Below are positions 1 through 64,000 of a stretch of DNA of 64,000 bases, in pieces. Numbering within the stretch: position 1 is the stretch's first letter; each line of letters begins with the position of its first letter. Where the stretch lies: NCBI GenBank assembly GCA_963771355.1, contig CAVYTA010000006.1:2144001-2208000 (forward strand), read 5' to 3'. Below the pieces are notes generated by a model, which worked only from the letters and a program-made list of their open reading frames with translations, was not told where the DNA came from and searched no databases. The DNA is from an uncultured Candidatus Rokubacteria bacterium (lineage in GTDB: Bacteria > Methylomirabilota > Methylomirabilia > Rokubacteriales > CSP1-6). The translations under genes and the position numbers were made by a program.

Positions 1-662
1 TCGGTGACGTAGACGAAGTCGCGCTGCTGAGTTCCGTCGCCCACCACGGTGAACGGCTTGCCGTGGAGCTTCTGGGCGAGGAAGACTCCGAACACCGCGC
101 CGTAGGCGCCGGTGGTCTTCACGCGGGGCCCATACACGTTGAACATCCGGATCGAGATCACCGGCAGCCCGTAGACCTGGCCCCAGTGGAGTGCCGCGCA
201 CTCGCCGAGATACTTGCTCAGGGCATAGGGATACTCGGGCTTGATGGCGGCCGCCTCGGTGGTGGGCAGCTCGGCGGCGAGGCCATAGCACGAGGACGAA
301 GCGGCGTACACGAGCTTGCGCACGCGGGCGTGCCGAGCCGCTTCCAGCACCGCGAGCGTGCCGTTGACGTTGGCCCGCATGTAGTCCAGCGGGCGCTCGA
401 TGGACGGTACGATGTCGCCGATGCCGCCGAAGTGGAAGACGTAGTCCACCCCCTTGAAGAGCGGGGAGTCGGGGGGGAGCGTGACCATGTCCACGGGGCC
501 GTCGAACCGCACCCGGGGGTTGCCGCGGTGCTGCGCGAGGTTCTCCTCACGGCCGCCCACGAGGTTGTCGATCACGGCCACCTCGAAGCCCCGGTCCACC
601 AGGAGGTCCACCACATGGCTCCCGATGAACCCGGCCCCTCCGGTGACGACGGCGCGCGGCAT
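1..662 (-). CDS. NAD-dependent epimerase/dehydratase (extended SDR), 3' end runs off the window
   Basis: Translated by hand (not in ORF track): MPRAVVTGGAGFIGSH (Rossmann motif), YALSK (YxxxK), GDGTQQRDFVYV. Confidence 0.9.
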   Translation of the reverse strand, partial: MPRAVVTGGAGFIGSHVVDLLVDRGFEVAVIDNLVGGREENLAQHRGNPRVRFDGPVDMVTLPPDSPLFKGVDYVFHFGGIGDIVPSIERPLDYMRANVNGTLAVLEAARHARVRKLVYAASSSCYGLAAELPTTEAAAIKPEYPYALSKYLGECAALHWGQVYGLPVISIRMFNVYGPRVKTTGAYGAVFGVFLAQKLHGKPFTVVGDGTQQRDFVYVT

Positions 663-665
663 CGC

Positions 666-1677
666 TCAGGCCAGGCCCGAAGCCTGGATGGTCTTGACGT
701 TGTAGTAGCGGATGTCGTCCTTCGGATTGGGGACCTTGCCCGCGCGGAAGGCCGCACACAGGTCTCGGACAGCGTCCTCGATCGTCCGCTGGGGCGTCCA
801 GCCGAGCTCGCGCTTGATCTTGTCCGACGACACGTGGTACGAGCGCAGGTCGTTGCTCGGCGAGGTCTCCACCGTGATGGGGGCCAGCTCCGGCATCTCC
901 TGCTCCACGATCGTGCGCACGATCTCGCCCAGCTGCGCCACGGTGTGGTTCTGGTACGCCGCGTTGAAGGTCTTCCCCGCGATCATGTCCGCCGGCGTGG
1001 ACAGGAGCTCCACGTAGAGATCGGTGATGTCCTCGATGTGGATGTTCGGCCGCTTCTGGGTGCCGCCGAAGATGGTGATCCGCCGCTGGGTCACCGCCAG
1101 ACTGGTGAGGATGTTCACGGTGAGGTCCAGCCGCAGCCGCGGCGAGTATCCGCACACGGTGGCCGGCCGGATGATGACGGTGGTGAAGGTGGGGACCTGG
1201 TAGCGGAGCAGGATGGGCTCGCACATGCCCTTGTACTTGTTGTAGTCGGTCAGCGGGACGAGCGGGTGGTCCTCGGTGACGTCGGGCGCGTCGCTCACCC
1301 CGTACACGCTCGAGGTAGACGCGTAGATGAACCGCCGCACACCCACCTGCCGCGACTCCGCCACCAGCGGCTCGAAGCAGTCGTAGTTGATGGAGCGGCT
1401 CAGCGTCGGGATTCAGCTCGAAGCTCGGGTCGTTCGAGATGCAGGCGAGGTGGATGACCGCGTCCACGTCCCGGAGGCTCTTCTTGACCGCCGCCGCATT
1501 GCGCAAGTCGCCCTTGACCAGCTCCAGCTTCGGATGCGGTGGCAGCACGTCCTCGCCGAAGAGGAAGAGATCGATCACGCGGACCCGGAACCCCCGGGCC
1601 AGGAGCTTCGGCACCAGGACGGCGCCGACGTACCCGCCGCCTCCGGTGACCAGCACTGTCTTCCCGTCGCTTGCCAT
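666..1677 (-). pseudogene. NAD-dependent epimerase/dehydratase split by a 1-nt frameshift near 1404-1410 (real lesion or sequencing error)
   Basis: N-half TGGGGYVG...ISNDPSFELNP in ORF 547..1677; C-half ...SRSINYDCFEPLV...YNKYK in the frame of ORF 666..1364; removing one base joins them. Confidence 0.8.
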
Positions 1678-1678
1678 C

Positions 1679-2404
1679 TCAGGCTCCCCGCGCCACGGAC
1701 TCTCGCTTGACGTAGATCGCCCACCATACCCGGGCGATGGTCCGCAGCGCCTTCAGGATGTTCGTGATCGACACGGCCTTCGATCGGCCATGGGCCCGCT
1801 CCACGTGGGTGAGGCCCACCTCCACGCTGCTATGGCCGGCATGGAGCGCATGGATCAGCATCTGGGTCAGGAAGTAGAACCCGCCCTCCGTCTTGGGGAG
1901 CGCACGGGCCAGCGCGATCGGATAGATGCACGGTCCCTGGTAGTAGCGCATCTGGAGGCCGAAGAGCACGTTCACCAGCCCGGTGGAGGCCCAGGTCAGG
2001 AAGCGGCGGTGGAGCTGGCGGGCCCGCGGATTCTGGTGATAGGGCGCCACGATGTCCGCGCGCCCGACCGCGGCGAGGATGTCCCGCACCGACCCGCGGT
2101 CGATCTCGCCGTCGCCGGCAAGAAAGCTGAAGTGGTCCAGCTTCGCCTCGTCCAGCGCACGCTCGTAGGCGGCGGCGATGCCCAGGTTGCGCGGCTGGTG
2201 CAAGGCGCGCACCCGCGGATTCTCCTGAGCCAGCCGATCGGCCAGCTCGCGCGTCCCGTCCGTGCTGCCATCGTTCACGACGAGGATCTCGTACTCCGCC
2301 AGCACGCCGTCCGCGGCCCATACGATGTCGGCCACCGCCCGCTCGAGATTGTCCACCTCGTTGAAGGCGGGCAGGAACACCGAGACGCGTCGCAGGGGCT
2401 CCAT
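1679..2404 (-). CDS. Glycosyltransferase family 2 (DPM1-like)
   Basis: VFLPAFNE, VVNDGSTDGT, NLGIAAA, RAHGRSK motifs. Confidence 0.9.
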   Translation of the reverse strand: MEPLRRVSVFLPAFNEVDNLERAVADIVWAADGVLAEYEILVVNDGSTDGTRELADRLAQENPRVRALHQPRNLGIAAAYERALDEAKLDHFSFLAGDGEIDRGSVRDILAAVGRADIVAPYHQNPRARQLHRRFLTWASTGLVNVLFGLQMRYYQGPCIYPIALARALPKTEGGFYFLTQMLIHALHAGHSSVEVGLTHVERAHGRSKAVSITNILKALRTIARVWWAIYVKRESVARGA

Positions 2405-2405
2405 G

Positions 2406-3440
2406 TCAGTAGGGCCCCGCGAACGTGGCCTGCACGTCGGCCACGCCCTTCCCCGCCGACGTGCCCGCCTTGAGCACCTCGAGACAGGCCCGGGCGATGG
2501 TGAGCGGGTTCGGATGGAAGGCGTCCTCCAGCGGCCGGGAGACCGGCGCGGGGGAGTCCGGCGGCGTCACCCGGCGCACCGGCGCCTTCAGGTACGGGAA
2601 GGCCTTCTCCGCCGCCACCGCCGCCACCTCGGCGGACACGCCGCAGAGCGCCCAGCTCGTGTCGGCGACGACAAGCCGCCCGGTTTTTCTCAAGGACCGG
2701 ACGATGATCTCGTCGTCGAGGGGCCGGATGCTGCGGAGGTCGATGACCTCCGCGTCCACGCCCTGCTCGGCGAGGAGCTTGGCCGCGCGGAGGGCCTCAT
2801 AGGCCATGAGCGAGACGCCGACGATGGTGATGTCCTTGCCCGCCCGCGTCACCGCGCCCTTGCCGAAGGGGATGGGCTCGAGCCCCTCGGGCACCTCACC
2901 CTCGAGCTCGTACAGCGCGCGGTTCTCCAGCAGCACCACCGGCCCCGTGCCCTGCAGCGCGCTCACCAGGAGCCCCTTGGCGTCGGCGGGCGTCGCCGGC
3001 GTCGCCACGTAGAGGCCGGGGAAATGGGCGAAGGTCGCCTGGAGGCTCTGGGAGTGCGTGGCCCCCTGGCCCCAGCCGCGGCCCACGATGCCGCGCAGCA
3101 CGATCGGCACGCCGGACCCGTTCGCGAACATGTAGCGCCACTTGGCGGCGAGGTTCGCGAGCTGATCCATGCAGAGGAACATGAAGTCGTTCCGCGGGTG
3201 CACGACGAGGGGCCGCTTGCCCATGGCGGCCGCGCCGATGGCGATGCCGGTCATGGCGTTCTCGCCGTTGGGGATGTCGAAGACGCGGGCGTCGCCGAAG
3301 CGGCGGTGCGCCTCGAACGTGGTCCCGAAGATGCCCTTGAAGTCGTCGACCCCGATGCCGGCCACGAAGATGCTGGGATCGGCCTCCATGCACTGGACCG
3401 TGGCCTCGCTGATCGCCGCCCCGTAGCTGAGTCGTCGCAT
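2406..3440 (-). CDS. TPP-dependent 2-oxoacid dehydrogenase E1 beta-like subunit
   Basis: RVFDIPNGE, GATHSQS, EVIDLRSIRPLD, transketolase C-terminal pattern. Confidence 0.9.
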   Translation of the reverse strand: MRRLSYGAAISEATVQCMEADPSIFVAGIGVDDFKGIFGTTFEAHRRFGDARVFDIPNGENAMTGIAIGAAAMGKRPLVVHPRNDFMFLCMDQLANLAAKWRYMFANGSGVPIVLRGIVGRGWGQGATHSQSLQATFAHFPGLYVATPATPADAKGLLVSALQGTGPVVLLENRALYELEGEVPEGLEPIPFGKGAVTRAGKDITIVGVSLMAYEALRAAKLLAEQGVDAEVIDLRSIRPLDDEIIVRSLRKTGRLVVADTSWALCGVSAEVAAVAAEKAFPYLKAPVRRVTPPDSPAPVSRPLEDAFHPNPLTIARACLEVLKAGTSAGKGVADVQATFAGPY

Positions 3441-3449
3441 GCGGCGCTC

Positions 3450-4412
3450 CTAGTACGTGCCCAGCGTGAGGTCTTCGACCGCCGGGAAGGGCGCCGCCTT
3501 GGCGGCAACCACCGCGCGATCCACCTCGGCCTGGCTGGCGCGCGTCATGGCCTCGACCTCCGCGGGGGTGCAGGCCCCGGTGCGGACCAGCCGCGTGGTG
3601 GCCCGCTCGATCGGGCAGCGCGCGATCCACGAATCCACTTCCGCCTTGCTGCGGTAGCCCTTGTCGTAGTCCCAGAGCGGCCCCACGTGCTCGCGCCAGC
3701 GATACGTCGTGCACTCGAGAAAGGCCGGACCCGCGCCGGTCCGACAGGCCGCCACCGCCTCGCGGGCGGCCTCGTACACCGCGAAGACATCGTTGCCGTC
3801 GACCAAGCACGAGGACAGGCCGTAGGAGGCGGCGCGCGCGTGGATGGAGACGCCGGCCGGCTGGCGCACGTCCAGGCGCGTATGGGTCGAGTAGCCGTTG
3901 TTCTCGCACACGAAGAGCACGGGGAGCTTCTTCACCACTGCGAAGTTGAGCGTCTCGTGGAAGATGCCCTCCTCCACGGTGCCGTCACCGAAGAAGGTCA
4001 CTGCCACGCGGTCCTGCCCGTCCATGGTGAAGGCCAGCGCCGAGCCCGCCGCCACCGCCATGGTCTGGCCCAGGATGGCCGACGACGCGATGACCCCGGC
4101 GTCGAGGTCCGACAGGTGCACCGAGCCGCCGCGGCCACGCGCGGAGCCCGTCTCCTTGCCGTAGAGCTCCGCCACCATCGCGTCGAGGTCGCCGCCCTTG
4201 GCGAGGTAGTGCGCGTGGCAGCGATGGCCGCTGTAGACGGCGTCGGTGCGACGAAGCGCAGCGCACACGCCCACCGCCACGGCCTCCTGGCCGATGGAGA
4301 AGTGCGTCGGCGTCCGCATTTCCTGGGCCGGGTACAGCTCGGCGAGCGTCTCTTCCGTCCGCCGGATACGGATCATCTCTCGGAGTAGGTGCCGCTCGAC
4401 TTCCATGGTCAT
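3450..4412 (-). CDS. TPP-dependent 2-oxoacid dehydrogenase E1 alpha-like subunit
   Basis: HFSIGQEA, GRGGSVH, TPP motif GDG...ENN, TYRWREH. Confidence 0.9.
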   Translation of the reverse strand: MTMEVERHLLREMIRIRRTEETLAELYPAQEMRTPTHFSIGQEAVAVGVCAALRRTDAVYSGHRCHAHYLAKGGDLDAMVAELYGKETGSARGRGGSVHLSDLDAGVIASSAILGQTMAVAAGSALAFTMDGQDRVAVTFFGDGTVEEGIFHETLNFAVVKKLPVLFVCENNGYSTHTRLDVRQPAGVSIHARAASYGLSSCLVDGNDVFAVYEAAREAVAACRTGAGPAFLECTTYRWREHVGPLWDYDKGYRSKAEVDSWIARCPIERATTRLVRTGACTPAEVEAMTRASQAEVDRAVVAAKAAPFPAVEDLTLGTY

Positions 4413-4636
4413 CGTCCTCGTCCTGACTTCCTGGCTTTGAGCGGCATGCCGATGGCCAGCCGTCCGGCGTCAGCCGGATGGCATTCTTGGTCACAACGAG
4501 CCCGTCCGGGGCCTCCGGAGAGGGCCACCCAGCTCCGGGTCAACCATCAAGAAGCCCGCCACGTCGCTAGTTTAGCACCCGCCCCGGACCGGAGACGGCA
4601 AACCCCGCGTCCGGCCCGGGGCACACGAGGAGAGGC

Positions 4637-4652
4637 TGCAGGAGCTATGCCA
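4637..4652 (-). promoter_or_regulatory. Candidate sigma-54 (-24/-12) promoter for the nucleotide-sugar operon
   Basis: Minus strand reads TGGCATAGCTCCTGCA, with GG-N10-GC spacing. Confidence 0.45.
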
Positions 4653-4743
4653 GGGCCCTCGACAGGAGAGCGAAGTTGGGGCACAGTCTCCCCACACCGG
4701 AGCTGAGCCAGAGCTGACCCAGAGCCCCGAAGGAGCCGGCCCC

Positions 4744-6069
4744 ATGAGCGATTCCTCCGTCTTTTCCCGCCGCACGCCGGGCACCCGGCATCCCGAGATC
4801 GTCCGGGGCGAGGGGTCCTATCTCTACGATCGTGACGGCAAGAAGTATCTCGACGCGGCCGGCGGCGCGCTGGTCGTCTCGGTGGGGCATGGGGTGCCGG
4901 AGATCGCGGACGCCGCGCGCGAGCAGCTGGGGCGCCTCGCCTACGTGCACGGCTCCGAGTTCACCTCACCTGCCGTCGAGACCCTGGCGCGTGAGATGGC
5001 CCGGCGCGTGCCGATGGACGACGCGCGGCTGTACCTGGTGTCGGGGGGCAGCGAAGCCACCGAGACCGCCATCAAGCTGGCGCGAACCGTCCAGCTCGCC
5101 CGCGGCGCCGCCGGGCGCTACAAGGTGATCTATCGCTGGCCGTCCTATCACGGCGCCTCGCTGGGCGCGCTGGCCGTCTCCGGCCGGCCCCGACTGCGCG
5201 GCCAGTTCGCGCCCATGCTGACCGCCTATCCCCATGTGCCCGCGCCGTATCCGTACCGGTGCACCCTGCGCGGCTGCGGGGAGGTCTGCTCCCTCGCCTG
5301 CGCGGAGGCGCTCGACGCCCTCATCCGCGCCGAGGGGCCGGACTCGGTGTCCGCCTTCATCGCGGAGCCGGTGGTGGGCGCCTCCGCGGGCGCCGTCGTG
5401 CCTCCACCCGGCTACTACGAGACGGTGCGCGAGATCTGTGACCGTCACGGCGTGCTCTTCATCGCCGACGAGGTGATGAGCGGGATGGGCCGCACCGGCC
5501 GGTGGTTCGGCATCGAGCACTGGCCCGGCGTCCGGCCCGACATCGTCACCTGCGGCAAGGGCGTGACCAGCGGCTATGTCCCGGGCGGCGCGGTGCTCGT
5601 GCGCGGCGAGCTGGCGGACGCGGTGAACCGGGCCGGCGGCTTCCCGCACGGCTTCACCTACAGCCATCATCCGGTGGTGGCGGCGGTGGGACTCGCGGTG
5701 CTCAACTACGTGGAGAAGCACGATCTCGTCGCGCGCGCGGCGGCGGCCGGGGCCAAGCTCCTCAAGCGGCTGGATGGGCTGCTCGACCTCCCCGCGGTGG
5801 GCGAGGTGCGGGGACGGGGCCTGCTCACCGCGGTGGAGATCGTCGCCGACCGCGAACGCCGGGAGTCGTATCCGGGCGGGGAGAAGATGGCCGAGCGCAT
5901 CCAGCACGAGGCGATGCGCCGGGGCGTCGTGGTGTATGCCTCCGGCGGCCAGGACCGCGGCCAGGGTGACCTCCTTCTGCTGGGGCCGCCCTTCACCATC
6001 AGCGACGCGGAGATCGAGGAGGCCGTCGGCACGCTCGGCGATGCCATCTCCGCGGTCACTCGCGCCTGA
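4744..6069 (+). CDS. Class III PLP-dependent aminotransferase
   Basis: SGGSEATE, SYHGAS, FIADEVMSGMGRTG, DIVTCGKG (PLP lysine), HGFTYS. Confidence 0.92.
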   Translation: MSDSSVFSRRTPGTRHPEIVRGEGSYLYDRDGKKYLDAAGGALVVSVGHGVPEIADAAREQLGRLAYVHGSEFTSPAVETLAREMARRVPMDDARLYLVSGGSEATETAIKLARTVQLARGAAGRYKVIYRWPSYHGASLGALAVSGRPRLRGQFAPMLTAYPHVPAPYPYRCTLRGCGEVCSLACAEALDALIRAEGPDSVSAFIAEPVVGASAGAVVPPPGYYETVREICDRHGVLFIADEVMSGMGRTGRWFGIEHWPGVRPDIVTCGKGVTSGYVPGGAVLVRGELADAVNRAGGFPHGFTYSHHPVVAAVGLAVLNYVEKHDLVARAAAAGAKLLKRLDGLLDLPAVGEVRGRGLLTAVEIVADRERRESYPGGEKMAERIQHEAMRRGVVVYASGGQDRGQGDLLLLGPPFTISDAEIEEAVGTLGDAISAVTRA

Positions 6070-6077
6070 GGAGCGCC

Positions 6078-6446
6078 ATGGACGATTCCGCCGCTCCCGA
6101 GACCATCGGCGTCGCGCAGGTCTTCGATCTCCACGCCCTCAAGGCCTTCGCGCCCGACCGGCGCGTGCGCAGGATGCTCTTCAAGACCGATCAGCTCTGG
6201 TCGGAGATCGCCTGCTATGAGCCGGGCCAGTCCACCGTCATGCACCAGCATCCCCGCGAGGAGGAGGCGATCTACGTCCTCGAGGGGCGCGCGAACATGA
6301 GCATCGACGGACACGAAGTGGTCGTCCCCGCCGGCGCCATCGTCAAGTTCCCCGCCGCGGTGCCCCACGATGTCCGCAACCTGGGGACCGAGCGCTGCGT
6401 GATCATGTTCCTCAAGGTCAACCCCAAGGTGCTCAAGCACCCTTGA
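6078..6446 (+). CDS. Cupin domain protein
   Basis: HQHPREEEAIYVLEG and PAAVPHDVRN cupin metal motifs. Confidence 0.88.
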   Translation: MDDSAAPETIGVAQVFDLHALKAFAPDRRVRRMLFKTDQLWSEIACYEPGQSTVMHQHPREEEAIYVLEGRANMSIDGHEVVVPAGAIVKFPAAVPHDVRNLGTERCVIMFLKVNPKVLKHP

Positions 6447-6517
6447 CTTGGGCGCGGCCGGATCCGTATCGTCGGACCAGCCGTGACCGCCACCGAGTGA
6501 GCGAGAGGAGAGCCTCC

Positions 6518-7201
6518 ATGAGCAGCGCGACCCCGTTTCGCACCCAGCTCGAGGACGCCGTGAATGCCCGCCATAGTCGCATCAATCCCTTCACCGAGAA
6601 GTGGGTCAATGGCGAGCTGACTCGTGCCCAGCTCGGCGCCTGGGTCTGCCAGCATTACCAGTACGTGTCGCAGTTCGCGCGCTGGTGCGCCACCATCTAC
6701 GGCAACTGCCCGGATTCGGACGCGCGCGACTTCCTGCTCGAGAACATCATCGAGGAGGAATCCGGCACCAAGCACGTGGACCTCCTCATCCGCTTCGGCG
6801 AGGCCTGCGGGGTGAGCCGCGCCGAGGTCGAGCGTACGCGCCAGCTTCCCAGCACCCGCGGGCTCACCGCCTGGTGCTACGAGACGTCCCGGAAGCCCTT
6901 CCATCTGGCGGCGGCCGGACTCCTGGTGGGGCTCGAGTCCCAGGTCCCCGGCATCTACAAGCGCAATCTCCCTCCGCTCCGCACGCATTACGGCTTCACC
7001 GATCACGAGGTGGAATTCTTCGCCATCCACATCGACGCGGACGAGGTGCATGGCGAGCGCGGCTATCAGATCGTGGAGCGCCACTGCCCCACCCCCGAGC
7101 GGCAGGCCGACGCCACCGATACCGTCCGCCAGGCCACCGAGATGCGCTGGCAGTACATGAGCGGCCTTCACCGCGCGTTTGTCCTGAAGGACGACCTCTA
7201 G
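6518..7201 (+). CDS. Heme-oxygenase-like diiron protein (CADD/PqqC/TenA family)
   Basis: ATG at 6518 after GAGGAG; ENIIEEESGTKH, LESQ and HIDADEVH give the E/H/E/H/D/H diiron ligand set. Confidence 0.85.
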   Translation: MSSATPFRTQLEDAVNARHSRINPFTEKWVNGELTRAQLGAWVCQHYQYVSQFARWCATIYGNCPDSDARDFLLENIIEEESGTKHVDLLIRFGEACGVSRAEVERTRQLPSTRGLTAWCYETSRKPFHLAAAGLLVGLESQVPGIYKRNLPPLRTHYGFTDHEVEFFAIHIDADEVHGERGYQIVERHCPTPERQADATDTVRQATEMRWQYMSGLHRAFVLKDDL

Positions 7202-7203
7202 GC

Positions 7204-7527
7204 GTGACCGGGGCCCGGGAAGTCCGGGTCGCCGCCCTCGCGGACCTCGCCGCCGGAGCCCTCCGGCCGGTGGAAGTCGACGGCACCCGCATCGTGCTGG
7301 TCCGCGTGGGGGACGCCGTGCACGCCTGTGGTGGCGTGTGTCCCCACCGCGGGGGATGGCTCAGCGAGGGCAAGCTCTCCGGCATGCGGCTGGCCTGCCC
7401 GCTGCACGGCTGGATCTTCGACATCCGCAGCGGCCAGTGCCTCTTCCCGGGACGCGGCGCCCGCGTGTCGTCCTATCGTGTCCGCATCGATGGCGACAGT
7501 GTCTTCGTGGAGGTACCCGCGCCATGA
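7204..7527 (+). CDS. Rieske [2Fe-2S] ferredoxin
   Basis: GTG start 2 nt after the upstream stop; CPHRGG and CPLHGWIFD motifs. Confidence 0.9.
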   Translation: MTGAREVRVAALADLAAGALRPVEVDGTRIVLVRVGDAVHACGGVCPHRGGWLSEGKLSGMRLACPLHGWIFDIRSGQCLFPGRGARVSSYRVRIDGDSVFVEVPAP

Positions 7528-7970
7528 TCACCGTGAAGCGGCTCACCCTCGAGGACGCCAAGGTGCTGCTCGCGGCGGCCGAGGCCAAGGCCCGCGAGAT
7601 CAACGTGACCGAGACCATCTGCGTCTGCGACGACGGTGGGCACCCCATCGCGCTGCACCGGATGACGGGAGCCCGGCTCACCGGAGTCGAGATCGCCATC
7701 GCCAAGGCCTTCACCGCGGCCGGCCACCGGCGCCCCACCCACCGCTTCAACGAGCCGCCGGCGGGCCCCGCGCTCCCCGGCAATGAAGCCTTCGGCATCC
7801 ATGCCATGCACCCGGGCAAGTTCGCCATCTTCGTGGGCGGCTTCCCCATCGAGGTGGACGGCGAGGTGGTCGGCGGCATCGGGGTGAGCGGGGGCAACGG
7901 CGAGCAGGACATCGCGGTCGCCACCGCCGCGCTGGGGGCCTTTCAGGCCTCGCTCAAGCCCCGGCCATGA
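7524..7970 (+). CDS. GlcG/HbpS heme-binding protein (DUF336)
   Basis: ATGA overlap; IAIAKAFTA and GGFPIEVDGEVVGGIGVSGG. Confidence 0.88.
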   Translation: MITVKRLTLEDAKVLLAAAEAKAREINVTETICVCDDGGHPIALHRMTGARLTGVEIAIAKAFTAAGHRRPTHRFNEPPAGPALPGNEAFGIHAMHPGKFAIFVGGFPIEVDGEVVGGIGVSGGNGEQDIAVATAALGAFQASLKPRP

Positions 7971-8022
7971 CGGGAAAGGCCCAGTGCCTCCCCCGCGCCG
8001 CTACGAAGCAGTCCGGCAAAGA

Positions 8023-8051
8023 TTGGTGGCGGCCCGCCCGCCCCGTATGAT
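8023..8051 (+). promoter_or_regulatory. Candidate sigma-70 promoter giving a leaderless mRNA
   Basis: TTGGTG-N17-TATGAT, then 6 nt to GTG at 8058; no Shine-Dalgarno. Confidence 0.5.
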
Positions 8052-8057
8052 GGCGGC

Positions 8058-8843
8058 GTGAGCGTCCTGACCCGAGTTTGGAACGCGATACGCCGTCCCC
8101 GGCGGACGGTCTCGAGCGTGGAGCTGCTCCAGCGCGCGGAGCGCTGCCGGCGCGAGGGCCGCTTCGAGGAGGGGGCCGCGCTGGTTCGCGAGGCGCTCGG
8201 CCGGGAGCCGCGCAGCACCCTGGCCCATCTCCTCGCCGGGTATCTCCATGCCGCTCTCCGCGATCCCCAGGCCGCCGGCGCCGCCTTCCGCGCCGCCCTG
8301 GCGCTGGACCCCGAGCACCCGCGCGCCATGCTGGGGCTGGCCCGGATCGCCCTCGAGGGGGGCGATGCCGGGGCCTGCCGGCAGCTCCTGGAACGCTCGC
8401 TCCGGGTCTACCCGGACTTCCCCGAGGCCCATGCGCTGCTCGACGCGGTGGGCGCGGTGCCCAGTGTCTCGGCGCCGGAGACGCCCACCGCCGCCCCCGC
8501 CATGGCGCGGCTCAGCCTGGTGCCCCGGCCCGAGGGCAGCCGGGAGTGCTTCCTGATGCACCCCGACGGAAGCCTGGTCTTCGCGCATCCCGCCACCGCG
8601 ACGCGTGAGGCCCTCGGCGCCCACCTCGCGCGCGTGGTGAGTCTGGCCGGCGCCACGCTCGCCCGCGCCGGGCTCGGACCGCTGCGGCACGGCGCGGTGG
8701 CCGCCAATCCCGGCACCACCTTTGTCGAGGCCGACGCGCGCCTCATCCTCGCGCTCACCCTCCCCCCGGAGGTGCCGGTGGCCGAGGGCCAGCGGCAGGC
8801 CACCGAGCTGTGGAAGCGCTTTGTTGCGGCGGGGGCCGCTTGA
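8058..8843 (+). CDS. TPR protein with C-terminal degenerate roadblock-like domain
   Basis: TPR helices (ALGREPRSTLAH, ALALDPEHPRAMLGLA, YPDFPEAH); C-terminal CFLMHPDGSLV...AGLGPLRHG resembles roadblock/LC7. Confidence 0.65.
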   Translation: MSVLTRVWNAIRRPRRTVSSVELLQRAERCRREGRFEEGAALVREALGREPRSTLAHLLAGYLHAALRDPQAAGAAFRAALALDPEHPRAMLGLARIALEGGDAGACRQLLERSLRVYPDFPEAHALLDAVGAVPSVSAPETPTAAPAMARLSLVPRPEGSRECFLMHPDGSLVFAHPATATREALGAHLARVVSLAGATLARAGLGPLRHGAVAANPGTTFVEADARLILALTLPPEVPVAEGQRQATELWKRFVAAGAA

Positions 8844-9277
8844 CCTCGGAGGCCCGGGCCCCCGCCGGGGTCCCGCCGGGAGGGGTGCCCTCACGCGCGG
8901 CCGCCGTCCGCAGCATCCTGGGCGAGGTGGCCAAGATTGCCGGGGTCCGGGGCGGACTCCTCATCGCCTCCGACGGCTTCGTGATCGCGTCGACGCTGCC
9001 CGCCGAGGTCGCGGTGGATCCCCTGGCCGCGCTCGCCACCACCCTGGGCCGTGAGCTGGAGCTCGGCACCGGTCGGTTGAATCGGGGCAGCTTCTCGAGC
9101 GCCTTCTTCTCGGCGGACGAGGGCAGCGTCTTTCTCGGGCCGAGCCCGCTCGGATTCGTGCTCGTGCTGATGGAGCGCGGTGGCGAGCTGGGGACGGTAC
9201 GCGGAGAGTTCCGGAAGGCGCTGGATACCCTGCATGCCGCCTGGCGCGCGGGCGATCACACCGGCAGCAAGCTCTAG
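8840..9277 (+). CDS. Roadblock/LC7 (MglB/MglC-like) protein
   Basis: TTG start overlapping upstream TGA; IAGVRGGLLIASDGFVIAS, LAALATTLG. Confidence 0.8.
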   Translation: MTSEARAPAGVPPGGVPSRAAAVRSILGEVAKIAGVRGGLLIASDGFVIASTLPAEVAVDPLAALATTLGRELELGTGRLNRGSFSSAFFSADEGSVFLGPSPLGFVLVLMERGGELGTVRGEFRKALDTLHAAWRAGDHTGSKL

Positions 9278-9283
9278 CGCGAG

Positions 9284-11527
9284 CTAGCTGACGGTCACCC
9301 GGAGGACTTCCTCGACGGTGGTGACCCCCTCGAGGACCTTCTGTAGTGCGTTCTGGCGGAGGGTCTTCATGCCCTGGCTGAGCGCCATCTCCCGGATGTC
9401 GGCGGTGGGCGCATTGTGCAGCATCAAGTCCCGCAGCTCTTCCGTGATCGGCATGACTTCGTAGATGGCCACGCGACCTTTCATGCCCGTGAAGCTGCAG
9501 GCCGGGCACCCCTTGCCCTTGTAGAGCTGGACTTTGCCCAGGCCCTGGAGGACATGGCCGTAGGGGACCAGAGTCTCCTCGTCGGCGTCGTAGGGCTGCT
9601 TGCAGTCCTTGCAGATCTTCCGGCCCAGCCGCTGGGCCAGGATGAGGGTCAGCGCGGAGGAGACCAGGAAGGGCGGGATGCCCATGTCGAGCAGCCGCGC
9701 CACCGTGGACGGGCAGTCGTTGGTATGGAGCGTGGTGAGCACGAGGTGGCCGGTGAGGGCGGCGCGGATGCCGATCTGCGCCGTCTCGAGGTCGCGCGTC
9801 TCGCCGACCAGGATGATGTCGGGGTCCTGGCGGAGGAATGAGCGCAAGGCGGCGGCGAACGTCCGCCCGATCCCCTCGTTGACCTGCACCTGATTGACGC
9901 CCTTGAGGTTGTACTCGACCGGATCCTCGGCGGTCATGATGTTCACGTCGGGGGAGTTGATGGTGTGGATGGCCGAGTAGAGCGTGGTGGTCTTGCCCGA
10001 TCCGGTCGGCCCCGTGATGAGGATCATGCCGTAGGGCTGATGGATGGCCCGCGTGAACTGCTCCAGGCTCCAGGGATCGAAGCCGAGCAACGCGAGGTCG
10101 AGCTGGAGCGCGTCCTTGTCCAGGATGCGCATGACGGTCTTCTCGCCGAAGATGGTCGGCAGGGTCGACACGCGGAAGTCGATCTCGCGCTGGTTGTAGC
10201 GCAGCTTGATGCGGCCGTCCTGAGGCAGCCGCCGCTCGGCGATGTCGAGATTCGACATGATCTTCACGCGGGACGTGAGCGCCGCCTCCAGCCGCTTGGG
10301 CGGGGTCATGATCTCGTGCAGCACGCCGTCGACGCGGAAGCGCACCCGGAAGACCTTCTCGTAGGGCTCGAGGTGGATGTCGGAGGCGCCGCGGCGGATG
10401 GCGTCCACCAGGATCATGTTGATGAGCCGGACCACCGGGGCCTCGTCCGCCGACTCCTTCAGCTCGAAGATGTCGGCCTTGGCCCACTGTTCCTCCTCGC
10501 CTTCGACGACCTCGACGTCGCCCCCGGCCGCGGCCATCTCCGAGAGCACCTCGGCGAGGCCGCCGGTCTGGGCCTCGTACAGCCGCTCGATGGCCTGGCG
10601 AATGGCCCCCTGGGAGGCCACCACCGGCACCACGGTGAGGCCGGTCATGAACGCGACATCGTCAAGCGCGAAGACATTGGTGGGATCGGCCATGGCCAGG
10701 ATGAGCGAGTTCTCCGTCCGCTTGATCGGCAGCACCTCGTACTTGCGCGCGATCTGGGAGGAGATGAGCTCCACGACCTCGGGATCCACATCGAGCTGGG
10801 ACAGCGTGATGGCCTGGAGCCCGTACTGCCTGGAGAGGAAGTCGGTGAGCTGCTCCTCCCGGAGAAGGTCGAGCCGGACGAGGACGGTTCCGATCTTCTC
10901 GTTCGTGCCGCGCTGGCTCGCGAGGGCCTGGGTGAGCTGCTCCTGGGTGATGAGGCCGGCGGCCACGAGCAGATCGCCCAGCTTGCCCATCCGGTGCACC
11001 ACGCGCTCGTCGCCCTTCCCTGCCCCGGGAGCGGGCGCGGGAGCCGGAGGCTCACCGTGCCCCGTGGGCGGGGTGTCGGGCGCCGGCCGGCCGGCCGTGG
11101 TGGGGGGCTCGGGGGCCGGCGGGGGCACCACCGGCGGGGTCGCCACCTCTGCCGCAGACGCGGATACGGGCACGGCGGGCGGGGCCGCGTCGGCGGGAAT
11201 GCGCCGACCGCCGCGGCGCGGCGCGGGGCGCTCGGGCTCGGCGCGCGCGGGCGGGGGGGTGGCCGCGGTCGAGGACGGCGCCTCCGGCGTCCCCTCGGCG
11301 CGCGGCGGCTCGACGGGTCCACCGTGAGCGGCCTCGATGCGTCGGACCACGTCGGCGTGCTTGTCGGCATCGCCGAGCTTGACGTAGATCTCCCGCAGGG
11401 CCTCGAGCGCGCCGACCTCGAGGGGATTGGCCTCGACGATCATCTCGAAGACCTGGGCGGTCTCCGTGAGCTCGCGCCGCTCCTGCGCGGAGAGAGCGCC
11501 CGACCCGGTCTGGTGGAGGACAGCCAT
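9284..11527 (-). CDS. pilB: Type IV pilus extension ATPase PilB with long N-terminal extension
   Basis: ASDIHLEP, DIAERRLPQDG, Walker A GPTGSGKTT, LRQDPDIILVGE, His box TGHLVLTTLHTND, tetracysteine CKDC/CPAC, MshEN-like N domain. Confidence 0.92.
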   Translation of the reverse strand: MAVLHQTGSGALSAQERRELTETAQVFEMIVEANPLEVGALEALREIYVKLGDADKHADVVRRIEAAHGGPVEPPRAEGTPEAPSSTAATPPPARAEPERPAPRRGGRRIPADAAPPAVPVSASAAEVATPPVVPPPAPEPPTTAGRPAPDTPPTGHGEPPAPAPAPGAGKGDERVVHRMGKLGDLLVAAGLITQEQLTQALASQRGTNEKIGTVLVRLDLLREEQLTDFLSRQYGLQAITLSQLDVDPEVVELISSQIARKYEVLPIKRTENSLILAMADPTNVFALDDVAFMTGLTVVPVVASQGAIRQAIERLYEAQTGGLAEVLSEMAAAGGDVEVVEGEEEQWAKADIFELKESADEAPVVRLINMILVDAIRRGASDIHLEPYEKVFRVRFRVDGVLHEIMTPPKRLEAALTSRVKIMSNLDIAERRLPQDGRIKLRYNQREIDFRVSTLPTIFGEKTVMRILDKDALQLDLALLGFDPWSLEQFTRAIHQPYGMILITGPTGSGKTTTLYSAIHTINSPDVNIMTAEDPVEYNLKGVNQVQVNEGIGRTFAAALRSFLRQDPDIILVGETRDLETAQIGIRAALTGHLVLTTLHTNDCPSTVARLLDMGIPPFLVSSALTLILAQRLGRKICKDCKQPYDADEETLVPYGHVLQGLGKVQLYKGKGCPACSFTGMKGRVAIYEVMPITEELRDLMLHNAPTADIREMALSQGMKTLRQNALQKVLEGVTTVEEVLRVTVS

Positions 11528-11545
11528 GGCCCCGCTCGATCGCGC

Positions 11546-12028
11546 CTAGCGCTTCTTGGGTCCGATGTCGGTCCGGGCCTCGTCCGCGGTCAGCGGGGCC
11601 GCCAGCGCCCCCACCCGGCGCGGCTGGGTACGGGCCTCGGCGAGGACGGTCCCGATGGCGCGGCACGCCTCCTTCGCGAAGAGCCGCACCATGCCCACCG
11701 TGGTCCGATCGTCGAAGATCGCGAGCAGGATCGTCTCCTTGTCCACCGTGGAGACGTGGATACTCTCCCGCACGCCCTGGTGGAAGAGCACGGAGAATTC
11801 CGTCTCCCCCAGGAGCTCCGCGATGGCCGCGGTGGAGGAAAAGGCTCCCGCGGCCAGAGCACCGATGGACACCGTGTCGAAGGTCGGGCTCTTGCCGGTG
11901 GAGGCCAGGAGCTGTCCGCTCCGATCGATGAGCAGGGCCTCCGAGGCACTCGATTCCTCGAGGAAGCTCGAGAGCACCTGCCCGATGCGCGTCGCCTCGT
12001 TCTCGTGGATGACCAGGTCATGAAGCAT
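11546..12028 (-). CDS. mglB: MglB-type GTPase-activating roadblock protein
   Basis: LLIDRSGQLL, GALAAGAFSSTAAIAELLGETEF, IFDDRTTVGMVRL resemble Myxococcus MglB; overlaps the mglA end. Confidence 0.85.
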   Translation of the reverse strand: MLHDLVIHENEATRIGQVLSSFLEESSASEALLIDRSGQLLASTGKSPTFDTVSIGALAAGAFSSTAAIAELLGETEFSVLFHQGVRESIHVSTVDKETILLAIFDDRTTVGMVRLFAKEACRAIGTVLAEARTQPRRVGALAAPLTADEARTDIGPKKR

Positions 12029-12635
12029 TGCGCTGGACCTCCTGTTCCTGTCCGAACTCACTGAGGAGCACCATGCGGGATACCGTGTTGAGCGCGTCGA
12101 ACACGCCGGTCCCCTGGCTGGCCACCGTCTCGAAGGACGGCACGCGCCGGGCGCGGCGATTGAGGAGATACTCCATGTACGCGACGGGCGCGGCGTTGGG
12201 GAGGTCGCGCTTGTTGTACTGGATGACGCACGGGGTGCGGTCCAGCTCGTAGCTGTACTCGCGGAGGTTCTCCTCGAGGTTGCGAAAGCTCTCCACGTTC
12301 TCCTTCATGCGCTCGAACTGCGAGTCGGCCACGAACACGACGCCGTCGATGCCCCGCAGCACCAGCTTCCGCGTCATGTTGTAGTAGACCTGCCCCGGCA
12401 CGGTGTAGAGCTGGAACTTGGTCACGAACCCGCGCACGCTGAGCGAGGATACCGGCAGGAAGTCGAAGAAGATGGTCCGGTCGTCGCCGGTGGCGAGCGA
12501 GATCATCTTCCCCTTGTTGCCGTCGGGCAGCGAGCGGTGCACGTGCTGCAGGCTGGCCGTCTTGCCCGCCACCCCGGGGCCGTAGTAGACGACCTTGAAG
12601 TTGATCTCTTTCGCCGCGTAGTTGATGATCGACAT
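12018..12635 (-). CDS. mglA: MglA-family small GTPase
   Basis: MSIINYAAKEINFKVVYYGPGVAGKT, DRTIFFDFLP, YTVPGQ, NKRD. Confidence 0.93.
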   Translation of the reverse strand: MSIINYAAKEINFKVVYYGPGVAGKTASLQHVHRSLPDGNKGKMISLATGDDRTIFFDFLPVSSLSVRGFVTKFQLYTVPGQVYYNMTRKLVLRGIDGVVFVADSQFERMKENVESFRNLEENLREYSYELDRTPCVIQYNKRDLPNAAPVAYMEYLLNRRARRVPSFETVASQGTGVFDALNTVSRMVLLSEFGQEQEVQRNAS

Positions 12636-12646
12636 GGCTCCCGTTC

Positions 12647-14935
12647 TCAGACGGCGCGGAGCAGCCCCGCGGCCCGCTCGAGTTGCCGGTGCGCGAGGCC
12701 GGGCCGGTCCACCGACTGCCCGGCGGCCACGAGCACGCTGAATCGCCCGGGAACGCCCTTCACTGGCCGTACCACCAGCCGGCGCTCGTTCAGGCGGAAC
12801 ACCACGGACTGCAGCGCCCCCAGCGCGGGCTCGTCGCCCTCGAGGGTGAGCGCGCGGCAGACATCCACCGCGAAGCCGGCCACCGCCCGGCTGTCCTCGC
12901 CCGGCGCGAGGAACACGCACACCTCGGCACTCCCGGTGGAATCACGGAGCACGGTCGGGGCCACCCGCCCGAAGGCGTTCAGGTCTCCGGCCAGGAAGCC
13001 GAGGGACAGGGCCCCCGAGTCCCGTGTCTCGTAGTGCGAGCCGTTCCCCATCCGGTCGGACGCCTCCCGGCGCGCGGGGGACGCGGGATAGGCGAGGCGA
13101 TGCTCACGAGCGGCCTTGAGGCACACCAGCTCCAGCATGGCCAGCGAGCCCACACGGGCCACCGAGGCCACCATGACCGGTCCGCCCGAATCGACGGTGC
13201 CCAGCGGGGTGAGGATGATGGCCCCCTCCTCGCGACGGACCGTCAGCTGGTCCACCGGCCACGGAGCCTGCCCGCTCATGAGGAACGGCAGCGTGGAGGC
13301 CGCCGTCCGCAGCACGGAGGTGGTGGGCAAGGCGGAGGAGTTGAAGGTGAAGAGCGTCACGCCCTCGATGCTGGTGGAGCCCACCTCGAGCGCGCCGAAG
13401 GGCGTGAGCACGGCGGCGAGGCGACGCGACTGCCGTAGCCGATCCTCGGTGAGGGGGAGGGTGGGACGCGGTGTCTCGACGGGCGGCGGCGGCACGCGGG
13501 GCGCGGCGGCCAGGACGGGCTCGAGGCGAGACGGCGCCGCCACCGCCGGTTCCTCGAGCACGGGCGGCTCGATCGGAGCGGGCACCGCCGTCAGCTCCAC
13601 CTCCACGAAGAGAGGCTCCAGGGGAGGCGGTGGCACGTGGGGCACCTCGACGGGCGCCGGCTCGACGCGCGCGGACTCGAGGGCGTCGAGCTGCTCTTCG
13701 AACGCCAGCTGGGGAGCGAGGCCGTACTCGATCTCGCTCTCCACGAAGAGGAAGGGGGGGACGAAGTCGGTGGCGTCGGCCCGCGGCGGCTCGGCCTCGA
13801 GCTCGGCGTGGGGCGCCGCGGGCTCGGCAATCTCGACCGGAAGGATCGGCGATTCGGACTCGACCACGGGGTCCGGCATGACCGCGGCTTCCGTGCTGAG
13901 AGGCGCGGAGGCGGCGGCCGGAGCGGGCGGGGCCGGGGGAAGCTCCACCGGGAGCGGCTCCAGCGCCTCCACGGTCTCGGCTTCGAAGGGCTGGAAGGGC
14001 AGCGGGAAGCGCTCGATGCCCTGCACGTCCACCGCCGGCGTCGAGGCCGCGAACATCTCGGGGGGCAGCCGCCGCACGATCTCGTCGAGCGGGAGGACGA
14101 TGCGGCCCTCGGGAAGCCGGTCGCGCACGGTGGCCTCGTTCACCGCCAGGGCATGACGTGGAAACTGGTCCGCCACCTCGTCCCAGCTCACCGAGACGGC
14201 GCCATCCGCGAGCTGGGGCACCACCAGGCGGGTGGGCACCAGCAGATGTCCAGGCTCGAGCAGGTTCGCACCGAGCCGGTCAGGCGGAATGGTGAAGGTG
14301 CCGGCGGGGAGCTGGTCGGCGATGCGGGAGAACGGGATGGAGAGGACCTCCTCCACCCGCTCGGCGCCGCGCGGCGCGCCGCCGGAGATGGGCGACGGGG
14401 AGGACGACTCGGCCGACGCCACCGCAGGAACGCTCGGTTCCGGCGGCGGGGGCGGGACCATCTCCGGCATCTCCACGGGGAAACGGTCGAGGCGGGGATT
14501 GGCGTCGGCCGCCGCCGCCAGGGAAACGGATAGGGAGCCCCGCCGCCGAGCGCGCGGCGGCGCGTACATGGCGCGGAACGGGAGCACGAGCAGGGACACG
14601 CAGAAGAGCTGGAGGAGCGGCGCGGGCAGGTATTCCCAGGCCGCCACCGCGAAGGCGGCGGGAAAGGGCAGCGCCATCACCGCCGCGTACACCATGCCGG
14701 TGGCGGAGGCCAGCGCGGCATGGGCCACGAAGAGCAGCGCCACGATCCCGATGGCCTGGAGCGTGCTTGCCCGGGGGCAGCAGATCACGACCAGCAGCGT
14801 GTATACCACCGCCGGCGCCACGAGGGCCCCCCACCACGGCAGCGAGACGTCGGCGGTGGGCAGGAACGCGGACACCACCACCACCGCCACCGTGTACAGC
14901 ACCAGGTCCGCCACCGTCAGGATGAAGTTCTTCAT
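12647..14935 (-). CDS. Uncharacterised membrane protein: N-terminal TM helices, short internal repeats, Pro/Glu-rich linker, two putative degenerate roadblock domains
   Basis: 762-aa ORF in operon context; hydrophobic first ~120 aa; domain calls made by eye. Confidence 0.7.
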   Translation of the reverse strand: MKNFILTVADLVLYTVAVVVVSAFLPTADVSLPWWGALVAPAVVYTLLVVICCPRASTLQAIGIVALLFVAHAALASATGMVYAAVMALPFPAAFAVAAWEYLPAPLLQLFCVSLLVLPFRAMYAPPRARRRGSLSVSLAAAADANPRLDRFPVEMPEMVPPPPPEPSVPAVASAESSSPSPISGGAPRGAERVEEVLSIPFSRIADQLPAGTFTIPPDRLGANLLEPGHLLVPTRLVVPQLADGAVSVSWDEVADQFPRHALAVNEATVRDRLPEGRIVLPLDEIVRRLPPEMFAASTPAVDVQGIERFPLPFQPFEAETVEALEPLPVELPPAPPAPAAASAPLSTEAAVMPDPVVESESPILPVEIAEPAAPHAELEAEPPRADATDFVPPFLFVESEIEYGLAPQLAFEEQLDALESARVEPAPVEVPHVPPPPLEPLFVEVELTAVPAPIEPPVLEEPAVAAPSRLEPVLAAAPRVPPPPVETPRPTLPLTEDRLRQSRRLAAVLTPFGALEVGSTSIEGVTLFTFNSSALPTTSVLRTAASTLPFLMSGQAPWPVDQLTVRREEGAIILTPLGTVDSGGPVMVASVARVGSLAMLELVCLKAAREHRLAYPASPARREASDRMGNGSHYETRDSGALSLGFLAGDLNAFGRVAPTVLRDSTGSAEVCVFLAPGEDSRAVAGFAVDVCRALTLEGDEPALGALQSVVFRLNERRLVVRPVKGVPGRFSVLVAAGQSVDRPGLAHRQLERAAGLLRAV

Positions 14936-14950
14936 TTTGTGTGCGCCCCC

Positions 14951-15907
14951 TCAGATCACGCGGGCCAGGTCGGGAAGCAGCTTCTTGACGTAGTAGCGGA
15001 CCTTCCCCAGCGCCGCCGCGTCCTTGCACATCACGGCGAGCACCGCTGCCGGTCCCACGCGGTGCAGCAACACCGTGCCCTTCTCGTACTCGATGAGCAT
15101 GCCGCCGAGCGCGCCGCGGCCCAGCTCCCGGCCGATCCCATCCGAAGACTCCGCGAGACAGGCGGCCATGGCGGCGGCGACCTCCGCCTCCACGCCGATG
15201 TCCCCCGCGGACTCGATGAGGAAGCCTTCACGATCGCTGAGCGACGCCCAGTCGGCGCCCGAGACGGCCATGAACTGGGCCAGCATCGAGCCCAGGTCGA
15301 GGCCGGCCCACGATGCTGGCGTGGGAACCACAGCGGGCCGGCCGCCGGACCAGGCGGCCACCGCGGCCGCGACCTGCGGCTCAGGAGCACGCCGGATGGC
15401 GGGGATGGGCGGTGTCCAGGCCGGCGCGGCGGGGGGGGCGGAGGGAAGGACCGCCGCGGGCGTGACCCGGGCGGGCGCCACCGGCGCGCCGTTGGTGCGC
15501 GGCTCCTCGGCCCACGCCGCGGGGGCCCGTCGTGGCGCCGCGCCCGGGTTGAGCAGCTCCGACACCTTGCGCACCAGCTCCGCCGCCTCGAAGGGCTTGC
15601 GCAGCACGTCGTCCGATCGCGCCTCGGCCGCCTGCTCGAGGACGCTGGCATTGACGATCCCGGAGATCAGGAGCACGGGGGTCCGTCCGAGCCGCGGGTG
15701 GCTCTTCACGAAGCGGCAGATCTCGTAGCCGTCACGGTCCGGCATGACGACGTCGCACACCACCAGATCGGGCTGCTCGCGCTCGATCTGCGCGATGGCC
15801 TCGGTGCCCGAGGCCGCCGACACCACGTCGAGCTGCTTGGCGACCAGCGCGCGCTCCACCACCTTGCGCACGCTCAGGCTATCGTCGACGACTAGTACCT
15901 TTGCCAT
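14951..15907 (-). CDS. Response regulator: receiver domain, Pro/Ala linker, roadblock domain
   Basis: VLVVDDS, VVCDVVMP, RKPF; C-terminal ASLSDREGFLIES...GMLIEYEKGTVLL. Confidence 0.85.
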   Translation of the reverse strand: MAKVLVVDDSLSVRKVVERALVAKQLDVVSAASGTEAIAQIEREQPDLVVCDVVMPDRDGYEICRFVKSHPRLGRTPVLLISGIVNASVLEQAAEARSDDVLRKPFEAAELVRKVSELLNPGAAPRRAPAAWAEEPRTNGAPVAPARVTPAAVLPSAPPAAPAWTPPIPAIRRAPEPQVAAAVAAWSGGRPAVVPTPASWAGLDLGSMLAQFMAVSGADWASLSDREGFLIESAGDIGVEAEVAAAMAACLAESSDGIGRELGRGALGGMLIEYEKGTVLLHRVGPAAVLAVMCKDAAALGKVRYYVKKLLPDLARVI

Positions 15908-15910
15908 GAC

Positions 15911-16717
15911 CTAGGCCTGCCCTTTCGCGGCGCGCTCGGGCGCCGTCTGTGTGGTCTCGAATGCCGCGCGGCCCTCGTCGATCCCCGCCGCGATGCGGAG
16001 CAGGAGCCGGTCGACGCTTCGATGGATGGTGCGCGGGAGCTTGACCGCTTGCTCGCGGGGCAGCGGGGTGAAGCAGAAATCCCCCCCGCCCTCCGCCTGT
16101 GAGGAGCACACGAGATCGGTGAACGCTGGCTCCCCGCTCTCGCCGCCGAACTCCGCGTGGACGAGCTGCCCACCCTCGAACTCCAGCGTGCCCGGCCCCG
16201 CCGTGAGCTCGAGAGCCAGCCGGCCCGTCTTGCCGCCCATGGCGATGGCCTGGGTCAGCGCGGGCAGGTCCATCACGTCCAGCGAGCCGCGCATCACCTG
16301 GAGGGCGGGCCCGGCGGGCGGGGCCGCCGGGGGCGGCGGCGGCGCGGAAGCCGACTCGCCGGCCAGCAGGGCGCGGACACTCTCGAGGAAGCCGACCACG
16401 CTCAGGTGGCCGGTGCAGAGCCGGTCCACCCCGGCCTCCGCCGCCTGCCCGGCGATGTGCCGCTCGAGCCCAGCCAGGAGGAGGAACGGGATGTCCCCCG
16501 TCTTGGGATCGCTCCGGACTATGCCGAACAGCTCGCAGCCGTCCATGTCGTCCACCCGGGCCTGGGTGACGATGATGTGCGGGCGATCCCACTCGAGCTG
16601 CGTCAGGGCGAACGAGCCGCTCGCCGCGACCGACACCTCGTAACCGGCTCCCTTCAGCGCGCGCTCGAACGCGCCGCGGCTGTCCGGCTCGGGATCAACC
16701 AGCAAGACCTTAGACAT
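15911..16717 (-). CDS. Pseudo-receiver plus DUF4388 (PatA-N) protein
   Basis: LLVDPEP...PHIIVTQARVDDMDG; MRGSLDVMDLPALTQAIAMGGKTGRL...FEGGQLVHA. Confidence 0.8.
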   Translation of the reverse strand: MSKVLLVDPEPDSRGAFERALKGAGYEVSVAASGSFALTQLEWDRPHIIVTQARVDDMDGCELFGIVRSDPKTGDIPFLLLAGLERHIAGQAAEAGVDRLCTGHLSVVGFLESVRALLAGESASAPPPPPAAPPAGPALQVMRGSLDVMDLPALTQAIAMGGKTGRLALELTAGPGTLEFEGGQLVHAEFGGESGEPAFTDLVCSSQAEGGGDFCFTPLPREQAVKLPRTIHRSVDRLLLRIAAGIDEGRAAFETTQTAPERAAKGQA

Positions 16718-17186
16718 GTCTCCTCTCCAGGTGGGACGCGAGGAGCGCGTCCACGTCGAACAGCGGGACGTCCTGGTTCTCGAGGCGCGCGAGACCGCGC
16801 AGCCAGCGCCGCTCCGGGGCGCTGTATGCCTCGGGCAGCGCGCTGATCGCGCTCGACGGAAGGGCGGTCAAGGTCACGACCACGTCGGTGAGGAGCGCCC
16901 CCGAGAGACTGACGCCCGCCACCAGCAGGAGTACGCGGCCGCGCGGGCCGCCCACGGGGCCGTCCCATGCCGGAAAGCCCAGGAGCGCGCGCAGGTCGAG
17001 CACGGGATACGGCACGCCCAGGAAGACAACCGGCGCGCCCGCGCCCCCCTCGTCGCGCAGCAGGTGCTTCACGCGCGCCGCCTCCACCGCGTACCGGCGG
17101 CCGTGCACGCTGAAGAGCACGCCCCGGCCGTGGAGCGTGGGCGCCGTGCGGCGCCGGGGGGCGAGATGGCTCGGGCTAAGAGGCAT
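16710..17186 (-). CDS. CheW-like adaptor (divergent)
   Basis: YAVEAARV, YPVLDLRALLG, LFDVDALL; lies directly downstream of cheB. Confidence 0.7.
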   Translation of the reverse strand: MPLSPSHLAPRRRTAPTLHGRGVLFSVHGRRYAVEAARVKHLLRDEGGAGAPVVFLGVPYPVLDLRALLGFPAWDGPVGGPRGRVLLLVAGVSLSGALLTDVVVTLTALPSSAISALPEAYSAPERRWLRGLARLENQDVPLFDVDALLASHLERRHV

Positions 17187-18288
17187 GGCCCACCTTCAGC
17201 TGGTGGCTCAGGAGGTCACCCACGCAGGCCAGCACGGTCTCGGGCAGGCCCGAGAGCGGCACCATGGCGTCCACGCAGCCCATGTCCGCCGCCGCCCGTG
17301 GCATCCCGTACACCACGGAGGAGGCCTCGTCCTGTGCGATCACGATGCCGCCGCTCTTGCGGATGGCGGCGGCTCCCAGCGCGGCGTCGCGGCCCATGCC
17401 GGTGAGCACCACCCCGATGGCGAGCGGTCCCGCGTGCTCCGCCACCGAGGTCATGGCGAGGTCGGCCGAGGGCGAGTCCTCCGAGGGGAGCTGGGCGGGC
17501 CGAAGCATCACCTCACCGCGCGGCCCCACCGTGAGATGCTGCGAGCCCGGGCACACGCTCACCACGCCGCGGGCGAGATGATCGCCGGCGGCCGCCTCCC
17601 GCACCGTGATGCTGGAGCGCTCGCCGAGCAGGCGCGCGAGGGCCTGGGTGTACGGCGCCGGCATGTGCTGCACCACCAGCACCGCCGCGGGCAACTCCCG
17701 CGGCATCTCGGGGATGAGCCCGAGGAGGGCGGCGGGCCCGCCGGTAGACGCGGCGATCACCACGCAGGGGGTCCAGCCGTCGGAGCCGGCCGACATCGCG
17801 AAGGCGGCGAGTCCCGGATGCGAAGCGCCCGCCGGCCTCTCGCCCGGGCGCACGGCGGTGATCCGGGCCGGGCGCACGCGGGCCGCGGCCAGGATCTTCC
17901 GGACGATCTCGCTGGCGAGCGCGGCCAGCCCCGGGTCCACGCCCCAGGATGGCTTGGCCACCACGTCCACCGCGCCCGCCTCCATCGCGCGAATGGCCGC
18001 CTCGCCGCCCTCGGGCGTGGTCGCGCTCATGACCACCACGGGAATCGGATGCACGGCCATCACCCGGCCAATGGTGTCGATGGCGTCGCTGGCGTCCATG
18101 CCGACGTCGATCACGATCACGTCCGGCAGGCGCCGCGTCAGTGCGCGCAGCACCTGGTCGGCGTCCGCGGCCATCCCCACCACCTCGAGCCGAGAATCCG
18201 CCGTCAGCGTGCGGCGCAGCGCGCCCCGCATGGCGCGGGAATCGCCCGCCACCAGCACCCGCACCGGCGCCGCCGCGGGCGCGGTCAC
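17176..18288 (-). CDS. cheB: Chemotaxis methylesterase CheB (receiver plus esterase)
   Basis: Catalytic triad motifs AASTGGP, VQHMP, LTGMGRD; QDEASSVVYGMP. Confidence 0.9.
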   Translation of the reverse strand: MTAPAAAPVRVLVAGDSRAMRGALRRTLTADSRLEVVGMAADADQVLRALTRRLPDVIVIDVGMDASDAIDTIGRVMAVHPIPVVVMSATTPEGGEAAIRAMEAGAVDVVAKPSWGVDPGLAALASEIVRKILAAARVRPARITAVRPGERPAGASHPGLAAFAMSAGSDGWTPCVVIAASTGGPAALLGLIPEMPRELPAAVLVVQHMPAPYTQALARLLGERSSITVREAAAGDHLARGVVSVCPGSQHLTVGPRGEVMLRPAQLPSEDSPSADLAMTSVAEHAGPLAIGVVLTGMGRDAALGAAAIRKSGGIVIAQDEASSVVYGMPRAAADMGCVDAMVPLSGLPETVLACVGDLLSHQLKVGHAS

Positions 18289-21062
18289 CGCGCGCCTCCC
18301 CCCGGAGTACGCGCGGAGGCCAGCCCCGCGACGAGCGCCACGAACGCGCGCTCGTCCACCGGTTTCGTGACGTAGTGCTCCACCCCCAGCCGGCGCGCGA
18401 GCTCCAGATGCTTCTCCCCCGCCCGCGTGGTGAGAATGACCACCGGGATCGCCCGCGTCTCGGGGCGGCGGCGGAGATCCTGGACGAGCTCGAAACCGTT
18501 GACCCGCGGCATCTCGAGATCGGTGACCACGACGTCCACCATGGTGTCGGCGAGGAGGTTCAGCGCCTCGCCGCCGTCCGCCGCCATCCGCACCTCGAAG
18601 CCCGCGCGCTCGAGCATGAGCCCCACGAACTTCCGCACGCTCAGCGAGTCGTCCACCAGGAGCACGCGCGGCGCCTCGCGCGGCGGGGCGCCCGGCCGGA
18701 TCGGCACCGGACGCGGCGCGCCGACCCTCGGCGCATCCCCGCGCCGCGTCTCGGCGAGCCGCGTGGGGTCGAGCAGCAGGATGACCCGGCCCTCGCCGGA
18801 GACCGTCGCGCCCGACCAGGGACCGGCGCCGTCGAGGAAGGCGCCCAGGCCCTTGATGACGATCTCGGACTTGCCGAGCAGCTCGTCCACCACCGCCGCC
18901 ACCAGCCGGCGGCCCGCCCGGAGCGCCACCACCGAGAGCCGCCGGCCCGGCGGGTCACCCGCCACCTCGAGGACCCGGTCGAGCCGGAGCAGGGGGAGAT
19001 CCTGTCCCTCGATCGCCACCGTCTCGCCGTCCGGACCCGTCCGGATCTCGTCCGGACGCGCGGAGTACAGCCCGCGGATCGCGGTCACCGGGATGGCGAG
19101 CTCCACCGCTCCCACGCGCACCCCCAGCGCCTCGCCGATCAACACGGTGAGGGGCAGCTTGAGCGTGAAGCGCGTGCCGACCCCCACCTCGGTCTCGATG
19201 TCGATCTCGCCGCCGAGCCGGCGGACATTGGTCCGCACCACGTCCATGCCCACGCCGCGGCCCGCCGCGGACGTGGCCACCTCCGCGGTGCTGAAGCCCG
19301 GCAGGAACACGAGGTCGAGCGCCTCGCGCTCGCTCAGGTAGGCGGCCGCCACCGCGTCCAGAAAGCCGCCGCGGACGGCGCTGGCCCGGAGCCGATCCGT
19401 GTCGAGGCCCCGCCCATCGTCCTCCACCTCCACGTACACCACGCCGCCCACGTGATAGGCGCGGAGGGACACGGTGCCATGCTCGGCCTTGCCTCGCCCG
19501 CTACGCTCGGCCGCGGGCTCCAGCCCGTGGAACACCGCGTTCTGCACGAGGTGCAGCAGCGGGTCGGCGATCTGCTCGATGATGGTGTTGTCGAGCTCGA
19601 CGCCCTCGCCCGCCACCTCGAGGTCCACCATCTTGCCGGAGGCCCGCGCGAGCTCCCGAACCTGGCGGGCGTGTCGGGCGAATAGCCGGCCGATGGGGAC
19701 CATGCGCGAGCGCGTGATGTCGCTTCGGAGTCGCCCGGTGAGGCGCTGCACCTGGGCGGTGTCCTCACGGATGGTGCGAACCAGGCCGGCGAGCTGGGTC
19801 TGCACCTCGGCCACGTCGGCGGACACCTCCGCCACGCGACGGGAGAGGATGTTGAAATCGTCGTAGCGGTCGAACTCCAGCTCCTCGAAGTTGTGGAGGA
19901 AGGCGCCCGGGTGCGGCTCCGCGGGCGGCGCCCCCGCCCCGCCGCTCGACCCGTGGGCGGCCGGCACGGCGGCCAGCTGCGTGTAGCCGTGCTTGCCCTC
20001 GAAGGTCTGCACGGCCTGCGCCATGCGCGAGCGGCTCCAGAGGAGGAGCTCGCCCACCCGGTCGAGCTGGGTGAGGTGGTCGTCCATGCGTGAGCGCGCG
20101 ATGACCAGCTCACCCACCAGATTCATCAGCGAGTCGAGCCGCTCCACGCTCACGCGGATGCTGGCGCGCGCGGACGGCGCCGCGCTCCACGCCGCCACCG
20201 CGGGCTCCATGGCCTCCGCGGTCGACGCGGTGTCGGCGGGGTCCGCCCCGGCCAGGGCCGGCTCCGCCGTAGTCGCCGCGGGAGCGCCCAGCGCGGCCTC
20301 GACGAGGGCGCGGGCGCGCGTCACCGAGGACTCGAGCCCGGCCGGACGCTCGGTGGCGGCGGCGAGCATGAGGCGCACGGCGTCGGCGCTGGCGAACACG
20401 GCCTCCACCGTGGCGGGCGTGAAGCGCCGCCGGCCCTCGCGCACCGCCACGAGGAGATCCTCCACGCGGTGGGCGAAGTCCCCGATGGTGGGACAGCCTA
20501 CCGTGTAGGCGGCGCCCTTGAGGGTGTGGAAGGCGCGGAACAGCGTCGCCACCTCGGCGTCGGGGTGGGCGCCGCGCTCGAGCGCCAGCAGCGCGTGGGT
20601 GATGGTCTCGAGATGCTCGATCGCCTCCGGGCCGAAATACTCGAGGACATCCCCGTTCTCGGCATAGAACCGGGCCAGCTCGTCGAGCACCCGCCCGCCC
20701 GCGCCCGGAGGGGGCGCGGCTTCCGGCTCGGCGGGCGGCACCGTCTCCGGCCCCACCCGCTCCAGCAACTCGCGCAGCCGCACCACCGCGTGGTCGAGCC
20801 CGTCGGCGAACGGGCTGCGCTCCTCCGGGGCCAGGCTCTGCACGTGCTCCAGCATCGCCTCCAGCTCGGCCGCTTCCGCGGCCAGCTCCGGGAAGCCGTG
20901 CAGCGCGGCGGCGCCGCGGAGCCGGTGGGTCACCACCAGCAGGGGCTCGACGTCACCGCCTTCACGCAGACTGCCGGCGCCTTCCTCGAGGGTGGACACG
21001 GTGTCCCACGCCTCCATGAGGAAGATGCTCAGCAAGAACTCGCGATCCGGGTGCTCCGTCAT
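18285..21062 (-). CDS. cheA: Hybrid CheA/ChpA-like kinase (2 Hpt, dimerisation, HATPase, CheW, receiver)
   Basis: HRLRGAA and HTLKGAA Hpt motifs; LMNLVGELVI, EDDGRG, GFSTA, GRGVGMDVV; C-terminal VTDLEMP receiver. Confidence 0.92.
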   Translation of the reverse strand: MTEHPDREFLLSIFLMEAWDTVSTLEEGAGSLREGGDVEPLLVVTHRLRGAAALHGFPELAAEAAELEAMLEHVQSLAPEERSPFADGLDHAVVRLRELLERVGPETVPPAEPEAAPPPGAGGRVLDELARFYAENGDVLEYFGPEAIEHLETITHALLALERGAHPDAEVATLFRAFHTLKGAAYTVGCPTIGDFAHRVEDLLVAVREGRRRFTPATVEAVFASADAVRLMLAAATERPAGLESSVTRARALVEAALGAPAATTAEPALAGADPADTASTAEAMEPAVAAWSAAPSARASIRVSVERLDSLMNLVGELVIARSRMDDHLTQLDRVGELLLWSRSRMAQAVQTFEGKHGYTQLAAVPAAHGSSGGAGAPPAEPHPGAFLHNFEELEFDRYDDFNILSRRVAEVSADVAEVQTQLAGLVRTIREDTAQVQRLTGRLRSDITRSRMVPIGRLFARHARQVRELARASGKMVDLEVAGEGVELDNTIIEQIADPLLHLVQNAVFHGLEPAAERSGRGKAEHGTVSLRAYHVGGVVYVEVEDDGRGLDTDRLRASAVRGGFLDAVAAAYLSEREALDLVFLPGFSTAEVATSAAGRGVGMDVVRTNVRRLGGEIDIETEVGVGTRFTLKLPLTVLIGEALGVRVGAVELAIPVTAIRGLYSARPDEIRTGPDGETVAIEGQDLPLLRLDRVLEVAGDPPGRRLSVVALRAGRRLVAAVVDELLGKSEIVIKGLGAFLDGAGPWSGATVSGEGRVILLLDPTRLAETRRGDAPRVGAPRPVPIRPGAPPREAPRVLLVDDSLSVRKFVGLMLERAGFEVRMAADGGEALNLLADTMVDVVVTDLEMPRVNGFELVQDLRRRPETRAIPVVILTTRAGEKHLELARRLGVEHYVTKPVDERAFVALVAGLASARTPGGGAR

Positions 21063-21084
21063 CGTCGCCCTGGGATTCGCCCGC

Positions 21085-22983
21085 TCAGGCCGCCAGCTTG
21101 AATCGGGACAGGGTCTGGGTGAGCTCCTCGGCCAGCCGCACCAGGTCCTCCACCGTCTTCCGGGTCTGGAGGACCCCCTGCTCGGTCTGGAGCGCCACCC
21201 CCGCGATGGCCTGCACGGCGACGCCGACGTGCTCGGCGCCCTTGACCTGCTCCTGCGCGGTCACCGAGATGTCCTGGGCCAGCCCGGCCGAGCGCTTCGA
21301 CACGTTGGCGATCTCGCGCAAGCTCTCGCCGGCCTGGGTGGTGACTCGATACCCGGTCTCGACCTCCCGGGTCCCCTCCTCCATGGCGATCACCGCCTGC
21401 TGGGTCTCGGACTGGAAGTTCTTGATGAGAACGGCGATGTCGCGGGTGGCCTTGGCCGACCGCTCCGCCAGCTTCCGCACCTCGTCGGCGACGACGGCGA
21501 ACCGGAGACCGGCCTCACCCGCGCCGGCCGCCTCGATGGCGGCGTTGAGCGCGAGCAAGTTGGTCTGCGCCGCGATGTCGTCGATGGTGTTGACGATCTC
21601 GGAGATCTCGAGCGAGCGGTCGCCGAGATTCTTGATCTTCTTGGAGATGCCCTGCACCTCGTTCCGGATCCGCTGCATGCTGTCGAGGCTTCGCTGCACC
21701 GCCTGCTCACCCTGCTGGGCGGCGTCGAGGCCCTGCCGGGCGGCGCGGGCGGAGTCCTCCGCGGTACCGGCCACGCGCCGGACCGAGGTGCCGAGCTGGT
21801 CCACGTTACCGGTGGCCTGCATGGCGTCGCGCGCCTGCGCCCGCGCGCCCGTCTCGATTTGCCCCATGGACACGATCATCTCGCTGGCGCTCGCCGACAC
21901 GTGATGCGCGGCCTGGCGCACGTCCAGCAGGAGGTGGCCGATCTCGCCCACCATGACGTTGATGGCGTCCACCACGCTGCCGAGCACATCGGAGGTCACG
22001 TCGCCCCGCTTGGTGAGGTCCCCATGGGAGACCTCCATGGCCACGTCGAGGAAGCGCGTGATGTTGGCCTGCAGGTCCTGGCGCTGCCGACGCTCGGCGT
22101 CGCGCTCGGCCACCGTCTGCACCAGCGAGCGGAGGCGGACGATGGAGTCGTTGAAGGTGGAGGCGAGCTGACCGAGCTCGTCGCGCGACTGGACCGGGGC
22201 GAGCTTGGAAAGGTCGCCCTTACCAACCTGCTCCGCCACCCGCACCAGCTGCCGGATGGGCCGCGTGATGCGCCGGGCGAAGACCACCGCCGCCAGCACC
22301 GCCGCCACCGCGAAGCCGCCGAAGGTCAGGAGGAGGGTGGAGCCGGCCTGCGCGGCGGCGGCGGTGATGATGGTCTTGTCCATGCCCACGCGCACGGTGC
22401 CGAGCTGGCCCGCGAGCACCGGTACCGCGATGTCGATGACCTCCCGCTCCCCGCGTCCGGCGGGATCCTGGTAGCGAACCTCCTGCACCTTCTGCGCCCA
22501 ATCACCCGGCACGAGGTTCTGATCCACCAGCCCGGGCGGCACCAGGGGCGCGAAGGTGTGGGCGATGAGGGTCCGCTGCTGGTCGTACACCATGACGTAG
22601 GCCACGCCGCTGATGCCGGCCACCTGGTCCACCTGCGCCTGCACGGTGGAGGCGTCGCGGGTGAGGACGAGGTCCACCGCGGTGTTGGCGAGGCCTCTGG
22701 CGATCGCCGAGCCCTTGGACGTGAATTCCTCGGTGAGGTTGGTCCGGAGCGACTGCACCGAGATCGTCCAGGTGAGCGCCGCGAGGGGAACCAGGATGAG
22801 AAGCAGGAACGCCATGATCTTGGCGAGGAGGCCGAATCGGCCCGACCATCGGAACCCGCCCTCGGAACGACTCGTCCGCGGGGGCGACGGCTCCACCGGC
22901 GGATCACTTGTGACTGGGACGGCGGCCGCCGCCGCGCGCCCCTGCTCCCTCTTGATCCGCTCCCACTCCGTCATCGCTGCCAT
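21085..22983 (-). CDS. Methyl-accepting chemotaxis protein (PilJ-like)
   Basis: Two TM helices, HAMP ([11 protein letters not shown]), [17 protein letters not shown]...[13 protein letters not shown]. Confidence 0.92.
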
Positions 22984-22998
22984 TGCCGGTCCTCCTCG

Positions 22999-24324
22999 CT
23001 ATGCCTTGGCGGCGGCGTTCCAGTCCTGGACCGGAACCCAGCGGCCGTTCTCGACGCGGGTGAAGTAGACGCTGTCCAGCCCCTGATGACGCTCGGGCCC
23101 GAAGTTGAGCGGGGCGGCGATGCCCAGGTCCACGTTCCGCATCCCCTCGAGCGCCTGCCGGAGGGCGACGCGCGTGGGAGCCGGGCCCGCACGGCGCAGC
23201 GCTTCCACGATCACCTTGGCGTTCACGTAGCCCTCGAGGCTGATGAAGCTGAACTTCTGCGGGGCGTACTTGGGATCGCGGAGGCTCTCCGGCACGGTGG
23301 GCTTGTGACGCTCCATGAGGGCGCGGTACTCCACCACCGCGGGCAGCGTGAGGTCGTCGTAGCTCGGCACCACCTGCGAGTTGACGAGGCCGGTGGTGTA
23401 CTCGCGGCCGGATGTCTTGCCGTGCTGGACGAGCAGGGCGAGCATGGCGTCCGAGCCGACGAAGGAGACGTTGGCGATCGGCACACTCCAGCCGAGATCG
23501 CGCGCGGTGCGCACGAAGGCCCCGCAGCCCTGGTAGGCTCCGGTGCAGAGGACCACGTCCACCCCCGCGCGGCGCAGCTCGCCCACCGCGGGGCTCATGT
23601 CCTCCTCGAACTTCGCGCCGCGCGTGTAGGTCGCCTCCGCCACGATCCGCGCGTTGCGCAGGGCGAGCCCCCGGGCCACGCCGTCGGTGCCGCTGCGGCC
23701 GTACGCGTCCACCTGGTAGTAGACGCCGAACTTGCGGGCCCCCTGCTCCCAGAAGCGGTCGACGAGCGCCATCATCTCCTGGCGATAGGAGGCGCGGATG
23801 TTGAAGACGTGCTCGCCGTACGGCGCCTCGCGCTGCGGCTGCGCCCCGGTGAAGTTCCCCACCAGGATCACCTGCTGGGCGGCATAGCGCTTGATGAGGG
23901 GCAGCGCGCGGGTGAGGGTGGGCGTGCCCACGTAGTTCGACAGGAAGAAGACGTTCTCCTTCTCGATGAGCTGGAGCGTGTTGCGGATGCACGGGATGGG
24001 CTCGTAGCCGTCGTCGATGGCCATCACGCCGATCGAGCGGCCGTGCACTCCGCCCCGGGAGTTGATCTCGTCGTAGTAGGCCTGCGCCCCCCGGTAGAAC
24101 TCGGTACCCAGACCCGCGGCGGTGCCCTTGAAGGCGGCGCTCATCCCGATGCGGATGTCCTTGGCAGAAACGCCGGGAACACTGGCGGCGGGGATCTCGG
24201 GCGCCCCCGGGCGCGCCGGCGGGGCCGGCTTGATCGCCTGCGCCCAGCCGGACGTGGCTCCACTGCTCACCATCCCGCCGGTGAGCCCTGCCGAGAGAAG
24301 TCGAAGCACCGTGCGCCGCTTCAT
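22999..24324 (-). CDS. Periplasmic binding protein (LivJ-like), probable Tat signal
   Basis: MKRRTVLRLL; IRIGMSAAFKG, INSRGGVHGR, DDGYEP, VGTPT. Confidence 0.85.
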   Translation of the reverse strand: MKRRTVLRLLSAGLTGGMVSSGATSGWAQAIKPAPPARPGAPEIPAASVPGVSAKDIRIGMSAAFKGTAAGLGTEFYRGAQAYYDEINSRGGVHGRSIGVMAIDDGYEPIPCIRNTLQLIEKENVFFLSNYVGTPTLTRALPLIKRYAAQQVILVGNFTGAQPQREAPYGEHVFNIRASYRQEMMALVDRFWEQGARKFGVYYQVDAYGRSGTDGVARGLALRNARIVAEATYTRGAKFEEDMSPAVGELRRAGVDVVLCTGAYQGCGAFVRTARDLGWSVPIANVSFVGSDAMLALLVQHGKTSGREYTTGLVNSQVVPSYDDLTLPAVVEYRALMERHKPTVPESLRDPKYAPQKFSFISLEGYVNAKVIVEALRRAGPAPTRVALRQALEGMRNVDLGIAAPLNFGPERHQGLDSVYFTRVENGRWVPVQDWNAAAKA

Positions 24325-24342
24325 CCGTCGCCTCCTTGGCTC

Positions 24343-24828
24343 CTAGTGGTTCCCGGCCGTCCGGGGCGCGCCGGTGAGCGCGGCCCGAAGGGCCTCGAGC
24401 ACCGCGCCCGCGTCGAGCACCGTCACTTCACCCGCCGTCCCCGCCGCCACTCCGGCCGCGAGTCGACCCCAGCGCCGCCGGGCCGGCTCTCCCAGCGGAG
24501 ACGGCGTCCCGAGGGGCTCGAGGCCGAGCACGGCGTCGATCGCCGCCGCCGCCGCCCACGGACCGTGGGCGAGGACGATGCCGAGCGTCTGCCGCGCCGG
24601 CTCGCGGGCCGGCAGGCCCAGCAGCGGCCCCAGGTCCACGATCGGCATCACCGCCCCGCGGAGATTGGCCAGTCCCATCAGAAAGGGCGGGGCCAGCGGC
24701 ACCGGGGTGAGGCCGTCGAAGACGACCACCTCCCGAGCCTGGCCCACCTCCACCGCGAAGCGCGATCCCGCGAGCATGAACACGCACGCCCGGGCGCCGG
24801 TGGGCCGTTCGACGACGGCCTCGCTCAT
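24343..24828 (-). CDS. cheW: CheW (PilI-like) adaptor
   Basis: LTPVPLAPPFLMGLANLRGAVMPIVDL. Confidence 0.88.
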   Translation of the reverse strand: MSEAVVERPTGARACVFMLAGSRFAVEVGQAREVVVFDGLTPVPLAPPFLMGLANLRGAVMPIVDLGPLLGLPAREPARQTLGIVLAHGPWAAAAAIDAVLGLEPLGTPSPLGEPARRRWGRLAAGVAAGTAGEVTVLDAGAVLEALRAALTGAPRTAGNH

Positions 24829-24835
24829 CGCGCCG

Positions 24836-25198
24836 CTACCGCGCGAAGCGGCGCACGGCCTCGAGAAGCTGCTCCGCCGTGAAGGGCTTGCCGAGATACT
24901 CGTCCGCCCCCTGCCGCTTGCCCCACACCCGGTCGCTTTCCTGGTTCTTCGAGCTGACCACCACCACCGGGGTGTCCTTGGTCCGCCCGTCGCGCTTGAT
25001 GCTGCGGAGGATCTCGTAGCCGTTGCGCTTGGGCATGACGATGTCGAGCAGCAGCACGTCGGGCTGCTCCTCGGCGACTTTGTCCTCCAGACGATCGCCG
25101 TCGATCAACGTGACCACCTTGTGGCCGGCGCTCCGGAGAATGCCTTCCATCATCGTCAGCTCGGAATACGCGTCATCGACGACCATCACCTTGCCCAT
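24836..25198 (-). CDS. Single-domain response regulator (PilH/CheY-like)
   Basis: ATG at 25198 after GAGGA; VVDD, LLDIVMP, SSKNQESDRVWGKRQGA, KPF. Confidence 0.9.
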   Translation of the reverse strand: MGKVMVVDDAYSELTMMEGILRSAGHKVVTLIDGDRLEDKVAEEQPDVLLLDIVMPKRNGYEILRSIKRDGRTKDTPVVVVSSKNQESDRVWGKRQGADEYLGKPFTAEQLLEAVRRFAR

Positions 25199-25290
25199 CG
25201 CGGTTCGATTCCTCCCTCTCTTTCGGGTGCGCGCGGCCTGCTGGCGGAGCCCGGACGGGGCTGGACAGAGACCCAACCGCCCGGAAAGTC

Positions 25291-25306
25291 TGCAAGGCCG
25301 GGGCCA
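25291..25306 (-). promoter_or_regulatory. Candidate sigma-54 promoter of the chemosensory-mgl-pilB operon
   Basis: Minus strand reads TGGCCCCGGCCTTGCA (GG-N10-GC with TTGCA), ~90 nt upstream of the first gene. Confidence 0.55.
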
Positions 25307-25493
25307 GTGGTGTACGCGGACGCCGGCGCGGCGCCGCCGGCGCTCCCGGCGGAAGCGGTGATGCCCGTTTGGCCAATGACGGCGGGGGCTTTTCGAAGCG
25401 GCGGGGGGACGGCGGGTGGGCGTCCCGCGCCGGGCCCGCTGACACTCAGGGGCAAGGAACCTTACAATCGCGGAATGCGCGTCGCGGCGCCGA

Positions 25494-25518
25494 CACTGTC
25501 AGTGGCGCTGACGTCAGC
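25494..25518. promoter_or_regulatory. Adjacent palindromes, candidate activator/operator sites
   Basis: CACTG-T-CAGTG (25494-25504) and perfect GCTGACGTCAGC (25507-25518). Confidence 0.35.
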
Positions 25519-25552
25519 ATCACGACAGCGAAAGGGCGGCGCGCCTACAAAC

Positions 25553-27049
25553 CTAAAAGTTCTCTACCCTCCGCCCCCTCGAGTACTCGAATCCGAGCCA
25601 CAGGAGGAAGAAGAGCGCCAGCTGCATGGAGGCCGCGTGGAAGAGGGGGAGGAGCTCGTCGGACACCAGCTCGAAGCCGTAGCCGACCGCCATGATCGCG
25701 GTGAGGAGCGCCATCTCCACCAGCCGGAGAGGATCCGCGCGGCCGTGCTGCCAGGGCAGGAGCACCAGCAGCACCAGGAAGGAGTAGTAGTAGCCGGTGA
25801 GCGAGAGGGCGCAGAAGACGAGCGGCACCGCGTACATCACGCTCTCGAGGTGCCCGGCGCGGAGGATCAACGGCAGGGCGGCGAGGAAGTAGAGCCCCGA
25901 GGCGAGGGCGATGGTGCGCCCGGACGGGCGCGCGGCCAGCAGCGCGTCGTGGGCCACGTACACGCGCCCATCCGGCCCCTGGCTCCAGGGCGCGGTGTGC
26001 GCGGCGATGAGCGGGCCCAGACCCACCGTGTTGACGAAGCCGGCCTCGCGGTGTCGCTGGATCTTGACGCCGTACTCGCGAAGATGCGATCGCTCGTCTC
26101 CCGCCGCCGCCACTCCGATCACGGCGAGCCCGAGCACCACCGCCGCCGCCGCGAGACCGCGTGACAGCACGGGGTCTCGAGCCCCGCCGAGCCGCCCCTG
26201 CAGCCACTTCACCGCGAGCGGCAAGAGGAACAGCACGGGGAAGATGCGCGCCAGCACCGCATAGCCGAGCAGCGCCCCCGCCGCGATCCCCCGGCCGCGC
26301 GCGTAGAGGGAGAGACCGGCGAGCAGGGCGGCGATCCAGTCCCAGCGCAGGATCGAGCCTCCGATGAAGTCGAAGCGGGCGAGCGAGCTCAGGAAGAAGA
26401 AGGCCCCCGCGAGGGCGGCGGGGAGCTCGCCGAAGCCCCAGCGGACGGCCACGAACGCCGCCGCGAGGAGAAGATAGTCTACCGAGCTGAGCGCGGTGAC
26501 GACGACGGCATTCGCGGGGACCTCGCGCAGGAGAAGATGGAGGAGCAGCGCCCGCGGCGGAGGGTCGTTGTAGCCATGGTCTTGCAACAGTCCCCGCCAC
26601 TCGTTGATGTGCGGCCCCCAGTAGGTGAGGTCCCGCTTGAACGCCTCCCAGCGCTCGGGGCGGAAGCGGCTCCGCACCGCCGACCGGTCGATGGAAATCG
26701 CGTCGCGAAGGGTGTACGTCTCGAGGTCACGGAGGTGGGTGACGTAGTCGAAGGCCCCCAGCTCGCGCCCGGCGACATAGGTGGCCTCGTAGAGCCGCGT
26801 ATAGCCGAGCTCGGGCAGGTACTTCGCCCCCATGAAGTAGTGGAAGGCGTCCCAGTAGTGCACGTGGCCCCGGCCGGGATGGAAGAAGCCGAAGTTCACG
26901 AAGCCCAGCGCGGCGACCGCGAGCAGGGCGAGGACGAGCAGCCGCAGCCGGCGTGACACGGGCCGGCCCCGGGCGAGCAAGAGGAACACCGTGGCGAGCA
27001 GCACGAGCAGGAGCAGCCGCGCGAGACGGAAGAACTGATACGAGCTCAT
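25553..27049 (-). CDS. Polytopic membrane protein, probable GT-C fold glycosyltransferase (GT87-like)
   Basis: Many TM segments; HYWDAFHY, GYNDPP, ARIFPVLF patterns. Confidence 0.6.
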   Translation of the reverse strand: MSSYQFFRLARLLLLVLLATVFLLLARGRPVSRRLRLLVLALLAVAALGFVNFGFFHPGRGHVHYWDAFHYFMGAKYLPELGYTRLYEATYVAGRELGAFDYVTHLRDLETYTLRDAISIDRSAVRSRFRPERWEAFKRDLTYWGPHINEWRGLLQDHGYNDPPPRALLLHLLLREVPANAVVVTALSSVDYLLLAAAFVAVRWGFGELPAALAGAFFFLSSLARFDFIGGSILRWDWIAALLAGLSLYARGRGIAAGALLGYAVLARIFPVLFLLPLAVKWLQGRLGGARDPVLSRGLAAAAVVLGLAVIGVAAAGDERSHLREYGVKIQRHREAGFVNTVGLGPLIAAHTAPWSQGPDGRVYVAHDALLAARPSGRTIALASGLYFLAALPLILRAGHLESVMYAVPLVFCALSLTGYYYSFLVLLVLLPWQHGRADPLRLVEMALLTAIMAVGYGFELVSDELLPLFHAASMQLALFFLLWLGFEYSRGRRVENF

Positions 27050-27121
27050 GGGGCTGGGGCGAGTCTAGCAAGGCCCGCGCGAAGCCGAGAGGAATCGCGA
27101 CCGCCGGCGCGTTTCACCACC

Positions 27122-27175
27122 GCCAGACGCCTCACGACGGCCAGACGCCTCACGACGGCCAGACGCCTCACGACA
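27122..27175. repeat. 18-bp tandem repeat, 3 copies (GCCAGACGCCTCACGACG)
   Basis: Copies at 27122, 27140 and 27158 (last base of third copy differs); no spacers. Confidence 0.95.
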
Positions 27176-27177
27176 GG

Positions 27178-27206
27178 TTGACGGCTCCGCGAGGGCCCCC
27201 TACACT
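27178..27206 (+). promoter_or_regulatory. Sigma-70 promoter giving a leaderless hydantoinase mRNA
   Basis: TTGACG-N17-TACACT, then 7 nt to ATG at 27214. Confidence 0.7.
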
Positions 27207-27213
27207 CCTGGCC

Positions 27214-29325
27214 ATGCCCGGCCCTTCTCCCGCGACCGGCCGACTGGGCGTGGACATCGGCGGTACCTTCACCGATCTCGTGTGGGTGGACGATCTCACC
27301 GGGCAGGTGCGCGTGGGCAAGCTCCTCACCACGCCCAAGGATCCCGCCCAGGCGGTGGAGCAGGGCGTGCTCGGCCTCCTGCAGGAGGCGGGCGCGGCGG
27401 CGGGGGACGTCCGCGGCCTCATCCACGGCACCACCCTGGCGACGAACGCCCTGATCGAGAGAAAAGGTGCGCGCACCGGGCTCCTCACCACCGCCGGCTT
27501 CCGGGACGCGCTCGAGATCGGCCGCGAAGGCCGCTACGACATGTACGACCTCTTCATCGACCCGCCCGCGCCGCTGGCGCCGCGCCACCTGCGGCACGAG
27601 GTGTCGGAGCGCGTGGGCGCCGGCGGCGGGATCGCGCGCCCCCTCGACGAGGCCGGCGCGCGGGCGGCCATTGCCGCGCTCCTCGCCGAGGGCGTGGAGG
27701 CGATCGCCATCTCGCTCCTTCACGCGTACCGCAATCCCGTCCACGAGGAGGCTTTGGCCCGCCTCGTCGCTGAGCAGGCGCCCGGTCTCCCCGTCTCCCG
27801 TTCCTCGGAGGTCGTGCCGGAGATCCGCGAGTACGAGCGCACCTCCACCACGGTGGCCAATGTCTACGTGATGCCGCTCATGGCGCGTTACCTCGACGAC
27901 CTCGAGCGCAAGCTCACCGACCTCGGGATCGCGGGCCGGTTCTACATCATGCTGTCCTCCGGCGGCATCGCCACCCCCGCCACCGCCAAGCGCGTGCCCA
28001 TTCGCCTGGTGGAGTCGGGCCCGGCGGCGGGCGCGCTCGCCGCCGCGCGCGCGGCGCGGCGCTCCGGCGAGGCGCGGCTCCTGTCCTTCGACATGGGCGG
28101 CACCACCGCGAAGGCCTGCGTGATCGACGGGGGCGAACCGCTGCTCGCACGCGAGTTCGAGGTGGCGCGCGCGGACCGGTTCAAGAAGGGCTCGGGGCTG
28201 CCCATTCGCGTGCCCGTGATCGAGATGATCGAGATCGGTGCCGGCGGCGGTTCCATCGCCCGCATCGACCGCATGGGGCTGCTCAAGGTGGGCCCGGACA
28301 GCGCGGGCGCCGATCCAGGGCCGGCCTGCTACGCGCTCGGCGGTCACGAGCCCACCGTGACCGACGCGGACGTCCTGCTCGGCTATCTCGACCCGGCCTA
28401 CTTCCTCGGCGGCCGGATGCGGCTCGACGTGGAGGCGGCCCGCCACGCCATCGAGGAGAAGGTCGCGCGGCCCCTGCGCTTTGACGTGACGCAGGCGGCC
28501 TGGGCCATCCATCGAGTGGTCAACGAGAACATGGCGGCGGCCGCCCGCATCCATGGCATCGAGCGGGGGAAAGACCTCCGCGCCTATCCGCTCTTCGCCT
28601 TCGGCGGCGCGGGGCCGGTCCACGCCTGGCATGTGGGCCGCATCCTCAGGGTCCCCCGCGTGCTCGTGCCCTTCGGAGCGGGCGCCGCCTCCGCCCTGGG
28701 GCTGCTGGCCGCGCCGCTGGCCTTCGACTTCGTGCGCACCGCACCCCAGCGCCTCGACACCGCGGACTGGACGGGCGTGAGCCGGCTCTTCGCCGAGATG
28801 GAGGCGGAAGGCCGTGCAGTGCTATGCCAGGCGGGCGTGGCCGAGGAGGAGATCCGCTTCCGCCGGAGCGCCGAGATGCGCTACGCCGGCCAGGGCCACG
28901 AGGTCGAGGCCCCAGTGCCGGGGGGGCCGCTCGGGCCCGCGAGCCCGGCGCCCATCACCGCGGGCTTCGAGGCCGTCTACCGCACGCTCTACGGACGCAA
29001 CCCGCTCGGCGTCGCCATCGAGGCCCTGAACTGGCGGCTGGTGGCGAGCGGGCCGGACCCGGAGGCGGCGACAACCGGCGGGGTGAAACGGGACGGAGCT
29101 CGACCGGCCGTCATCGAAGCCCGGGCAAGCAAGACGCGCACGGCGTACTTCCCGGAGGCGGGGGGATTCGTCGCCACGCCGGTGTACGACCGCTACGCGC
29201 TCGCGCCGGGCGCGACGTTCGAGGGACCGGCCATCGTGGAGGAGCGTGAATCCACCACCATCATCGGTCCGGGAGCGCGGGTGCAGGTGGACGCGGCCCG
29301 CACGCTGGTGGCGGAGCCCGCCTGA
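27214..29325 (+). CDS. Hydantoinase/oxoprolinase subunit A
   Basis: GVDIGGTFTD, HGTTLATNA, ESGPAAG, FDMGGTT, GPDSAGADPGPACY. Confidence 0.92.
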   Translation: MPGPSPATGRLGVDIGGTFTDLVWVDDLTGQVRVGKLLTTPKDPAQAVEQGVLGLLQEAGAAAGDVRGLIHGTTLATNALIERKGARTGLLTTAGFRDALEIGREGRYDMYDLFIDPPAPLAPRHLRHEVSERVGAGGGIARPLDEAGARAAIAALLAEGVEAIAISLLHAYRNPVHEEALARLVAEQAPGLPVSRSSEVVPEIREYERTSTTVANVYVMPLMARYLDDLERKLTDLGIAGRFYIMLSSGGIATPATAKRVPIRLVESGPAAGALAAARAARRSGEARLLSFDMGGTTAKACVIDGGEPLLAREFEVARADRFKKGSGLPIRVPVIEMIEIGAGGGSIARIDRMGLLKVGPDSAGADPGPACYALGGHEPTVTDADVLLGYLDPAYFLGGRMRLDVEAARHAIEEKVARPLRFDVTQAAWAIHRVVNENMAAAARIHGIERGKDLRAYPLFAFGGAGPVHAWHVGRILRVPRVLVPFGAGAASALGLLAAPLAFDFVRTAPQRLDTADWTGVSRLFAEMEAEGRAVLCQAGVAEEEIRFRRSAEMRYAGQGHEVEAPVPGGPLGPASPAPITAGFEAVYRTLYGRNPLGVAIEALNWRLVASGPDPEAATTGGVKRDGARPAVIEARASKTRTAYFPEAGGFVATPVYDRYALAPGATFEGPAIVEERESTTIIGPGARVQVDAARTLVAEPA

Positions 29326-30125
29326 TGCTGGCGCGCCGGGATCGCGCCCAGGTGCCCCCCGGCACGCCGGGCATCATGGCCACGCGCACGCTCGCCAACA
29401 GCCATCCCGGCCTGCTCGCGCTGCTCCGCCCGGGCCTCGACGTGCTCGACGTGGGCTGCGGACCGGGCACCCTCACCATCGAGACGGCCCGTCGGGTGCT
29501 GCCCGGTCGCGTGGTCGGGCTCGACGTCAACGAGGAGATGCTCGCGGCGGCCCGGCAGGCCAGCCCGCCCGGCGCGCTGCCCAACCTGACCTTCCTCCAC
29601 GGAGATATCCGCGACGGCGGGTGGGACACCGAGTTCGATCTCGTGGGCGCGGCGCGCGTGCTGCAGTGGATCCGTGACGTCGAGCGGGCGGTCACCGCCA
29701 TGGTCGCCGCCCTGCGACCCGGGGGCCTGATGATCGTGCTGGACTACGATCACACCCGCGCCCGCTGGGCGAATCCTCCCGCGGCCTGGATCCGCTTCCA
29801 CCGCGCCTTCCTCGACTGGCGGGCGAATGGCGGCCTCGACAATGCCCTCACCCGGCGGCTGCCCGATCTCCTCGAGGCCGCGGGCCTCGTCGAGCTCCGC
29901 GTGACGCCCCTCGCCGTCACGGTTTCCGCGGGCCAGCCCGATTTCTTCCGCGTGGCGGGCGCGTGGCGGCTGGTGGCCGAGAGCCGCGGGCGCCAGATGG
30001 TGTCGGCCGGCGCCCTCACCGAGGCCGAGCGCGAGGCGGCCGTCGCCGACTATGCGGAGTGGATGCGCCGGGAGGACGCGGTCCAGACCCTCCACGAGGC
30101 CTGCGTGACGGGCCGGCGGCCATGA
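29325..30125 (+). CDS. Class I SAM-dependent methyltransferase
   Basis: VLDVGCGPG, FDLV, LRPGG; overlaps both neighbours. Confidence 0.88.
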   Translation: MLARRDRAQVPPGTPGIMATRTLANSHPGLLALLRPGLDVLDVGCGPGTLTIETARRVLPGRVVGLDVNEEMLAAARQASPPGALPNLTFLHGDIRDGGWDTEFDLVGAARVLQWIRDVERAVTAMVAALRPGGLMIVLDYDHTRARWANPPAAWIRFHRAFLDWRANGGLDNALTRRLPDLLEAAGLVELRVTPLAVTVSAGQPDFFRVAGAWRLVAESRGRQMVSAGALTEAEREAAVADYAEWMRREDAVQTLHEACVTGRRP

Positions 30126-31744
30126 CCCCTTCGCCCGGCGCCGGCACGCTGGATCCGGTCACGCTCGACATCTGCTGGAACCGCCTCGTCGGCGTGGTGA
30201 ACGAGCAGGCCGCCGCGCTGCAGCGGACGTCCTTCACCTCCATCGTGCGCGAGGCGGGCGACCTCTCCGCGGGCGTCTTCGACCGGCGCGGCTGGATGCT
30301 CGCCCAGGCGGTGACCGGCACGCCGGGCCACATCAACTCCATGGCGCTCTGCCTGCGTCATATCCTGGCCGCGCACCCGGTGGACAGTCTGCGGCCCGGT
30401 GACGTGCTCATCACCAACGACCCCTGGAAAGGCTCGGGCCACCTGAACGACGTGACCATCGCCACGCCGGTATTCCGCGGCCGCGACTGCGTGGCGCTGT
30501 TCGCCTCCACGTGCCACACCGCCGACATCGGCGGGCACATCCTCTCCGCGGAGGCGCGCGAGGTGTACGAGGAGGGGCTCTTCATCCCCATCATGAAGCT
30601 CTACGAGGCGGGGGAGCCCAACCCCGCCCTCACCGGCCTCATCCGCGCCAACGTGCGGCTCCCGGAGCTGGTGATGGGCGACTTCCACGCCCAGATCGCC
30701 GGCGGGACCGTGGGCGGCGAGCGCCTGCTCGAGTTCATGGAGGAGTTCGGGCTCACCCGGCTGGAGCCGCTCGGCGACGAGATCGTGGGGCGGACCGAGC
30801 GGGCCATGCGCGAGTCCATCGCGCGGCTCCGGCCCGGCGCCTACACCTATGCCGTCACCTCGGACGGCTTCGACGAGCCCATCACCATCCAGGTTCGCTG
30901 CGAGGCGCATGGCGGCGAGCTCGCCATCGACTATACCGGCTCGTCGCCGGAGAGCCGGCGCGGCATCAACGTGGTCATGAACTACACCGAGGCCTACTCG
31001 ACCTACGGCGCCAAGGTCATCGTGAGCCCGGACGTGCCGAACAACGAGGGCGCCTTCCGGCCCGTCCGCATCACCGCGCCGGAGGGCTCGATCCTCAACG
31101 CGCGCCACCCCGCCCCGGTGGCGGCGCGTCACGTGGTCGGCCACTTCCTCCCCCATGCCATCGCGGGAGCGCTCCGCGAGGCCCTGCCAGACCGCGTGAT
31201 GGCGGAGGGCTCGGCCAATATCTGGGGCGTGCAGGTGTCGGGCCGTGACGAGGACGGGCGCGCCTTCAGCTTCGTGGTGTTCACCTCGGGGGGCACGGGG
31301 GCCCGCGCCACCAAGGATGGGCTCTCCGCCACCGCGTTCCCGTCCGGCGTGCTCGGCACCCCCGCGGAAGTGATCGAGTCGCTCTCCCCGCTGGTCATCG
31401 AGCGCAAGGCGCTGCGCCCCGACTCCGGCGGCGACGGCCGCTTCCGGGGCGGGCTCGGCCAGGAGATCGCCTTCCGGGTGCGCACCCGCGGGAGCTACCG
31501 CTGCTCCGTGCTCTGCGACCGCACGCGCATCCCCGCCCAGGGCTTCTTCGGTGGCGGGCCCGGGGGGCGCGGCGAGGTGCTCATCAACGGGCGCGCGCCC
31601 GACAACCCCAAGGCGGAGCAGGTGCTCCAGCCCGGCGACCTCGTAGAGCTGCGGCTCCCCGGCGGCGGCGGATACGGCCCGCCCGCCGCGCGCGACCCCG
31701 AGGCCCGCGCGCGCGACCTCCGCGAAGGCTACGTCACCCGCTGA
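30122..31744 (+). CDS. Hydantoinase B/oxoprolinase subunit
   Basis: TSFTSIVREAGDLS, NDPWKGSGHLND, HTADIGG, DSGGDGRFRGG, PGGGGYG. Confidence 0.92.
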   Translation: MTPSPGAGTLDPVTLDICWNRLVGVVNEQAAALQRTSFTSIVREAGDLSAGVFDRRGWMLAQAVTGTPGHINSMALCLRHILAAHPVDSLRPGDVLITNDPWKGSGHLNDVTIATPVFRGRDCVALFASTCHTADIGGHILSAEAREVYEEGLFIPIMKLYEAGEPNPALTGLIRANVRLPELVMGDFHAQIAGGTVGGERLLEFMEEFGLTRLEPLGDEIVGRTERAMRESIARLRPGAYTYAVTSDGFDEPITIQVRCEAHGGELAIDYTGSSPESRRGINVVMNYTEAYSTYGAKVIVSPDVPNNEGAFRPVRITAPEGSILNARHPAPVAARHVVGHFLPHAIAGALREALPDRVMAEGSANIWGVQVSGRDEDGRAFSFVVFTSGGTGARATKDGLSATAFPSGVLGTPAEVIESLSPLVIERKALRPDSGGDGRFRGGLGQEIAFRVRTRGSYRCSVLCDRTRIPAQGFFGGGPGGRGEVLINGRAPDNPKAEQVLQPGDLVELRLPGGGGYGPPAARDPEARARDLREGYVTR

Positions 31745-31825
31745 CCGATCCTCGCGGGAACGATCCGGCCGGGCCCCCGCGGCGGCGCGGACGGCGGCCC
31801 GCCGGTGGCGCACCCAGGCGCGCGA

Positions 31826-31834
31826 TGCTAGAAT
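31826..31834 (+). promoter_or_regulatory. Extended -10 promoter candidate for the ABC operon
   Basis: TGCTAGAAT (TGn-TAnnnT), ~70 nt before the ATG, which has a GAGGAGG Shine-Dalgarno. Confidence 0.5.
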
Positions 31835-31905
31835 CCGGCACCAGTCAGCCGGTCATCGCCGACCTCCCGAATCCCCACAATCCGTCGTGAGGAGGATGTG
31901 TCCCC

Positions 31906-33183
31906 ATGTTGAAGCGCACGTCTGCACTGCTCGCTCTGGCCCTCGCCGCGCTGCTGCCGGCCTCGCCGGTCCACGCGCAGGCTCCCAAGGAGGTCGTCAT
32001 CGGCGTCCTCTACCCGCTCTCCGGCAACGCGGCCCAGGTCGGGATCGACTCGGTGAACGCGGTCCGGCTCGCGGTGGACATCATCAACGCCAACCACGAT
32101 CTCAACCTTCCCCTCGGGAAGGGCGAGGGCCTGCCCGGGCTCGGCGGCGCCAAGGTCCGCGTGATCTTCGTGGACCACCAGGGCAAGCCGGACGTGGGCC
32201 AGGCCGAGGCCGAGCGCCTCATCACCCAGGAGAAGGTGCACGCGGTGTTCGGCGCCTACTTCTCGGGAGTGACCCAGACGGTGGCCCAGGTCGCGGAGCG
32301 CTACGGCGTGCCTCACCTCAACGCCGAGTCGTCGTCCCCCCTGCTCACCGAGCGCGGGCTCAAGTGGTTCTTCCGGACCTCGCCGCACGACGGGCACTTC
32401 AGCCAGGTGATGTTCGACTTCATCCGGGACCTCGAGAAGCGCCGCAACGTGAAGTTCAAGACCGTCGGCATCATGCACGAGGCGACGCAGTTCGGATCGG
32501 ACTCCGCCAAGGTCCAGGAGGAGCTGGCGGCCAAGTACGGCTACGAGGTCGCGGTGAAGATCTCCTACCGCGACAAGGCCACCAACCTCGACGCCGAGGT
32601 CGGCAAGCTGAAGGCGGCCAATCCCGACATCCTGCTGCCCTCGTCGTACACCAACGACGCCATTCTCTTCGTGAAGACGGCCAAGAACCTCGACTACAAC
32701 CCCAAGCTGATCGTCGCGCAGAACGCCGGCTGGACGGACCCCACCTTCGTGCGGGAGATGGGCAAGGACGTGGAGGGGCATATCACCCGGGCGCCCTTCG
32801 CCCTGGACATGGCGGCGAAGAAGCCGATGATCCGGCAGGTCAACGAGATGTTCAAGAAGCTGAAGGACAACTCCACCGGCCGCGACATCTCGGACGCGCC
32901 CGCGCGCGCCTTCACCGGCTTCCTCACCCTGGCCGACGCGATCAACCGGGCGAAGTCCGTGAGCCCGGAGGAGATCCGCAAGGCGCTGGTGGCCACCAAC
33001 ATCCCCGGCGATCAGCTCATCATGCCGTGGAACGGGGTCAAGTTCGACGAGAAGGGCCAAAACACGGGCGTGCGCGCCATCCTCCAGCAGGTGCAGAACG
33101 GCGCCTACGCCACCATCTACCCCTTCGAGCTGGCGGCCGCCGACGCGACCTTCCCCCTGACGCCCTGGAAGGATCGCAAGTAA
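31906..33183 (+). CDS. Branched-chain amino acid type ABC substrate-binding protein
   Basis: Signal peptide; IGVLYPLSG, LTERGLKWFFRT. Confidence 0.9.
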   Translation: MLKRTSALLALALAALLPASPVHAQAPKEVVIGVLYPLSGNAAQVGIDSVNAVRLAVDIINANHDLNLPLGKGEGLPGLGGAKVRVIFVDHQGKPDVGQAEAERLITQEKVHAVFGAYFSGVTQTVAQVAERYGVPHLNAESSSPLLTERGLKWFFRTSPHDGHFSQVMFDFIRDLEKRRNVKFKTVGIMHEATQFGSDSAKVQEELAAKYGYEVAVKISYRDKATNLDAEVGKLKAANPDILLPSSYTNDAILFVKTAKNLDYNPKLIVAQNAGWTDPTFVREMGKDVEGHITRAPFALDMAAKKPMIRQVNEMFKKLKDNSTGRDISDAPARAFTGFLTLADAINRAKSVSPEEIRKALVATNIPGDQLIMPWNGVKFDEKGQNTGVRAILQQVQNGAYATIYPFELAAADATFPLTPWKDRK

Positions 33184-33199
33184 ACGGCGCTCCGCGCCC

Positions 33200-34066
33200 G
33201 TGACGCTCGAAGTTCTGCTGCAGGGCTTGATCGGCGGGCTCCTGATGGGGTTCGTCTATGCGCTCATCGCGGCAGGGCTGTCCCTGATCTTCGGGCTCAT
33301 GGAGATCGTGAACTTCGCGCATGGCGAGTTCCTCATGCTCGCCATGTTCGCGACGTTCTGGGCGTGGGCGCTCGCCGGGCTCGATCCCCTCCTCGCGCTG
33401 CCGCTCACCGCGGCGCTGCTCTTCGTGCTCGGGATCGCCGTGTACCACGGCCTCATCCGCTGGATCCTGGGCGCACCCATGCTGGCCCAGATCTTCGCCA
33501 CCTTCGGCCTCGCCGTCTTCCTGCGGTCCGCCGCGCAGGCCCTCTGGGGCGTGGATTTCCGGCTGGTCAAGGATCCTCTGGTGTCGGGACGCATCTCGCT
33601 GGGGGGGCTCTTCATCGGCCTGCCTCAGCTCGTGGCCAGCGTGGGAGCCCTGGCCGCCTTCGCCTTCCTCTACTGGCTCATCCGCAAGACGGAAACGGGC
33701 CGCGCGCTACAGGCCACCGCCCAGGACCGGCAGGCCGCGGCTCTCATGGGCATCGACACCCAGTGGATGTTCGCGCTCGGCTGGGGGATCGGCGCGGCCT
33801 GCGTGGGGGTCGCGGGCGCGCTCCTCACCATCTTCTTCTATGTGTTCCCGGACGTCGGCGCGTCCTTCGCGCTGCTCGCCTACGTGGCGGTGGCCCTCGG
33901 CGGCTTCGGCAACGTCCCGGGCACCCTGGCCGCCGGGGTGGTGGTGGGCGTGGTCGAGGTGATGAGCGGTCTCCTCATCGCGCCCACGCTCAAGTACGTG
34001 GCGGTGTTCCTGATCTACCTGGCGGTCGTCCTCTGGCGCCCCCAGGGTCTGTTCGGCCGCTTCTGA
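33200..34066 (+). CDS. ABC permease (LivH-like)
   Basis: GLSLIFGLMEIVNFAHGEF, WRPQGLFG. Confidence 0.92.
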   Translation: MTLEVLLQGLIGGLLMGFVYALIAAGLSLIFGLMEIVNFAHGEFLMLAMFATFWAWALAGLDPLLALPLTAALLFVLGIAVYHGLIRWILGAPMLAQIFATFGLAVFLRSAAQALWGVDFRLVKDPLVSGRISLGGLFIGLPQLVASVGALAAFAFLYWLIRKTETGRALQATAQDRQAAALMGIDTQWMFALGWGIGAACVGVAGALLTIFFYVFPDVGASFALLAYVAVALGGFGNVPGTLAAGVVVGVVEVMSGLLIAPTLKYVAVFLIYLAVVLWRPQGLFGRF

Positions 34067-35028
34067 TGCTCCCCGCGCTCCGGTGGGGCCTGGGCGCGCT
34101 CTCCCTCGCCGCGCTCCTCGCCGTCCCCTTCGTGGTCACCCAGCCCTATCCGCGGCACGTGTTCATCACGATCTTCCTCTACGCGACCCTGGCCCAGGCC
34201 TGGAATCTCCTCGCTGGCTACTGCGGGCAGATCTCGCTGGGCCACGCGGTCTTCTTCGGGACGGGCGCCTACACCTCCAGCGTGCTCGTGAAGGAGCTGG
34301 GGCTCACGCCGTGGGCCGGCATGGGGGTGGGCGTCCTGCTCGCGGTGGCGCTCTCGCAGGTGATCGGCTACCCGGTGTTTCGCCTGCGGGGCCACTATCT
34401 CGCCATCGCCACCATCGCGGTGGGCGAGATCGTGCAGACCCTCATGCTGAACTGGGACTGGGTGGGCGCCGCGCGCGGCTTCTTCGTGCCGATCAAGCGC
34501 CCCGACTCCTTCGTCAACTTCCAGTTCCATCAGAGCAAGCAGACGTACTACTACATCGCGCTGGGCCTCCTCCTCCTGGCCCTGGGCGTGACCCGCCGCA
34601 TCGAGCGCTCGCGCACGGGATTCTACTTCCGCGCCATCCGGGAAGACCAGGACGCGGCGGCGAGCCTCGGCATCCCGGTGGCGGCGTACAAGCAGCGGGC
34701 GATGGCCTGGTCCGCCGGGCTCACCGCCATGGGCGGGACGTTCTACGCCCAGTACATCCTCTTCATCGATCCGGAGTCGGTATTCCCGCTGTCGCTGTCC
34801 ATTCTCATCTGCCTGATGGCGGTGCTGGGCGGGGTGGGAACCCTGTGGGGGCCGCTGGTGGGCGCCGCCATCCTGGTGCCGCTCTCCGAGGGCACGCGCA
34901 TCTACTTCGGCGGCACCGGCAAGGCGATCGACCTCTTGATCTTTGGCCTGCTCATCATGCTGATCTCGGTACTCCAGCCGGGCGGCATCATGGCGCTCGC
35001 CCAGCGCGGGCGCCGGCGCACGGGATGA
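34066..35028 (+). CDS. ABC permease (LivM-like)
   Basis: TGATG overlap; WNLLAGYCGQISLGH, RLRGHYLAIAT. Confidence 0.92.
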   Translation: MLPALRWGLGALSLAALLAVPFVVTQPYPRHVFITIFLYATLAQAWNLLAGYCGQISLGHAVFFGTGAYTSSVLVKELGLTPWAGMGVGVLLAVALSQVIGYPVFRLRGHYLAIATIAVGEIVQTLMLNWDWVGAARGFFVPIKRPDSFVNFQFHQSKQTYYYIALGLLLLALGVTRRIERSRTGFYFRAIREDQDAAASLGIPVAAYKQRAMAWSAGLTAMGGTFYAQYILFIDPESVFPLSLSILICLMAVLGGVGTLWGPLVGAAILVPLSEGTRIYFGGTGKAIDLLIFGLLIMLISVLQPGGIMALAQRGRRRTG

Positions 35029-35777
35029 CCCCGCCGCTCCTCGAGGTCCAGGGCCTCACCAAGCGCTTCGGCGGCGTCACCGCCAACCAGGAGGTGACGT
35101 TCCGCGTGGCTTCCGGAGAGCTCGTGGGCATCATCGGGCCCAATGGCGCGGGCAAGTCGACGCTCTTCGACCTCCTCACCGGCTTCCAGCGTCCGGACGC
35201 GGGCACGGTCGCGCTGGACGGCCAGGACATCACCGGGCTTCGCCCCGACGTGGTGAGCCGTCGGGGCGTCGGCCGCACCTTCCAGAAGCTCAAGCCATTC
35301 ACCGGCCTCACCGCGCTCGAGAACGTGATGGTGGGCGCCTTCCAGAAGACCACCGACCCGCGCGAAGCGCGGGAGCAGGCGCGCGCCGCGCTGGCCAGCG
35401 TGGGGCTGGGCGGCAAGGAAGATGCGCATGCGCGCGTACTCTCCACCGGCCAGCGCAAGCGCCTCGAGCTCGCGCGGGCGCTGGCCACGCGGCCGCGTCT
35501 CCTGCTCCTCGACGAGGTCACCGGCGGCGTCGACCAGGGCAGCATCCCCGGCCTGGTGGAGCTGGTGCGCGGAGTTCACGCGGAAGGCATGGCGCTGCTG
35601 GTCATCGAGCACAACATGCGCGTGATCATGGACATCTCGCAGCGCATCGTCGCGCTCCACCTGGGCGCGGTGATCGGCGACGGCCCCCCCGAGGCGGTGG
35701 CGCGCGACGCCCGCGTGATCGAGGCCTACCTCGGCCGCACCTACACGCGCGAGGCGCCGGAGGGTCCACGTGCTTGA
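35025..35777 (+). CDS. ABC ATP-binding protein (LivG-like)
   Basis: GPNGAGKST, RTFQ, LLLLDE, IEHNM. Confidence 0.92.
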   Translation: MTPPLLEVQGLTKRFGGVTANQEVTFRVASGELVGIIGPNGAGKSTLFDLLTGFQRPDAGTVALDGQDITGLRPDVVSRRGVGRTFQKLKPFTGLTALENVMVGAFQKTTDPREAREQARAALASVGLGGKEDAHARVLSTGQRKRLELARALATRPRLLLLDEVTGGVDQGSIPGLVELVRGVHAEGMALLVIEHNMRVIMDISQRIVALHLGAVIGDGPPEAVARDARVIEAYLGRTYTREAPEGPRA

Positions 35778-36477
35778 GGCGCGCGGGCTCGACGTGCTCT
35801 ACGGGGACTACCAGATCCTCTGGGAGGCGGAGCTCCGCGCGGAGCCGGGCGAGGTGGTGGCCATCCTCGGCCCGAACGGCGCGGGCAAGTCCACCCTCAT
35901 GAACACGCTCTCGGGCCTGATCCGGCCCCGCCGGGGCAGCGTCACCTTCAAGGGACAGTCCATCGCGGGCCTGCCTCCCCACCGCATCGTCCCCCTGGGC
36001 ATCGCGCATGTGCTGGAGCGGCGCCGCCTCTTCCCCTTCATGACGGTGCGCGAGAACCTCCTCCTCGGCGGCTATCATCCCGCGGCCCGCGCCCGGCGCG
36101 AGGCGAGCCTGGCCGACGTCGAAGCGCTGTTCCCGTTCCTCCGCGCGCGCGCCGATCAGCTCGGGCATACCCTCTCGGGCGGTGAGCAGCAGATGGTGGC
36201 GATTGCGCGCGGGCTCATGGCCCGACCCGAGCTCCTCATGATCGACGAGCCCTTTCTCGGGCTGGCGCCGCGCATCGTCGAGCAGATCGCCGAGGTGATC
36301 CGTGCCCTCAACCGCGAGCGCGGCCTCACCGTGGTCTTCATCGAGCAGAACGTGGAGCTGGCCCTGGGCATGGCGCACCGGGGGTACGTCCTCGAGTCGG
36401 GCCGCAATGTTATTCAAGGCCCATCCGCTTCGCTCCTGGGCTCGCCCGAGGTCAAACGGATCTTCCTGGGTGCCTAG
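35770..36477 (+). CDS. ABC ATP-binding protein (LivF-like)
   Basis: GPNGAGKST, LSGGEQQM, DEPFLGLAP, EQNV. Confidence 0.92.
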   Translation: MLEARGLDVLYGDYQILWEAELRAEPGEVVAILGPNGAGKSTLMNTLSGLIRPRRGSVTFKGQSIAGLPPHRIVPLGIAHVLERRRLFPFMTVRENLLLGGYHPAARARREASLADVEALFPFLRARADQLGHTLSGGEQQMVAIARGLMARPELLMIDEPFLGLAPRIVEQIAEVIRALNRERGLTVVFIEQNVELALGMAHRGYVLESGRNVIQGPSASLLGSPEVKRIFLGA

Positions 36478-36498
36478 CCCCCTCCCTCCCCCTGCTTG

Positions 36499-36527
36499 TT
36501 GCGACCGGGGGTGCCGTATGTTAGCGT
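36499..36527 (+). promoter_or_regulatory. Sigma-70 promoter candidate for trxA-trpE operon
   Basis: TTGCGA-N17-TAGCGT with extended -10 TG, in an AT-richer intergenic region. Confidence 0.5.
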
Positions 36528-36608
36528 AGCACTGCGATTTTATGGAACTCTTGCCCGCTGTTCTCACCTCATCCATCGCGGTCACCCCACCCAAGGAGAC
36601 CTACGCTC

Positions 36609-36935
36609 ATGGCGGATAATGCCCTGCACCTCACCGAGGCCAACTTCGACGTCGAGGTCGGCAAGCACGCCGAGGTCCTCATGGTGGACTTCTGGGCCGA
36701 GTGGTGCGCGCCCTGCCGCGCCATCGCGCCCACCCTCGACGAGCTGGCCCGCGAGGGCATCGGCAAGGTCAGCCTGGCCAAGGTGAACGTGGACGATAAC
36801 CCCGCCCTGGCGGCCCGGTACGGGATACGCTCGATCCCGACCATTCTTTTCATCAAGGGCGGGGCGGTGGTGGACCAGGTGGTCGGCGCGGTGCCCAAGG
36901 CCCAGCTCAAGAAGAAGCTGGACGCCATCGGCTGA
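36609..36935 (+). CDS. trxA: Thioredoxin
   Basis: VDFWAEWCAPC, IRSIPT. Confidence 0.95.
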   Translation: MADNALHLTEANFDVEVGKHAEVLMVDFWAEWCAPCRAIAPTLDELAREGIGKVSLAKVNVDDNPALAARYGIRSIPTILFIKGGAVVDQVVGAVPKAQLKKKLDAIG

Positions 36936-36951
36936 TCCGGCCACCCCTGCC

Positions 36952-38490
36952 ATGTCTCCGGCCGCGCCTGGCATCCCGCCGTTGTCCCCCTCGCGGGAAG
37001 AGTTCCGGGCCCTCGCCGCGCACGGCAATCTGATCCCCGTCTACGCGGAGCTGGCCGCCGACCTCGACACCCCGCTCTCGGCCTATCTGCGGCTCCGGCC
37101 CGGCCCCTATGCCTTCCTGCTCGAGTCGGTGGAGGGGGGCGAGAAGTGGGCCCGCTACTCCTTCCTCGGGTCGGACCCGCTCATGGTCTTCACCGCCAAG
37201 GGCAACCGCATCACCCTCCGCCATGCCGACGGGCGCACCGAGACCCTGGCCACCCAGAATCCGCTCGAAGGGCTGCGCGGGGTGCTCTCCCGCTTCACGC
37301 CTGTCGCGGTGCCGGGACTGCCGCGCTTCCAGGGCGGGGCGGTGGGCTTCTTCTCCTACGACATCGTGCGCCACGTCGAGCGGCTGCCCCGACACGCCAA
37401 GGACGACCTCCGGCTGCCGGACGCGGTGTTCATGCTCACCGACACCCTCCTCGTCTTCGACAACCTGCGCCACCGGCTCCTCGTGATCGCCAACGCGCAC
37501 GTGGAGGGGACCGACCCCGGCTCGCTCGATCGCGCCTACGACGCGGCCGCGGTGAAGATCGGCATGCTGCTGGCCAAGCTCGCGCGTCCGGCCCGCCCGC
37601 CCGCGCCGTTGACCGTCCCCGACCCGCAGCCCCTGGTGGCGCTCGGAGAGGACGGCTTCACGTCGACCATGGACGAGGCCACCTTCATGGAGGCGGTGCG
37701 GCGGACCAAGGAATACATCGCCGCCGGCGACGCCTATCAGGTGGTCATCTCCCGGCGGCTGGACACCGAGCTCAAGGCCGATCCCTTCACGGTCTACCGC
37801 GCGTTGCGCACCATCAACCCGTCGCCCTATCTCTTCCTCCTGCGCCTGGGCAAGACGAGCATCGTCGGCTCGTCGCCCGAGGTGCTGGTGCGGCTCGAGG
37901 AGGGCCGGGTGGAGGAGCGTCCCATCGCGGGCACGCATCCGCGCGGCGCCGACGAGGCCGAAGACGCACGCCTGGCCGACAAGATGACCGCGGATCCCAA
38001 GGAGCGCGCGGAGCACGTCATGCTGGTGGACCTGGGCCGGAACGACGTGGGCCGGGTGGCGCGGATCGGCACCGTCGAGGTGACCGAGTTCATGGTGGTG
38101 GAGCGCTACTCCCACGTGATGCACCTGGTCAGCCACGTGCGGGGACAGCTCGCCGCCGGCAAGGACGCCTTCGACGTGCTTGCCGCCTGCTTCCCCGCGG
38201 GCACGCTGTCGGGAGCGCCGAAGGTGCGGGCGATGGAGATCATCGAGGAACTGGAGCCCACGCGGCGCGGCCCCTATGGCGGCGCGGTCGGCTACATCTC
38301 GTACTCCGGGAACATGGACTCCTGCATCACCATCCGCACCGTGGTGTGCGACGGCCGCCGCGCCTCGATCCAGGTGGGCGCGGGCATCGTGGCCGACTCC
38401 GACCCCAAGACGGAATGGCTGGAGACCTGCTCGAAGTCGAGGGGCATGATCCTGGCCCTCCGCACCGCGGCCCAGGAGACGGGACGATGA
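36952..38490 (+). CDS. trpE: Anthranilate synthase component I
   Basis: LLESVEGG, NPSPY, GSSPE, PIAGT, EHVMLVDLGRND, GTLSGAPK. Confidence 0.85.
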   Translation: MSPAAPGIPPLSPSREEFRALAAHGNLIPVYAELAADLDTPLSAYLRLRPGPYAFLLESVEGGEKWARYSFLGSDPLMVFTAKGNRITLRHADGRTETLATQNPLEGLRGVLSRFTPVAVPGLPRFQGGAVGFFSYDIVRHVERLPRHAKDDLRLPDAVFMLTDTLLVFDNLRHRLLVIANAHVEGTDPGSLDRAYDAAAVKIGMLLAKLARPARPPAPLTVPDPQPLVALGEDGFTSTMDEATFMEAVRRTKEYIAAGDAYQVVISRRLDTELKADPFTVYRALRTINPSPYLFLLRLGKTSIVGSSPEVLVRLEEGRVEERPIAGTHPRGADEAEDARLADKMTADPKERAEHVMLVDLGRNDVGRVARIGTVEVTEFMVVERYSHVMHLVSHVRGQLAAGKDAFDVLAACFPAGTLSGAPKVRAMEIIEELEPTRRGPYGGAVGYISYSGNMDSCITIRTVVCDGRRASIQVGAGIVADSDPKTEWLETCSKSRGMILALRTAAQETGR

Positions 38491-39068
38491 TCTTCGTCCT
38501 CGACAACTACGACTCCTTCACCTACAACCTCGTGCAGTACCTCGGCGAGCTGGGCGCCGAGGTGCGGGTGGCGCGGAATGACGCGGTCACGGTGGAAGAC
38601 GTGCTCGCGCTGGCGCCCGACGGGGTGGTCATCTCCCCGGGGCCGGGCCATCCCACCGCCGCCGGCATCACCCTCCCCCTCATCGAGCGGCTCCACTCGA
38701 CCACGCCCATCCTCGGCGTCTGCCTCGGCCATCAGGCCGTCGGCCAGGCGTTCGGCGGCACGGTGACGCGGGCGCCGGTGCAAATGCACGGCAAGACGTC
38801 GCGCATCCAGCACGACGGGCGCGGTGTCTTCGCCGGGCTCTCGGCGGGGTTCGAGGCCACCCGGTATCACTCCCTGGTGGTGCTGCGGGAGGGCTTCCCC
38901 GCCGACCTCGAGATCTCCGCCCGTGCCGAGGACGGCGAGATCATGGGGCTGCGCCATCGCCGCTACCCGGTGGAGGGCGTGCAGTTCCACCCCGAGTCCA
39001 TCCTCACCACCGAGGGTAAGGCCCTGCTCCGGAACTTCCTGGGCATGGTTCCTGTCGCCCAGCGGTGA
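38487..39068 (+). CDS. trpG: Anthranilate/aminodeoxychorismate synthase component II
   Basis: DNYDSFTYNL, SPGPG, GVCLGHQ, RYHSL, QFHPES. Confidence 0.88.
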   Translation: MIFVLDNYDSFTYNLVQYLGELGAEVRVARNDAVTVEDVLALAPDGVVISPGPGHPTAAGITLPLIERLHSTTPILGVCLGHQAVGQAFGGTVTRAPVQMHGKTSRIQHDGRGVFAGLSAGFEATRYHSLVVLREGFPADLEISARAEDGEIMGLRHRRYPVEGVQFHPESILTTEGKALLRNFLGMVPVAQR

Positions 39069-39126
39069 TGGGCGGTCCCGAGCCTCCAAGTCGCCGCGTC
39101 CCCGCTCTCGTCCGACGGGGGGCCCG

Positions 39127-40152
39127 GTGAGCGTGCGCGAGCTGGGCGAGCTGGGACTGATTCGCCGCATCCGCGAGGGTGCCCGGGGCGGGCCCGCCGC
39201 CGGGGTCCCGGTGGGCATCGGGGACGACGCCGCCGTGCTCGCGGTGACGCCGGGCGCCGCACTGCTGGCCACCACCGACCTCGTGATCGAGGACATGCAC
39301 TTCCGGCGCGCGTGGGCAACGCCGGCCGACGTCGGCTGGAAGGCGATGGCCGTGAACCTCTCGGACATCGCCGCCATGGGGGGCGTGCCGCGCTGGGCCC
39401 TCGTCGCCTTGGCCGTCCCCGCCGACACCCCCGCCGCCGACGTGGACGCTTTCTACGCGGGCCTGCGGGAGGCGGCGGCGCCTCACGAGGTGGCCATCGT
39501 GGGCGGCGACACGAGCCAGTCGCCGCGCGGCTGGCTCGTCAACGTGACCCTGCTCGGCGAGCACGCCGGGCGGCCGCGCCTGCGCTCCGCCGCGCGCGCG
39601 GGCGACGCCATCGCCGTCACCGGCACCCTGGGGCGCTCGGCGGCCGGGCTCGCCGTGCTCGAGATGGGGGCCGACGAGGCGCGGCGACATGGGGTGCCCG
39701 AGACGGTGATCGACGAGGTGACGCGGGCCCACCTCCGGCCGCGGGCCCGGGTGGTGGAGGGCCAGTGGCTCGGCGCCGCGCCCGCCGTGCACGCCATGCT
39801 CGACTGCTCGGACGGGCTCGCCACCGACCTCGGGCACATCTGCCGCGAGTCGGCGGTGGGGGCGCGCGTGACGCTGGATTTGGTCCCCATCGCTTCCGGC
39901 GCCGAGGCCGCGGCGCGGGCGCTGGGCCGCGAGCCGGTGCACTGGGCCACCGCCGGCGGCGAGGACTACGAGCTCCTGCTCACCTGTGATCCCGCCGACG
40001 TGGAGCGGCTGTCCGCCGACTTCCGGCGCAGCACCGGCACGCCCCTCACCGTGATCGGGAAGATCGAAGCCCCGGGGTCCGGCATGGTCTGGCTCGGCGC
40101 GAACGGGAATCCGGTGGCCCCGCCCGCGGGCTTCGAGCATTTCCGTGGATAA
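39127..40152 (+). CDS. thiL: Thiamine-monophosphate kinase
   Basis: GIGDDAA, NLSDIAAMG, GGDT, DCSDGL, GGEDYELL, FEHF; start approximate. Confidence 0.93.
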   Translation: MSVRELGELGLIRRIREGARGGPAAGVPVGIGDDAAVLAVTPGAALLATTDLVIEDMHFRRAWATPADVGWKAMAVNLSDIAAMGGVPRWALVALAVPADTPAADVDAFYAGLREAAAPHEVAIVGGDTSQSPRGWLVNVTLLGEHAGRPRLRSAARAGDAIAVTGTLGRSAAGLAVLEMGADEARRHGVPETVIDEVTRAHLRPRARVVEGQWLGAAPAVHAMLDCSDGLATDLGHICRESAVGARVTLDLVPIASGAEAAARALGREPVHWATAGGEDYELLLTCDPADVERLSADFRRSTGTPLTVIGKIEAPGSGMVWLGANGNPVAPPAGFEHFRG

Positions 40153-41419
40153 CTTCCTCCTCCTCCAGCTCGCCTTCCTCGCCGCGCTGGTGCTCTGCTC
40201 GGCGCTGCTCACCGGCGCCGAGGCCGCCTACTTCTCCCTGGGCCGGTCGCGGCTCAAGCACCTCGCGGAGGAGCAGGGGCAAGCCGATCCGCTGGCCCCG
40301 CTCCTCCGCGAGCCGCACGAGCTGCTGGTGACCCTCCTGGTGGGCATCACCCTCATCAATATCGGCGCCTCCGCCCTGGCCGCCGCCATCGCCGAGCGGC
40401 TGCTGGGCCCGGTGGGCCTGCCCATCGCCATCGTGGCCATGGTCTTCCTGTTGTCCGTGTTCGGCGAGGTGCTCCCGATGACCCTGGCCGTCGAGCATCC
40501 CGAGCGCTTCACCTCCTGGGTGAACCGCCCCGTGATGTGGCTCTCCCGGGTGCTCGGCCCGGTGCGCATTCTTCTCGGGGCCTTCACCGCGCTCACCCTG
40601 CGCCTGGTGGGCTCCGAGCGCCGGGGAGACGAGCCCGAGATCACCGAGGACGAGCTCCGCACCCTGGTGGACGTGGGGGCGCGCGAGGGGGTGGTGGAGC
40701 GGACCGAGCGCGAGATGATTCACCGGGTGTTCGAGCTGGAGGACACCTCCGTGCGCGAGGTGATGGTGCCGCGTCCCGACATGTTCTGCCTGGACGTCGC
40801 GACCCCGCGCACGCAGATCCTCGACCTCCTCCGCGAGAACCTGCACTCGCGGGTGCCGGTATACGAGGGCACCGTGGACCAGATCGTGGGCGTGCTCTAC
40901 ACCAAGGAGCTCCTGCCCCACCTCCACGGGCTGCCCCCCGATTTCGACCTCCGCGGCCACCTCCACCCGCCCTATTTCGTCCCCGAGTCCAAGCGGGCGG
41001 ACGCGCTCCTGCGCGAGTTCCAGGCCAAGAAGCTCCACCTGGCGGTGGTGGTCGACGAGTTCGGGGGCACCGCCGGGCTGGTGACGCTGGAGGACCTGCT
41101 CGAGGAGCTGGTGGGCGAGATCCGCGACGAGTTCGACGAGGAGGAGCGCCTGGTCCAGCCCCTCGGCGAGGGCACGTTCCGCGTCTCCGGCAAGCTCAGC
41201 ATCGACGGCCTCAACGTGGTCACCGGCCTCTCCGTCTCCAGCGAGTCCTACGACACGGTGGGCGGTTGGGCGCTCGACCTCTTCGGCCGCGTTCCCAGCA
41301 AGGGTGAGCGGGTGGAGACACCGGACGCCATCGTGACGGTGGAGAAGGTCGAGCGGACGCGCGTGGTGGAAGTGGTGGTCACCCTCAAGAGCCCGCCGGC
41401 GCGGTCGGAGGCCGAGTGA
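40145..41419 (+). CDS. CNNM/CBS/CorC (hemolysin-family) protein
   Basis: FGEVLP, VREVMVPR, HSRVPVY, VVDEFGGTAG. Confidence 0.9.
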   Translation: MDNFLLLQLAFLAALVLCSALLTGAEAAYFSLGRSRLKHLAEEQGQADPLAPLLREPHELLVTLLVGITLINIGASALAAAIAERLLGPVGLPIAIVAMVFLLSVFGEVLPMTLAVEHPERFTSWVNRPVMWLSRVLGPVRILLGAFTALTLRLVGSERRGDEPEITEDELRTLVDVGAREGVVERTEREMIHRVFELEDTSVREVMVPRPDMFCLDVATPRTQILDLLRENLHSRVPVYEGTVDQIVGVLYTKELLPHLHGLPPDFDLRGHLHPPYFVPESKRADALLREFQAKKLHLAVVVDEFGGTAGLVTLEDLLEELVGEIRDEFDEEERLVQPLGEGTFRVSGKLSIDGLNVVTGLSVSSESYDTVGGWALDLFGRVPSKGERVETPDAIVTVEKVERTRVVEVVVTLKSPPARSEAE

Positions 41420-42654
41420 TCTACGTCTGGATCATCCTCCTCTCGCTGGCCCTCACCGCGCTCTTCTCCGCGTCGGAGATGGCCTTCATCGCCGCCAACC
41501 GCGTCCGACTCCGCCACCTCGCCGAGGAGGGCAGTCAGACCGCCGCCCGCTATCTGGAAGCCTTCCGCCGGCCGGAACGGGTGCTCGCCACCTGCATGAT
41601 GGGCGTCACCATCGCCCACATCACCGCCTCCTCGGTGTCCACCTGGGCGCTCCTGCCCGTGCTCGGCTCCTGGTCGGCGGTGGCGGTCACCGCGGCGCTC
41701 ACCCCCATCATGCTCGTCTTCGGCGAGGTGATGCCCAAGGCGGTGGCGCGGGAGTGGGCCACCCCGCTCATCCGCTCCCTTTTCCGGGTCATCGAGCTGT
41801 CGAGCTGGGTGCTGGCGCCCTTGACCTGGGGGGCGAACGCGGTGGTGGGCAAGGCCCTCGCCCTCTTCGGCCGCACCCCCTCGAGCACCCGGCAGTTCGT
41901 GTCCCGCGAGGAGCTGAAGCTGCTCCTCCAGATGGAGCCGGAGGAGGCCGACGTGACGGTGTCCGAGGCCGAGATGATCGACAAGATCTTCGACCTGGGC
42001 CAGAAGACGGTGCGCGAGATCATGGTGCCCCTGGTCGACGTGACCGCCCTGCCCGCTACCGCCCACCCGGAGGACGCGGTACGCCTGATCTCCGAGCGCG
42101 GCTTCTCGCGCATCCCGCTCTTCACCGACCGCGTGTTCAATCTGATCGGCTTCGTCACCGCCATGGACCTGCTCCGGCGAGGGGCCCAGGTGTCCGATCT
42201 CCGCTCCATCATGCGGCCGGCCACCTACGCCCCCGAGACCAAGCGGATCGACGATCTCCTCCGCGAGATGCAGAAGGGCCGCATCCAGCTCGCGGTGGTG
42301 GTGGACGAGTACGGCGGCGCGGTGGGCATCGTCACCATCGAGGACATCCTCGAGCAGATCGTGGGCGAGATCGAGGACGAGCACGACCGCACCCCGGCCA
42401 CCGTCGATCGGCTGCCTGACGGCAGCTACCGCGTGGCGGGGCGGGTGAGCATCGACGAGCTCAACGAGTCGCTCGACTGGGAGCTGCCCAAGGGCGACTT
42501 CGAGACGGTGGCGGGGCTCGTGCTCGCCACCGTCAACCGCATCCCCTCGGTGGGGGAAGTGTTCCAGGTCGGGCGCTACACTTTCACCGTGCTGGAGGCC
42601 GACGAGCGCCGCATCCTGAGGGTCCGCATCAGCCCGCCGGCGCCGGCGGCGTAG
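41416..42654 (+). CDS. CNNM/CBS/CorC (hemolysin-family) protein, second paralogue
   Basis: [26 protein letters not shown]. Confidence 0.9.
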
Positions 42655-42689
42655 TCAACCGCAGTCAACCGGAAGGAAGGAGCACCGCG

Positions 42690-43364
42690 ATGGCCGGACG
42701 GATGGTGGAGTTTCCGAGCAACGGCGGCAAGGCAACCGGATATCTGGCGACCCCGGCGGCGGGCAAGGGCCCGGGCGTGCTCGTGATCCAGGAGTGGTGG
42801 GGCCTGGTGGATCACATCAAGAAGGTCTGCGACCGCTTCGCGGCCGCCGGCTACTCCGCCCTGGCCCCCGACATGTACCACGGCCAGACGGCGACCGAGC
42901 CCGACGGCGCCGGCAAGCTCTTCATGGCGCTCAACATCGCGCAGGCCGAGAAGGACCTGGCCGGCGCGGCCAAGTTCCTGGCCGGCCACTCCTCGACCGC
43001 GAAGCTGGGGGCGGTGGGCTTCTGCATGGGCGGCCAGCTCGCGCTCTTCGCGGGCACCACCAATCCCAGCATCGGGGCAGTGGTGGACTTCTATGGCATC
43101 CATCCCAACGTGAAGCCGGACTATGCCAAGCTGACCGGTCCCGTGCTGGGGCTCTTCGCGGAGAAGGACGCCTTCGTCACGCCGCAGACCGCGCGGGACG
43201 TGGAGGCGGCCATCAAGAAGGCGGGAAAGCCGGTGGCCATCCACGTCTACCCGAACGTGGACCACGCCTTCTTCAACGACGAGCGGCCCGACGCGTACGA
43301 CAAGGCGGCGGCGGAGGATGCCTGGAAGCGGACCCTGAGCCACTTCGCGGCCAATCTCAAGTAG
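42690..43364 (+). CDS. Dienelactone hydrolase family protein
   Basis: QEWWGL, GFCMGG, EKD, HAFFND. Confidence 0.92.
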   Translation: MAGRMVEFPSNGGKATGYLATPAAGKGPGVLVIQEWWGLVDHIKKVCDRFAAAGYSALAPDMYHGQTATEPDGAGKLFMALNIAQAEKDLAGAAKFLAGHSSTAKLGAVGFCMGGQLALFAGTTNPSIGAVVDFYGIHPNVKPDYAKLTGPVLGLFAEKDAFVTPQTARDVEAAIKKAGKPVAIHVYPNVDHAFFNDERPDAYDKAAAEDAWKRTLSHFAANLK

Positions 43365-43417
43365 CCGGAGCCCGCGGCGCCCGGGCCGACGTCACCGGCC
43401 CCGGGCACCGCGTCGCT

Positions 43418-44239
43418 CTACTTCTTCACCTCGACCGACCCCTTCATGTTCGGGTGCAGCGCGCAGTTGTAGCTGAAGACGCCTTCGGCGGGGAAGGTCA
43501 GCGTGGCCCGCTGGCCCTTGAGCAGAAATCCGGTCTTGAGCGGCGTGCCCTGCACGGTGATCTGGTGCGGCGACTCGTCGGTGTTGATCCAGGTGATCGC
43601 CTTGCCCGGGGCGACCGTGAGCCCGCCGGGCGCGAACACGAAGCCCGCGATGTTGACGGTGGTGGCGCCGGGGACCATGGGCATCGCGCTTGCCACCTGG
43701 GTCTGACCGGCCAGGGCGGGATAGGAGATCACGAAGTCCATCGCGTCGTGGGGCTTGTGGCACTGGAAGCACGCTTTGTAGTTGGCTTTGTCGTTGAGCT
43801 TCCCGTCGGCGCCGAACGCCGCGTACTCCCACTCGCCGTTCCGGATCTCGTCGGGGTATTCCGCTCCCCAGCCCTGGCGTTTCTCCATCACCGTATAGGC
43901 GATCAGATCACCCTTGAGGAAGCGTCCCTTCCCGTCCTTGAGGGGATTGCCCTGCGCGTCCACCTGGGCCTTGTACTGGACCAGGGTGAGCACGGTGCCG
44001 GCCGGCAGGGGCTTGCCCTCCTTGGCCGCCTGGACCGCCGCGGCCGGGCTCGCGTAGAGCTCCCGGTACTGCTTGACGTCGTACCGATCGGCGATGGTGT
44101 AGAGCACCCCGTCCTTGTAGCCCGCCGGGAACGACACCTTGTCGGCCCCGGCATCGCTCCGCGGAGCTCCCAGGACCAAGGCCCCCGCGGCCGCTGCCGA
44201 GAGGGTGAGACCACCGAGCAGCCTGAACGGACGTTTCAT
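43418..44239 (-). CDS. Exported cytochrome P460/c'-beta family domain fused to an amicyanin-like cupredoxin
   Basis: ATG at 44239 after AAGGAGG; signal peptide; VMEK, GEWEYAAF, CFQCH, DFVIS; then SPHQI and CALHPNM. Confidence 0.85.
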   Translation of the reverse strand: MKRPFRLLGGLTLSAAAAGALVLGAPRSDAGADKVSFPAGYKDGVLYTIADRYDVKQYRELYASPAAAVQAAKEGKPLPAGTVLTLVQYKAQVDAQGNPLKDGKGRFLKGDLIAYTVMEKRQGWGAEYPDEIRNGEWEYAAFGADGKLNDKANYKACFQCHKPHDAMDFVISYPALAGQTQVASAMPMVPGATTVNIAGFVFAPGGLTVAPGKAITWINTDESPHQITVQGTPLKTGFLLKGQRATLTFPAEGVFSYNCALHPNMKGSVEVKK

Positions 44240-44368
44240 GGGCGCCTCCTTGCAAGGGACGATGGTATAGCCCGCCGGGACCAGAACCCGCCCCGGTCCG
44301 CCCGGGTTCCCGGCCGGTACGCATCCCTCGTGGCCGGGACCGGTTTCTGCTAGGGTAACAGCCGGTCG

Positions 44369-45259
44369 ATGAGCGCCATCTCGGAATCCAGCGTCGGAGC
44401 CGCGTGCGCGCTCCTCTCGGCCGGTACCTGGGCGGTGATCAGCCTGCTCGTCCGGCGGCTCGCCGGCAGCTTCAACTCGCCCACCATCAATGCCATCCGC
44501 GCCACCGCGGGGGGCGTGCTGCTGCTGGCGTGGGTGCTCGCCACCGCGGGCACCGCCCCCTTTCGCGCGATCACCTGGGGCGACTTCTTCCTCCTGACCT
44601 CGTCCGTCATCCTCGCCGGCTCCATCGGCGACACCCTGTTCTTCGAGAGCTCGCGCTTTCTCGGGCTGGCGCGGGCGATGACGGCCTCGATGACCTATCC
44701 GCTCCTGGCCGCCCTGCTGGCGGCGCCGCTGCTCGGGGAGCCCGTCACGCCGAGCCTCCTGCTGGGATCGGTGCTCACGCTGGGGGGCCTCGCTGTCATC
44801 ATCGGCAATCGTCAGCCTGATCCCGGCGCGCCGAACCGGCTCTGGCTCGGGCTGGGCACCGCCACGCTCGCCTCGGTGGCGTGGGCGGTATCGGCCATCA
44901 TGCTCAAGCCCGCGCTGCACGCCATCGATTCCTCCACCGCGCAAGCGATCCGGCTGCCGGTGGCCGGCCTGGTGCTCCTCGCCACCCCCTGGACGTGGGG
45001 CGCGCTCGGCGCGGCGCGCGCCGCGGCGCCCGACACCGGGAAGCTGCTGGCGCTGCTCGCCGCCCTCACCGCGGTGAGCTCGGTGCTGTTCGTGATGGGG
45101 GTGAAGCACGCCGGCGTCGGCGTCGCCACCGTGCTGTCGGCGACGGCGCCCATGTTCGCCATCCCGCTGGGCGCGTTCTACCTGGGGGAGCGAATGACGG
45201 TGACCGCCGCGCTGGGCACCCTGCTCACCGTGGCGGGCATCGCCGTCCTCAACCTCTGA
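44369..45259 (+). CDS. EamA/DMT family transporter
   Basis: About 10 TM helices in two repeats; LLGEPVT and YLGERMT. Confidence 0.88.
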   Translation: MSAISESSVGAACALLSAGTWAVISLLVRRLAGSFNSPTINAIRATAGGVLLLAWVLATAGTAPFRAITWGDFFLLTSSVILAGSIGDTLFFESSRFLGLARAMTASMTYPLLAALLAAPLLGEPVTPSLLLGSVLTLGGLAVIIGNRQPDPGAPNRLWLGLGTATLASVAWAVSAIMLKPALHAIDSSTAQAIRLPVAGLVLLATPWTWGALGAARAAAPDTGKLLALLAALTAVSSVLFVMGVKHAGVGVATVLSATAPMFAIPLGAFYLGERMTVTAALGTLLTVAGIAVLNL

Positions 45260-45272
45260 GGGCGGGGATGTG

Positions 45273-46991
45273 TCAGCGGCCTCCGCGCGGCGGGCCGGCC
45301 AGCCGCTCGGTGACGTCGATGCGCTGGTAGACCACGGGATGCGCGGCGCGGTGCGCCGCGGGCGTCTCCGCCACGTGGAGGGTGTCCAGCCAGAGGTGCC
45401 CATCGGGCTGGCGATGGATGCGCGGCGCCGCGGAGGGGAACCAGCTGCCGAGGACGTCGGCCGGCCGCTTCGCCCGGCGCGCCATCTGCGAGACGGGAAT
45501 GGGCGGGCCGTCGACGACGCCGTCGCGGACAACGACCGCGTCCGAGTCGAAGATCTCGCGCAGCTGACCTTGCAGCTCGAAGAACACCAGCGCCACCACG
45601 CCGGTCCCGTCCGGCGCCAGCCCCAGCGAGGGCGCGAAGGAAAAGAGCGTGCCGCCCCCCGGGTCGATCGGATGCAGGGACTTCGCGGTGTCCCACGGCC
45701 CCCATGTCCCCGGGCCGGTGGCGGGTCGGCGCACGTAGAACGCCTCGTCGCGACCGTAGATGCCCGTGCTCACGGTGCCGTGGAACGCCACGTGGAGATT
45801 GTCCTTCGCGTCCACTGCGATATCGGCCCAGTCGGCGAGGGTGTCCCGCTGCGCGCCCTGGTCGGCCCAGGCCGGCGAGGCGGCCAGCGCGTTCTGAACA
45901 TCCACCCAGCCACCCCGGGGACGCCGGCGCGCATAGGTGAGCTCCCAGTAGCCGCCATTGGGACGGTCGCTCGACCGCCCGGCGCTGCGGACCAGCACGG
46001 TATAGATGGCGTGGGCATTGCCCTCGCGATCCACCGCGAGCGCGGGGTTCTTGAGACGCACCTTCGCCGGCACCGGCAGTCGGTCCAGCGACCAGCCCGC
46101 GCCGCCATTGGTCGAGACCGCGTACTGCCCGGTAGGCGTCACCACGTGGATCTCGTCGTCTCCGCGCACGCCGAGGTCGGGGCCGGTGTCCTGCGCACCG
46201 CCGGGGGCTCCCGTGTCCCGCACCCGCTCGAAGCTCCAGGCGCCGGCGCGGAGGACGAGGCGGCGGTACAGCGTGGTGCGCCCTCCGTACCAGGCCACGT
46301 GCACCGCGCCCGGGCTGGCCTCGATGGCCAGGAACGAGTTGGCCGAGGCGCCGCCCGGCTCGCTGACGGGCGTCACCTCGGTCTCGAAGGCGAGGCGCCC
46401 CGTGGCGTCGTCCTGGGCGGCGCGGCGATAGACGACGCGGGCCTCGCGTCGCCCGTCCCGAAACACCCGGGTGTCCAGCCACGCCATGTGGATCTTGCCC
46501 GCGGCGTCCCGGACGATCTTGGCCGAGTGGTTCGGCGCGAGCGCATTGGCCTTGCGCGTGGCCCCCACCGGGGTGGTCCCGTGGGGGAAGACGTAGACCC
46601 AGGCCTGACGCCTGACGCGCACCGCGCTCTGGTTCGGCGCGCCCTCCCAGGCGGTCCAGATCACCGATGTGGGCCCGATGGGGATGGGCGCCGACTGGTC
46701 ATGCGTCACGCGAAGGCCGCCCGCCTCGGCCGAGTCGAGCAGCTCGCGGAGCGGAGACTCGGTCGGCGCGAGCTCGCTCAGGCCGGGCGCGGGCATCTCC
46801 ACCGCGAGGAGCTCGGGGAGGGTGATCTCGGCGCCCGCGGCGGGCGCGGCGGCGCGGTCGGGCGGCCTGGCTCCCGCCGGCGCCGACGGAGCCGACTCGC
46901 AGCCTGCCGCGAGCGCCGCCGCGGCGAGGAGCGCGAGGCCCCCGCGGAGACGCCCTAGCCGATGAAGAGGCCGCCGTTCGGCGACAGCCAT
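45273..46991 (-). CDS. Putative lipoprotein with BNR/sialidase-like beta-propeller
   Basis: LAAGC lipobox; STNGGAGW Asp-box; repeated AVD-x-x-x-N-x-H blades; start uncertain (37-nt overlap with SDR). Confidence 0.6.
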   Translation of the reverse strand: MAVAERRPLHRLGRLRGGLALLAAAALAAGCESAPSAPAGARPPDRAAAPAAGAEITLPELLAVEMPAPGLSELAPTESPLRELLDSAEAGGLRVTHDQSAPIPIGPTSVIWTAWEGAPNQSAVRVRRQAWVYVFPHGTTPVGATRKANALAPNHSAKIVRDAAGKIHMAWLDTRVFRDGRREARVVYRRAAQDDATGRLAFETEVTPVSEPGGASANSFLAIEASPGAVHVAWYGGRTTLYRRLVLRAGAWSFERVRDTGAPGGAQDTGPDLGVRGDDEIHVVTPTGQYAVSTNGGAGWSLDRLPVPAKVRLKNPALAVDREGNAHAIYTVLVRSAGRSSDRPNGGYWELTYARRRPRGGWVDVQNALAASPAWADQGAQRDTLADWADIAVDAKDNLHVAFHGTVSTGIYGRDEAFYVRRPATGPGTWGPWDTAKSLHPIDPGGGTLFSFAPSLGLAPDGTGVVALVFFELQGQLREIFDSDAVVVRDGVVDGPPIPVSQMARRAKRPADVLGSWFPSAAPRIHRQPDGHLWLDTLHVAETPAAHRAAHPVVYQRIDVTERLAGPPRGGR

Positions 46992-47785
46992 TGGCCGGTG
47001 AAGAACGAGGCGTCGTCGGAGACGAGGAAGAGCGCAGTGGCGGCCACCTCCCGCGGCTCGGCGAGCCGTCCGAGGGGGGTGCGGGAGAGGACGGCCTTGC
47101 GCGAGAGCGGCGAAAGCGTCTGGGTCATGGGCGTGTCGATGAAGCCGGGGCAGATGGCGTTGACGCGTATCCCGCGCGAGCCCACCTCGCGGGCCACCGC
47201 CCGGGTGAAGGCGAGAATGCCGCCCTTGGCCGCCGAGTAGTGCGGGACCGTCTCGAGGCCCATGAGCGCGGCCACGCTCGACAGGTTGACGATGGCGCCC
47301 TGGTTCCGGCGGCTCATGAGCCGGAGCGCCTCGCGCGTGCAGAAGAAGGTGCCGTTGAGGTGCACCCCGATCACGCGGTGCCAGGCCTCGTCGGACATCT
47401 CCTGGGTCACGTCCCAGTGGGTCTCTATCTGCTGGCCGCTCACCATCTCCATGATGCGCGCGTCCGACCGCTCGCGCCGGGACTCCAGGTCCTCCCCCGG
47501 GCCGTAGGCGATGCCGGCATTGTTCACCAGGATGTCGAGCGCTCCGTAGCGGCGGTCGATCTCGGCGAACATGGCGCGCACCTGGCCGCTGTCGGCAACG
47601 TCGGCGGCGAGCGCGCAGGCCTGGGCGCCCGCCGCGCCCATCTCCTGGACGGTCTTCTCGGCGGCAGCGAGGTGGAGATCGTTCACCACCACCCGCGCGC
47701 CTTCCTCCGCGAAGAGCAACGCGGTCGCGCGCCCGATGCCCGAGCCGCCGCCCGTCACCACCGCCACCCGGTCCTTGAGCCTCAT
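46955..47785 (-). CDS. Short-chain dehydrogenase/reductase (FabG-like)
   Basis: TGGGSGIG, NNAG, YSAAK, PGFIDT. Confidence 0.92.
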   Translation of the reverse strand: MRLKDRVAVVTGGGSGIGRATALLFAEEGARVVVNDLHLAAAEKTVQEMGAAGAQACALAADVADSGQVRAMFAEIDRRYGALDILVNNAGIAYGPGEDLESRRERSDARIMEMVSGQQIETHWDVTQEMSDEAWHRVIGVHLNGTFFCTREALRLMSRRNQGAIVNLSSVAALMGLETVPHYSAAKGGILAFTRAVAREVGSRGIRVNAICPGFIDTPMTQTLSPLSRKAVLSRTPLGRLAEPREVAATALFLVSDDASFFTGQWLSPNGGLFIG

Positions 47786-47818
47786 CGCGTCCTCCCGGTG
47801 GCCAGCTTGGTTGAACGC

Positions 47819-47843
47819 CAAAGGGGCGGCCGCCGCCGCCCCT
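47819..47843 (-). terminator. Possible intrinsic terminator after rplQ
   Basis: GGGGCGGC/GCCGCCCC stem with 4-nt loop, followed by only a short T run on the minus strand. Confidence 0.4.
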
Positions 47844-47873
47844 GGGTGCCCTGCTCCGGCGTCACGTCCCCGA

Positions 47874-48374
47874 TCAGCCGGCGGCGGCCGCCGCCTTCTT
47901 CTTGCGTCCCTTGCGCGCGCCCGCGGCGGCCTCGCCCTTGTCACCCTTGTCGGCCTTCTCGCCCTTGGGTGCCTTCTCGGCCTTCGTGTCCTTCTTCTTC
48001 TTTTCCCGGGGCGCCTCGGGCCGGTCCACCAGCTCGAGCACGACCATGGAGGCGCGGTCACCCGGACGCGTGCCGGCATGGATGATCCGGGTATAGCCGC
48101 CGTTCCGGTCCGAGAACCGCGCGGCGATGGTGTCGAACAGCTTCTTCACCACCGTCTCGTCGGGGACCATGGCGAGCACCTGGCGCTTGGCGTGGAGATT
48201 CTCCCGCTTGGCCAGCGTCACCATCTGGTCCGCCATCCCCCGCACCGCCTTGGCCTTGGCCTCGGTGGTCATGATGCGCTCGTGGCGGAAGAGCGCCACC
48301 AGGAGATTGCGGAAGAGAGCCCACCGGTGCGAGGTGACCCGTCCGAGCTTGTAGTTCGCCCGGCCGTGCCTCAT
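47874..48374 (-). CDS. rplQ: 50S ribosomal protein L17
   Basis: MRHGRANYKLGR, TTEAKAK, GGYTRI; Lys/Ala-rich tail. Confidence 0.96.
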   Translation of the reverse strand: MRHGRANYKLGRVTSHRWALFRNLLVALFRHERIMTTEAKAKAVRGMADQMVTLAKRENLHAKRQVLAMVPDETVVKKLFDTIAARFSDRNGGYTRIIHAGTRPGDRASMVVLELVDRPEAPREKKKKDTKAEKAPKGEKADKGDKGEAAAGARKGRKKKAAAAAG

Positions 48375-49357
48375 TTCGCGCCTCCGCGCCCCAGGGTTCC
48401 GAGCACGTTGGGGTCGATCCGCATCCCCAGGGACAGGCCGAGGCTGGCCAGCGCGGTCTTGATCTCCTCGATGGATTTCTCTCCGAGGTTCTTCACGTTC
48501 TCGAGGTCGGCATCCGTCTTCTGCACGAGATCGGCCACGGTGAGGATCTCGGCGTTGCGGAGCGCGTTGATGGCACGCGCCGGCAGCGGCAGCTCCTCCA
48601 GCACCTTGGACAGGCTCTCCTGAAGGAAGCCCTCCCCTTCCGCCTCGACCTCCTCGTCCTCTTCCGGCCCGCCCTCGGGAGCCAGCAGGGCGAAGTGATC
48701 GCGCATGTAGCCGGCGGCCTTGGTGAGGGCCTCGTCCGGCGACACCGCGCCGTTGGTCCACACCTCGATGATGAGCCGCTCATAGTCGGTGATCTTGCCC
48801 AGCCGCGAGTTCTCCACGTTGTAGGCGACGCGCTGGATGGGCGAGAAGGCGGCGTCCATGGGGATGGCGCCCGCGGGGACGCTGCCGGCGGAGTGCCCGG
48901 CCGCGTTCACGTAGCCGCGTCCGATGTTCACCCCGATCTCGATGGAGAGGGTCGCGCCCTCCTCGAGCGTGGCGATGGGGATCTCGGGGTTGAGCACCTC
49001 GATCCCTTCCGCCTCGGAGACGTCGGCGCCGGTGACCTGCCGGGGGCCCTTGGCGTCGATCCGGGTGGTGGTGGGCTCGCCGGACGGCACGTTGACGGCG
49101 AGCTTGCGCAGGTTCAGGAGGACGTCGGTAGTCTCCTCCTGCACGCCGGGAATCTTGGTCTCCGCGTCCCGCACGCCGGGGATGCGCACCCACGCCACCG
49201 CCGCCCCCGGGATGATGCTGAGCAGGGTGCGCCGCAGGGAGTTCCCCACCGTGAGCGCGTAGCCCTTCTCGAACGGCTCCGCCACCAGACGCGCGTAGCG
49301 GTCGGTGTTGATCTCCCACTCGATGTGTCTCGGTTTCTGAAACGGGATCCTGGCCAT
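48371..49357 (-). CDS. rpoA: RNA polymerase alpha subunit
   Basis: GNSLRRTLLS, GRGYV, FSPI, KNLGEKS; alpha operon position. Confidence 0.95.
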   Translation of the reverse strand: MARIPFQKPRHIEWEINTDRYARLVAEPFEKGYALTVGNSLRRTLLSIIPGAAVAWVRIPGVRDAETKIPGVQEETTDVLLNLRKLAVNVPSGEPTTTRIDAKGPRQVTGADVSEAEGIEVLNPEIPIATLEEGATLSIEIGVNIGRGYVNAAGHSAGSVPAGAIPMDAAFSPIQRVAYNVENSRLGKITDYERLIIEVWTNGAVSPDEALTKAAGYMRDHFALLAPEGGPEEDEEVEAEGEGFLQESLSKVLEELPLPARAINALRNAEILTVADLVQKTDADLENVKNLGEKSIEEIKTALASLGLSLGMRIDPNVLGTLGRGGAK

Positions 49358-49363
49358 GGTCTC

Positions 49364-49987
49364 CTACTTTGAGAACAGCTCGACGATCAGCTGCTCCTGC
49401 ACGGGGATCTGGATGTCCTCCCGGACCGGAAGACCGCGCACCATCCCCTTCTTTTGATTGACGTCCAGGTCGAGCCAGGCCGGCACCGCCGACCGGCCCG
49501 CGCCGAGGTTGTCGGCCGCGCGCTCCTGCATCTTGGAGGTGGGGCGGAGCTGCACCGCCTCGCCCACCCGGACGATGTAGGACGGCACCGACACCTTGCG
49601 GCCGTTGACCTGGATATGCCCGTGGGCCACCATCTGCCGCGACTCGCGGCGCGACGCCGCCAGGCCCAGGCGGAAGACCACGTTGTCGAGCCGGCGCTCG
49701 AGGAGCTTGAGCAGGTTCTCGCCGGTGATCCCCTTCTCGCGCTCGGCGCGCGCGAAGTAGCGGCGGAACTGCGTCTCCAGCACCCCGTAGATGTGCTTGG
49801 CCTTCTGCTTCTCCCGGAGCTGGATGCCGTAGTTGGTCAGCTTGGTGCGGGACAGCCCGTGCTGGCCGGGGGGGTAGTTCCGCCGCTCGATCGCGCACTT
49901 CTCGCCGAAGCAGCGCGCGCCCTTGAGAAAGAGCTTGATCCCCTCGCGCCGGCACTGCCGGCAGACCGCCTCTCGATATCTCGCCAC
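49364..49987 (-). CDS. rpsD: 30S ribosomal protein S4
   Basis: [26 protein letters not shown]. Confidence 0.97.
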
Positions 49988-49999
49988 GAAATCTCCTCC

Positions 50000-50413
50000 C
50001 TAAACCCGTCGCCGCTTCGGCGGCCGGCAGCCGTTGTGCGGGATCGGGGTCACGTCTCGAATCGAAGTCACCTCGAGCCCCACCGCCTGCAGCGCGCGGA
50101 TGGCGGCCTCCCGGCCGGCGCCGGGGCCCTTGACGCAGACCTCCACCGACTTGAGGCCGAGCTCCATGGCCTTGCGCGCGGCGTTCTCCGCGGCGGTCTG
50201 GGCGGCGAAGGGGGTGCTCTTACGGGAGCCCTTGAAGCCCACGCTGCCCGCGCTCGCCCAGGAGACGACGTTGCCCGTCTTGTCGGTCAAGGTGACGATG
50301 GTGTTGTTGAAGGTGGCCTGCACGTGGGCGACGCCCACGCGGACTTCCTTGCGCTCGCGCTTGCGTCCGCCCTTGCGGGGGGCCGCCGGCTTCTCTTCTG
50401 GCGTGTCGGCCAT
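50000..50413 (-). CDS. rpsK: 30S ribosomal protein S11
   Basis: [32 protein letters not shown]. Confidence 0.98.
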
Positions 50414-50425
50414 GTCGCTGGCTCC

Positions 50426-50845
50426 TTATTTCCGCGCCGCGGCGGGCGCCGCGGGGGCGGCGGGGGCGGCGGCCACGGTCTTCTTCTTGACCATCACGCC
50501 CTTGCTCTTGCCCTTGCGCGTCCGCGCGTTGGTGTGGGTGCGCTGGCCGCGCACGGGCAGGCCCTTGCGGTGACGGATCCCGCGGTAGGAGCCGATGTCC
50601 ATGAGGCGCTTCACGTTCATGGCCACCTCGCGGCGCAGGTCGCCCTCGACCTTGTACTCGCGCTCGATGATGTCCCGGACGCGGGCGGTCTCGTCGTCGC
50701 TCCAGGCCTTCACGCGCTTGTTCCCGTCCACGCGCGCGTCGGACATGATGCGCCGGGCCGAGGGGATTCCGATCCCGTAGATGTACTGGACGGCGATGAG
50801 GCCGCGCTTCTCACGCGGCAGATCGATTCCGGCAATACGTGCCAT
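50426..50845 (-). CDS. rpsM: 30S ribosomal protein S13
   Basis: [28 protein letters not shown]. Confidence 0.98.
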
Positions 50846-50854
50846 GTCGGCTCC

Positions 50855-50968
50855 TTACCCCTGACGCTGCTTGTGACGCGGGTTCTTGCAGATCACGTGC
50901 ACGATGCCATGCCGGCGCACGATCTTGCAGTTCTCGCAGCGCACCTTCACGGATGGCTTCACTTTCAT
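50855..50968 (-). CDS. rpmJ: 50S ribosomal protein L36 (not in ORF track)
   Basis: Translated by hand: [37 protein letters not shown]. Confidence 0.97.
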
Positions 50969-51023
50969 GTCGTGGTCGATGTCCTTGTTGGCCCGGCGCG
51001 CCGACGGCGGCGCTCACCGAGCG

Positions 51024-51242
51024 TCACTTGAATCGGTACGTGATCCGGCCGCGGGTCAAGTCGTACGGCGACAGCTCCACCTTGACCTTGTCCCCGGGGA
51101 GGATCCGGATGAAGTTCATCCGCATCTTGCCGGAGACGTGGGCGAGCACCTTGTGCCCGTTCTCCAGCTCCACCCGGAACATGGCATTCGGGAGCGGCTC
51201 CACCACCGTCCCCTCCACCTCGATCGCGTCTTCCTTGGGCAC
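51024..51242 (-). CDS. infA: Translation initiation factor IF-1
   Basis: [27 protein letters not shown]. Confidence 0.98.
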
Positions 51243-51251
51243 CGGGGTCTC

Positions 51252-52013
51252 CTAGGCCTTGGACTCGAGCCGGGTGAGGACCTCGGGGCCCTCCTCGGTG
51301 ATGGCGATGGTGTCCTCGAAATGGGCGGCCAGGCTGCCGTCCTCGGTGACGGCGGTCCACCGGTCCTCGAGGATACGCACCTCCCACGAGCCCATGGTGA
51401 TCATGGGCTCGATGGCGAGCACCATGCCCGGCTTGAGAAGGGCCCCGCGCCCGGCTTCCCCGAAATTCGGCACCTGGGGGTCCTCGTGGAGCTGGCGGCC
51501 GATGCCGTGCCCCACGAAAGCCCGCACCACCCCGAAGCCATGGCTCTCGCAGTGGCTCTGCACCGCGTGGGAGATATCGCCCAGCCGGTTGCCGGCCCGG
51601 CACTGGACGATGGCCTTGTCGAGGCTCTCACGGGTGACATCGAGCAGCTCCTGCACCCGCGGCGGCACCGGCCCCACCGCCAGCGTGATGGCGCAGTCGG
51701 CGTAGTAGCCCTCCACGATGCAGCCGAGGTCCAGCCCGATGATGTCGCCCGCAGCCAGCCGCCGCTTGGCGGAGGGGATACCGTGGACGATCTCCTCGTT
51801 GATCGAGGTGCACACCGTGGCGGGAAAGCCCCGATATCCCTTGAAGGCGGACTTGGCTCCCTTCGAGACGATGAAGGCCTCCACGTCGGCGTCGATGTCC
51901 TTGGTCGTGATCCCCGGATGCACCTGGACGCGCAGCCGGTCCTTCACCTCGGCGAGGATGAGTCCCGCCGCGCGCATGTGCGCGAGCTCGCGAGCGGACT
52001 TGAGCATGATCAT
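51252..52013 (-). CDS. map: Methionine aminopeptidase type I
   Basis: SINEEIVHGIP, GHGIGRQLHEDP, AIEPMI, AHFEDT. Confidence 0.97.
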   Translation of the reverse strand: MIMLKSARELAHMRAAGLILAEVKDRLRVQVHPGITTKDIDADVEAFIVSKGAKSAFKGYRGFPATVCTSINEEIVHGIPSAKRRLAAGDIIGLDLGCIVEGYYADCAITLAVGPVPPRVQELLDVTRESLDKAIVQCRAGNRLGDISHAVQSHCESHGFGVVRAFVGHGIGRQLHEDPQVPNFGEAGRGALLKPGMVLAIEPMITMGSWEVRILEDRWTAVTEDGSLAAHFEDTIAITEEGPEVLTRLESKA

Positions 52014-52672
52014 GCCGGCACCGTCCGCCGGACCGCCTTGCGGATGTCCCCCGCCACGCGGTCCACCGCGCCCTCGCCGCCCACGCCGGCGAGGAGGCCC
52101 CGGTCACGGTAGTAGGCGAGCAGGGGCGCCGTCTGCTTGTCGTACACGTCGAGGCGGGTGGCCACCGCCTCGCTCGAGTCGTCCGAGCGCTGGTAGAGCT
52201 CGCCCGCGCACTTGTCGCATCGGCCGGCCTCGCGCGGCGCCGCCGAGACGATGTGGAAGGCGGTGCCGCACTGGCGGCACACCCGCCGGCCGGTGAGCCG
52301 GCGCAGCAGCTCCTCGCGGGAGACGTCGAGGAACACCACCCGGTCGAGCGCCATCCCCCGGGCCTTCAGCATGGCGTCCAGCGCCTGCGCCTGGGCGACG
52401 GTGCGGGGAAAGCCGTCCAGCACGAAGCCGGCGCGGGCGTCGGGCCGGGCGAGCCGCTCCTCCACGAGCCCGATCACCACCTCGTCGGGCACCAGCGCGC
52501 CGGAATCCATGTAGCGCTTGGCCTCGAGCCCGAGCGGCGTCCGCGCCCCCGCCGCCTCGCGCAGCATGTCCCCGGTCGCCACCTGAGGCACGCCCCACTC
52601 CGCGGCCAGACCGCGCGCCTGCGTCCCCTTGCCCGCGCCGGGGGCGCCGAGAAAGATGACCCGCGCGCTCAC
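52010..52672 (-). CDS. adk: Adenylate kinase
   Basis: GAPGAGKGTQ, LDGFPRT, zinc lid CRQC/CDKC. Confidence 0.97.
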   Translation of the reverse strand: MSARVIFLGAPGAGKGTQARGLAAEWGVPQVATGDMLREAAGARTPLGLEAKRYMDSGALVPDEVVIGLVEERLARPDARAGFVLDGFPRTVAQAQALDAMLKARGMALDRVVFLDVSREELLRRLTGRRVCRQCGTAFHIVSAAPREAGRCDKCAGELYQRSDDSSEAVATRLDVYDKQTAPLLAYYRDRGLLAGVGGEGAVDRVAGDIRKAVRRTVPA

Positions 52673-53976
52673 GCCCGCGCCTTCTTGCGGAGGAAGCCTT
52701 CATAGTTCCGCATGAGGAGGTGGGACTCCATCTGCCGCACGGTGTCCAGCGCCACCCCCACCACGATGAGGAGGCTGGTCCCGCCGAAGTAGAAGGGGGT
52801 GTTGAACCAGCGGATGAGGAAGTCCGGCAGCACCGAGATGAGGGCGAGGAAGACGGCGCCCGGCAGGGTGATGCGGGTGAGCGTCCGGTCGATGTACTCC
52901 GCCGTCTTCTTGCCCGGCCGCACCCCGGGGATGAAACCCCCGTACTTCTTCATGTTGTCGGCGAGGTCGATGGGGTTGAAGACGATCGCGGTGTAAAAGT
53001 AGGCAAAGAAGATGATGAGGCCGCAGTACAGCACGGTGTAGGTCATGTGCCCGGGCGACAGGGACTCGGAGATGACCTGCATCCACGGGTGGCTGATGAA
53101 TCGCGTCAGCGTGGCCGGGAAGAGGATCAGGGAAGACGCGAAGATCACCGGGATGACGCCGGCGGTGTTGATGCGGAGGGGGATGTGAGTGGACTGCCCC
53201 CCGTAGACGCGCCGGCCCACCACCCGCTTGGCGTATTGAACGGGAATTTTTCGCTGCCCCTCCTGCATCACGATGACCGCCGCGGTGACGGCCAGCATCA
53301 TGAGGAGCAGCCCGAGGAAGACGAAGAGCTTGAGCTCGCCGTTCCGGATGAGCGTGAACGAGGAGACGATGGCCGAGGGCAGGCGGACCACGATCCCCGC
53401 GAAGATGATGAGGGAGATCCCGTTGCCGATCCCCTTCTCGGAGATCTGCTCGCCCAGCCACATGATCAGCGCGGTCCCGGTGGTGAGCGTGATCATGGTG
53501 AGGAGCCGGAAGCCCCAGCCCGGATCGGGCACGATGGCGATGCCGCCGGGGCTGCGCATGCTCTCGAGCCCCACCGCGATCCCGAAGGCCTGCACCAGCG
53601 ACAGCACGATGGTGCCGTAGCGGGTGTACTGGGTGATCTTCTTCTTCCCCGCCTCCCCCTCCTTGGCCAGCCGCTCGAGCGCCGGGATCACCACGGTGAG
53701 GAGCTGGAGGATGATGGACGCGGAGATGTAGGGCATGATCCCCAGCGCAAACACGGTGAGGCGCCGGAGGTTGCCGCCCGAGAAGAGGTCCACCATGCCG
53801 AGCAAGGTGCCCTGCACCTGGTTGAAGAACTGGGCCAGGGAGGCCCCGTCGATACCCGGCGTAGGCACATGCGCGCCGAGCCGATACGCGGCGAGGAGGC
53901 CGAGCGTGATCAGAACGCGGCGCTTGAGCTCCGGAATCTTGAAGATGTTCCGGAAGCTCTGCAGGCTCTCGAACAT
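52669..53976 (-). CDS. secY: Preprotein translocase SecY
   Basis: FALGIMPYISASII, GIGNGISL, FIPGVRPG, GGTSLLIVVGV. Confidence 0.98.
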   Translation of the reverse strand: MFESLQSFRNIFKIPELKRRVLITLGLLAAYRLGAHVPTPGIDGASLAQFFNQVQGTLLGMVDLFSGGNLRRLTVFALGIMPYISASIILQLLTVVIPALERLAKEGEAGKKKITQYTRYGTIVLSLVQAFGIAVGLESMRSPGGIAIVPDPGWGFRLLTMITLTTGTALIMWLGEQISEKGIGNGISLIIFAGIVVRLPSAIVSSFTLIRNGELKLFVFLGLLLMMLAVTAAVIVMQEGQRKIPVQYAKRVVGRRVYGGQSTHIPLRINTAGVIPVIFASSLILFPATLTRFISHPWMQVISESLSPGHMTYTVLYCGLIIFFAYFYTAIVFNPIDLADNMKKYGGFIPGVRPGKKTAEYIDRTLTRITLPGAVFLALISVLPDFLIRWFNTPFYFGGTSLLIVVGVALDTVRQMESHLLMRNYEGFLRKKARA

Positions 53977-54428
53977 CAGGCGAGGACCTCGACCCGGCCG
54001 CCGGCGGCCTCGAGCTTCTTCCGGGCCGACTCGCTGATCTTGTGGGCGCGGACGGTGAGCGCGTGCCCTACCTCGCCGTCGCCCAGCACCTTCACCCGGC
54101 CGCGGTCGGACTTCTTGATGAGGCGCGCCTGGAGCAGGCTGTCCGGATCCACCACGCTGCCGGCGCCGAAGCGGGCGGCCAGCTCGCTGAGGTTCACGAT
54201 GGCGTACTCGGTCTTGCCCCCGTAAGGCAGGAACCCGCGCTTGGGCAGCCGCCGGTACAGCGGCATCTGGCCGCCCTCGAACCCGCGCCGCACCCCGCCC
54301 CCGGAGCGGGCTTTTTGGCCCTTGTGCCCCTTGCCGGAGGTCTTGCCGTGGCCCGAGCCGGGGCCGCGGCCGATGCGCTTCCGTTTCTTCGTCGAGCCCG
54401 GCGCGGGCCGGAGGTCCTCGATCCTCAT
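53976..54428 (-). CDS. rplO: 50S ribosomal protein L15
   Basis: [28 protein letters not shown]. Confidence 0.98.
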
Positions 54429-54607
54429 GCCGCCTCCACCTTCAGGGCGAACGGCACCGCCTTGATCATCCCCTGGATGGTGGGGGTATCGTCGTGCTCC
54501 ACCGTCTGCCGGATGTGGCGGAGCCCCAGCGCGCGCACGGTCGCCTCCTGCTTGGGGCTGAGCCCGATGATGCTCTTCACCAGAGTGACCCTGAGCTTCT
54601 TAGCCAC
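54425..54607 (-). CDS. rpmD: 50S ribosomal protein L30
   Basis: [16 protein letters not shown]; spc operon position. Confidence 0.95.
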
Positions 54608-55121
54608 CGGTCGTCTCCTGCGCGTCGCCGTCCACCGCGCGCCGACGGGCCGCGTGTAGATCGAGCTGCCGCTTCATGCGGCGAAACGCGTCGATGGTCG
54701 CCTTGAGCACGTTGTGCGGGTTGTTCGTCCCCAACGTCTTGGTGAGCACGTCCTGGACCCCCGCCGCCTCCAGCACCGGCCGGACCGCGCCGCCCGCGAT
54801 GACGCCGGTCCCCTGCGAGGCCGGCTTCATGAAGACGCGCGCCGCCCCGAACTGTCCCGTCATCTCGCACGGGATGGTGGTGTCCTTGAGGGGCACGAAG
54901 ATCAGGTCCTTCTTGGCGTGCTCCACCGACTTCCGGATGGCTTCCGGAACCTCGCGCGCCTTGCCGAGTCCCACGCCCACGTGGCCGCGGCCGTCGCCGA
55001 CCACCACCAGGGCGGTGAAGGAGAACCGCCGGCCGCCCTTGACGACCTTGGCCACCCGGTTGATCGCGACCACCCGATCGTTCAAGTCCAGCGCGCTGGC
55101 ATCGATCCGTCCTTCAGCCAC
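54600..55121 (-). CDS. rpsE: 30S ribosomal protein S5
   Basis: [24 protein letters not shown]. Confidence 0.98.
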
Positions 55122-55132
55122 TCGTTATCTCC

Positions 55133-55498
55133 TCAAAACGCGAGTCCGCCGGCTCGTGCCGCGTCGGCCAGCGCCTTCACCCGCCCATGATACTGGTAGC
55201 CGCCTCGGTCGAAGACCACGGGCCCGATGCCCTGCGCCTTCGCCCGCTGCGCGATGAGCTCCCCCACCAGCTTGGCCGCGGCCAGGTTCCCGCCCGTCTT
55301 GAGCTTGGCGCGGAACTCGGGAGCGCGGCTGTCCACCGCGACGAGGGTCTTGCCCGCCACGTCGTCGATGACCTGGGCGTAGATGTGATTCAGGCTGCGA
55401 AACACCACCAGCCGCGGGCGCTCCGCCAATCCCCGCACCTGCTGGCGCACGCGCAGGTGCCGGATCTTTCGCCCTTCGACCTTCCGCTTCGCCAGCAT
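55133..55498 (-). CDS. rplR: 50S ribosomal protein L18
   Basis: [21 protein letters not shown]. Confidence 0.98.
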
Positions 55499-56040
55499 TA
55501 CTTGGCCCCCGCCTTCTTGCCGACCTTGCGGCGGATGTACTCGTCGGCGTACTTGATGCCCTTGCCCTTGTACGGATCCGGCTTGCGGAGCCCGCGCAGG
55601 AGCGCCGCCGTTTGCCCCAGGAGGGCCTTGTCCGCGCCGCGCAGGGTGATGGAGACCTGCTTCTCCACCTCCGCCTGTATCCCCTCGGGGAGCGGGAAGA
55701 TCACCGGGTGCGAATAGCCCAGCGCCAGCTGCAGGTTCTTGCCCTGGAGCTGGGCCCGGTACCCGATGCCCACGATCTCCAGCTTGCGCTCGAAGCCGTC
55801 CTTCACCCCGTGCACCATGTTGGCGATGAGGGAGCGGGTGAGCCCGTGCAGCGCCCGCACGTTCCGGTTGTCCGAGCTACGGTCCACCGTCAGCACCGCC
55901 GCCTCCGCCTTCACGGAGATGCCGGAAGGGAGGGTGTGGGAGAGCTTGCCCTTGGGCCCCTCCACCCGCACCGCGCCCGTGTCCACCGCCACCTTGACCC
56001 CCTGCGGCACGGGGATCGGCTTCCGTCCGATTCGCGACAT
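55498..56040 (-). CDS. rplF: 50S ribosomal protein L6
   Basis: [20 protein letters not shown]. Confidence 0.98.
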
Positions 56041-56049
56041 GGTCGGCTC

Positions 56050-56445
56050 CTACCACACGTAGGCGAGGACCTCACCGCCGAGGCCCTGCTTGCGGACCTC
56101 GCGGTCGGTCATCACGCCCCGGGAAGTGGACAGGATCGCCACGCCCATGCCGCCCAGGATGGACGGGATCTTGTCCTTGCCCACGTAGATGCGCCGGCCC
56201 GGCCGCGACACCCGCACCAGGCCGGTGATGACGCGCTCGTTGCCCGCGCCGTACTTGAGATACACGCGGAGCGTGCCGGGCTTCTTCTCTTCCATCAAGC
56301 GGAAGTTCTTGATGAAGCCCTCGCTCTTGAGGATCTCGGTGATCCGCACCTTGAGCTTGGAGGACGGGATGTCCACCTTCTCGTGCTCGGCGCCGCTGGC
56401 ATTCCGGATGCGGGTGAGGAGGTCGGCGATGGGATCGGTCATCAT
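56050..56445 (-). CDS. rpsH: 30S ribosomal protein S8
   Basis: [30 protein letters not shown]. Confidence 0.98.
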
Positions 56446-56457
56446 GTCCGGGCTCTC

Positions 56458-56643
56458 CTACCAGCTCGCCTTGATCACGCCCGGAACCTCACCCTTGAGC
56501 GCCAGCTCCCGGAAGCAGAGCCGGCAGCACTGGAACTTGCGCAGGTACCCGCGGGGACGCCCGCAGAGCTTGCAGCGGTTGTGCGTCCGCACCCCGAACT
56601 TGGGCGTGCGCTGCGACTTCATGATCAGCGAGGTCTTTGCCAT
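56458..56643 (-). CDS. rpsN: 30S ribosomal protein S14, zinc type
   Basis: [22 protein letters not shown]. Confidence 0.97.
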
Positions 56644-56645
56644 GC

Positions 56646-57341
56646 CTAGGACTCCCTGAAGGGCAAGCCGAGATGAGCCAGCAGCGCCTTCGCTTCCTCG
56701 TCGGTGTCGGCGGTGGTCACCATGATGATGTCCATGCCCCGGGTCTTGTCGACCTTGTCATAGACGATCTCCGGGAAGATCACCTGTTCCTTGAGCCCCA
56801 GCGCGTAATTACCGCGGCCGTCGAAGGACTTGGGGGGCACCCCCCGGAAGTCGCGCACGCGCGGGAGGGCCACGTTCACCAGCCGGTCGAGGAACTCGTA
56901 CATCCGCGCGCCGCGCAGGGTCACCTTGCACCCGATGGGGGAGTTCTCGCGGAGCTTGAAGTTCGCGATCGACTTCTTGGCCCGCGTCACTACCGGCTTC
57001 TGCCCCGCGATGGTCTGGAGGTCCGCCACCGCGAAGTCCACCACCTTCGCGTTCTCCTTGCCCTCTCCCACGCCCATGTTGATGACGATCTTCTCCATCC
57101 GGGGCACCTGGAAGGGATTGGTGTAGCCGCGCTCCTTCATGAGGGCCGGGATCACCGTGGCCCGGAAGCGGTCACGCAGCCGCGGGGGGACGTCACCCGT
57201 CACCCTCGCCTGGACCGTCGGCGCGGCGGCGGGGGCGGGCGCACCCTTGCCCCCCTTGCCGGGGGCGGCGGGCTTCTTTGCGCCCGCCTGGCCCGGCGGC
57301 GTCTTCGGGGCCTGCTTGTCGGGCTTCTTCGCGTCAGCCAT
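56646..57341 (-). CDS. rplE: 50S ribosomal protein L5
   Basis: [23 protein letters not shown]-terminal low-complexity extension. Confidence 0.97.
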
Positions 57342-57347
57342 GGCTCA

Positions 57348-57674
57348 TCACACCTTGTCGATGATCTCGCCGGACTTCCTGGCGATCCGGGCCTTGGTGC
57401 CATCCGCCAGCTGCCGGATGCCGACCCGGGTGGGTTTGTCGTTGCGCGGATCCAGCAGCATCACGTTGGAGAGGTGGAGCGGCGCCTCGCGCTCGATGAT
57501 GCCGCCCTGGCGGAGCTTCTGCGTGGGCTTCTGGTGCTTCTTCATCATGTTGAGCCGCTCGACGATGACCCGCCCCTCGGCGGGGAACACGTGGAGCACC
57601 TTGCCCCGCTTGCCCCGCTCCCGGCCCGCGATCACCACCACGGTGTCGCCCTTCCGCACGTGCGCCTGCGCCAT
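57348..57674 (-). CDS. rplX: 50S ribosomal protein L24
   Basis: [19 protein letters not shown]. Confidence 0.97.
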
Positions 57675-57681
57675 ACGCTCC

Positions 57682-58050
57682 TCAGATGACCTCAGGGGCC
57701 AGCGAGATGATCTTGGTGAACTGCTTGTCGCGCAGCTCGCGCGCCACCGGCCCGAAGATGCGGGTGCCCACCGGATTGTCGTCCGCCTTGAGGAGCACCA
57801 CCGCGTTCCGGTCGAAGCGGATGTAGGACCCGTCCCTCCGCCCGACCTCCTTCACCGTGCGCACCACCACCGCGCGGGCCACCTCGCCCTTCTTCACCGT
57901 CCCGTCCGGCACCGCCTCCTTGACCGCGACGATGACGATGTCGCCCAGGGAAGCGGTGCGCTTGTTGGATCCGCCCATCACGCGGATGCACTGGGCCTTC
58001 TTGGCGCCGGAGTTGTCCGCCACATCGAGCATCGTTCTCGGCTGGATCAT
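57682..58050 (-). CDS. rplN: 50S ribosomal protein L14
   Basis: [26 protein letters not shown]. Confidence 0.98.
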
Positions 58051-58057
58051 GTCGGTC

Positions 58058-58306
58058 TCAGGACACGCGGGCCAGGATTTCCCGGATCCGCCAGCGCTTG
58101 TCCTTGGAAATGGGCCGCGTCTCCTCGATCAGCACGCGATCGCCCGTCTTGCTCGCATTGGTCTCGTCGTGGGCCTTGAACCGCCTCGCGCGCCGCACCA
58201 CGCGCTCGTAGCGGGGATGACGGTAGACGCGCTCGATCAGCACCACGCGGGTCTTGGTCATCTTGTCGCTCACCACCACGCCTTCCCGGGTCTTCCTCTC
58301 GCCCAC
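58058..58306 (-). CDS. rpsQ: 30S ribosomal protein S17
   Basis: [22 protein letters not shown]. Confidence 0.97.
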
Positions 58307-58317
58307 TGGGGGCCTCC

Positions 58318-58515
58318 TTACGCCTTCGCCTGGGTGCGCTCGCGGAGGATCGTCTGGATCCGGGCGAGATCGCGCCGGGCCTGGCCCACGCGGGACGGGT
58401 TCTTGGCCACCCCCATGGACAGCTGGAACCGCAGGTTGAAGAGCTCCTCGGCGAGCTCCTTGCCCTTGTCCTTCAGCTCGTCCTCGGACATCTCACGCCA
58501 CTTCGTCGCCTTCAT
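58318..58515 (-). CDS. rpmC: 50S ribosomal protein L29
   Basis: ELFNLRFQ, RRDLARIQT. Confidence 0.96.
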   Translation of the reverse strand: MKATKWREMSEDELKDKGKELAEELFNLRFQLSMGVAKNPSRVGQARRDLARIQTILRERTQAKA

Positions 58516-58522
58516 GATCCCC

Positions 58523-58939
58523 TCAGAGCGCCCGGGTGCGGGACACGAACTTGGTCTTGATGCCGAGCTTCTGGGCGGCGAGACGGAAGCCGTCCTTCGC
58601 CGTCGCCTCGTCCACGCCCTCCATCTCGTAGAGGATGCGGCCGGGCTTCACCACCGCCACCCAGAACTCGGGATTCCCCTTGCCCTTGCCCATCCGCGTC
58701 TCCGCGGGCTTCTTGGTCACCGGCTTGTCCGGGAAGATCCGGATGAAGATCTTGCCGCCGCGTTTCACGCTGCGGGCCAGCGTCACGCGGGCGGCCTCGA
58801 TCTGGCGATTGGTCACCCACGCCGGCTCCAGCGCCTTCAGCCCGAAGTCCCCGAAGGCCAGGGTCGACCCGCGGTGGGCCTTGCCCTTCATGCGCCCACG
58901 CTGGGCCTTCCGGTACTTGACGCGCTTGGGCATCAGCAT
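58523..58939 (-). CDS. rplP: 50S ribosomal protein L16
   Basis: [20 protein letters not shown]. Confidence 0.98.
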
Positions 58940-58943
58940 GGAA

Positions 58944-59594
58944 TCAGGCCTCGGCGGTCCGCTGGGTGGTGGGAAGCACCTCGCCCTTGAAGATCCACAC
59001 CTTCACGCCGATGGCGCCGAAGGTGGTGTGCGCCTCCGCCAGCCCATAGTCGATGTCGGCGCGGAGCGTGTGCAGCGGCACCCGCCCGTCCCGGTACCAC
59101 TCCCGGCGCGCGATCTCGGCGCCGCCCAGGCGGCCCGAGCAGGCGATCCGGATCCCGTCCGCCCCCAGGCGCAGCGCGGAGGTGACCGCCTTCTTCATGG
59201 CGCGACGGAAGGCCACCCTCTTCTGGAGCTGGAGGGCCACGTTCTCCGCCACCAGCTGCGCGTCCAGCTCGGGATGGACCACCTCCTCGATGTTGAGGTG
59301 GACCTCCTTCTGGGTGCGGCTCTGGATCTCGTTCTTGAGCTTTTCCACCTCGGCACCCTTCCGGCCGATGATGATGCCCGGGCGCGCGGTGTAGATGGAG
59401 ATCCGCGCCCGGTTCGCCGAGCGCTCGATGTCGATCCGCGAGATGCCCGCGTGGTAGAGCGCGGACTTGATGAACTTGCGGATCTTCACGTCCTCGTGGA
59501 GCAGGCCCGCGTAGCCCTTGGTGGCGAACCACCGCGAGCTCCACGTGCGCGTGGTTCCCAGCCGGAATCCGATCGGATGCGTCTTCTGCCCCAT
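58944..59594 (-). CDS. rpsC: 30S ribosomal protein S3
   Basis: [27 protein letters not shown]. Confidence 0.98.
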
Positions 59595-59596
59595 GG

Positions 59597-59968
59597 TTAC
59601 CTCGTCGCTCCCCTCCGCACCCGGGGGCGCGGCGTCTCGTCGGACAGCTCGATGGTGAGATGGCTCGTCCGGTGCTTGATGAAGTAGGCCCGCCCCATCG
59701 CCCGGGGGGACACGCGCTTCAGCGACGGGCCCCCGTCGGCGATCGCCTTGACCACCCGGAGGTCGTCGAGGTTGCGCACCTGGTGGTTGTGCTCGGCGTT
59801 GGCGATGGCGGAGCGCAGGACCTTTTCGATGAGCCGCGCCGCCGCCTTCTCCGCGAACTGGAGGGTGGTGAGCGCCTCGCCCACCGACTTGCCGCGGATG
59901 TGCTCGAGCACCAGCCGCGCCTTGCTGGCGGGGACCCGGATGTAGCGCGCGGTCGCCTGCGTCTTCAT
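59597..59968 (-). CDS. rplV: 50S ribosomal protein L22
   Basis: [22 protein letters not shown]. Confidence 0.97.
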
Positions 59969-59975
59969 GCCGTCC

Positions 59976-60269
59976 TCACGACTTCCCGGTGGGGGAGGTG
60001 GTCGCCTTCTCGGCGGCGCCGTGGGCCTTGAAGGTGCGCGTGAGGGCGAACTCCCCGAGCCGGTGCCCCACCATGTTCTCGGTGATGTAGACCGGGATGA
60101 ACTTCCTCCCGTTGTGGACGGCGAGCGTGTGCCCCACGAATTCCGGCGTGATGGTGGACCGCCGCGACCAGGTCTTCAGCACCTTCTTCTGCCGGGACCG
60201 GTTCAGCTCGTCGATGCGGCCCTGCAGCCGCAGGTCGACGAAAGGTCCCTTGCTCAGCGAGCGTCCCAT
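59976..60269 (-). CDS. rpsS: 30S ribosomal protein S19
   Basis: [19 protein letters not shown]. Confidence 0.98.
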
Positions 60270-60281
60270 GTTCGGCCTCTC

Positions 60282-61106
60282 CTACTTGGTCCGGCGGGTG
60301 ACGATGTAGCGATCCGACGGCCGCGCGCCCCGCCGGGTCTTGTAGCCCTTGGTGGGCTTGCCCCAGGGGGTCATCGGGTGATTGCCCTTGCCCTTGCCCT
60401 CGCCGCCGCCCATCGGATGGTCCACCGGGTTCATGACGGTGCCGCGCACGGTGGGCCGGAAGCCCTTCCAGCGCACGCGCCCCGCCTTGCCCACGGACAC
60501 GTTCTCGTGATCGAGGTTTCCCACCTGGCCCACGGTGGCCATGCAGTCCAGGGCCACCCGCCGCACTTCCCCGGAGGGCAGCTTGAGGTTGCCGTAGTCG
60601 CCTTCCTTGGCCAGGACCTGCGCCAGCGTGCCCGCGCTGCGACAGAGCTGCCCGCCCTTGCCCGGCTGGAGCTCGACGTTGTGCACGAGCGTGCCGAGCG
60701 GGATGTTCCGGATGGGGAGCGCGTTGCCGGGCAGGATGTCGGCTTGCGGGCCGGACATCACGATGTCCCCCGGCTTGAGCCCCAGCGGGGCGATGATGTA
60801 GCGCTTCTCGCCGTCCCGGTACTGGAGCAGCGCGATCCGCGCGGAGCGGCCCGGATCGTACTCGATCCCCACCACCTTGGCGGGGATTCCGAGCTTCTCG
60901 CGCCGGAAGTCCACGTCGCGGAGCATGCGCTTGGCGCCGCCCCCCCGGTGCCGCACGGTGATCCGGCCATAGGAGTTCCGCCCATTGGTGCGGCGCTTGG
61001 GCGAGAGCAGGCTCTTCTCCGGCGTCTTCTTGGTGATCTCCTCGTTGGTGAGGAGGGTCATGTAGCGCCGCGCGGGCGAGGTCGGCTTCAGCGTCCGGAT
61101 TCCCAT
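60282..61106 (-). CDS. rplB: 50S ribosomal protein L2
   Basis: [32 protein letters not shown]. Confidence 0.98.
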
Positions 61107-61111
61107 CGGTC

Positions 61112-61402
61112 TCAGACTCCCTCGACCAGCTCGATCTTGTGGCCGGGCTGGAGCGTCACGATGGCCTTCTTCCAGTCGGAGCGCTGGCCCTCGAAGCGGC
61201 CCATCCGCTTCCACTTGCCCTGAACGGACGTCGTGCGCACGTCGGCCACCTTGACGTTGAAGACCCGCTCCACCGCCTGGCGGATCTCGACCTTGTTGGC
61301 ATCCTTCGCCACCTCGAACGTCACGCTGTTCTGCTCTTCCTTCTGGCGCATGCTCTTCTCGGTCATGAGCGGCCGGTACAGCACGGAGCGGGGGTCTCTC
61401 AT
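61112..61402 (-). CDS. rplW: 50S ribosomal protein L23
   Basis: [26 protein letters not shown]. Confidence 0.97.
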
Positions 61403-62028
61403 TACCCGAGCGCCTCCTGCAGGGCGACCACCGCCGCCCGCTCCACGATGACCCGCGCGTGACGGACCAGCTGGTACGCCGAGGTATGGGAGGCGGTGGT
61501 GACCTGCAGCCACGGGATATTGCGAGCGGCCCGCTCCACGTCGGCGCTGCGCTGAGCGAGCACGAGGAGCGTGGGCACTCCCGCCGCCCCCAGCCCCTTG
61601 AGCGAGGCCACCAGGGTCTTGGTCTTCACGTCGCCGAGGGTCATCCGCTCCACCACCGCCAGCTCATCCGCCGCCACCTTCCCCGCGAGGGCGGACCGCA
61701 GCGCGATCCGGCGCATCTCGGTGGGAAGGTCCTTGTGGTACTTCCGCGGCCGCGGTCCGAACGGCCGGCCGCCGCCCTTCCACTGGGTGGCGCGGATGGA
61801 GCCCTGACGGGCGCGCCCGGTGCCCTTCTGGCGCCAGGGCTTGCGGCCGCCCCCGCGCACCTCGCTGCGCCCGAGGGTCGAGTGCGTGCCCGCGCGCCGG
61901 TCGGCCAGCTCGCGCACCACCGCCTGATGGAGCACCGGCATCTTCACCGGGCCGCCGAAGACCTCGGCGGCGAGCTCGAGGGTGCCGGTGGACTTGCCCG
62001 CCGCATCGAGAATGGGAAGGGTCGGCAT
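61402..62028 (-). CDS. rplD: 50S ribosomal protein L4
   Basis: [15 protein letters not shown]. Confidence 0.98.
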
Positions 62029-62029
62029 G

Positions 62030-62710
62030 CTACTTCGCCCCCTGCGCTTTCTGCCGCTGCGCCTTGGTCTGCTTCACGCTCTTCCGCACCATCACGAAGC
62101 CGCCCCGGGCGCCGGGCACCGCGCCCCGCAGCAGGATGAGGTTCTGCTCGGGGAGCACGCGCACCACCGGCAGGTTGAGGACGGTCCGGCGGTCCCCGCC
62201 CATGCGCCCGGGCAGCGGATGGCCGGGCCACACGCGGGAGGGGTCGGACGACGCGCCGATGGACCCGGGGGCCCGATGGAACATCGATCCGTGGGTGGCG
62301 TCGCCGCCGGACCAGCCGTGGCGCTTGACCCCGCCCTGGAAGCCCTTGCCCTTGGTCACGCCCACCACGTCCACGAACTCGCCCGGGCTGAAGATATCGG
62401 CGGTCAGGGTCTGCCCCACCGTGTAGGGCGCCACCGCCTCGGTCTTCTGCATGCGCATCTCCCGCAGCATCGTCAGCGGCCCGGGCAAGCCGGCTTTCTT
62501 GTAGACCCCCGCCATCGGCTTGGTGACGTTCTTCTTCTTGGCCTCGAAGCCGAGCTGGAGCGCGTCGTAGCCGTGGGTGGCCTTGGTGCGCACGGAGACG
62601 ACCGTGCAGGGGCCGAGCTGGACCACGGTGACCGGGATCATGTTCCCGTCGTCGCCGAAGACCTGCGTCATGCCCACTTTCCGGCCGATCAGTCCTTCCT
62701 TCATTGCCAT
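62030..62710 (-). CDS. rplC: 50S ribosomal protein L3
   Basis: GRKVGMTQVF, KGKGFQG, HRAPGSIG. Confidence 0.98.
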   Translation of the reverse strand: MAMKEGLIGRKVGMTQVFGDDGNMIPVTVVQLGPCTVVSVRTKATHGYDALQLGFEAKKKNVTKPMAGVYKKAGLPGPLTMLREMRMQKTEAVAPYTVGQTLTADIFSPGEFVDVVGVTKGKGFQGGVKRHGWSGGDATHGSMFHRAPGSIGASSDPSRVWPGHPLPGRMGGDRRTVLNLPVVRVLPEQNLILLRGAVPGARGGFVMVRKSVKQTKAQRQKAQGAK

Positions 62711-62740
62711 GATTGGAGTCTCGCTGTCCGGGGGAGGGCT

Positions 62741-63061
62741 CTAGAGCTTGATCTCGACGTCCACGCCGCTGGGGAGCTCGAGCTTCATGAGCGCGTCCAC
62801 CGTCTGGGGCGTGGGATCGAGGATGTCGAGGAGCCGCTTGTGGGTCCGCATCTCGAACTGCTCGCGTGAGGTCTTGTCCACGTGCGGCGAGCGGAGCACC
62901 GTCCAGCGGTTGATCATGGTGGGCAGGAGCACGGGCCCGGTCACGCGCGCGCCGGTACGCCGCACCGTCTCCACGATCTCCTTCATGGAGCGGTCGAGGA
63001 GGTGGTGGTCGTACGCCTTGAGCCGGATGCGGATCTTCTGGTCGGTGGTCAGGGTCCCCAT
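62741..63061 (-). CDS. rpsJ: 30S ribosomal protein S10
   Basis: [25 protein letters not shown]. Confidence 0.98.
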
Positions 63062-63065
63062 GCCG

Positions 63066-64000
<935 letters not shown>

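Follow-up and report, generated by a model that had tools for sequence, protein, structure and literature searches.

We found that a single gene block of an uncultured soil Rokubacterium (Methylomirabilota) joins the sole chemosensory pathway of its host, its sole Ras-like polarity switch and a second pilus motor, and that it likely steers pilus-driven surface movement via previously undescribed adaptors. The first-pass annotation had listed 13 minus-strand open reading frames in a given order, with mglA before mglB, and had supposed a non-myxobacterial host; all 13 were recovered in that order, and the host lineage agrees with that supposition. Two plus-strand frames, a TPR gene and a lone roadblock, were also present, making 15 real genes in all. 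This pair stops at 9277, 6 nt from the end of pilB at 9284, as had been described (coordinates are those of the window, the whole 64,000-nucleotide stretch of DNA analysed). Neighbouring genes overlapped by at most 11 nt and lay at most 22 nt apart, the junctions of mglA and mglB being computed by hand from the ATG starts 12635 and 12028, and we infer co-transcription of the block only from this spacing. GC3 was 0.88–0.94 for the 14 genes taken from a plausible start; mglA, taken from an over-long upstream start, is not part of this set. A promoter and terminator scan of the locus returned 1 and 3 sites, respectively, versus 0.6 and 3.5 by chance. RNA-library contigs (4 runs of one rhizosphere study), some of them near-identical, covered 30 out of 30 bins; we rejected them as evidence of co-transcription because the flanks were covered too and the contigs carry no strand or transcript. 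According to the genome search, the only CheA, MCP, MglA, MglB and PATAN of the genome and all three of its Pfam roadblocks (receiver-roadblock, MglB and lone roadblock) belong to the block. FliG was not found in the host genome (99.8% complete).

The core of the block (PilH, CheW, binding protein, MCP, CheA, pseudo-receiver and receiver-roadblock) appears Tfp-like. The PilH/CheY-like single receiver (24836..25198, minus strand; 120 aa) has D8, D9, D52, S82 and K104 intact in 15 out of 15 matches, and is followed on the same strand by CheW1 (24343..24828; PF01584, E 7.5e-21) and by a Peripla_BP_6 periplasmic binding protein (22999..24324), the likely ligand input. The MCP (21085..22983, minus strand) combines two TM segments with sCache_3_2 and HAMP domains. 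The Tfp class is characterised by a 40-heptad MCP, and a rough count of the signalling hairpin gave about 20.1 + 20.3 heptads, in agreement with that class. The hybrid CheA (18285..21062, minus strand) comprises two Hpt domains with conserved H46 and H179, dimerisation, HATPase and CheW domains, and a C-terminal receiver with D848. This make-up, with several Hpt domains plus a C-terminal receiver and no P2 (judged by Pfam only), is a Tfp feature; a multi-Hpt CheA with a receiver is common to the Tfp and ACF classes, according to the excerpt seen of PMC10782961. Its nearest full-length matches in the plasmid collection (30–38%) came from Deinococcus, a cyanobacterium and Acinetobacter, and ranked above shorter matches to other CheAs. 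The CheB methylesterase (17176..18288, minus strand; S181/H208/D301 kept) and CheW2 (16710..17186, minus strand), which mostly occurs alongside CheB, were present in 2 out of 19 loci and are therefore accessory. There is no CheR in the locus and the only one of the genome is a distant 1400-aa frame next to a CheB domain; adaptation is thus doubtful.

MglA (12018..12635, minus strand) retained K25, T26, R53, T54, Q82 and the NKRD motif in 47 out of 47 matches, some of which come from overlapping loci or repeat a genome. It aligned with M. xanthus MglA over 191 residues (E 9e-70), both R53 and Q82 being conserved. Group 1 MglA proteins are defined by an arginine finger beside the G2 threonine and a TVPGQ G3 motif (PMC4316618), and the protein is an intact member of this group. 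MglB (11546..12028, minus strand), a putative GAP roadblock, matched the M. xanthus and Thermus MglB proteins (E 4e-25 and 1e-17, respectively), and scored 78 bits on a Thermus-specific NCBIfam model, below its cut-off of 200 bits. The gene lies directly downstream of mglA in 26 out of 27 close loci (one truncated), and upstream of it in 50 out of 53 distant loci.

Two adjacent minus-strand genes combine receiver domains with other modules. The first (15911..16717) encodes a pseudo-receiver followed by PATAN/DUF4388; the phospho-Asp and Lys were absent in 34 out of 34 matches, and the protein is predicted to be unable to accept phosphate. PatA-type regulators are defined by an N-terminal PATAN followed by a receiver, and PATAN domains bind PilB in Synechocystis, as stated in the excerpt seen of bioRxiv 2021.06.11.447907; here the domain order is reversed and the receiver lacks Asp and Lys, which sets the protein apart from that type. 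The second gene (14951..15907) encodes a receiver joined by a Pro/Ala linker to a roadblock, with D52, S82 and K104 in 34 out of 34 matches, and its receiver is putatively phosphorylatable. The profile of this fusion matched MglB with an E of 4e-8 (MglB in 19 out of 19 rows at 10 bits or more) and MglC with an E of 0.97, so a fusion with MglC was unsupported. Papers contradict both a PATAN domain in SopA and the reading of RomY as a roadblock.

The next gene encodes a membrane protein of 762 aa without a Pfam match (12647..14935, minus strand), consisting, from N to C terminus, of hydrophobic segments, a four-repeat domain, a Pro-rich linker and two roadblock-like domains. The four-repeat domain (13982..14356, residues about 194–318) was modelled with pLDDT mostly above 90 and no family match was found for it; relatives have 1–3 or more copies, and the MglA-less family described below has none. 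The first roadblock-like domain (13079..13456) gave VIA Z scores of 6.0–6.3, which are weak and below the clear level of the tool, against a Rag-like GTPase chain, a Streptomyces roadblock and MglC, the last at Z 6.1 and level with other roadblocks. For the second (12650..13021; Z 8.9, rmsd 2.9, 113 aligned), the top eight VIA rows were all roadblock chains. The two halves are similar to one another (hhalign E 3e-4), and a Foldseek search with a 573-residue model of the protein returned no match at E 0.001. On the plus strand, the TPR protein (8058..8843) ends in an alpha/beta domain, possibly a degenerate roadblock, with pLDDT 32–67 and a beta-beta-alpha-beta-beta-alpha order; Robl_LC7 was weakly detected in 2 out of 19 family members (best E 0.0035), no profile matched the domain above shuffles, and fold searches of the protein returned TPR chains only. 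The lone roadblock (8810..9277, true start probably nearer 8840–8885), which almost always adjoins the TPR gene, scored 22.9 bits in the ORF scan, against a Pfam cut-off of 23, and 23.8 in the genome search. Thus, of up to six roadblocks proposed earlier, three are recognised by Pfam and two by predicted fold, and the matches of the TPR candidate are weak. Profile comparisons between the operon roadblocks were mostly weak.

PilB copy 2 (9284..11527, minus strand) carries an N-terminal TPR-like helical hairpin (11303..11527) and a Pro-rich linker on a core sharing 91% identity with the PilB encoded in the main pil cluster, about 52 kb away. It passed the type IVa PilB cut-off (TIGR02538, 749 versus 676 bits), and its Walker A/B motifs were intact (K512, E534 and E576 in 17 out of 17). 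The pilB-pilT-pilC, pilM and secretin genes lie 36–52 kb from the block, PilB2 tracks the pilB that adjoins pilT, and several further PilB/GspE-like ATPases and secretins occur elsewhere in the genome. In a second lineage the hairpin is found on a separate hairpin-MshEN protein ahead of pilB, and in 3 out of 3 long loci a pilB-pilC operon starts with the genes for this protein and the membrane protein; one short locus has a TM-plus-repeat gene directly 5' of mglA. The type IVa PilB, the nearby pil cluster and this second-lineage operon uphold the proposed pilus link. The claim of a pilus motor in the block stands in that a PilB is present; it is a second, hairpin-fused copy, absent from 5 out of 25 informative loci. 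PilT was detected in 27 out of 28 genomes, some without the block, and so is no marker of this system. Among the products of the locus are a repeat domain of no assigned class, a family of membrane proteins with tandem roadblocks, and a PilB bearing a tag, and the expectation of new adaptor proteins was well founded. As a separate observation, ESM Atlas gave leads toward Verrucomicrobiota for the repeat domain (0.86) and the PilB2 hairpin (0.93).

The synteny comparison bore out a conserved gene order among relatives: cheA and mglA were linked in 58 out of 58 genomes with both genes on one contig, and the TPR/roadblock pair, which occupies three different positions, remains next to the operon in each. 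Five close loci titled archaeal or other-phylum have the same gene order and an MglA identity of 76–97%; for these reasons we read them as mislabelled and rejected lateral transfer. In a sister family (f4), 10 genomes keep the core, the receiver-roadblock and the membrane-roadblock protein, which therefore do not need MglA. MglA was found in 0 out of 21 f4 genomes (by profile in 0 out of 10, one of them 98% complete in about 10 contigs), and MglA, PATAN, the repeat domain and the lone roadblock were missing together in 10 out of 10, with the PATAN cut off precisely where MglA is missing. Four f1 loci retain PATAN and the repeat domain with mglA absent from locus and assembly (84–95% complete); the repeat domain thus does not strictly track MglA. 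Sensing and GTPase were proposed earlier to form one block; they are linked in the kin of the host, but the core is separable, as it occurs in f4, where no MglA was found, and in Deinococcus, where mglA lies elsewhere. MglA as an add-on weakens the relay from sensing to GTPase that had been suggested.

We lean towards a reading in which this block, with its sole chemosensory pathway, MglA/MglB and second PilB, likely sets the pole that extends type IVa pili. Ligand sensed by the binding protein would be signalled to the sCache MCP, and CheA would phosphorylate both the PilH-like protein and the fusion of receiver and roadblock. The roadblock of the fusion likely docks on the tandem roadblocks of the membrane protein, because the two genes are neighbours in the examined Rokubacteria loci whether or not MglA is present. 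In the family of the host, this scaffold would gather an added arm consisting of the repeat domain, PATAN, the TPR/roadblock pair, MglA/MglB and hairpin-PilB. Phosphorylation would move the sites of MglA inactivation by MglB and of PilB loading, and MglA would be a polarity amplifier on a pathway able to run without it, rather than an obligate target. A more specific version is tentative: the fusion may be a CheA-gated GTPase regulator that brings MglB and the TPR/roadblock pair together with the scaffold in a Ragulator-like platform, with MglA-GTP positioned and PilB loaded via the repeat domain, as a one-step array-to-switch link over Rokubacteria, partly Deinococcus and other phyla.

We think it rather unlikely that a shared transcript encodes two parallel pilus regulators, with the core acting on the motor directly and no signal from CheA to MglA. 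PATAN would then act on PilB with PilH as antagonist, as in Pil-Chp and Tax, and MglA/MglB would set polarity alone. The f4 core without MglA, the separate core and mglBA of Deinococcus, and the mglB-mglA genes without chemosensory genes in 15 stretches of other Methylomirabilota families agree with this, as does steering in Synechocystis, for which PATAN-PilB binding suffices according to the same bioRxiv excerpt. However, a putatively phosphorylatable receiver is fused here to a roadblock with a profile match to MglB, mglAB lies inside the operon in reversed order in all 58 genomes, and the PATAN truncation coincides with the missing MglA. An output in another polar or pilus-dependent function (adhesion, DNA uptake, secretion or cell-cell contact), as in the ACF class, seems improbable to us: the shared CheA architecture (PMC10782961, excerpt), the doubtful adaptation and the several other secretin/ATPase systems of a genome known here from genes alone would fit it, but the operon ATPase is of the type IVa PilB kind and tracks the pilT-adjacent pilB. 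The Pil-Chp order is pilH-pilI-pilJ-chpA-chpB-chpC, and the order found here is like it, which also speaks against such an output, as does surface motility in D. radiodurans (PMC12393216, excerpt). Finally, chance proximity or a recent local rearrangement of the genes is hardly credible: some relatives have lost parts, but the linkage spans many genera, start and stop codons overlap, and the TPR/roadblock pair moves yet stays adjacent.

Under our preferred reading of pole selection for type IVa pili, a live receiver on a GTPase-regulator fold in the same block as MglA/MglB is a candidate link, testable with purified proteins, from a CheA kinase to a Ras-like switch; Myxococcus is one studied case of such a connection and the link there is still indirect. 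Variants with and without MglA point to gain or loss of a polarity GTPase in a pilus-steering pathway, in which the tagged PilB keeps matching the main motor copy. Genetics is possible because the core occurs in cultured Deinococcus and D. radiodurans has mglBA and moves on surfaces.

We found no description of such a block in the literature, and earlier family surveys may list PATAN/roadblock genes in chemosensory clusters. A close counterpart is in Deinococcus aetherius (NZ_AP026561.1), with the same order of the core (RR 49%, binding protein 58% identical at the same position, MCP 45%, CheA 38%) including CheW, pseudo-receiver-PATAN and receiver-roadblock (iE 1e-8). No membrane scaffold, mglAB or pilB adjoins the Deinococcus operon, and mglA is off those replicons; the scaffold is therefore not a universal docking partner of the fusion. 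D. radiodurans (NZ_OV024759.1) carries three MCPs and lacks the binding protein; its roadblock match is weak (iE 0.004), and it has a separate Group 1 mglBA (DR_0853). The only plasmid mglA match, in D. ficus, has no chemosensory neighbours. Our literature search found no functional study of the Deinococcus chemosensory operon. The mglA gene beside PATAN genes, with the order PATAN>MglA>MglB in Group 5, is already in print, as are actinobacterial conservons with mglA beside a kinase and a roadblock and a Group 2 MglA without the arginine finger (PMC4316618); 'CheA' and 'CheW' had 0 matches in the searched supplement of that paper, which reports no chemosensory array genes. Ragulator offers a works-like analogy (multiple roadblocks, membrane anchoring and a small GTPase) with no homology beyond the fold and with putative binding; MP1-p14 was among the top fold matches of the predicted membrane protein structure (Z 8.7). 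The M. xanthus Frz system with MglA/MglB/MglC/RomR/RomX/RomY is alike in hybrid CheA, Group 1 MglA with MglB, and pili, but its genes are at separate loci (PMC4316618), FrzCD is not membrane-bound, and its cluster contains the FrzZ double receiver and CheR (FrzF). Here, the MCP has two TM segments and a binding protein, the locus has no double receiver or CheR, which sets it apart from the Frz/ACF class, and one receiver forms a fusion with a roadblock. An MglA module is lacking in P. aeruginosa (PMC12632253). Pil-Chp and cyanobacterial Tax (PatA, CheY, CheW, MCP and CheA) share with the block a multi-Hpt CheA with receiver, a PilH-like protein, PATAN, and the extras CheB and second CheW, whereas here the PATAN lies behind a dead receiver and a second, live receiver carries the roadblock.

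We scanned the operon (window 8058-25306) against Pfam and NCBIfam and detected all 13 minus-strand genes and the convergent plus-strand pair claimed in the first-pass annotation, in the order it listed and with the 6 nt it reported between the stops of the two gene sets. Neighbouring operon genes overlap by up to 11 nt or are separated by up to 22 nt. The minus-strand genes encode a PilH-like protein (receiver), CheW1 (CheW), a binding protein (Peripla_BP_6), an MCP (sCache_3_2-HAMP-MCP), CheA (Hpt x2-dimerisation-HATPase-CheW-receiver), CheB (receiver-CheB), CheW2 (CheW), a pseudo-receiver-PATAN protein (receiver-DUF4388), a receiver-roadblock protein (receiver-Robl_LC7), a membrane protein or scaffold without a Pfam or NCBIfam match, MglA (Arf/Ras), MglB (Robl_LC7) and PilB2, a hairpin-fused PilB (MshEN-T2SSE) that exceeded the type IVa PilB cut-off. 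The plus-strand pair comprises a TPR protein (TPR) and a lone roadblock (Robl_LC7). Here PilH-like, PilB2, hairpin and scaffold serve as working names. Immediately upstream on the same strand lies a 498-aa membrane protein (25553-27049, minus strand) with a weak mannosyltransferase (PIG-M) match (E 0.013). The flanking row at 4744-7970 (plus strand) reads aminotransferase-like, cupin-like, TenA/haem-oxygenase-like, Rieske-like and HbpS-like; Pfam backs the TenA-like and HbpS-like genes, and the other identities were assigned by eye.

Residues were counted in ORF matches drawn from 48 loci, some overlapping or representing the same genome twice. MglA kept K25, T26, R53, T54, Q82 and NKRD in 47/47 matches, and CheA kept both Hpt histidines (28/28) and the receiver Asp (33/33). 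The phospho-site was kept in the PilH-like protein (15/15) and the receiver-roadblock protein (34/34), and Asp and Lys were found at the receiver phospho-positions of the PATAN protein in 0/34. Because of these counts, the operon has two live phospho-acceptors besides the CheA and CheB receivers, one of them roadblock-bearing.

MglA and MglB matched their M. xanthus counterparts with E 9e-70 and 4e-25, respectively. For the roadblock profile of the receiver-roadblock protein, the matches to MglB and archaeal roadblocks (E 2e-10 to 4e-8) were much stronger than that to MglC (E 0.97). The model of the membrane protein had three confident parts, and Foldseek returned no match for the whole model. 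Its last domain matched the roadblock fold (Z 8.9, rmsd 2.9, 113 aligned; the top eight rows were roadblock chains), the second-last matched it more weakly (Z 6.0-6.3), and residues ~194-318 form a four-fold internal repeat without a Pfam family. The TPR protein has a roadblock-compatible element order at its C-terminus, but model confidence was low there and Robl_LC7 was matched in 2/19 members. Of the up to six roadblock domains proposed initially, five are thus supported (3 by Pfam, 2 by predicted fold), and the sixth, in the TPR protein, is a candidate.

We compared 251 Methylomirabilota genomes, in which the MglA clade and orthologous CheA were listed by identity. The MglA clade was present in 78/251 genomes and orthologous CheA in 102/251, with both in 73. 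In the synteny check, cheA and mglA were linked within 10 kb and in the same order in 58/58 genomes with the two genes on one contig; the two genes lay on separate contigs in the remaining 15/73. Among informative loci, CheB/CheW2 were present in 2/19 and pilB in 20/25. The TPR/roadblock pair lay beside the operon in three arrangements: downstream and convergent, downstream and co-directional, or upstream and divergent. Distant mglA loci had the usual mglB-mglA order in 50/53 cases, and the chemosensory operon was absent from the DNA examined around them, as it was from 15 stretches surrounding mglA genes of the phylum that fall outside the clade. Record titles named Methylomirabilota or Rokubacteria for 22/27 of the closest mglA loci. 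Five loci with the Rokubacteria operon (L001, L004, L016, L022 and L024; MglA identity 76-97%) stood under titles of archaea, Verrucomicrobiia, Polyangia or Deferrimicrobiaceae, which is likely mislabelling. One same-genus genome (L147, G006:C16:44001-64000) joined mid-cheA to mid-pilB with eight genes gone, by deletion or assembly error, and a genome of a different order with a classical mglA elsewhere carried the core operon (L142, G054:C25), by transfer or binning error.

A simple CheA-to-MglA relay is weakened by 29 of the 102 genomes with orthologous CheA, some of them incomplete, in which no MglA of the clade was found. Ten of these 29 belong to the sister family f4, in which MglA was found in 0/21 genomes (profile search 0/10), the lone roadblock in 0/10 and PilT in all 10. 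The f4 loci retained the receiver-roadblock protein (intact in 9, frameshifted in 1) and the tandem-roadblock protein (10/10), with PATAN cut off and the repeat domain missing in 10/10; four loci of family f1 lacked mglA and retained both PATAN and the repeat domain. The block is therefore a core to which a detachable MglA arm is joined. One locus without mglA (L137:13100-14000) carried a diverged MglB-like roadblock (50%) and the lone roadblock directly after the membrane protein.

The repeat-domain profile search recovered 294 representatives. Among them are proteins of 1000-1600 aa that carry at least three repeat domains, and several of these proteins matched the tandem-roadblock profile as well. 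Three long metagenome loci (L121, L122 and L124; ~10000-21000, 56-59% GC) belong to one lineage with such a multi-repeat protein and share the order ExeA-like ATPase, T2SSB, PAS kinase, membrane repeat/roadblock protein, coiled coil or TPR, hairpin-MshEN and pilB. The order from membrane protein to pilB was seen in 3/3, with pilC next in the 2 loci read that far. Neither chemosensory genes nor mglA were seen within 10 kb; we read these loci as the adaptor module in a chemosensory-free form. The hairpin of the hairpin-MshEN protein matched that of PilB2, with E 7e-9 and 9e-5 in the two loci compared. In a short locus (L126:712-1996), the gene directly before mglA encodes a 318-aa TM protein that has a shortened repeat domain and lacks a roadblock. 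In these loci the new domains occur at the pilus motor and close to MglA, independent of chemosensory genes.

In the 99.8% complete host genome, the operon is the site of the only CheA, MCP, MglA, MglB and PATAN found and of all 3 Pfam roadblock matches; no FliG was found. The only CheR, on another contig in a 1400-aa frame with an adjoining CheB domain (G000:C8:129637-130995), is probably part of a CheB-CheR-kinase hybrid unrelated to the operon. The main type IVa pil cluster (G000:C6:2099524-2116529; L081, L082) lies 36-52 kb from the operon, in the order pilB, pilT, pilC, sensor kinase, sigma-54 regulator, then pilM and secretin. At least four more PilB/GspE-like ATPases (C5:308123, C7:307482, C6:618536, C6:1884714) and six secretin matches were detected, which points to numerous pilus or type II secretion machineries in a single genome.

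The PilB2 core is 91% identical to the main-cluster PilB, to which PilB2 adds ~180 N-terminal residues. In a tree of 11 operon rows and 11 others, labelled by position beforehand and with partial and distant rows omitted, the hairpin-bearing operon PilBs were not one clade (AU p 2e-46): several grouped with the other pilB from the same genome or genus, and four formed a separate group. Repeated gene conversion or re-duplication likely produced this pattern. In 4 genomes the operon pilB was the sole copy found at the threshold used. Both PilB copies exceeded the cut-off for the MshE-type c-di-GMP-binding motif (64 and 69 vs 38 bits), which in PilB2 covers residues 182-234 (window 10826-10984, minus strand), and c-di-GMP may act on the motor too.

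Starting from the anatomy, residues, linkage and co-loss established here, we consider that the operon probably controls pili. A ligand would be sensed through the binding protein and the MCP by CheA, whose outputs would be the PilH-like and receiver-roadblock proteins; docking onto the membrane scaffold and recruitment of MglA/MglB and PilB2 would follow, placing the piliated pole under the control of the system. We lean slightly towards this wiring, and a direct phospho-gated GTPase platform seems rather doubtful. In Synechocystis, PATAN binds PilB at its N-terminal domain (bioRxiv 2021.06.11.447907), and in Myxococcus MglB is the MglA GAP, acting with partners.

Among plasmid records, the full-length CheA matches that scored best came from Deinococcus, outside the phylum. 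D. aetherius has the same order of receiver (49% identity), CheW (32%), binding protein (58%), MCP (45%), CheA (38%), pseudo-receiver-PATAN and receiver-roadblock (roadblock iE 1e-8), and four of its proteins or domains, searched against the host genome, each had the window counterpart as best match. The D. radiodurans version of this core includes three MCPs, and its roadblock match is weak. We found no mglA on the chemosensory replicons of either species; PMC4316618 places a Group 1 mglBA of D. radiodurans R1 at DR_0853.

The operon is real and conserved, and apparently new to the literature: in full-text literature outside subscription papers we found no description of it, of the receiver-roadblock fusion or of the Deinococcus cluster. 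Rokubacteria twitching and MCP genes are on record, with no GTPase mentioned in the available sections (PMC5712423). In Myxococcus and Bdellovibrio, mglA lies away from its partners, and it is occasionally near PATAN genes, according to PMC4316618; the operon consists of known modules linked through new adaptors.
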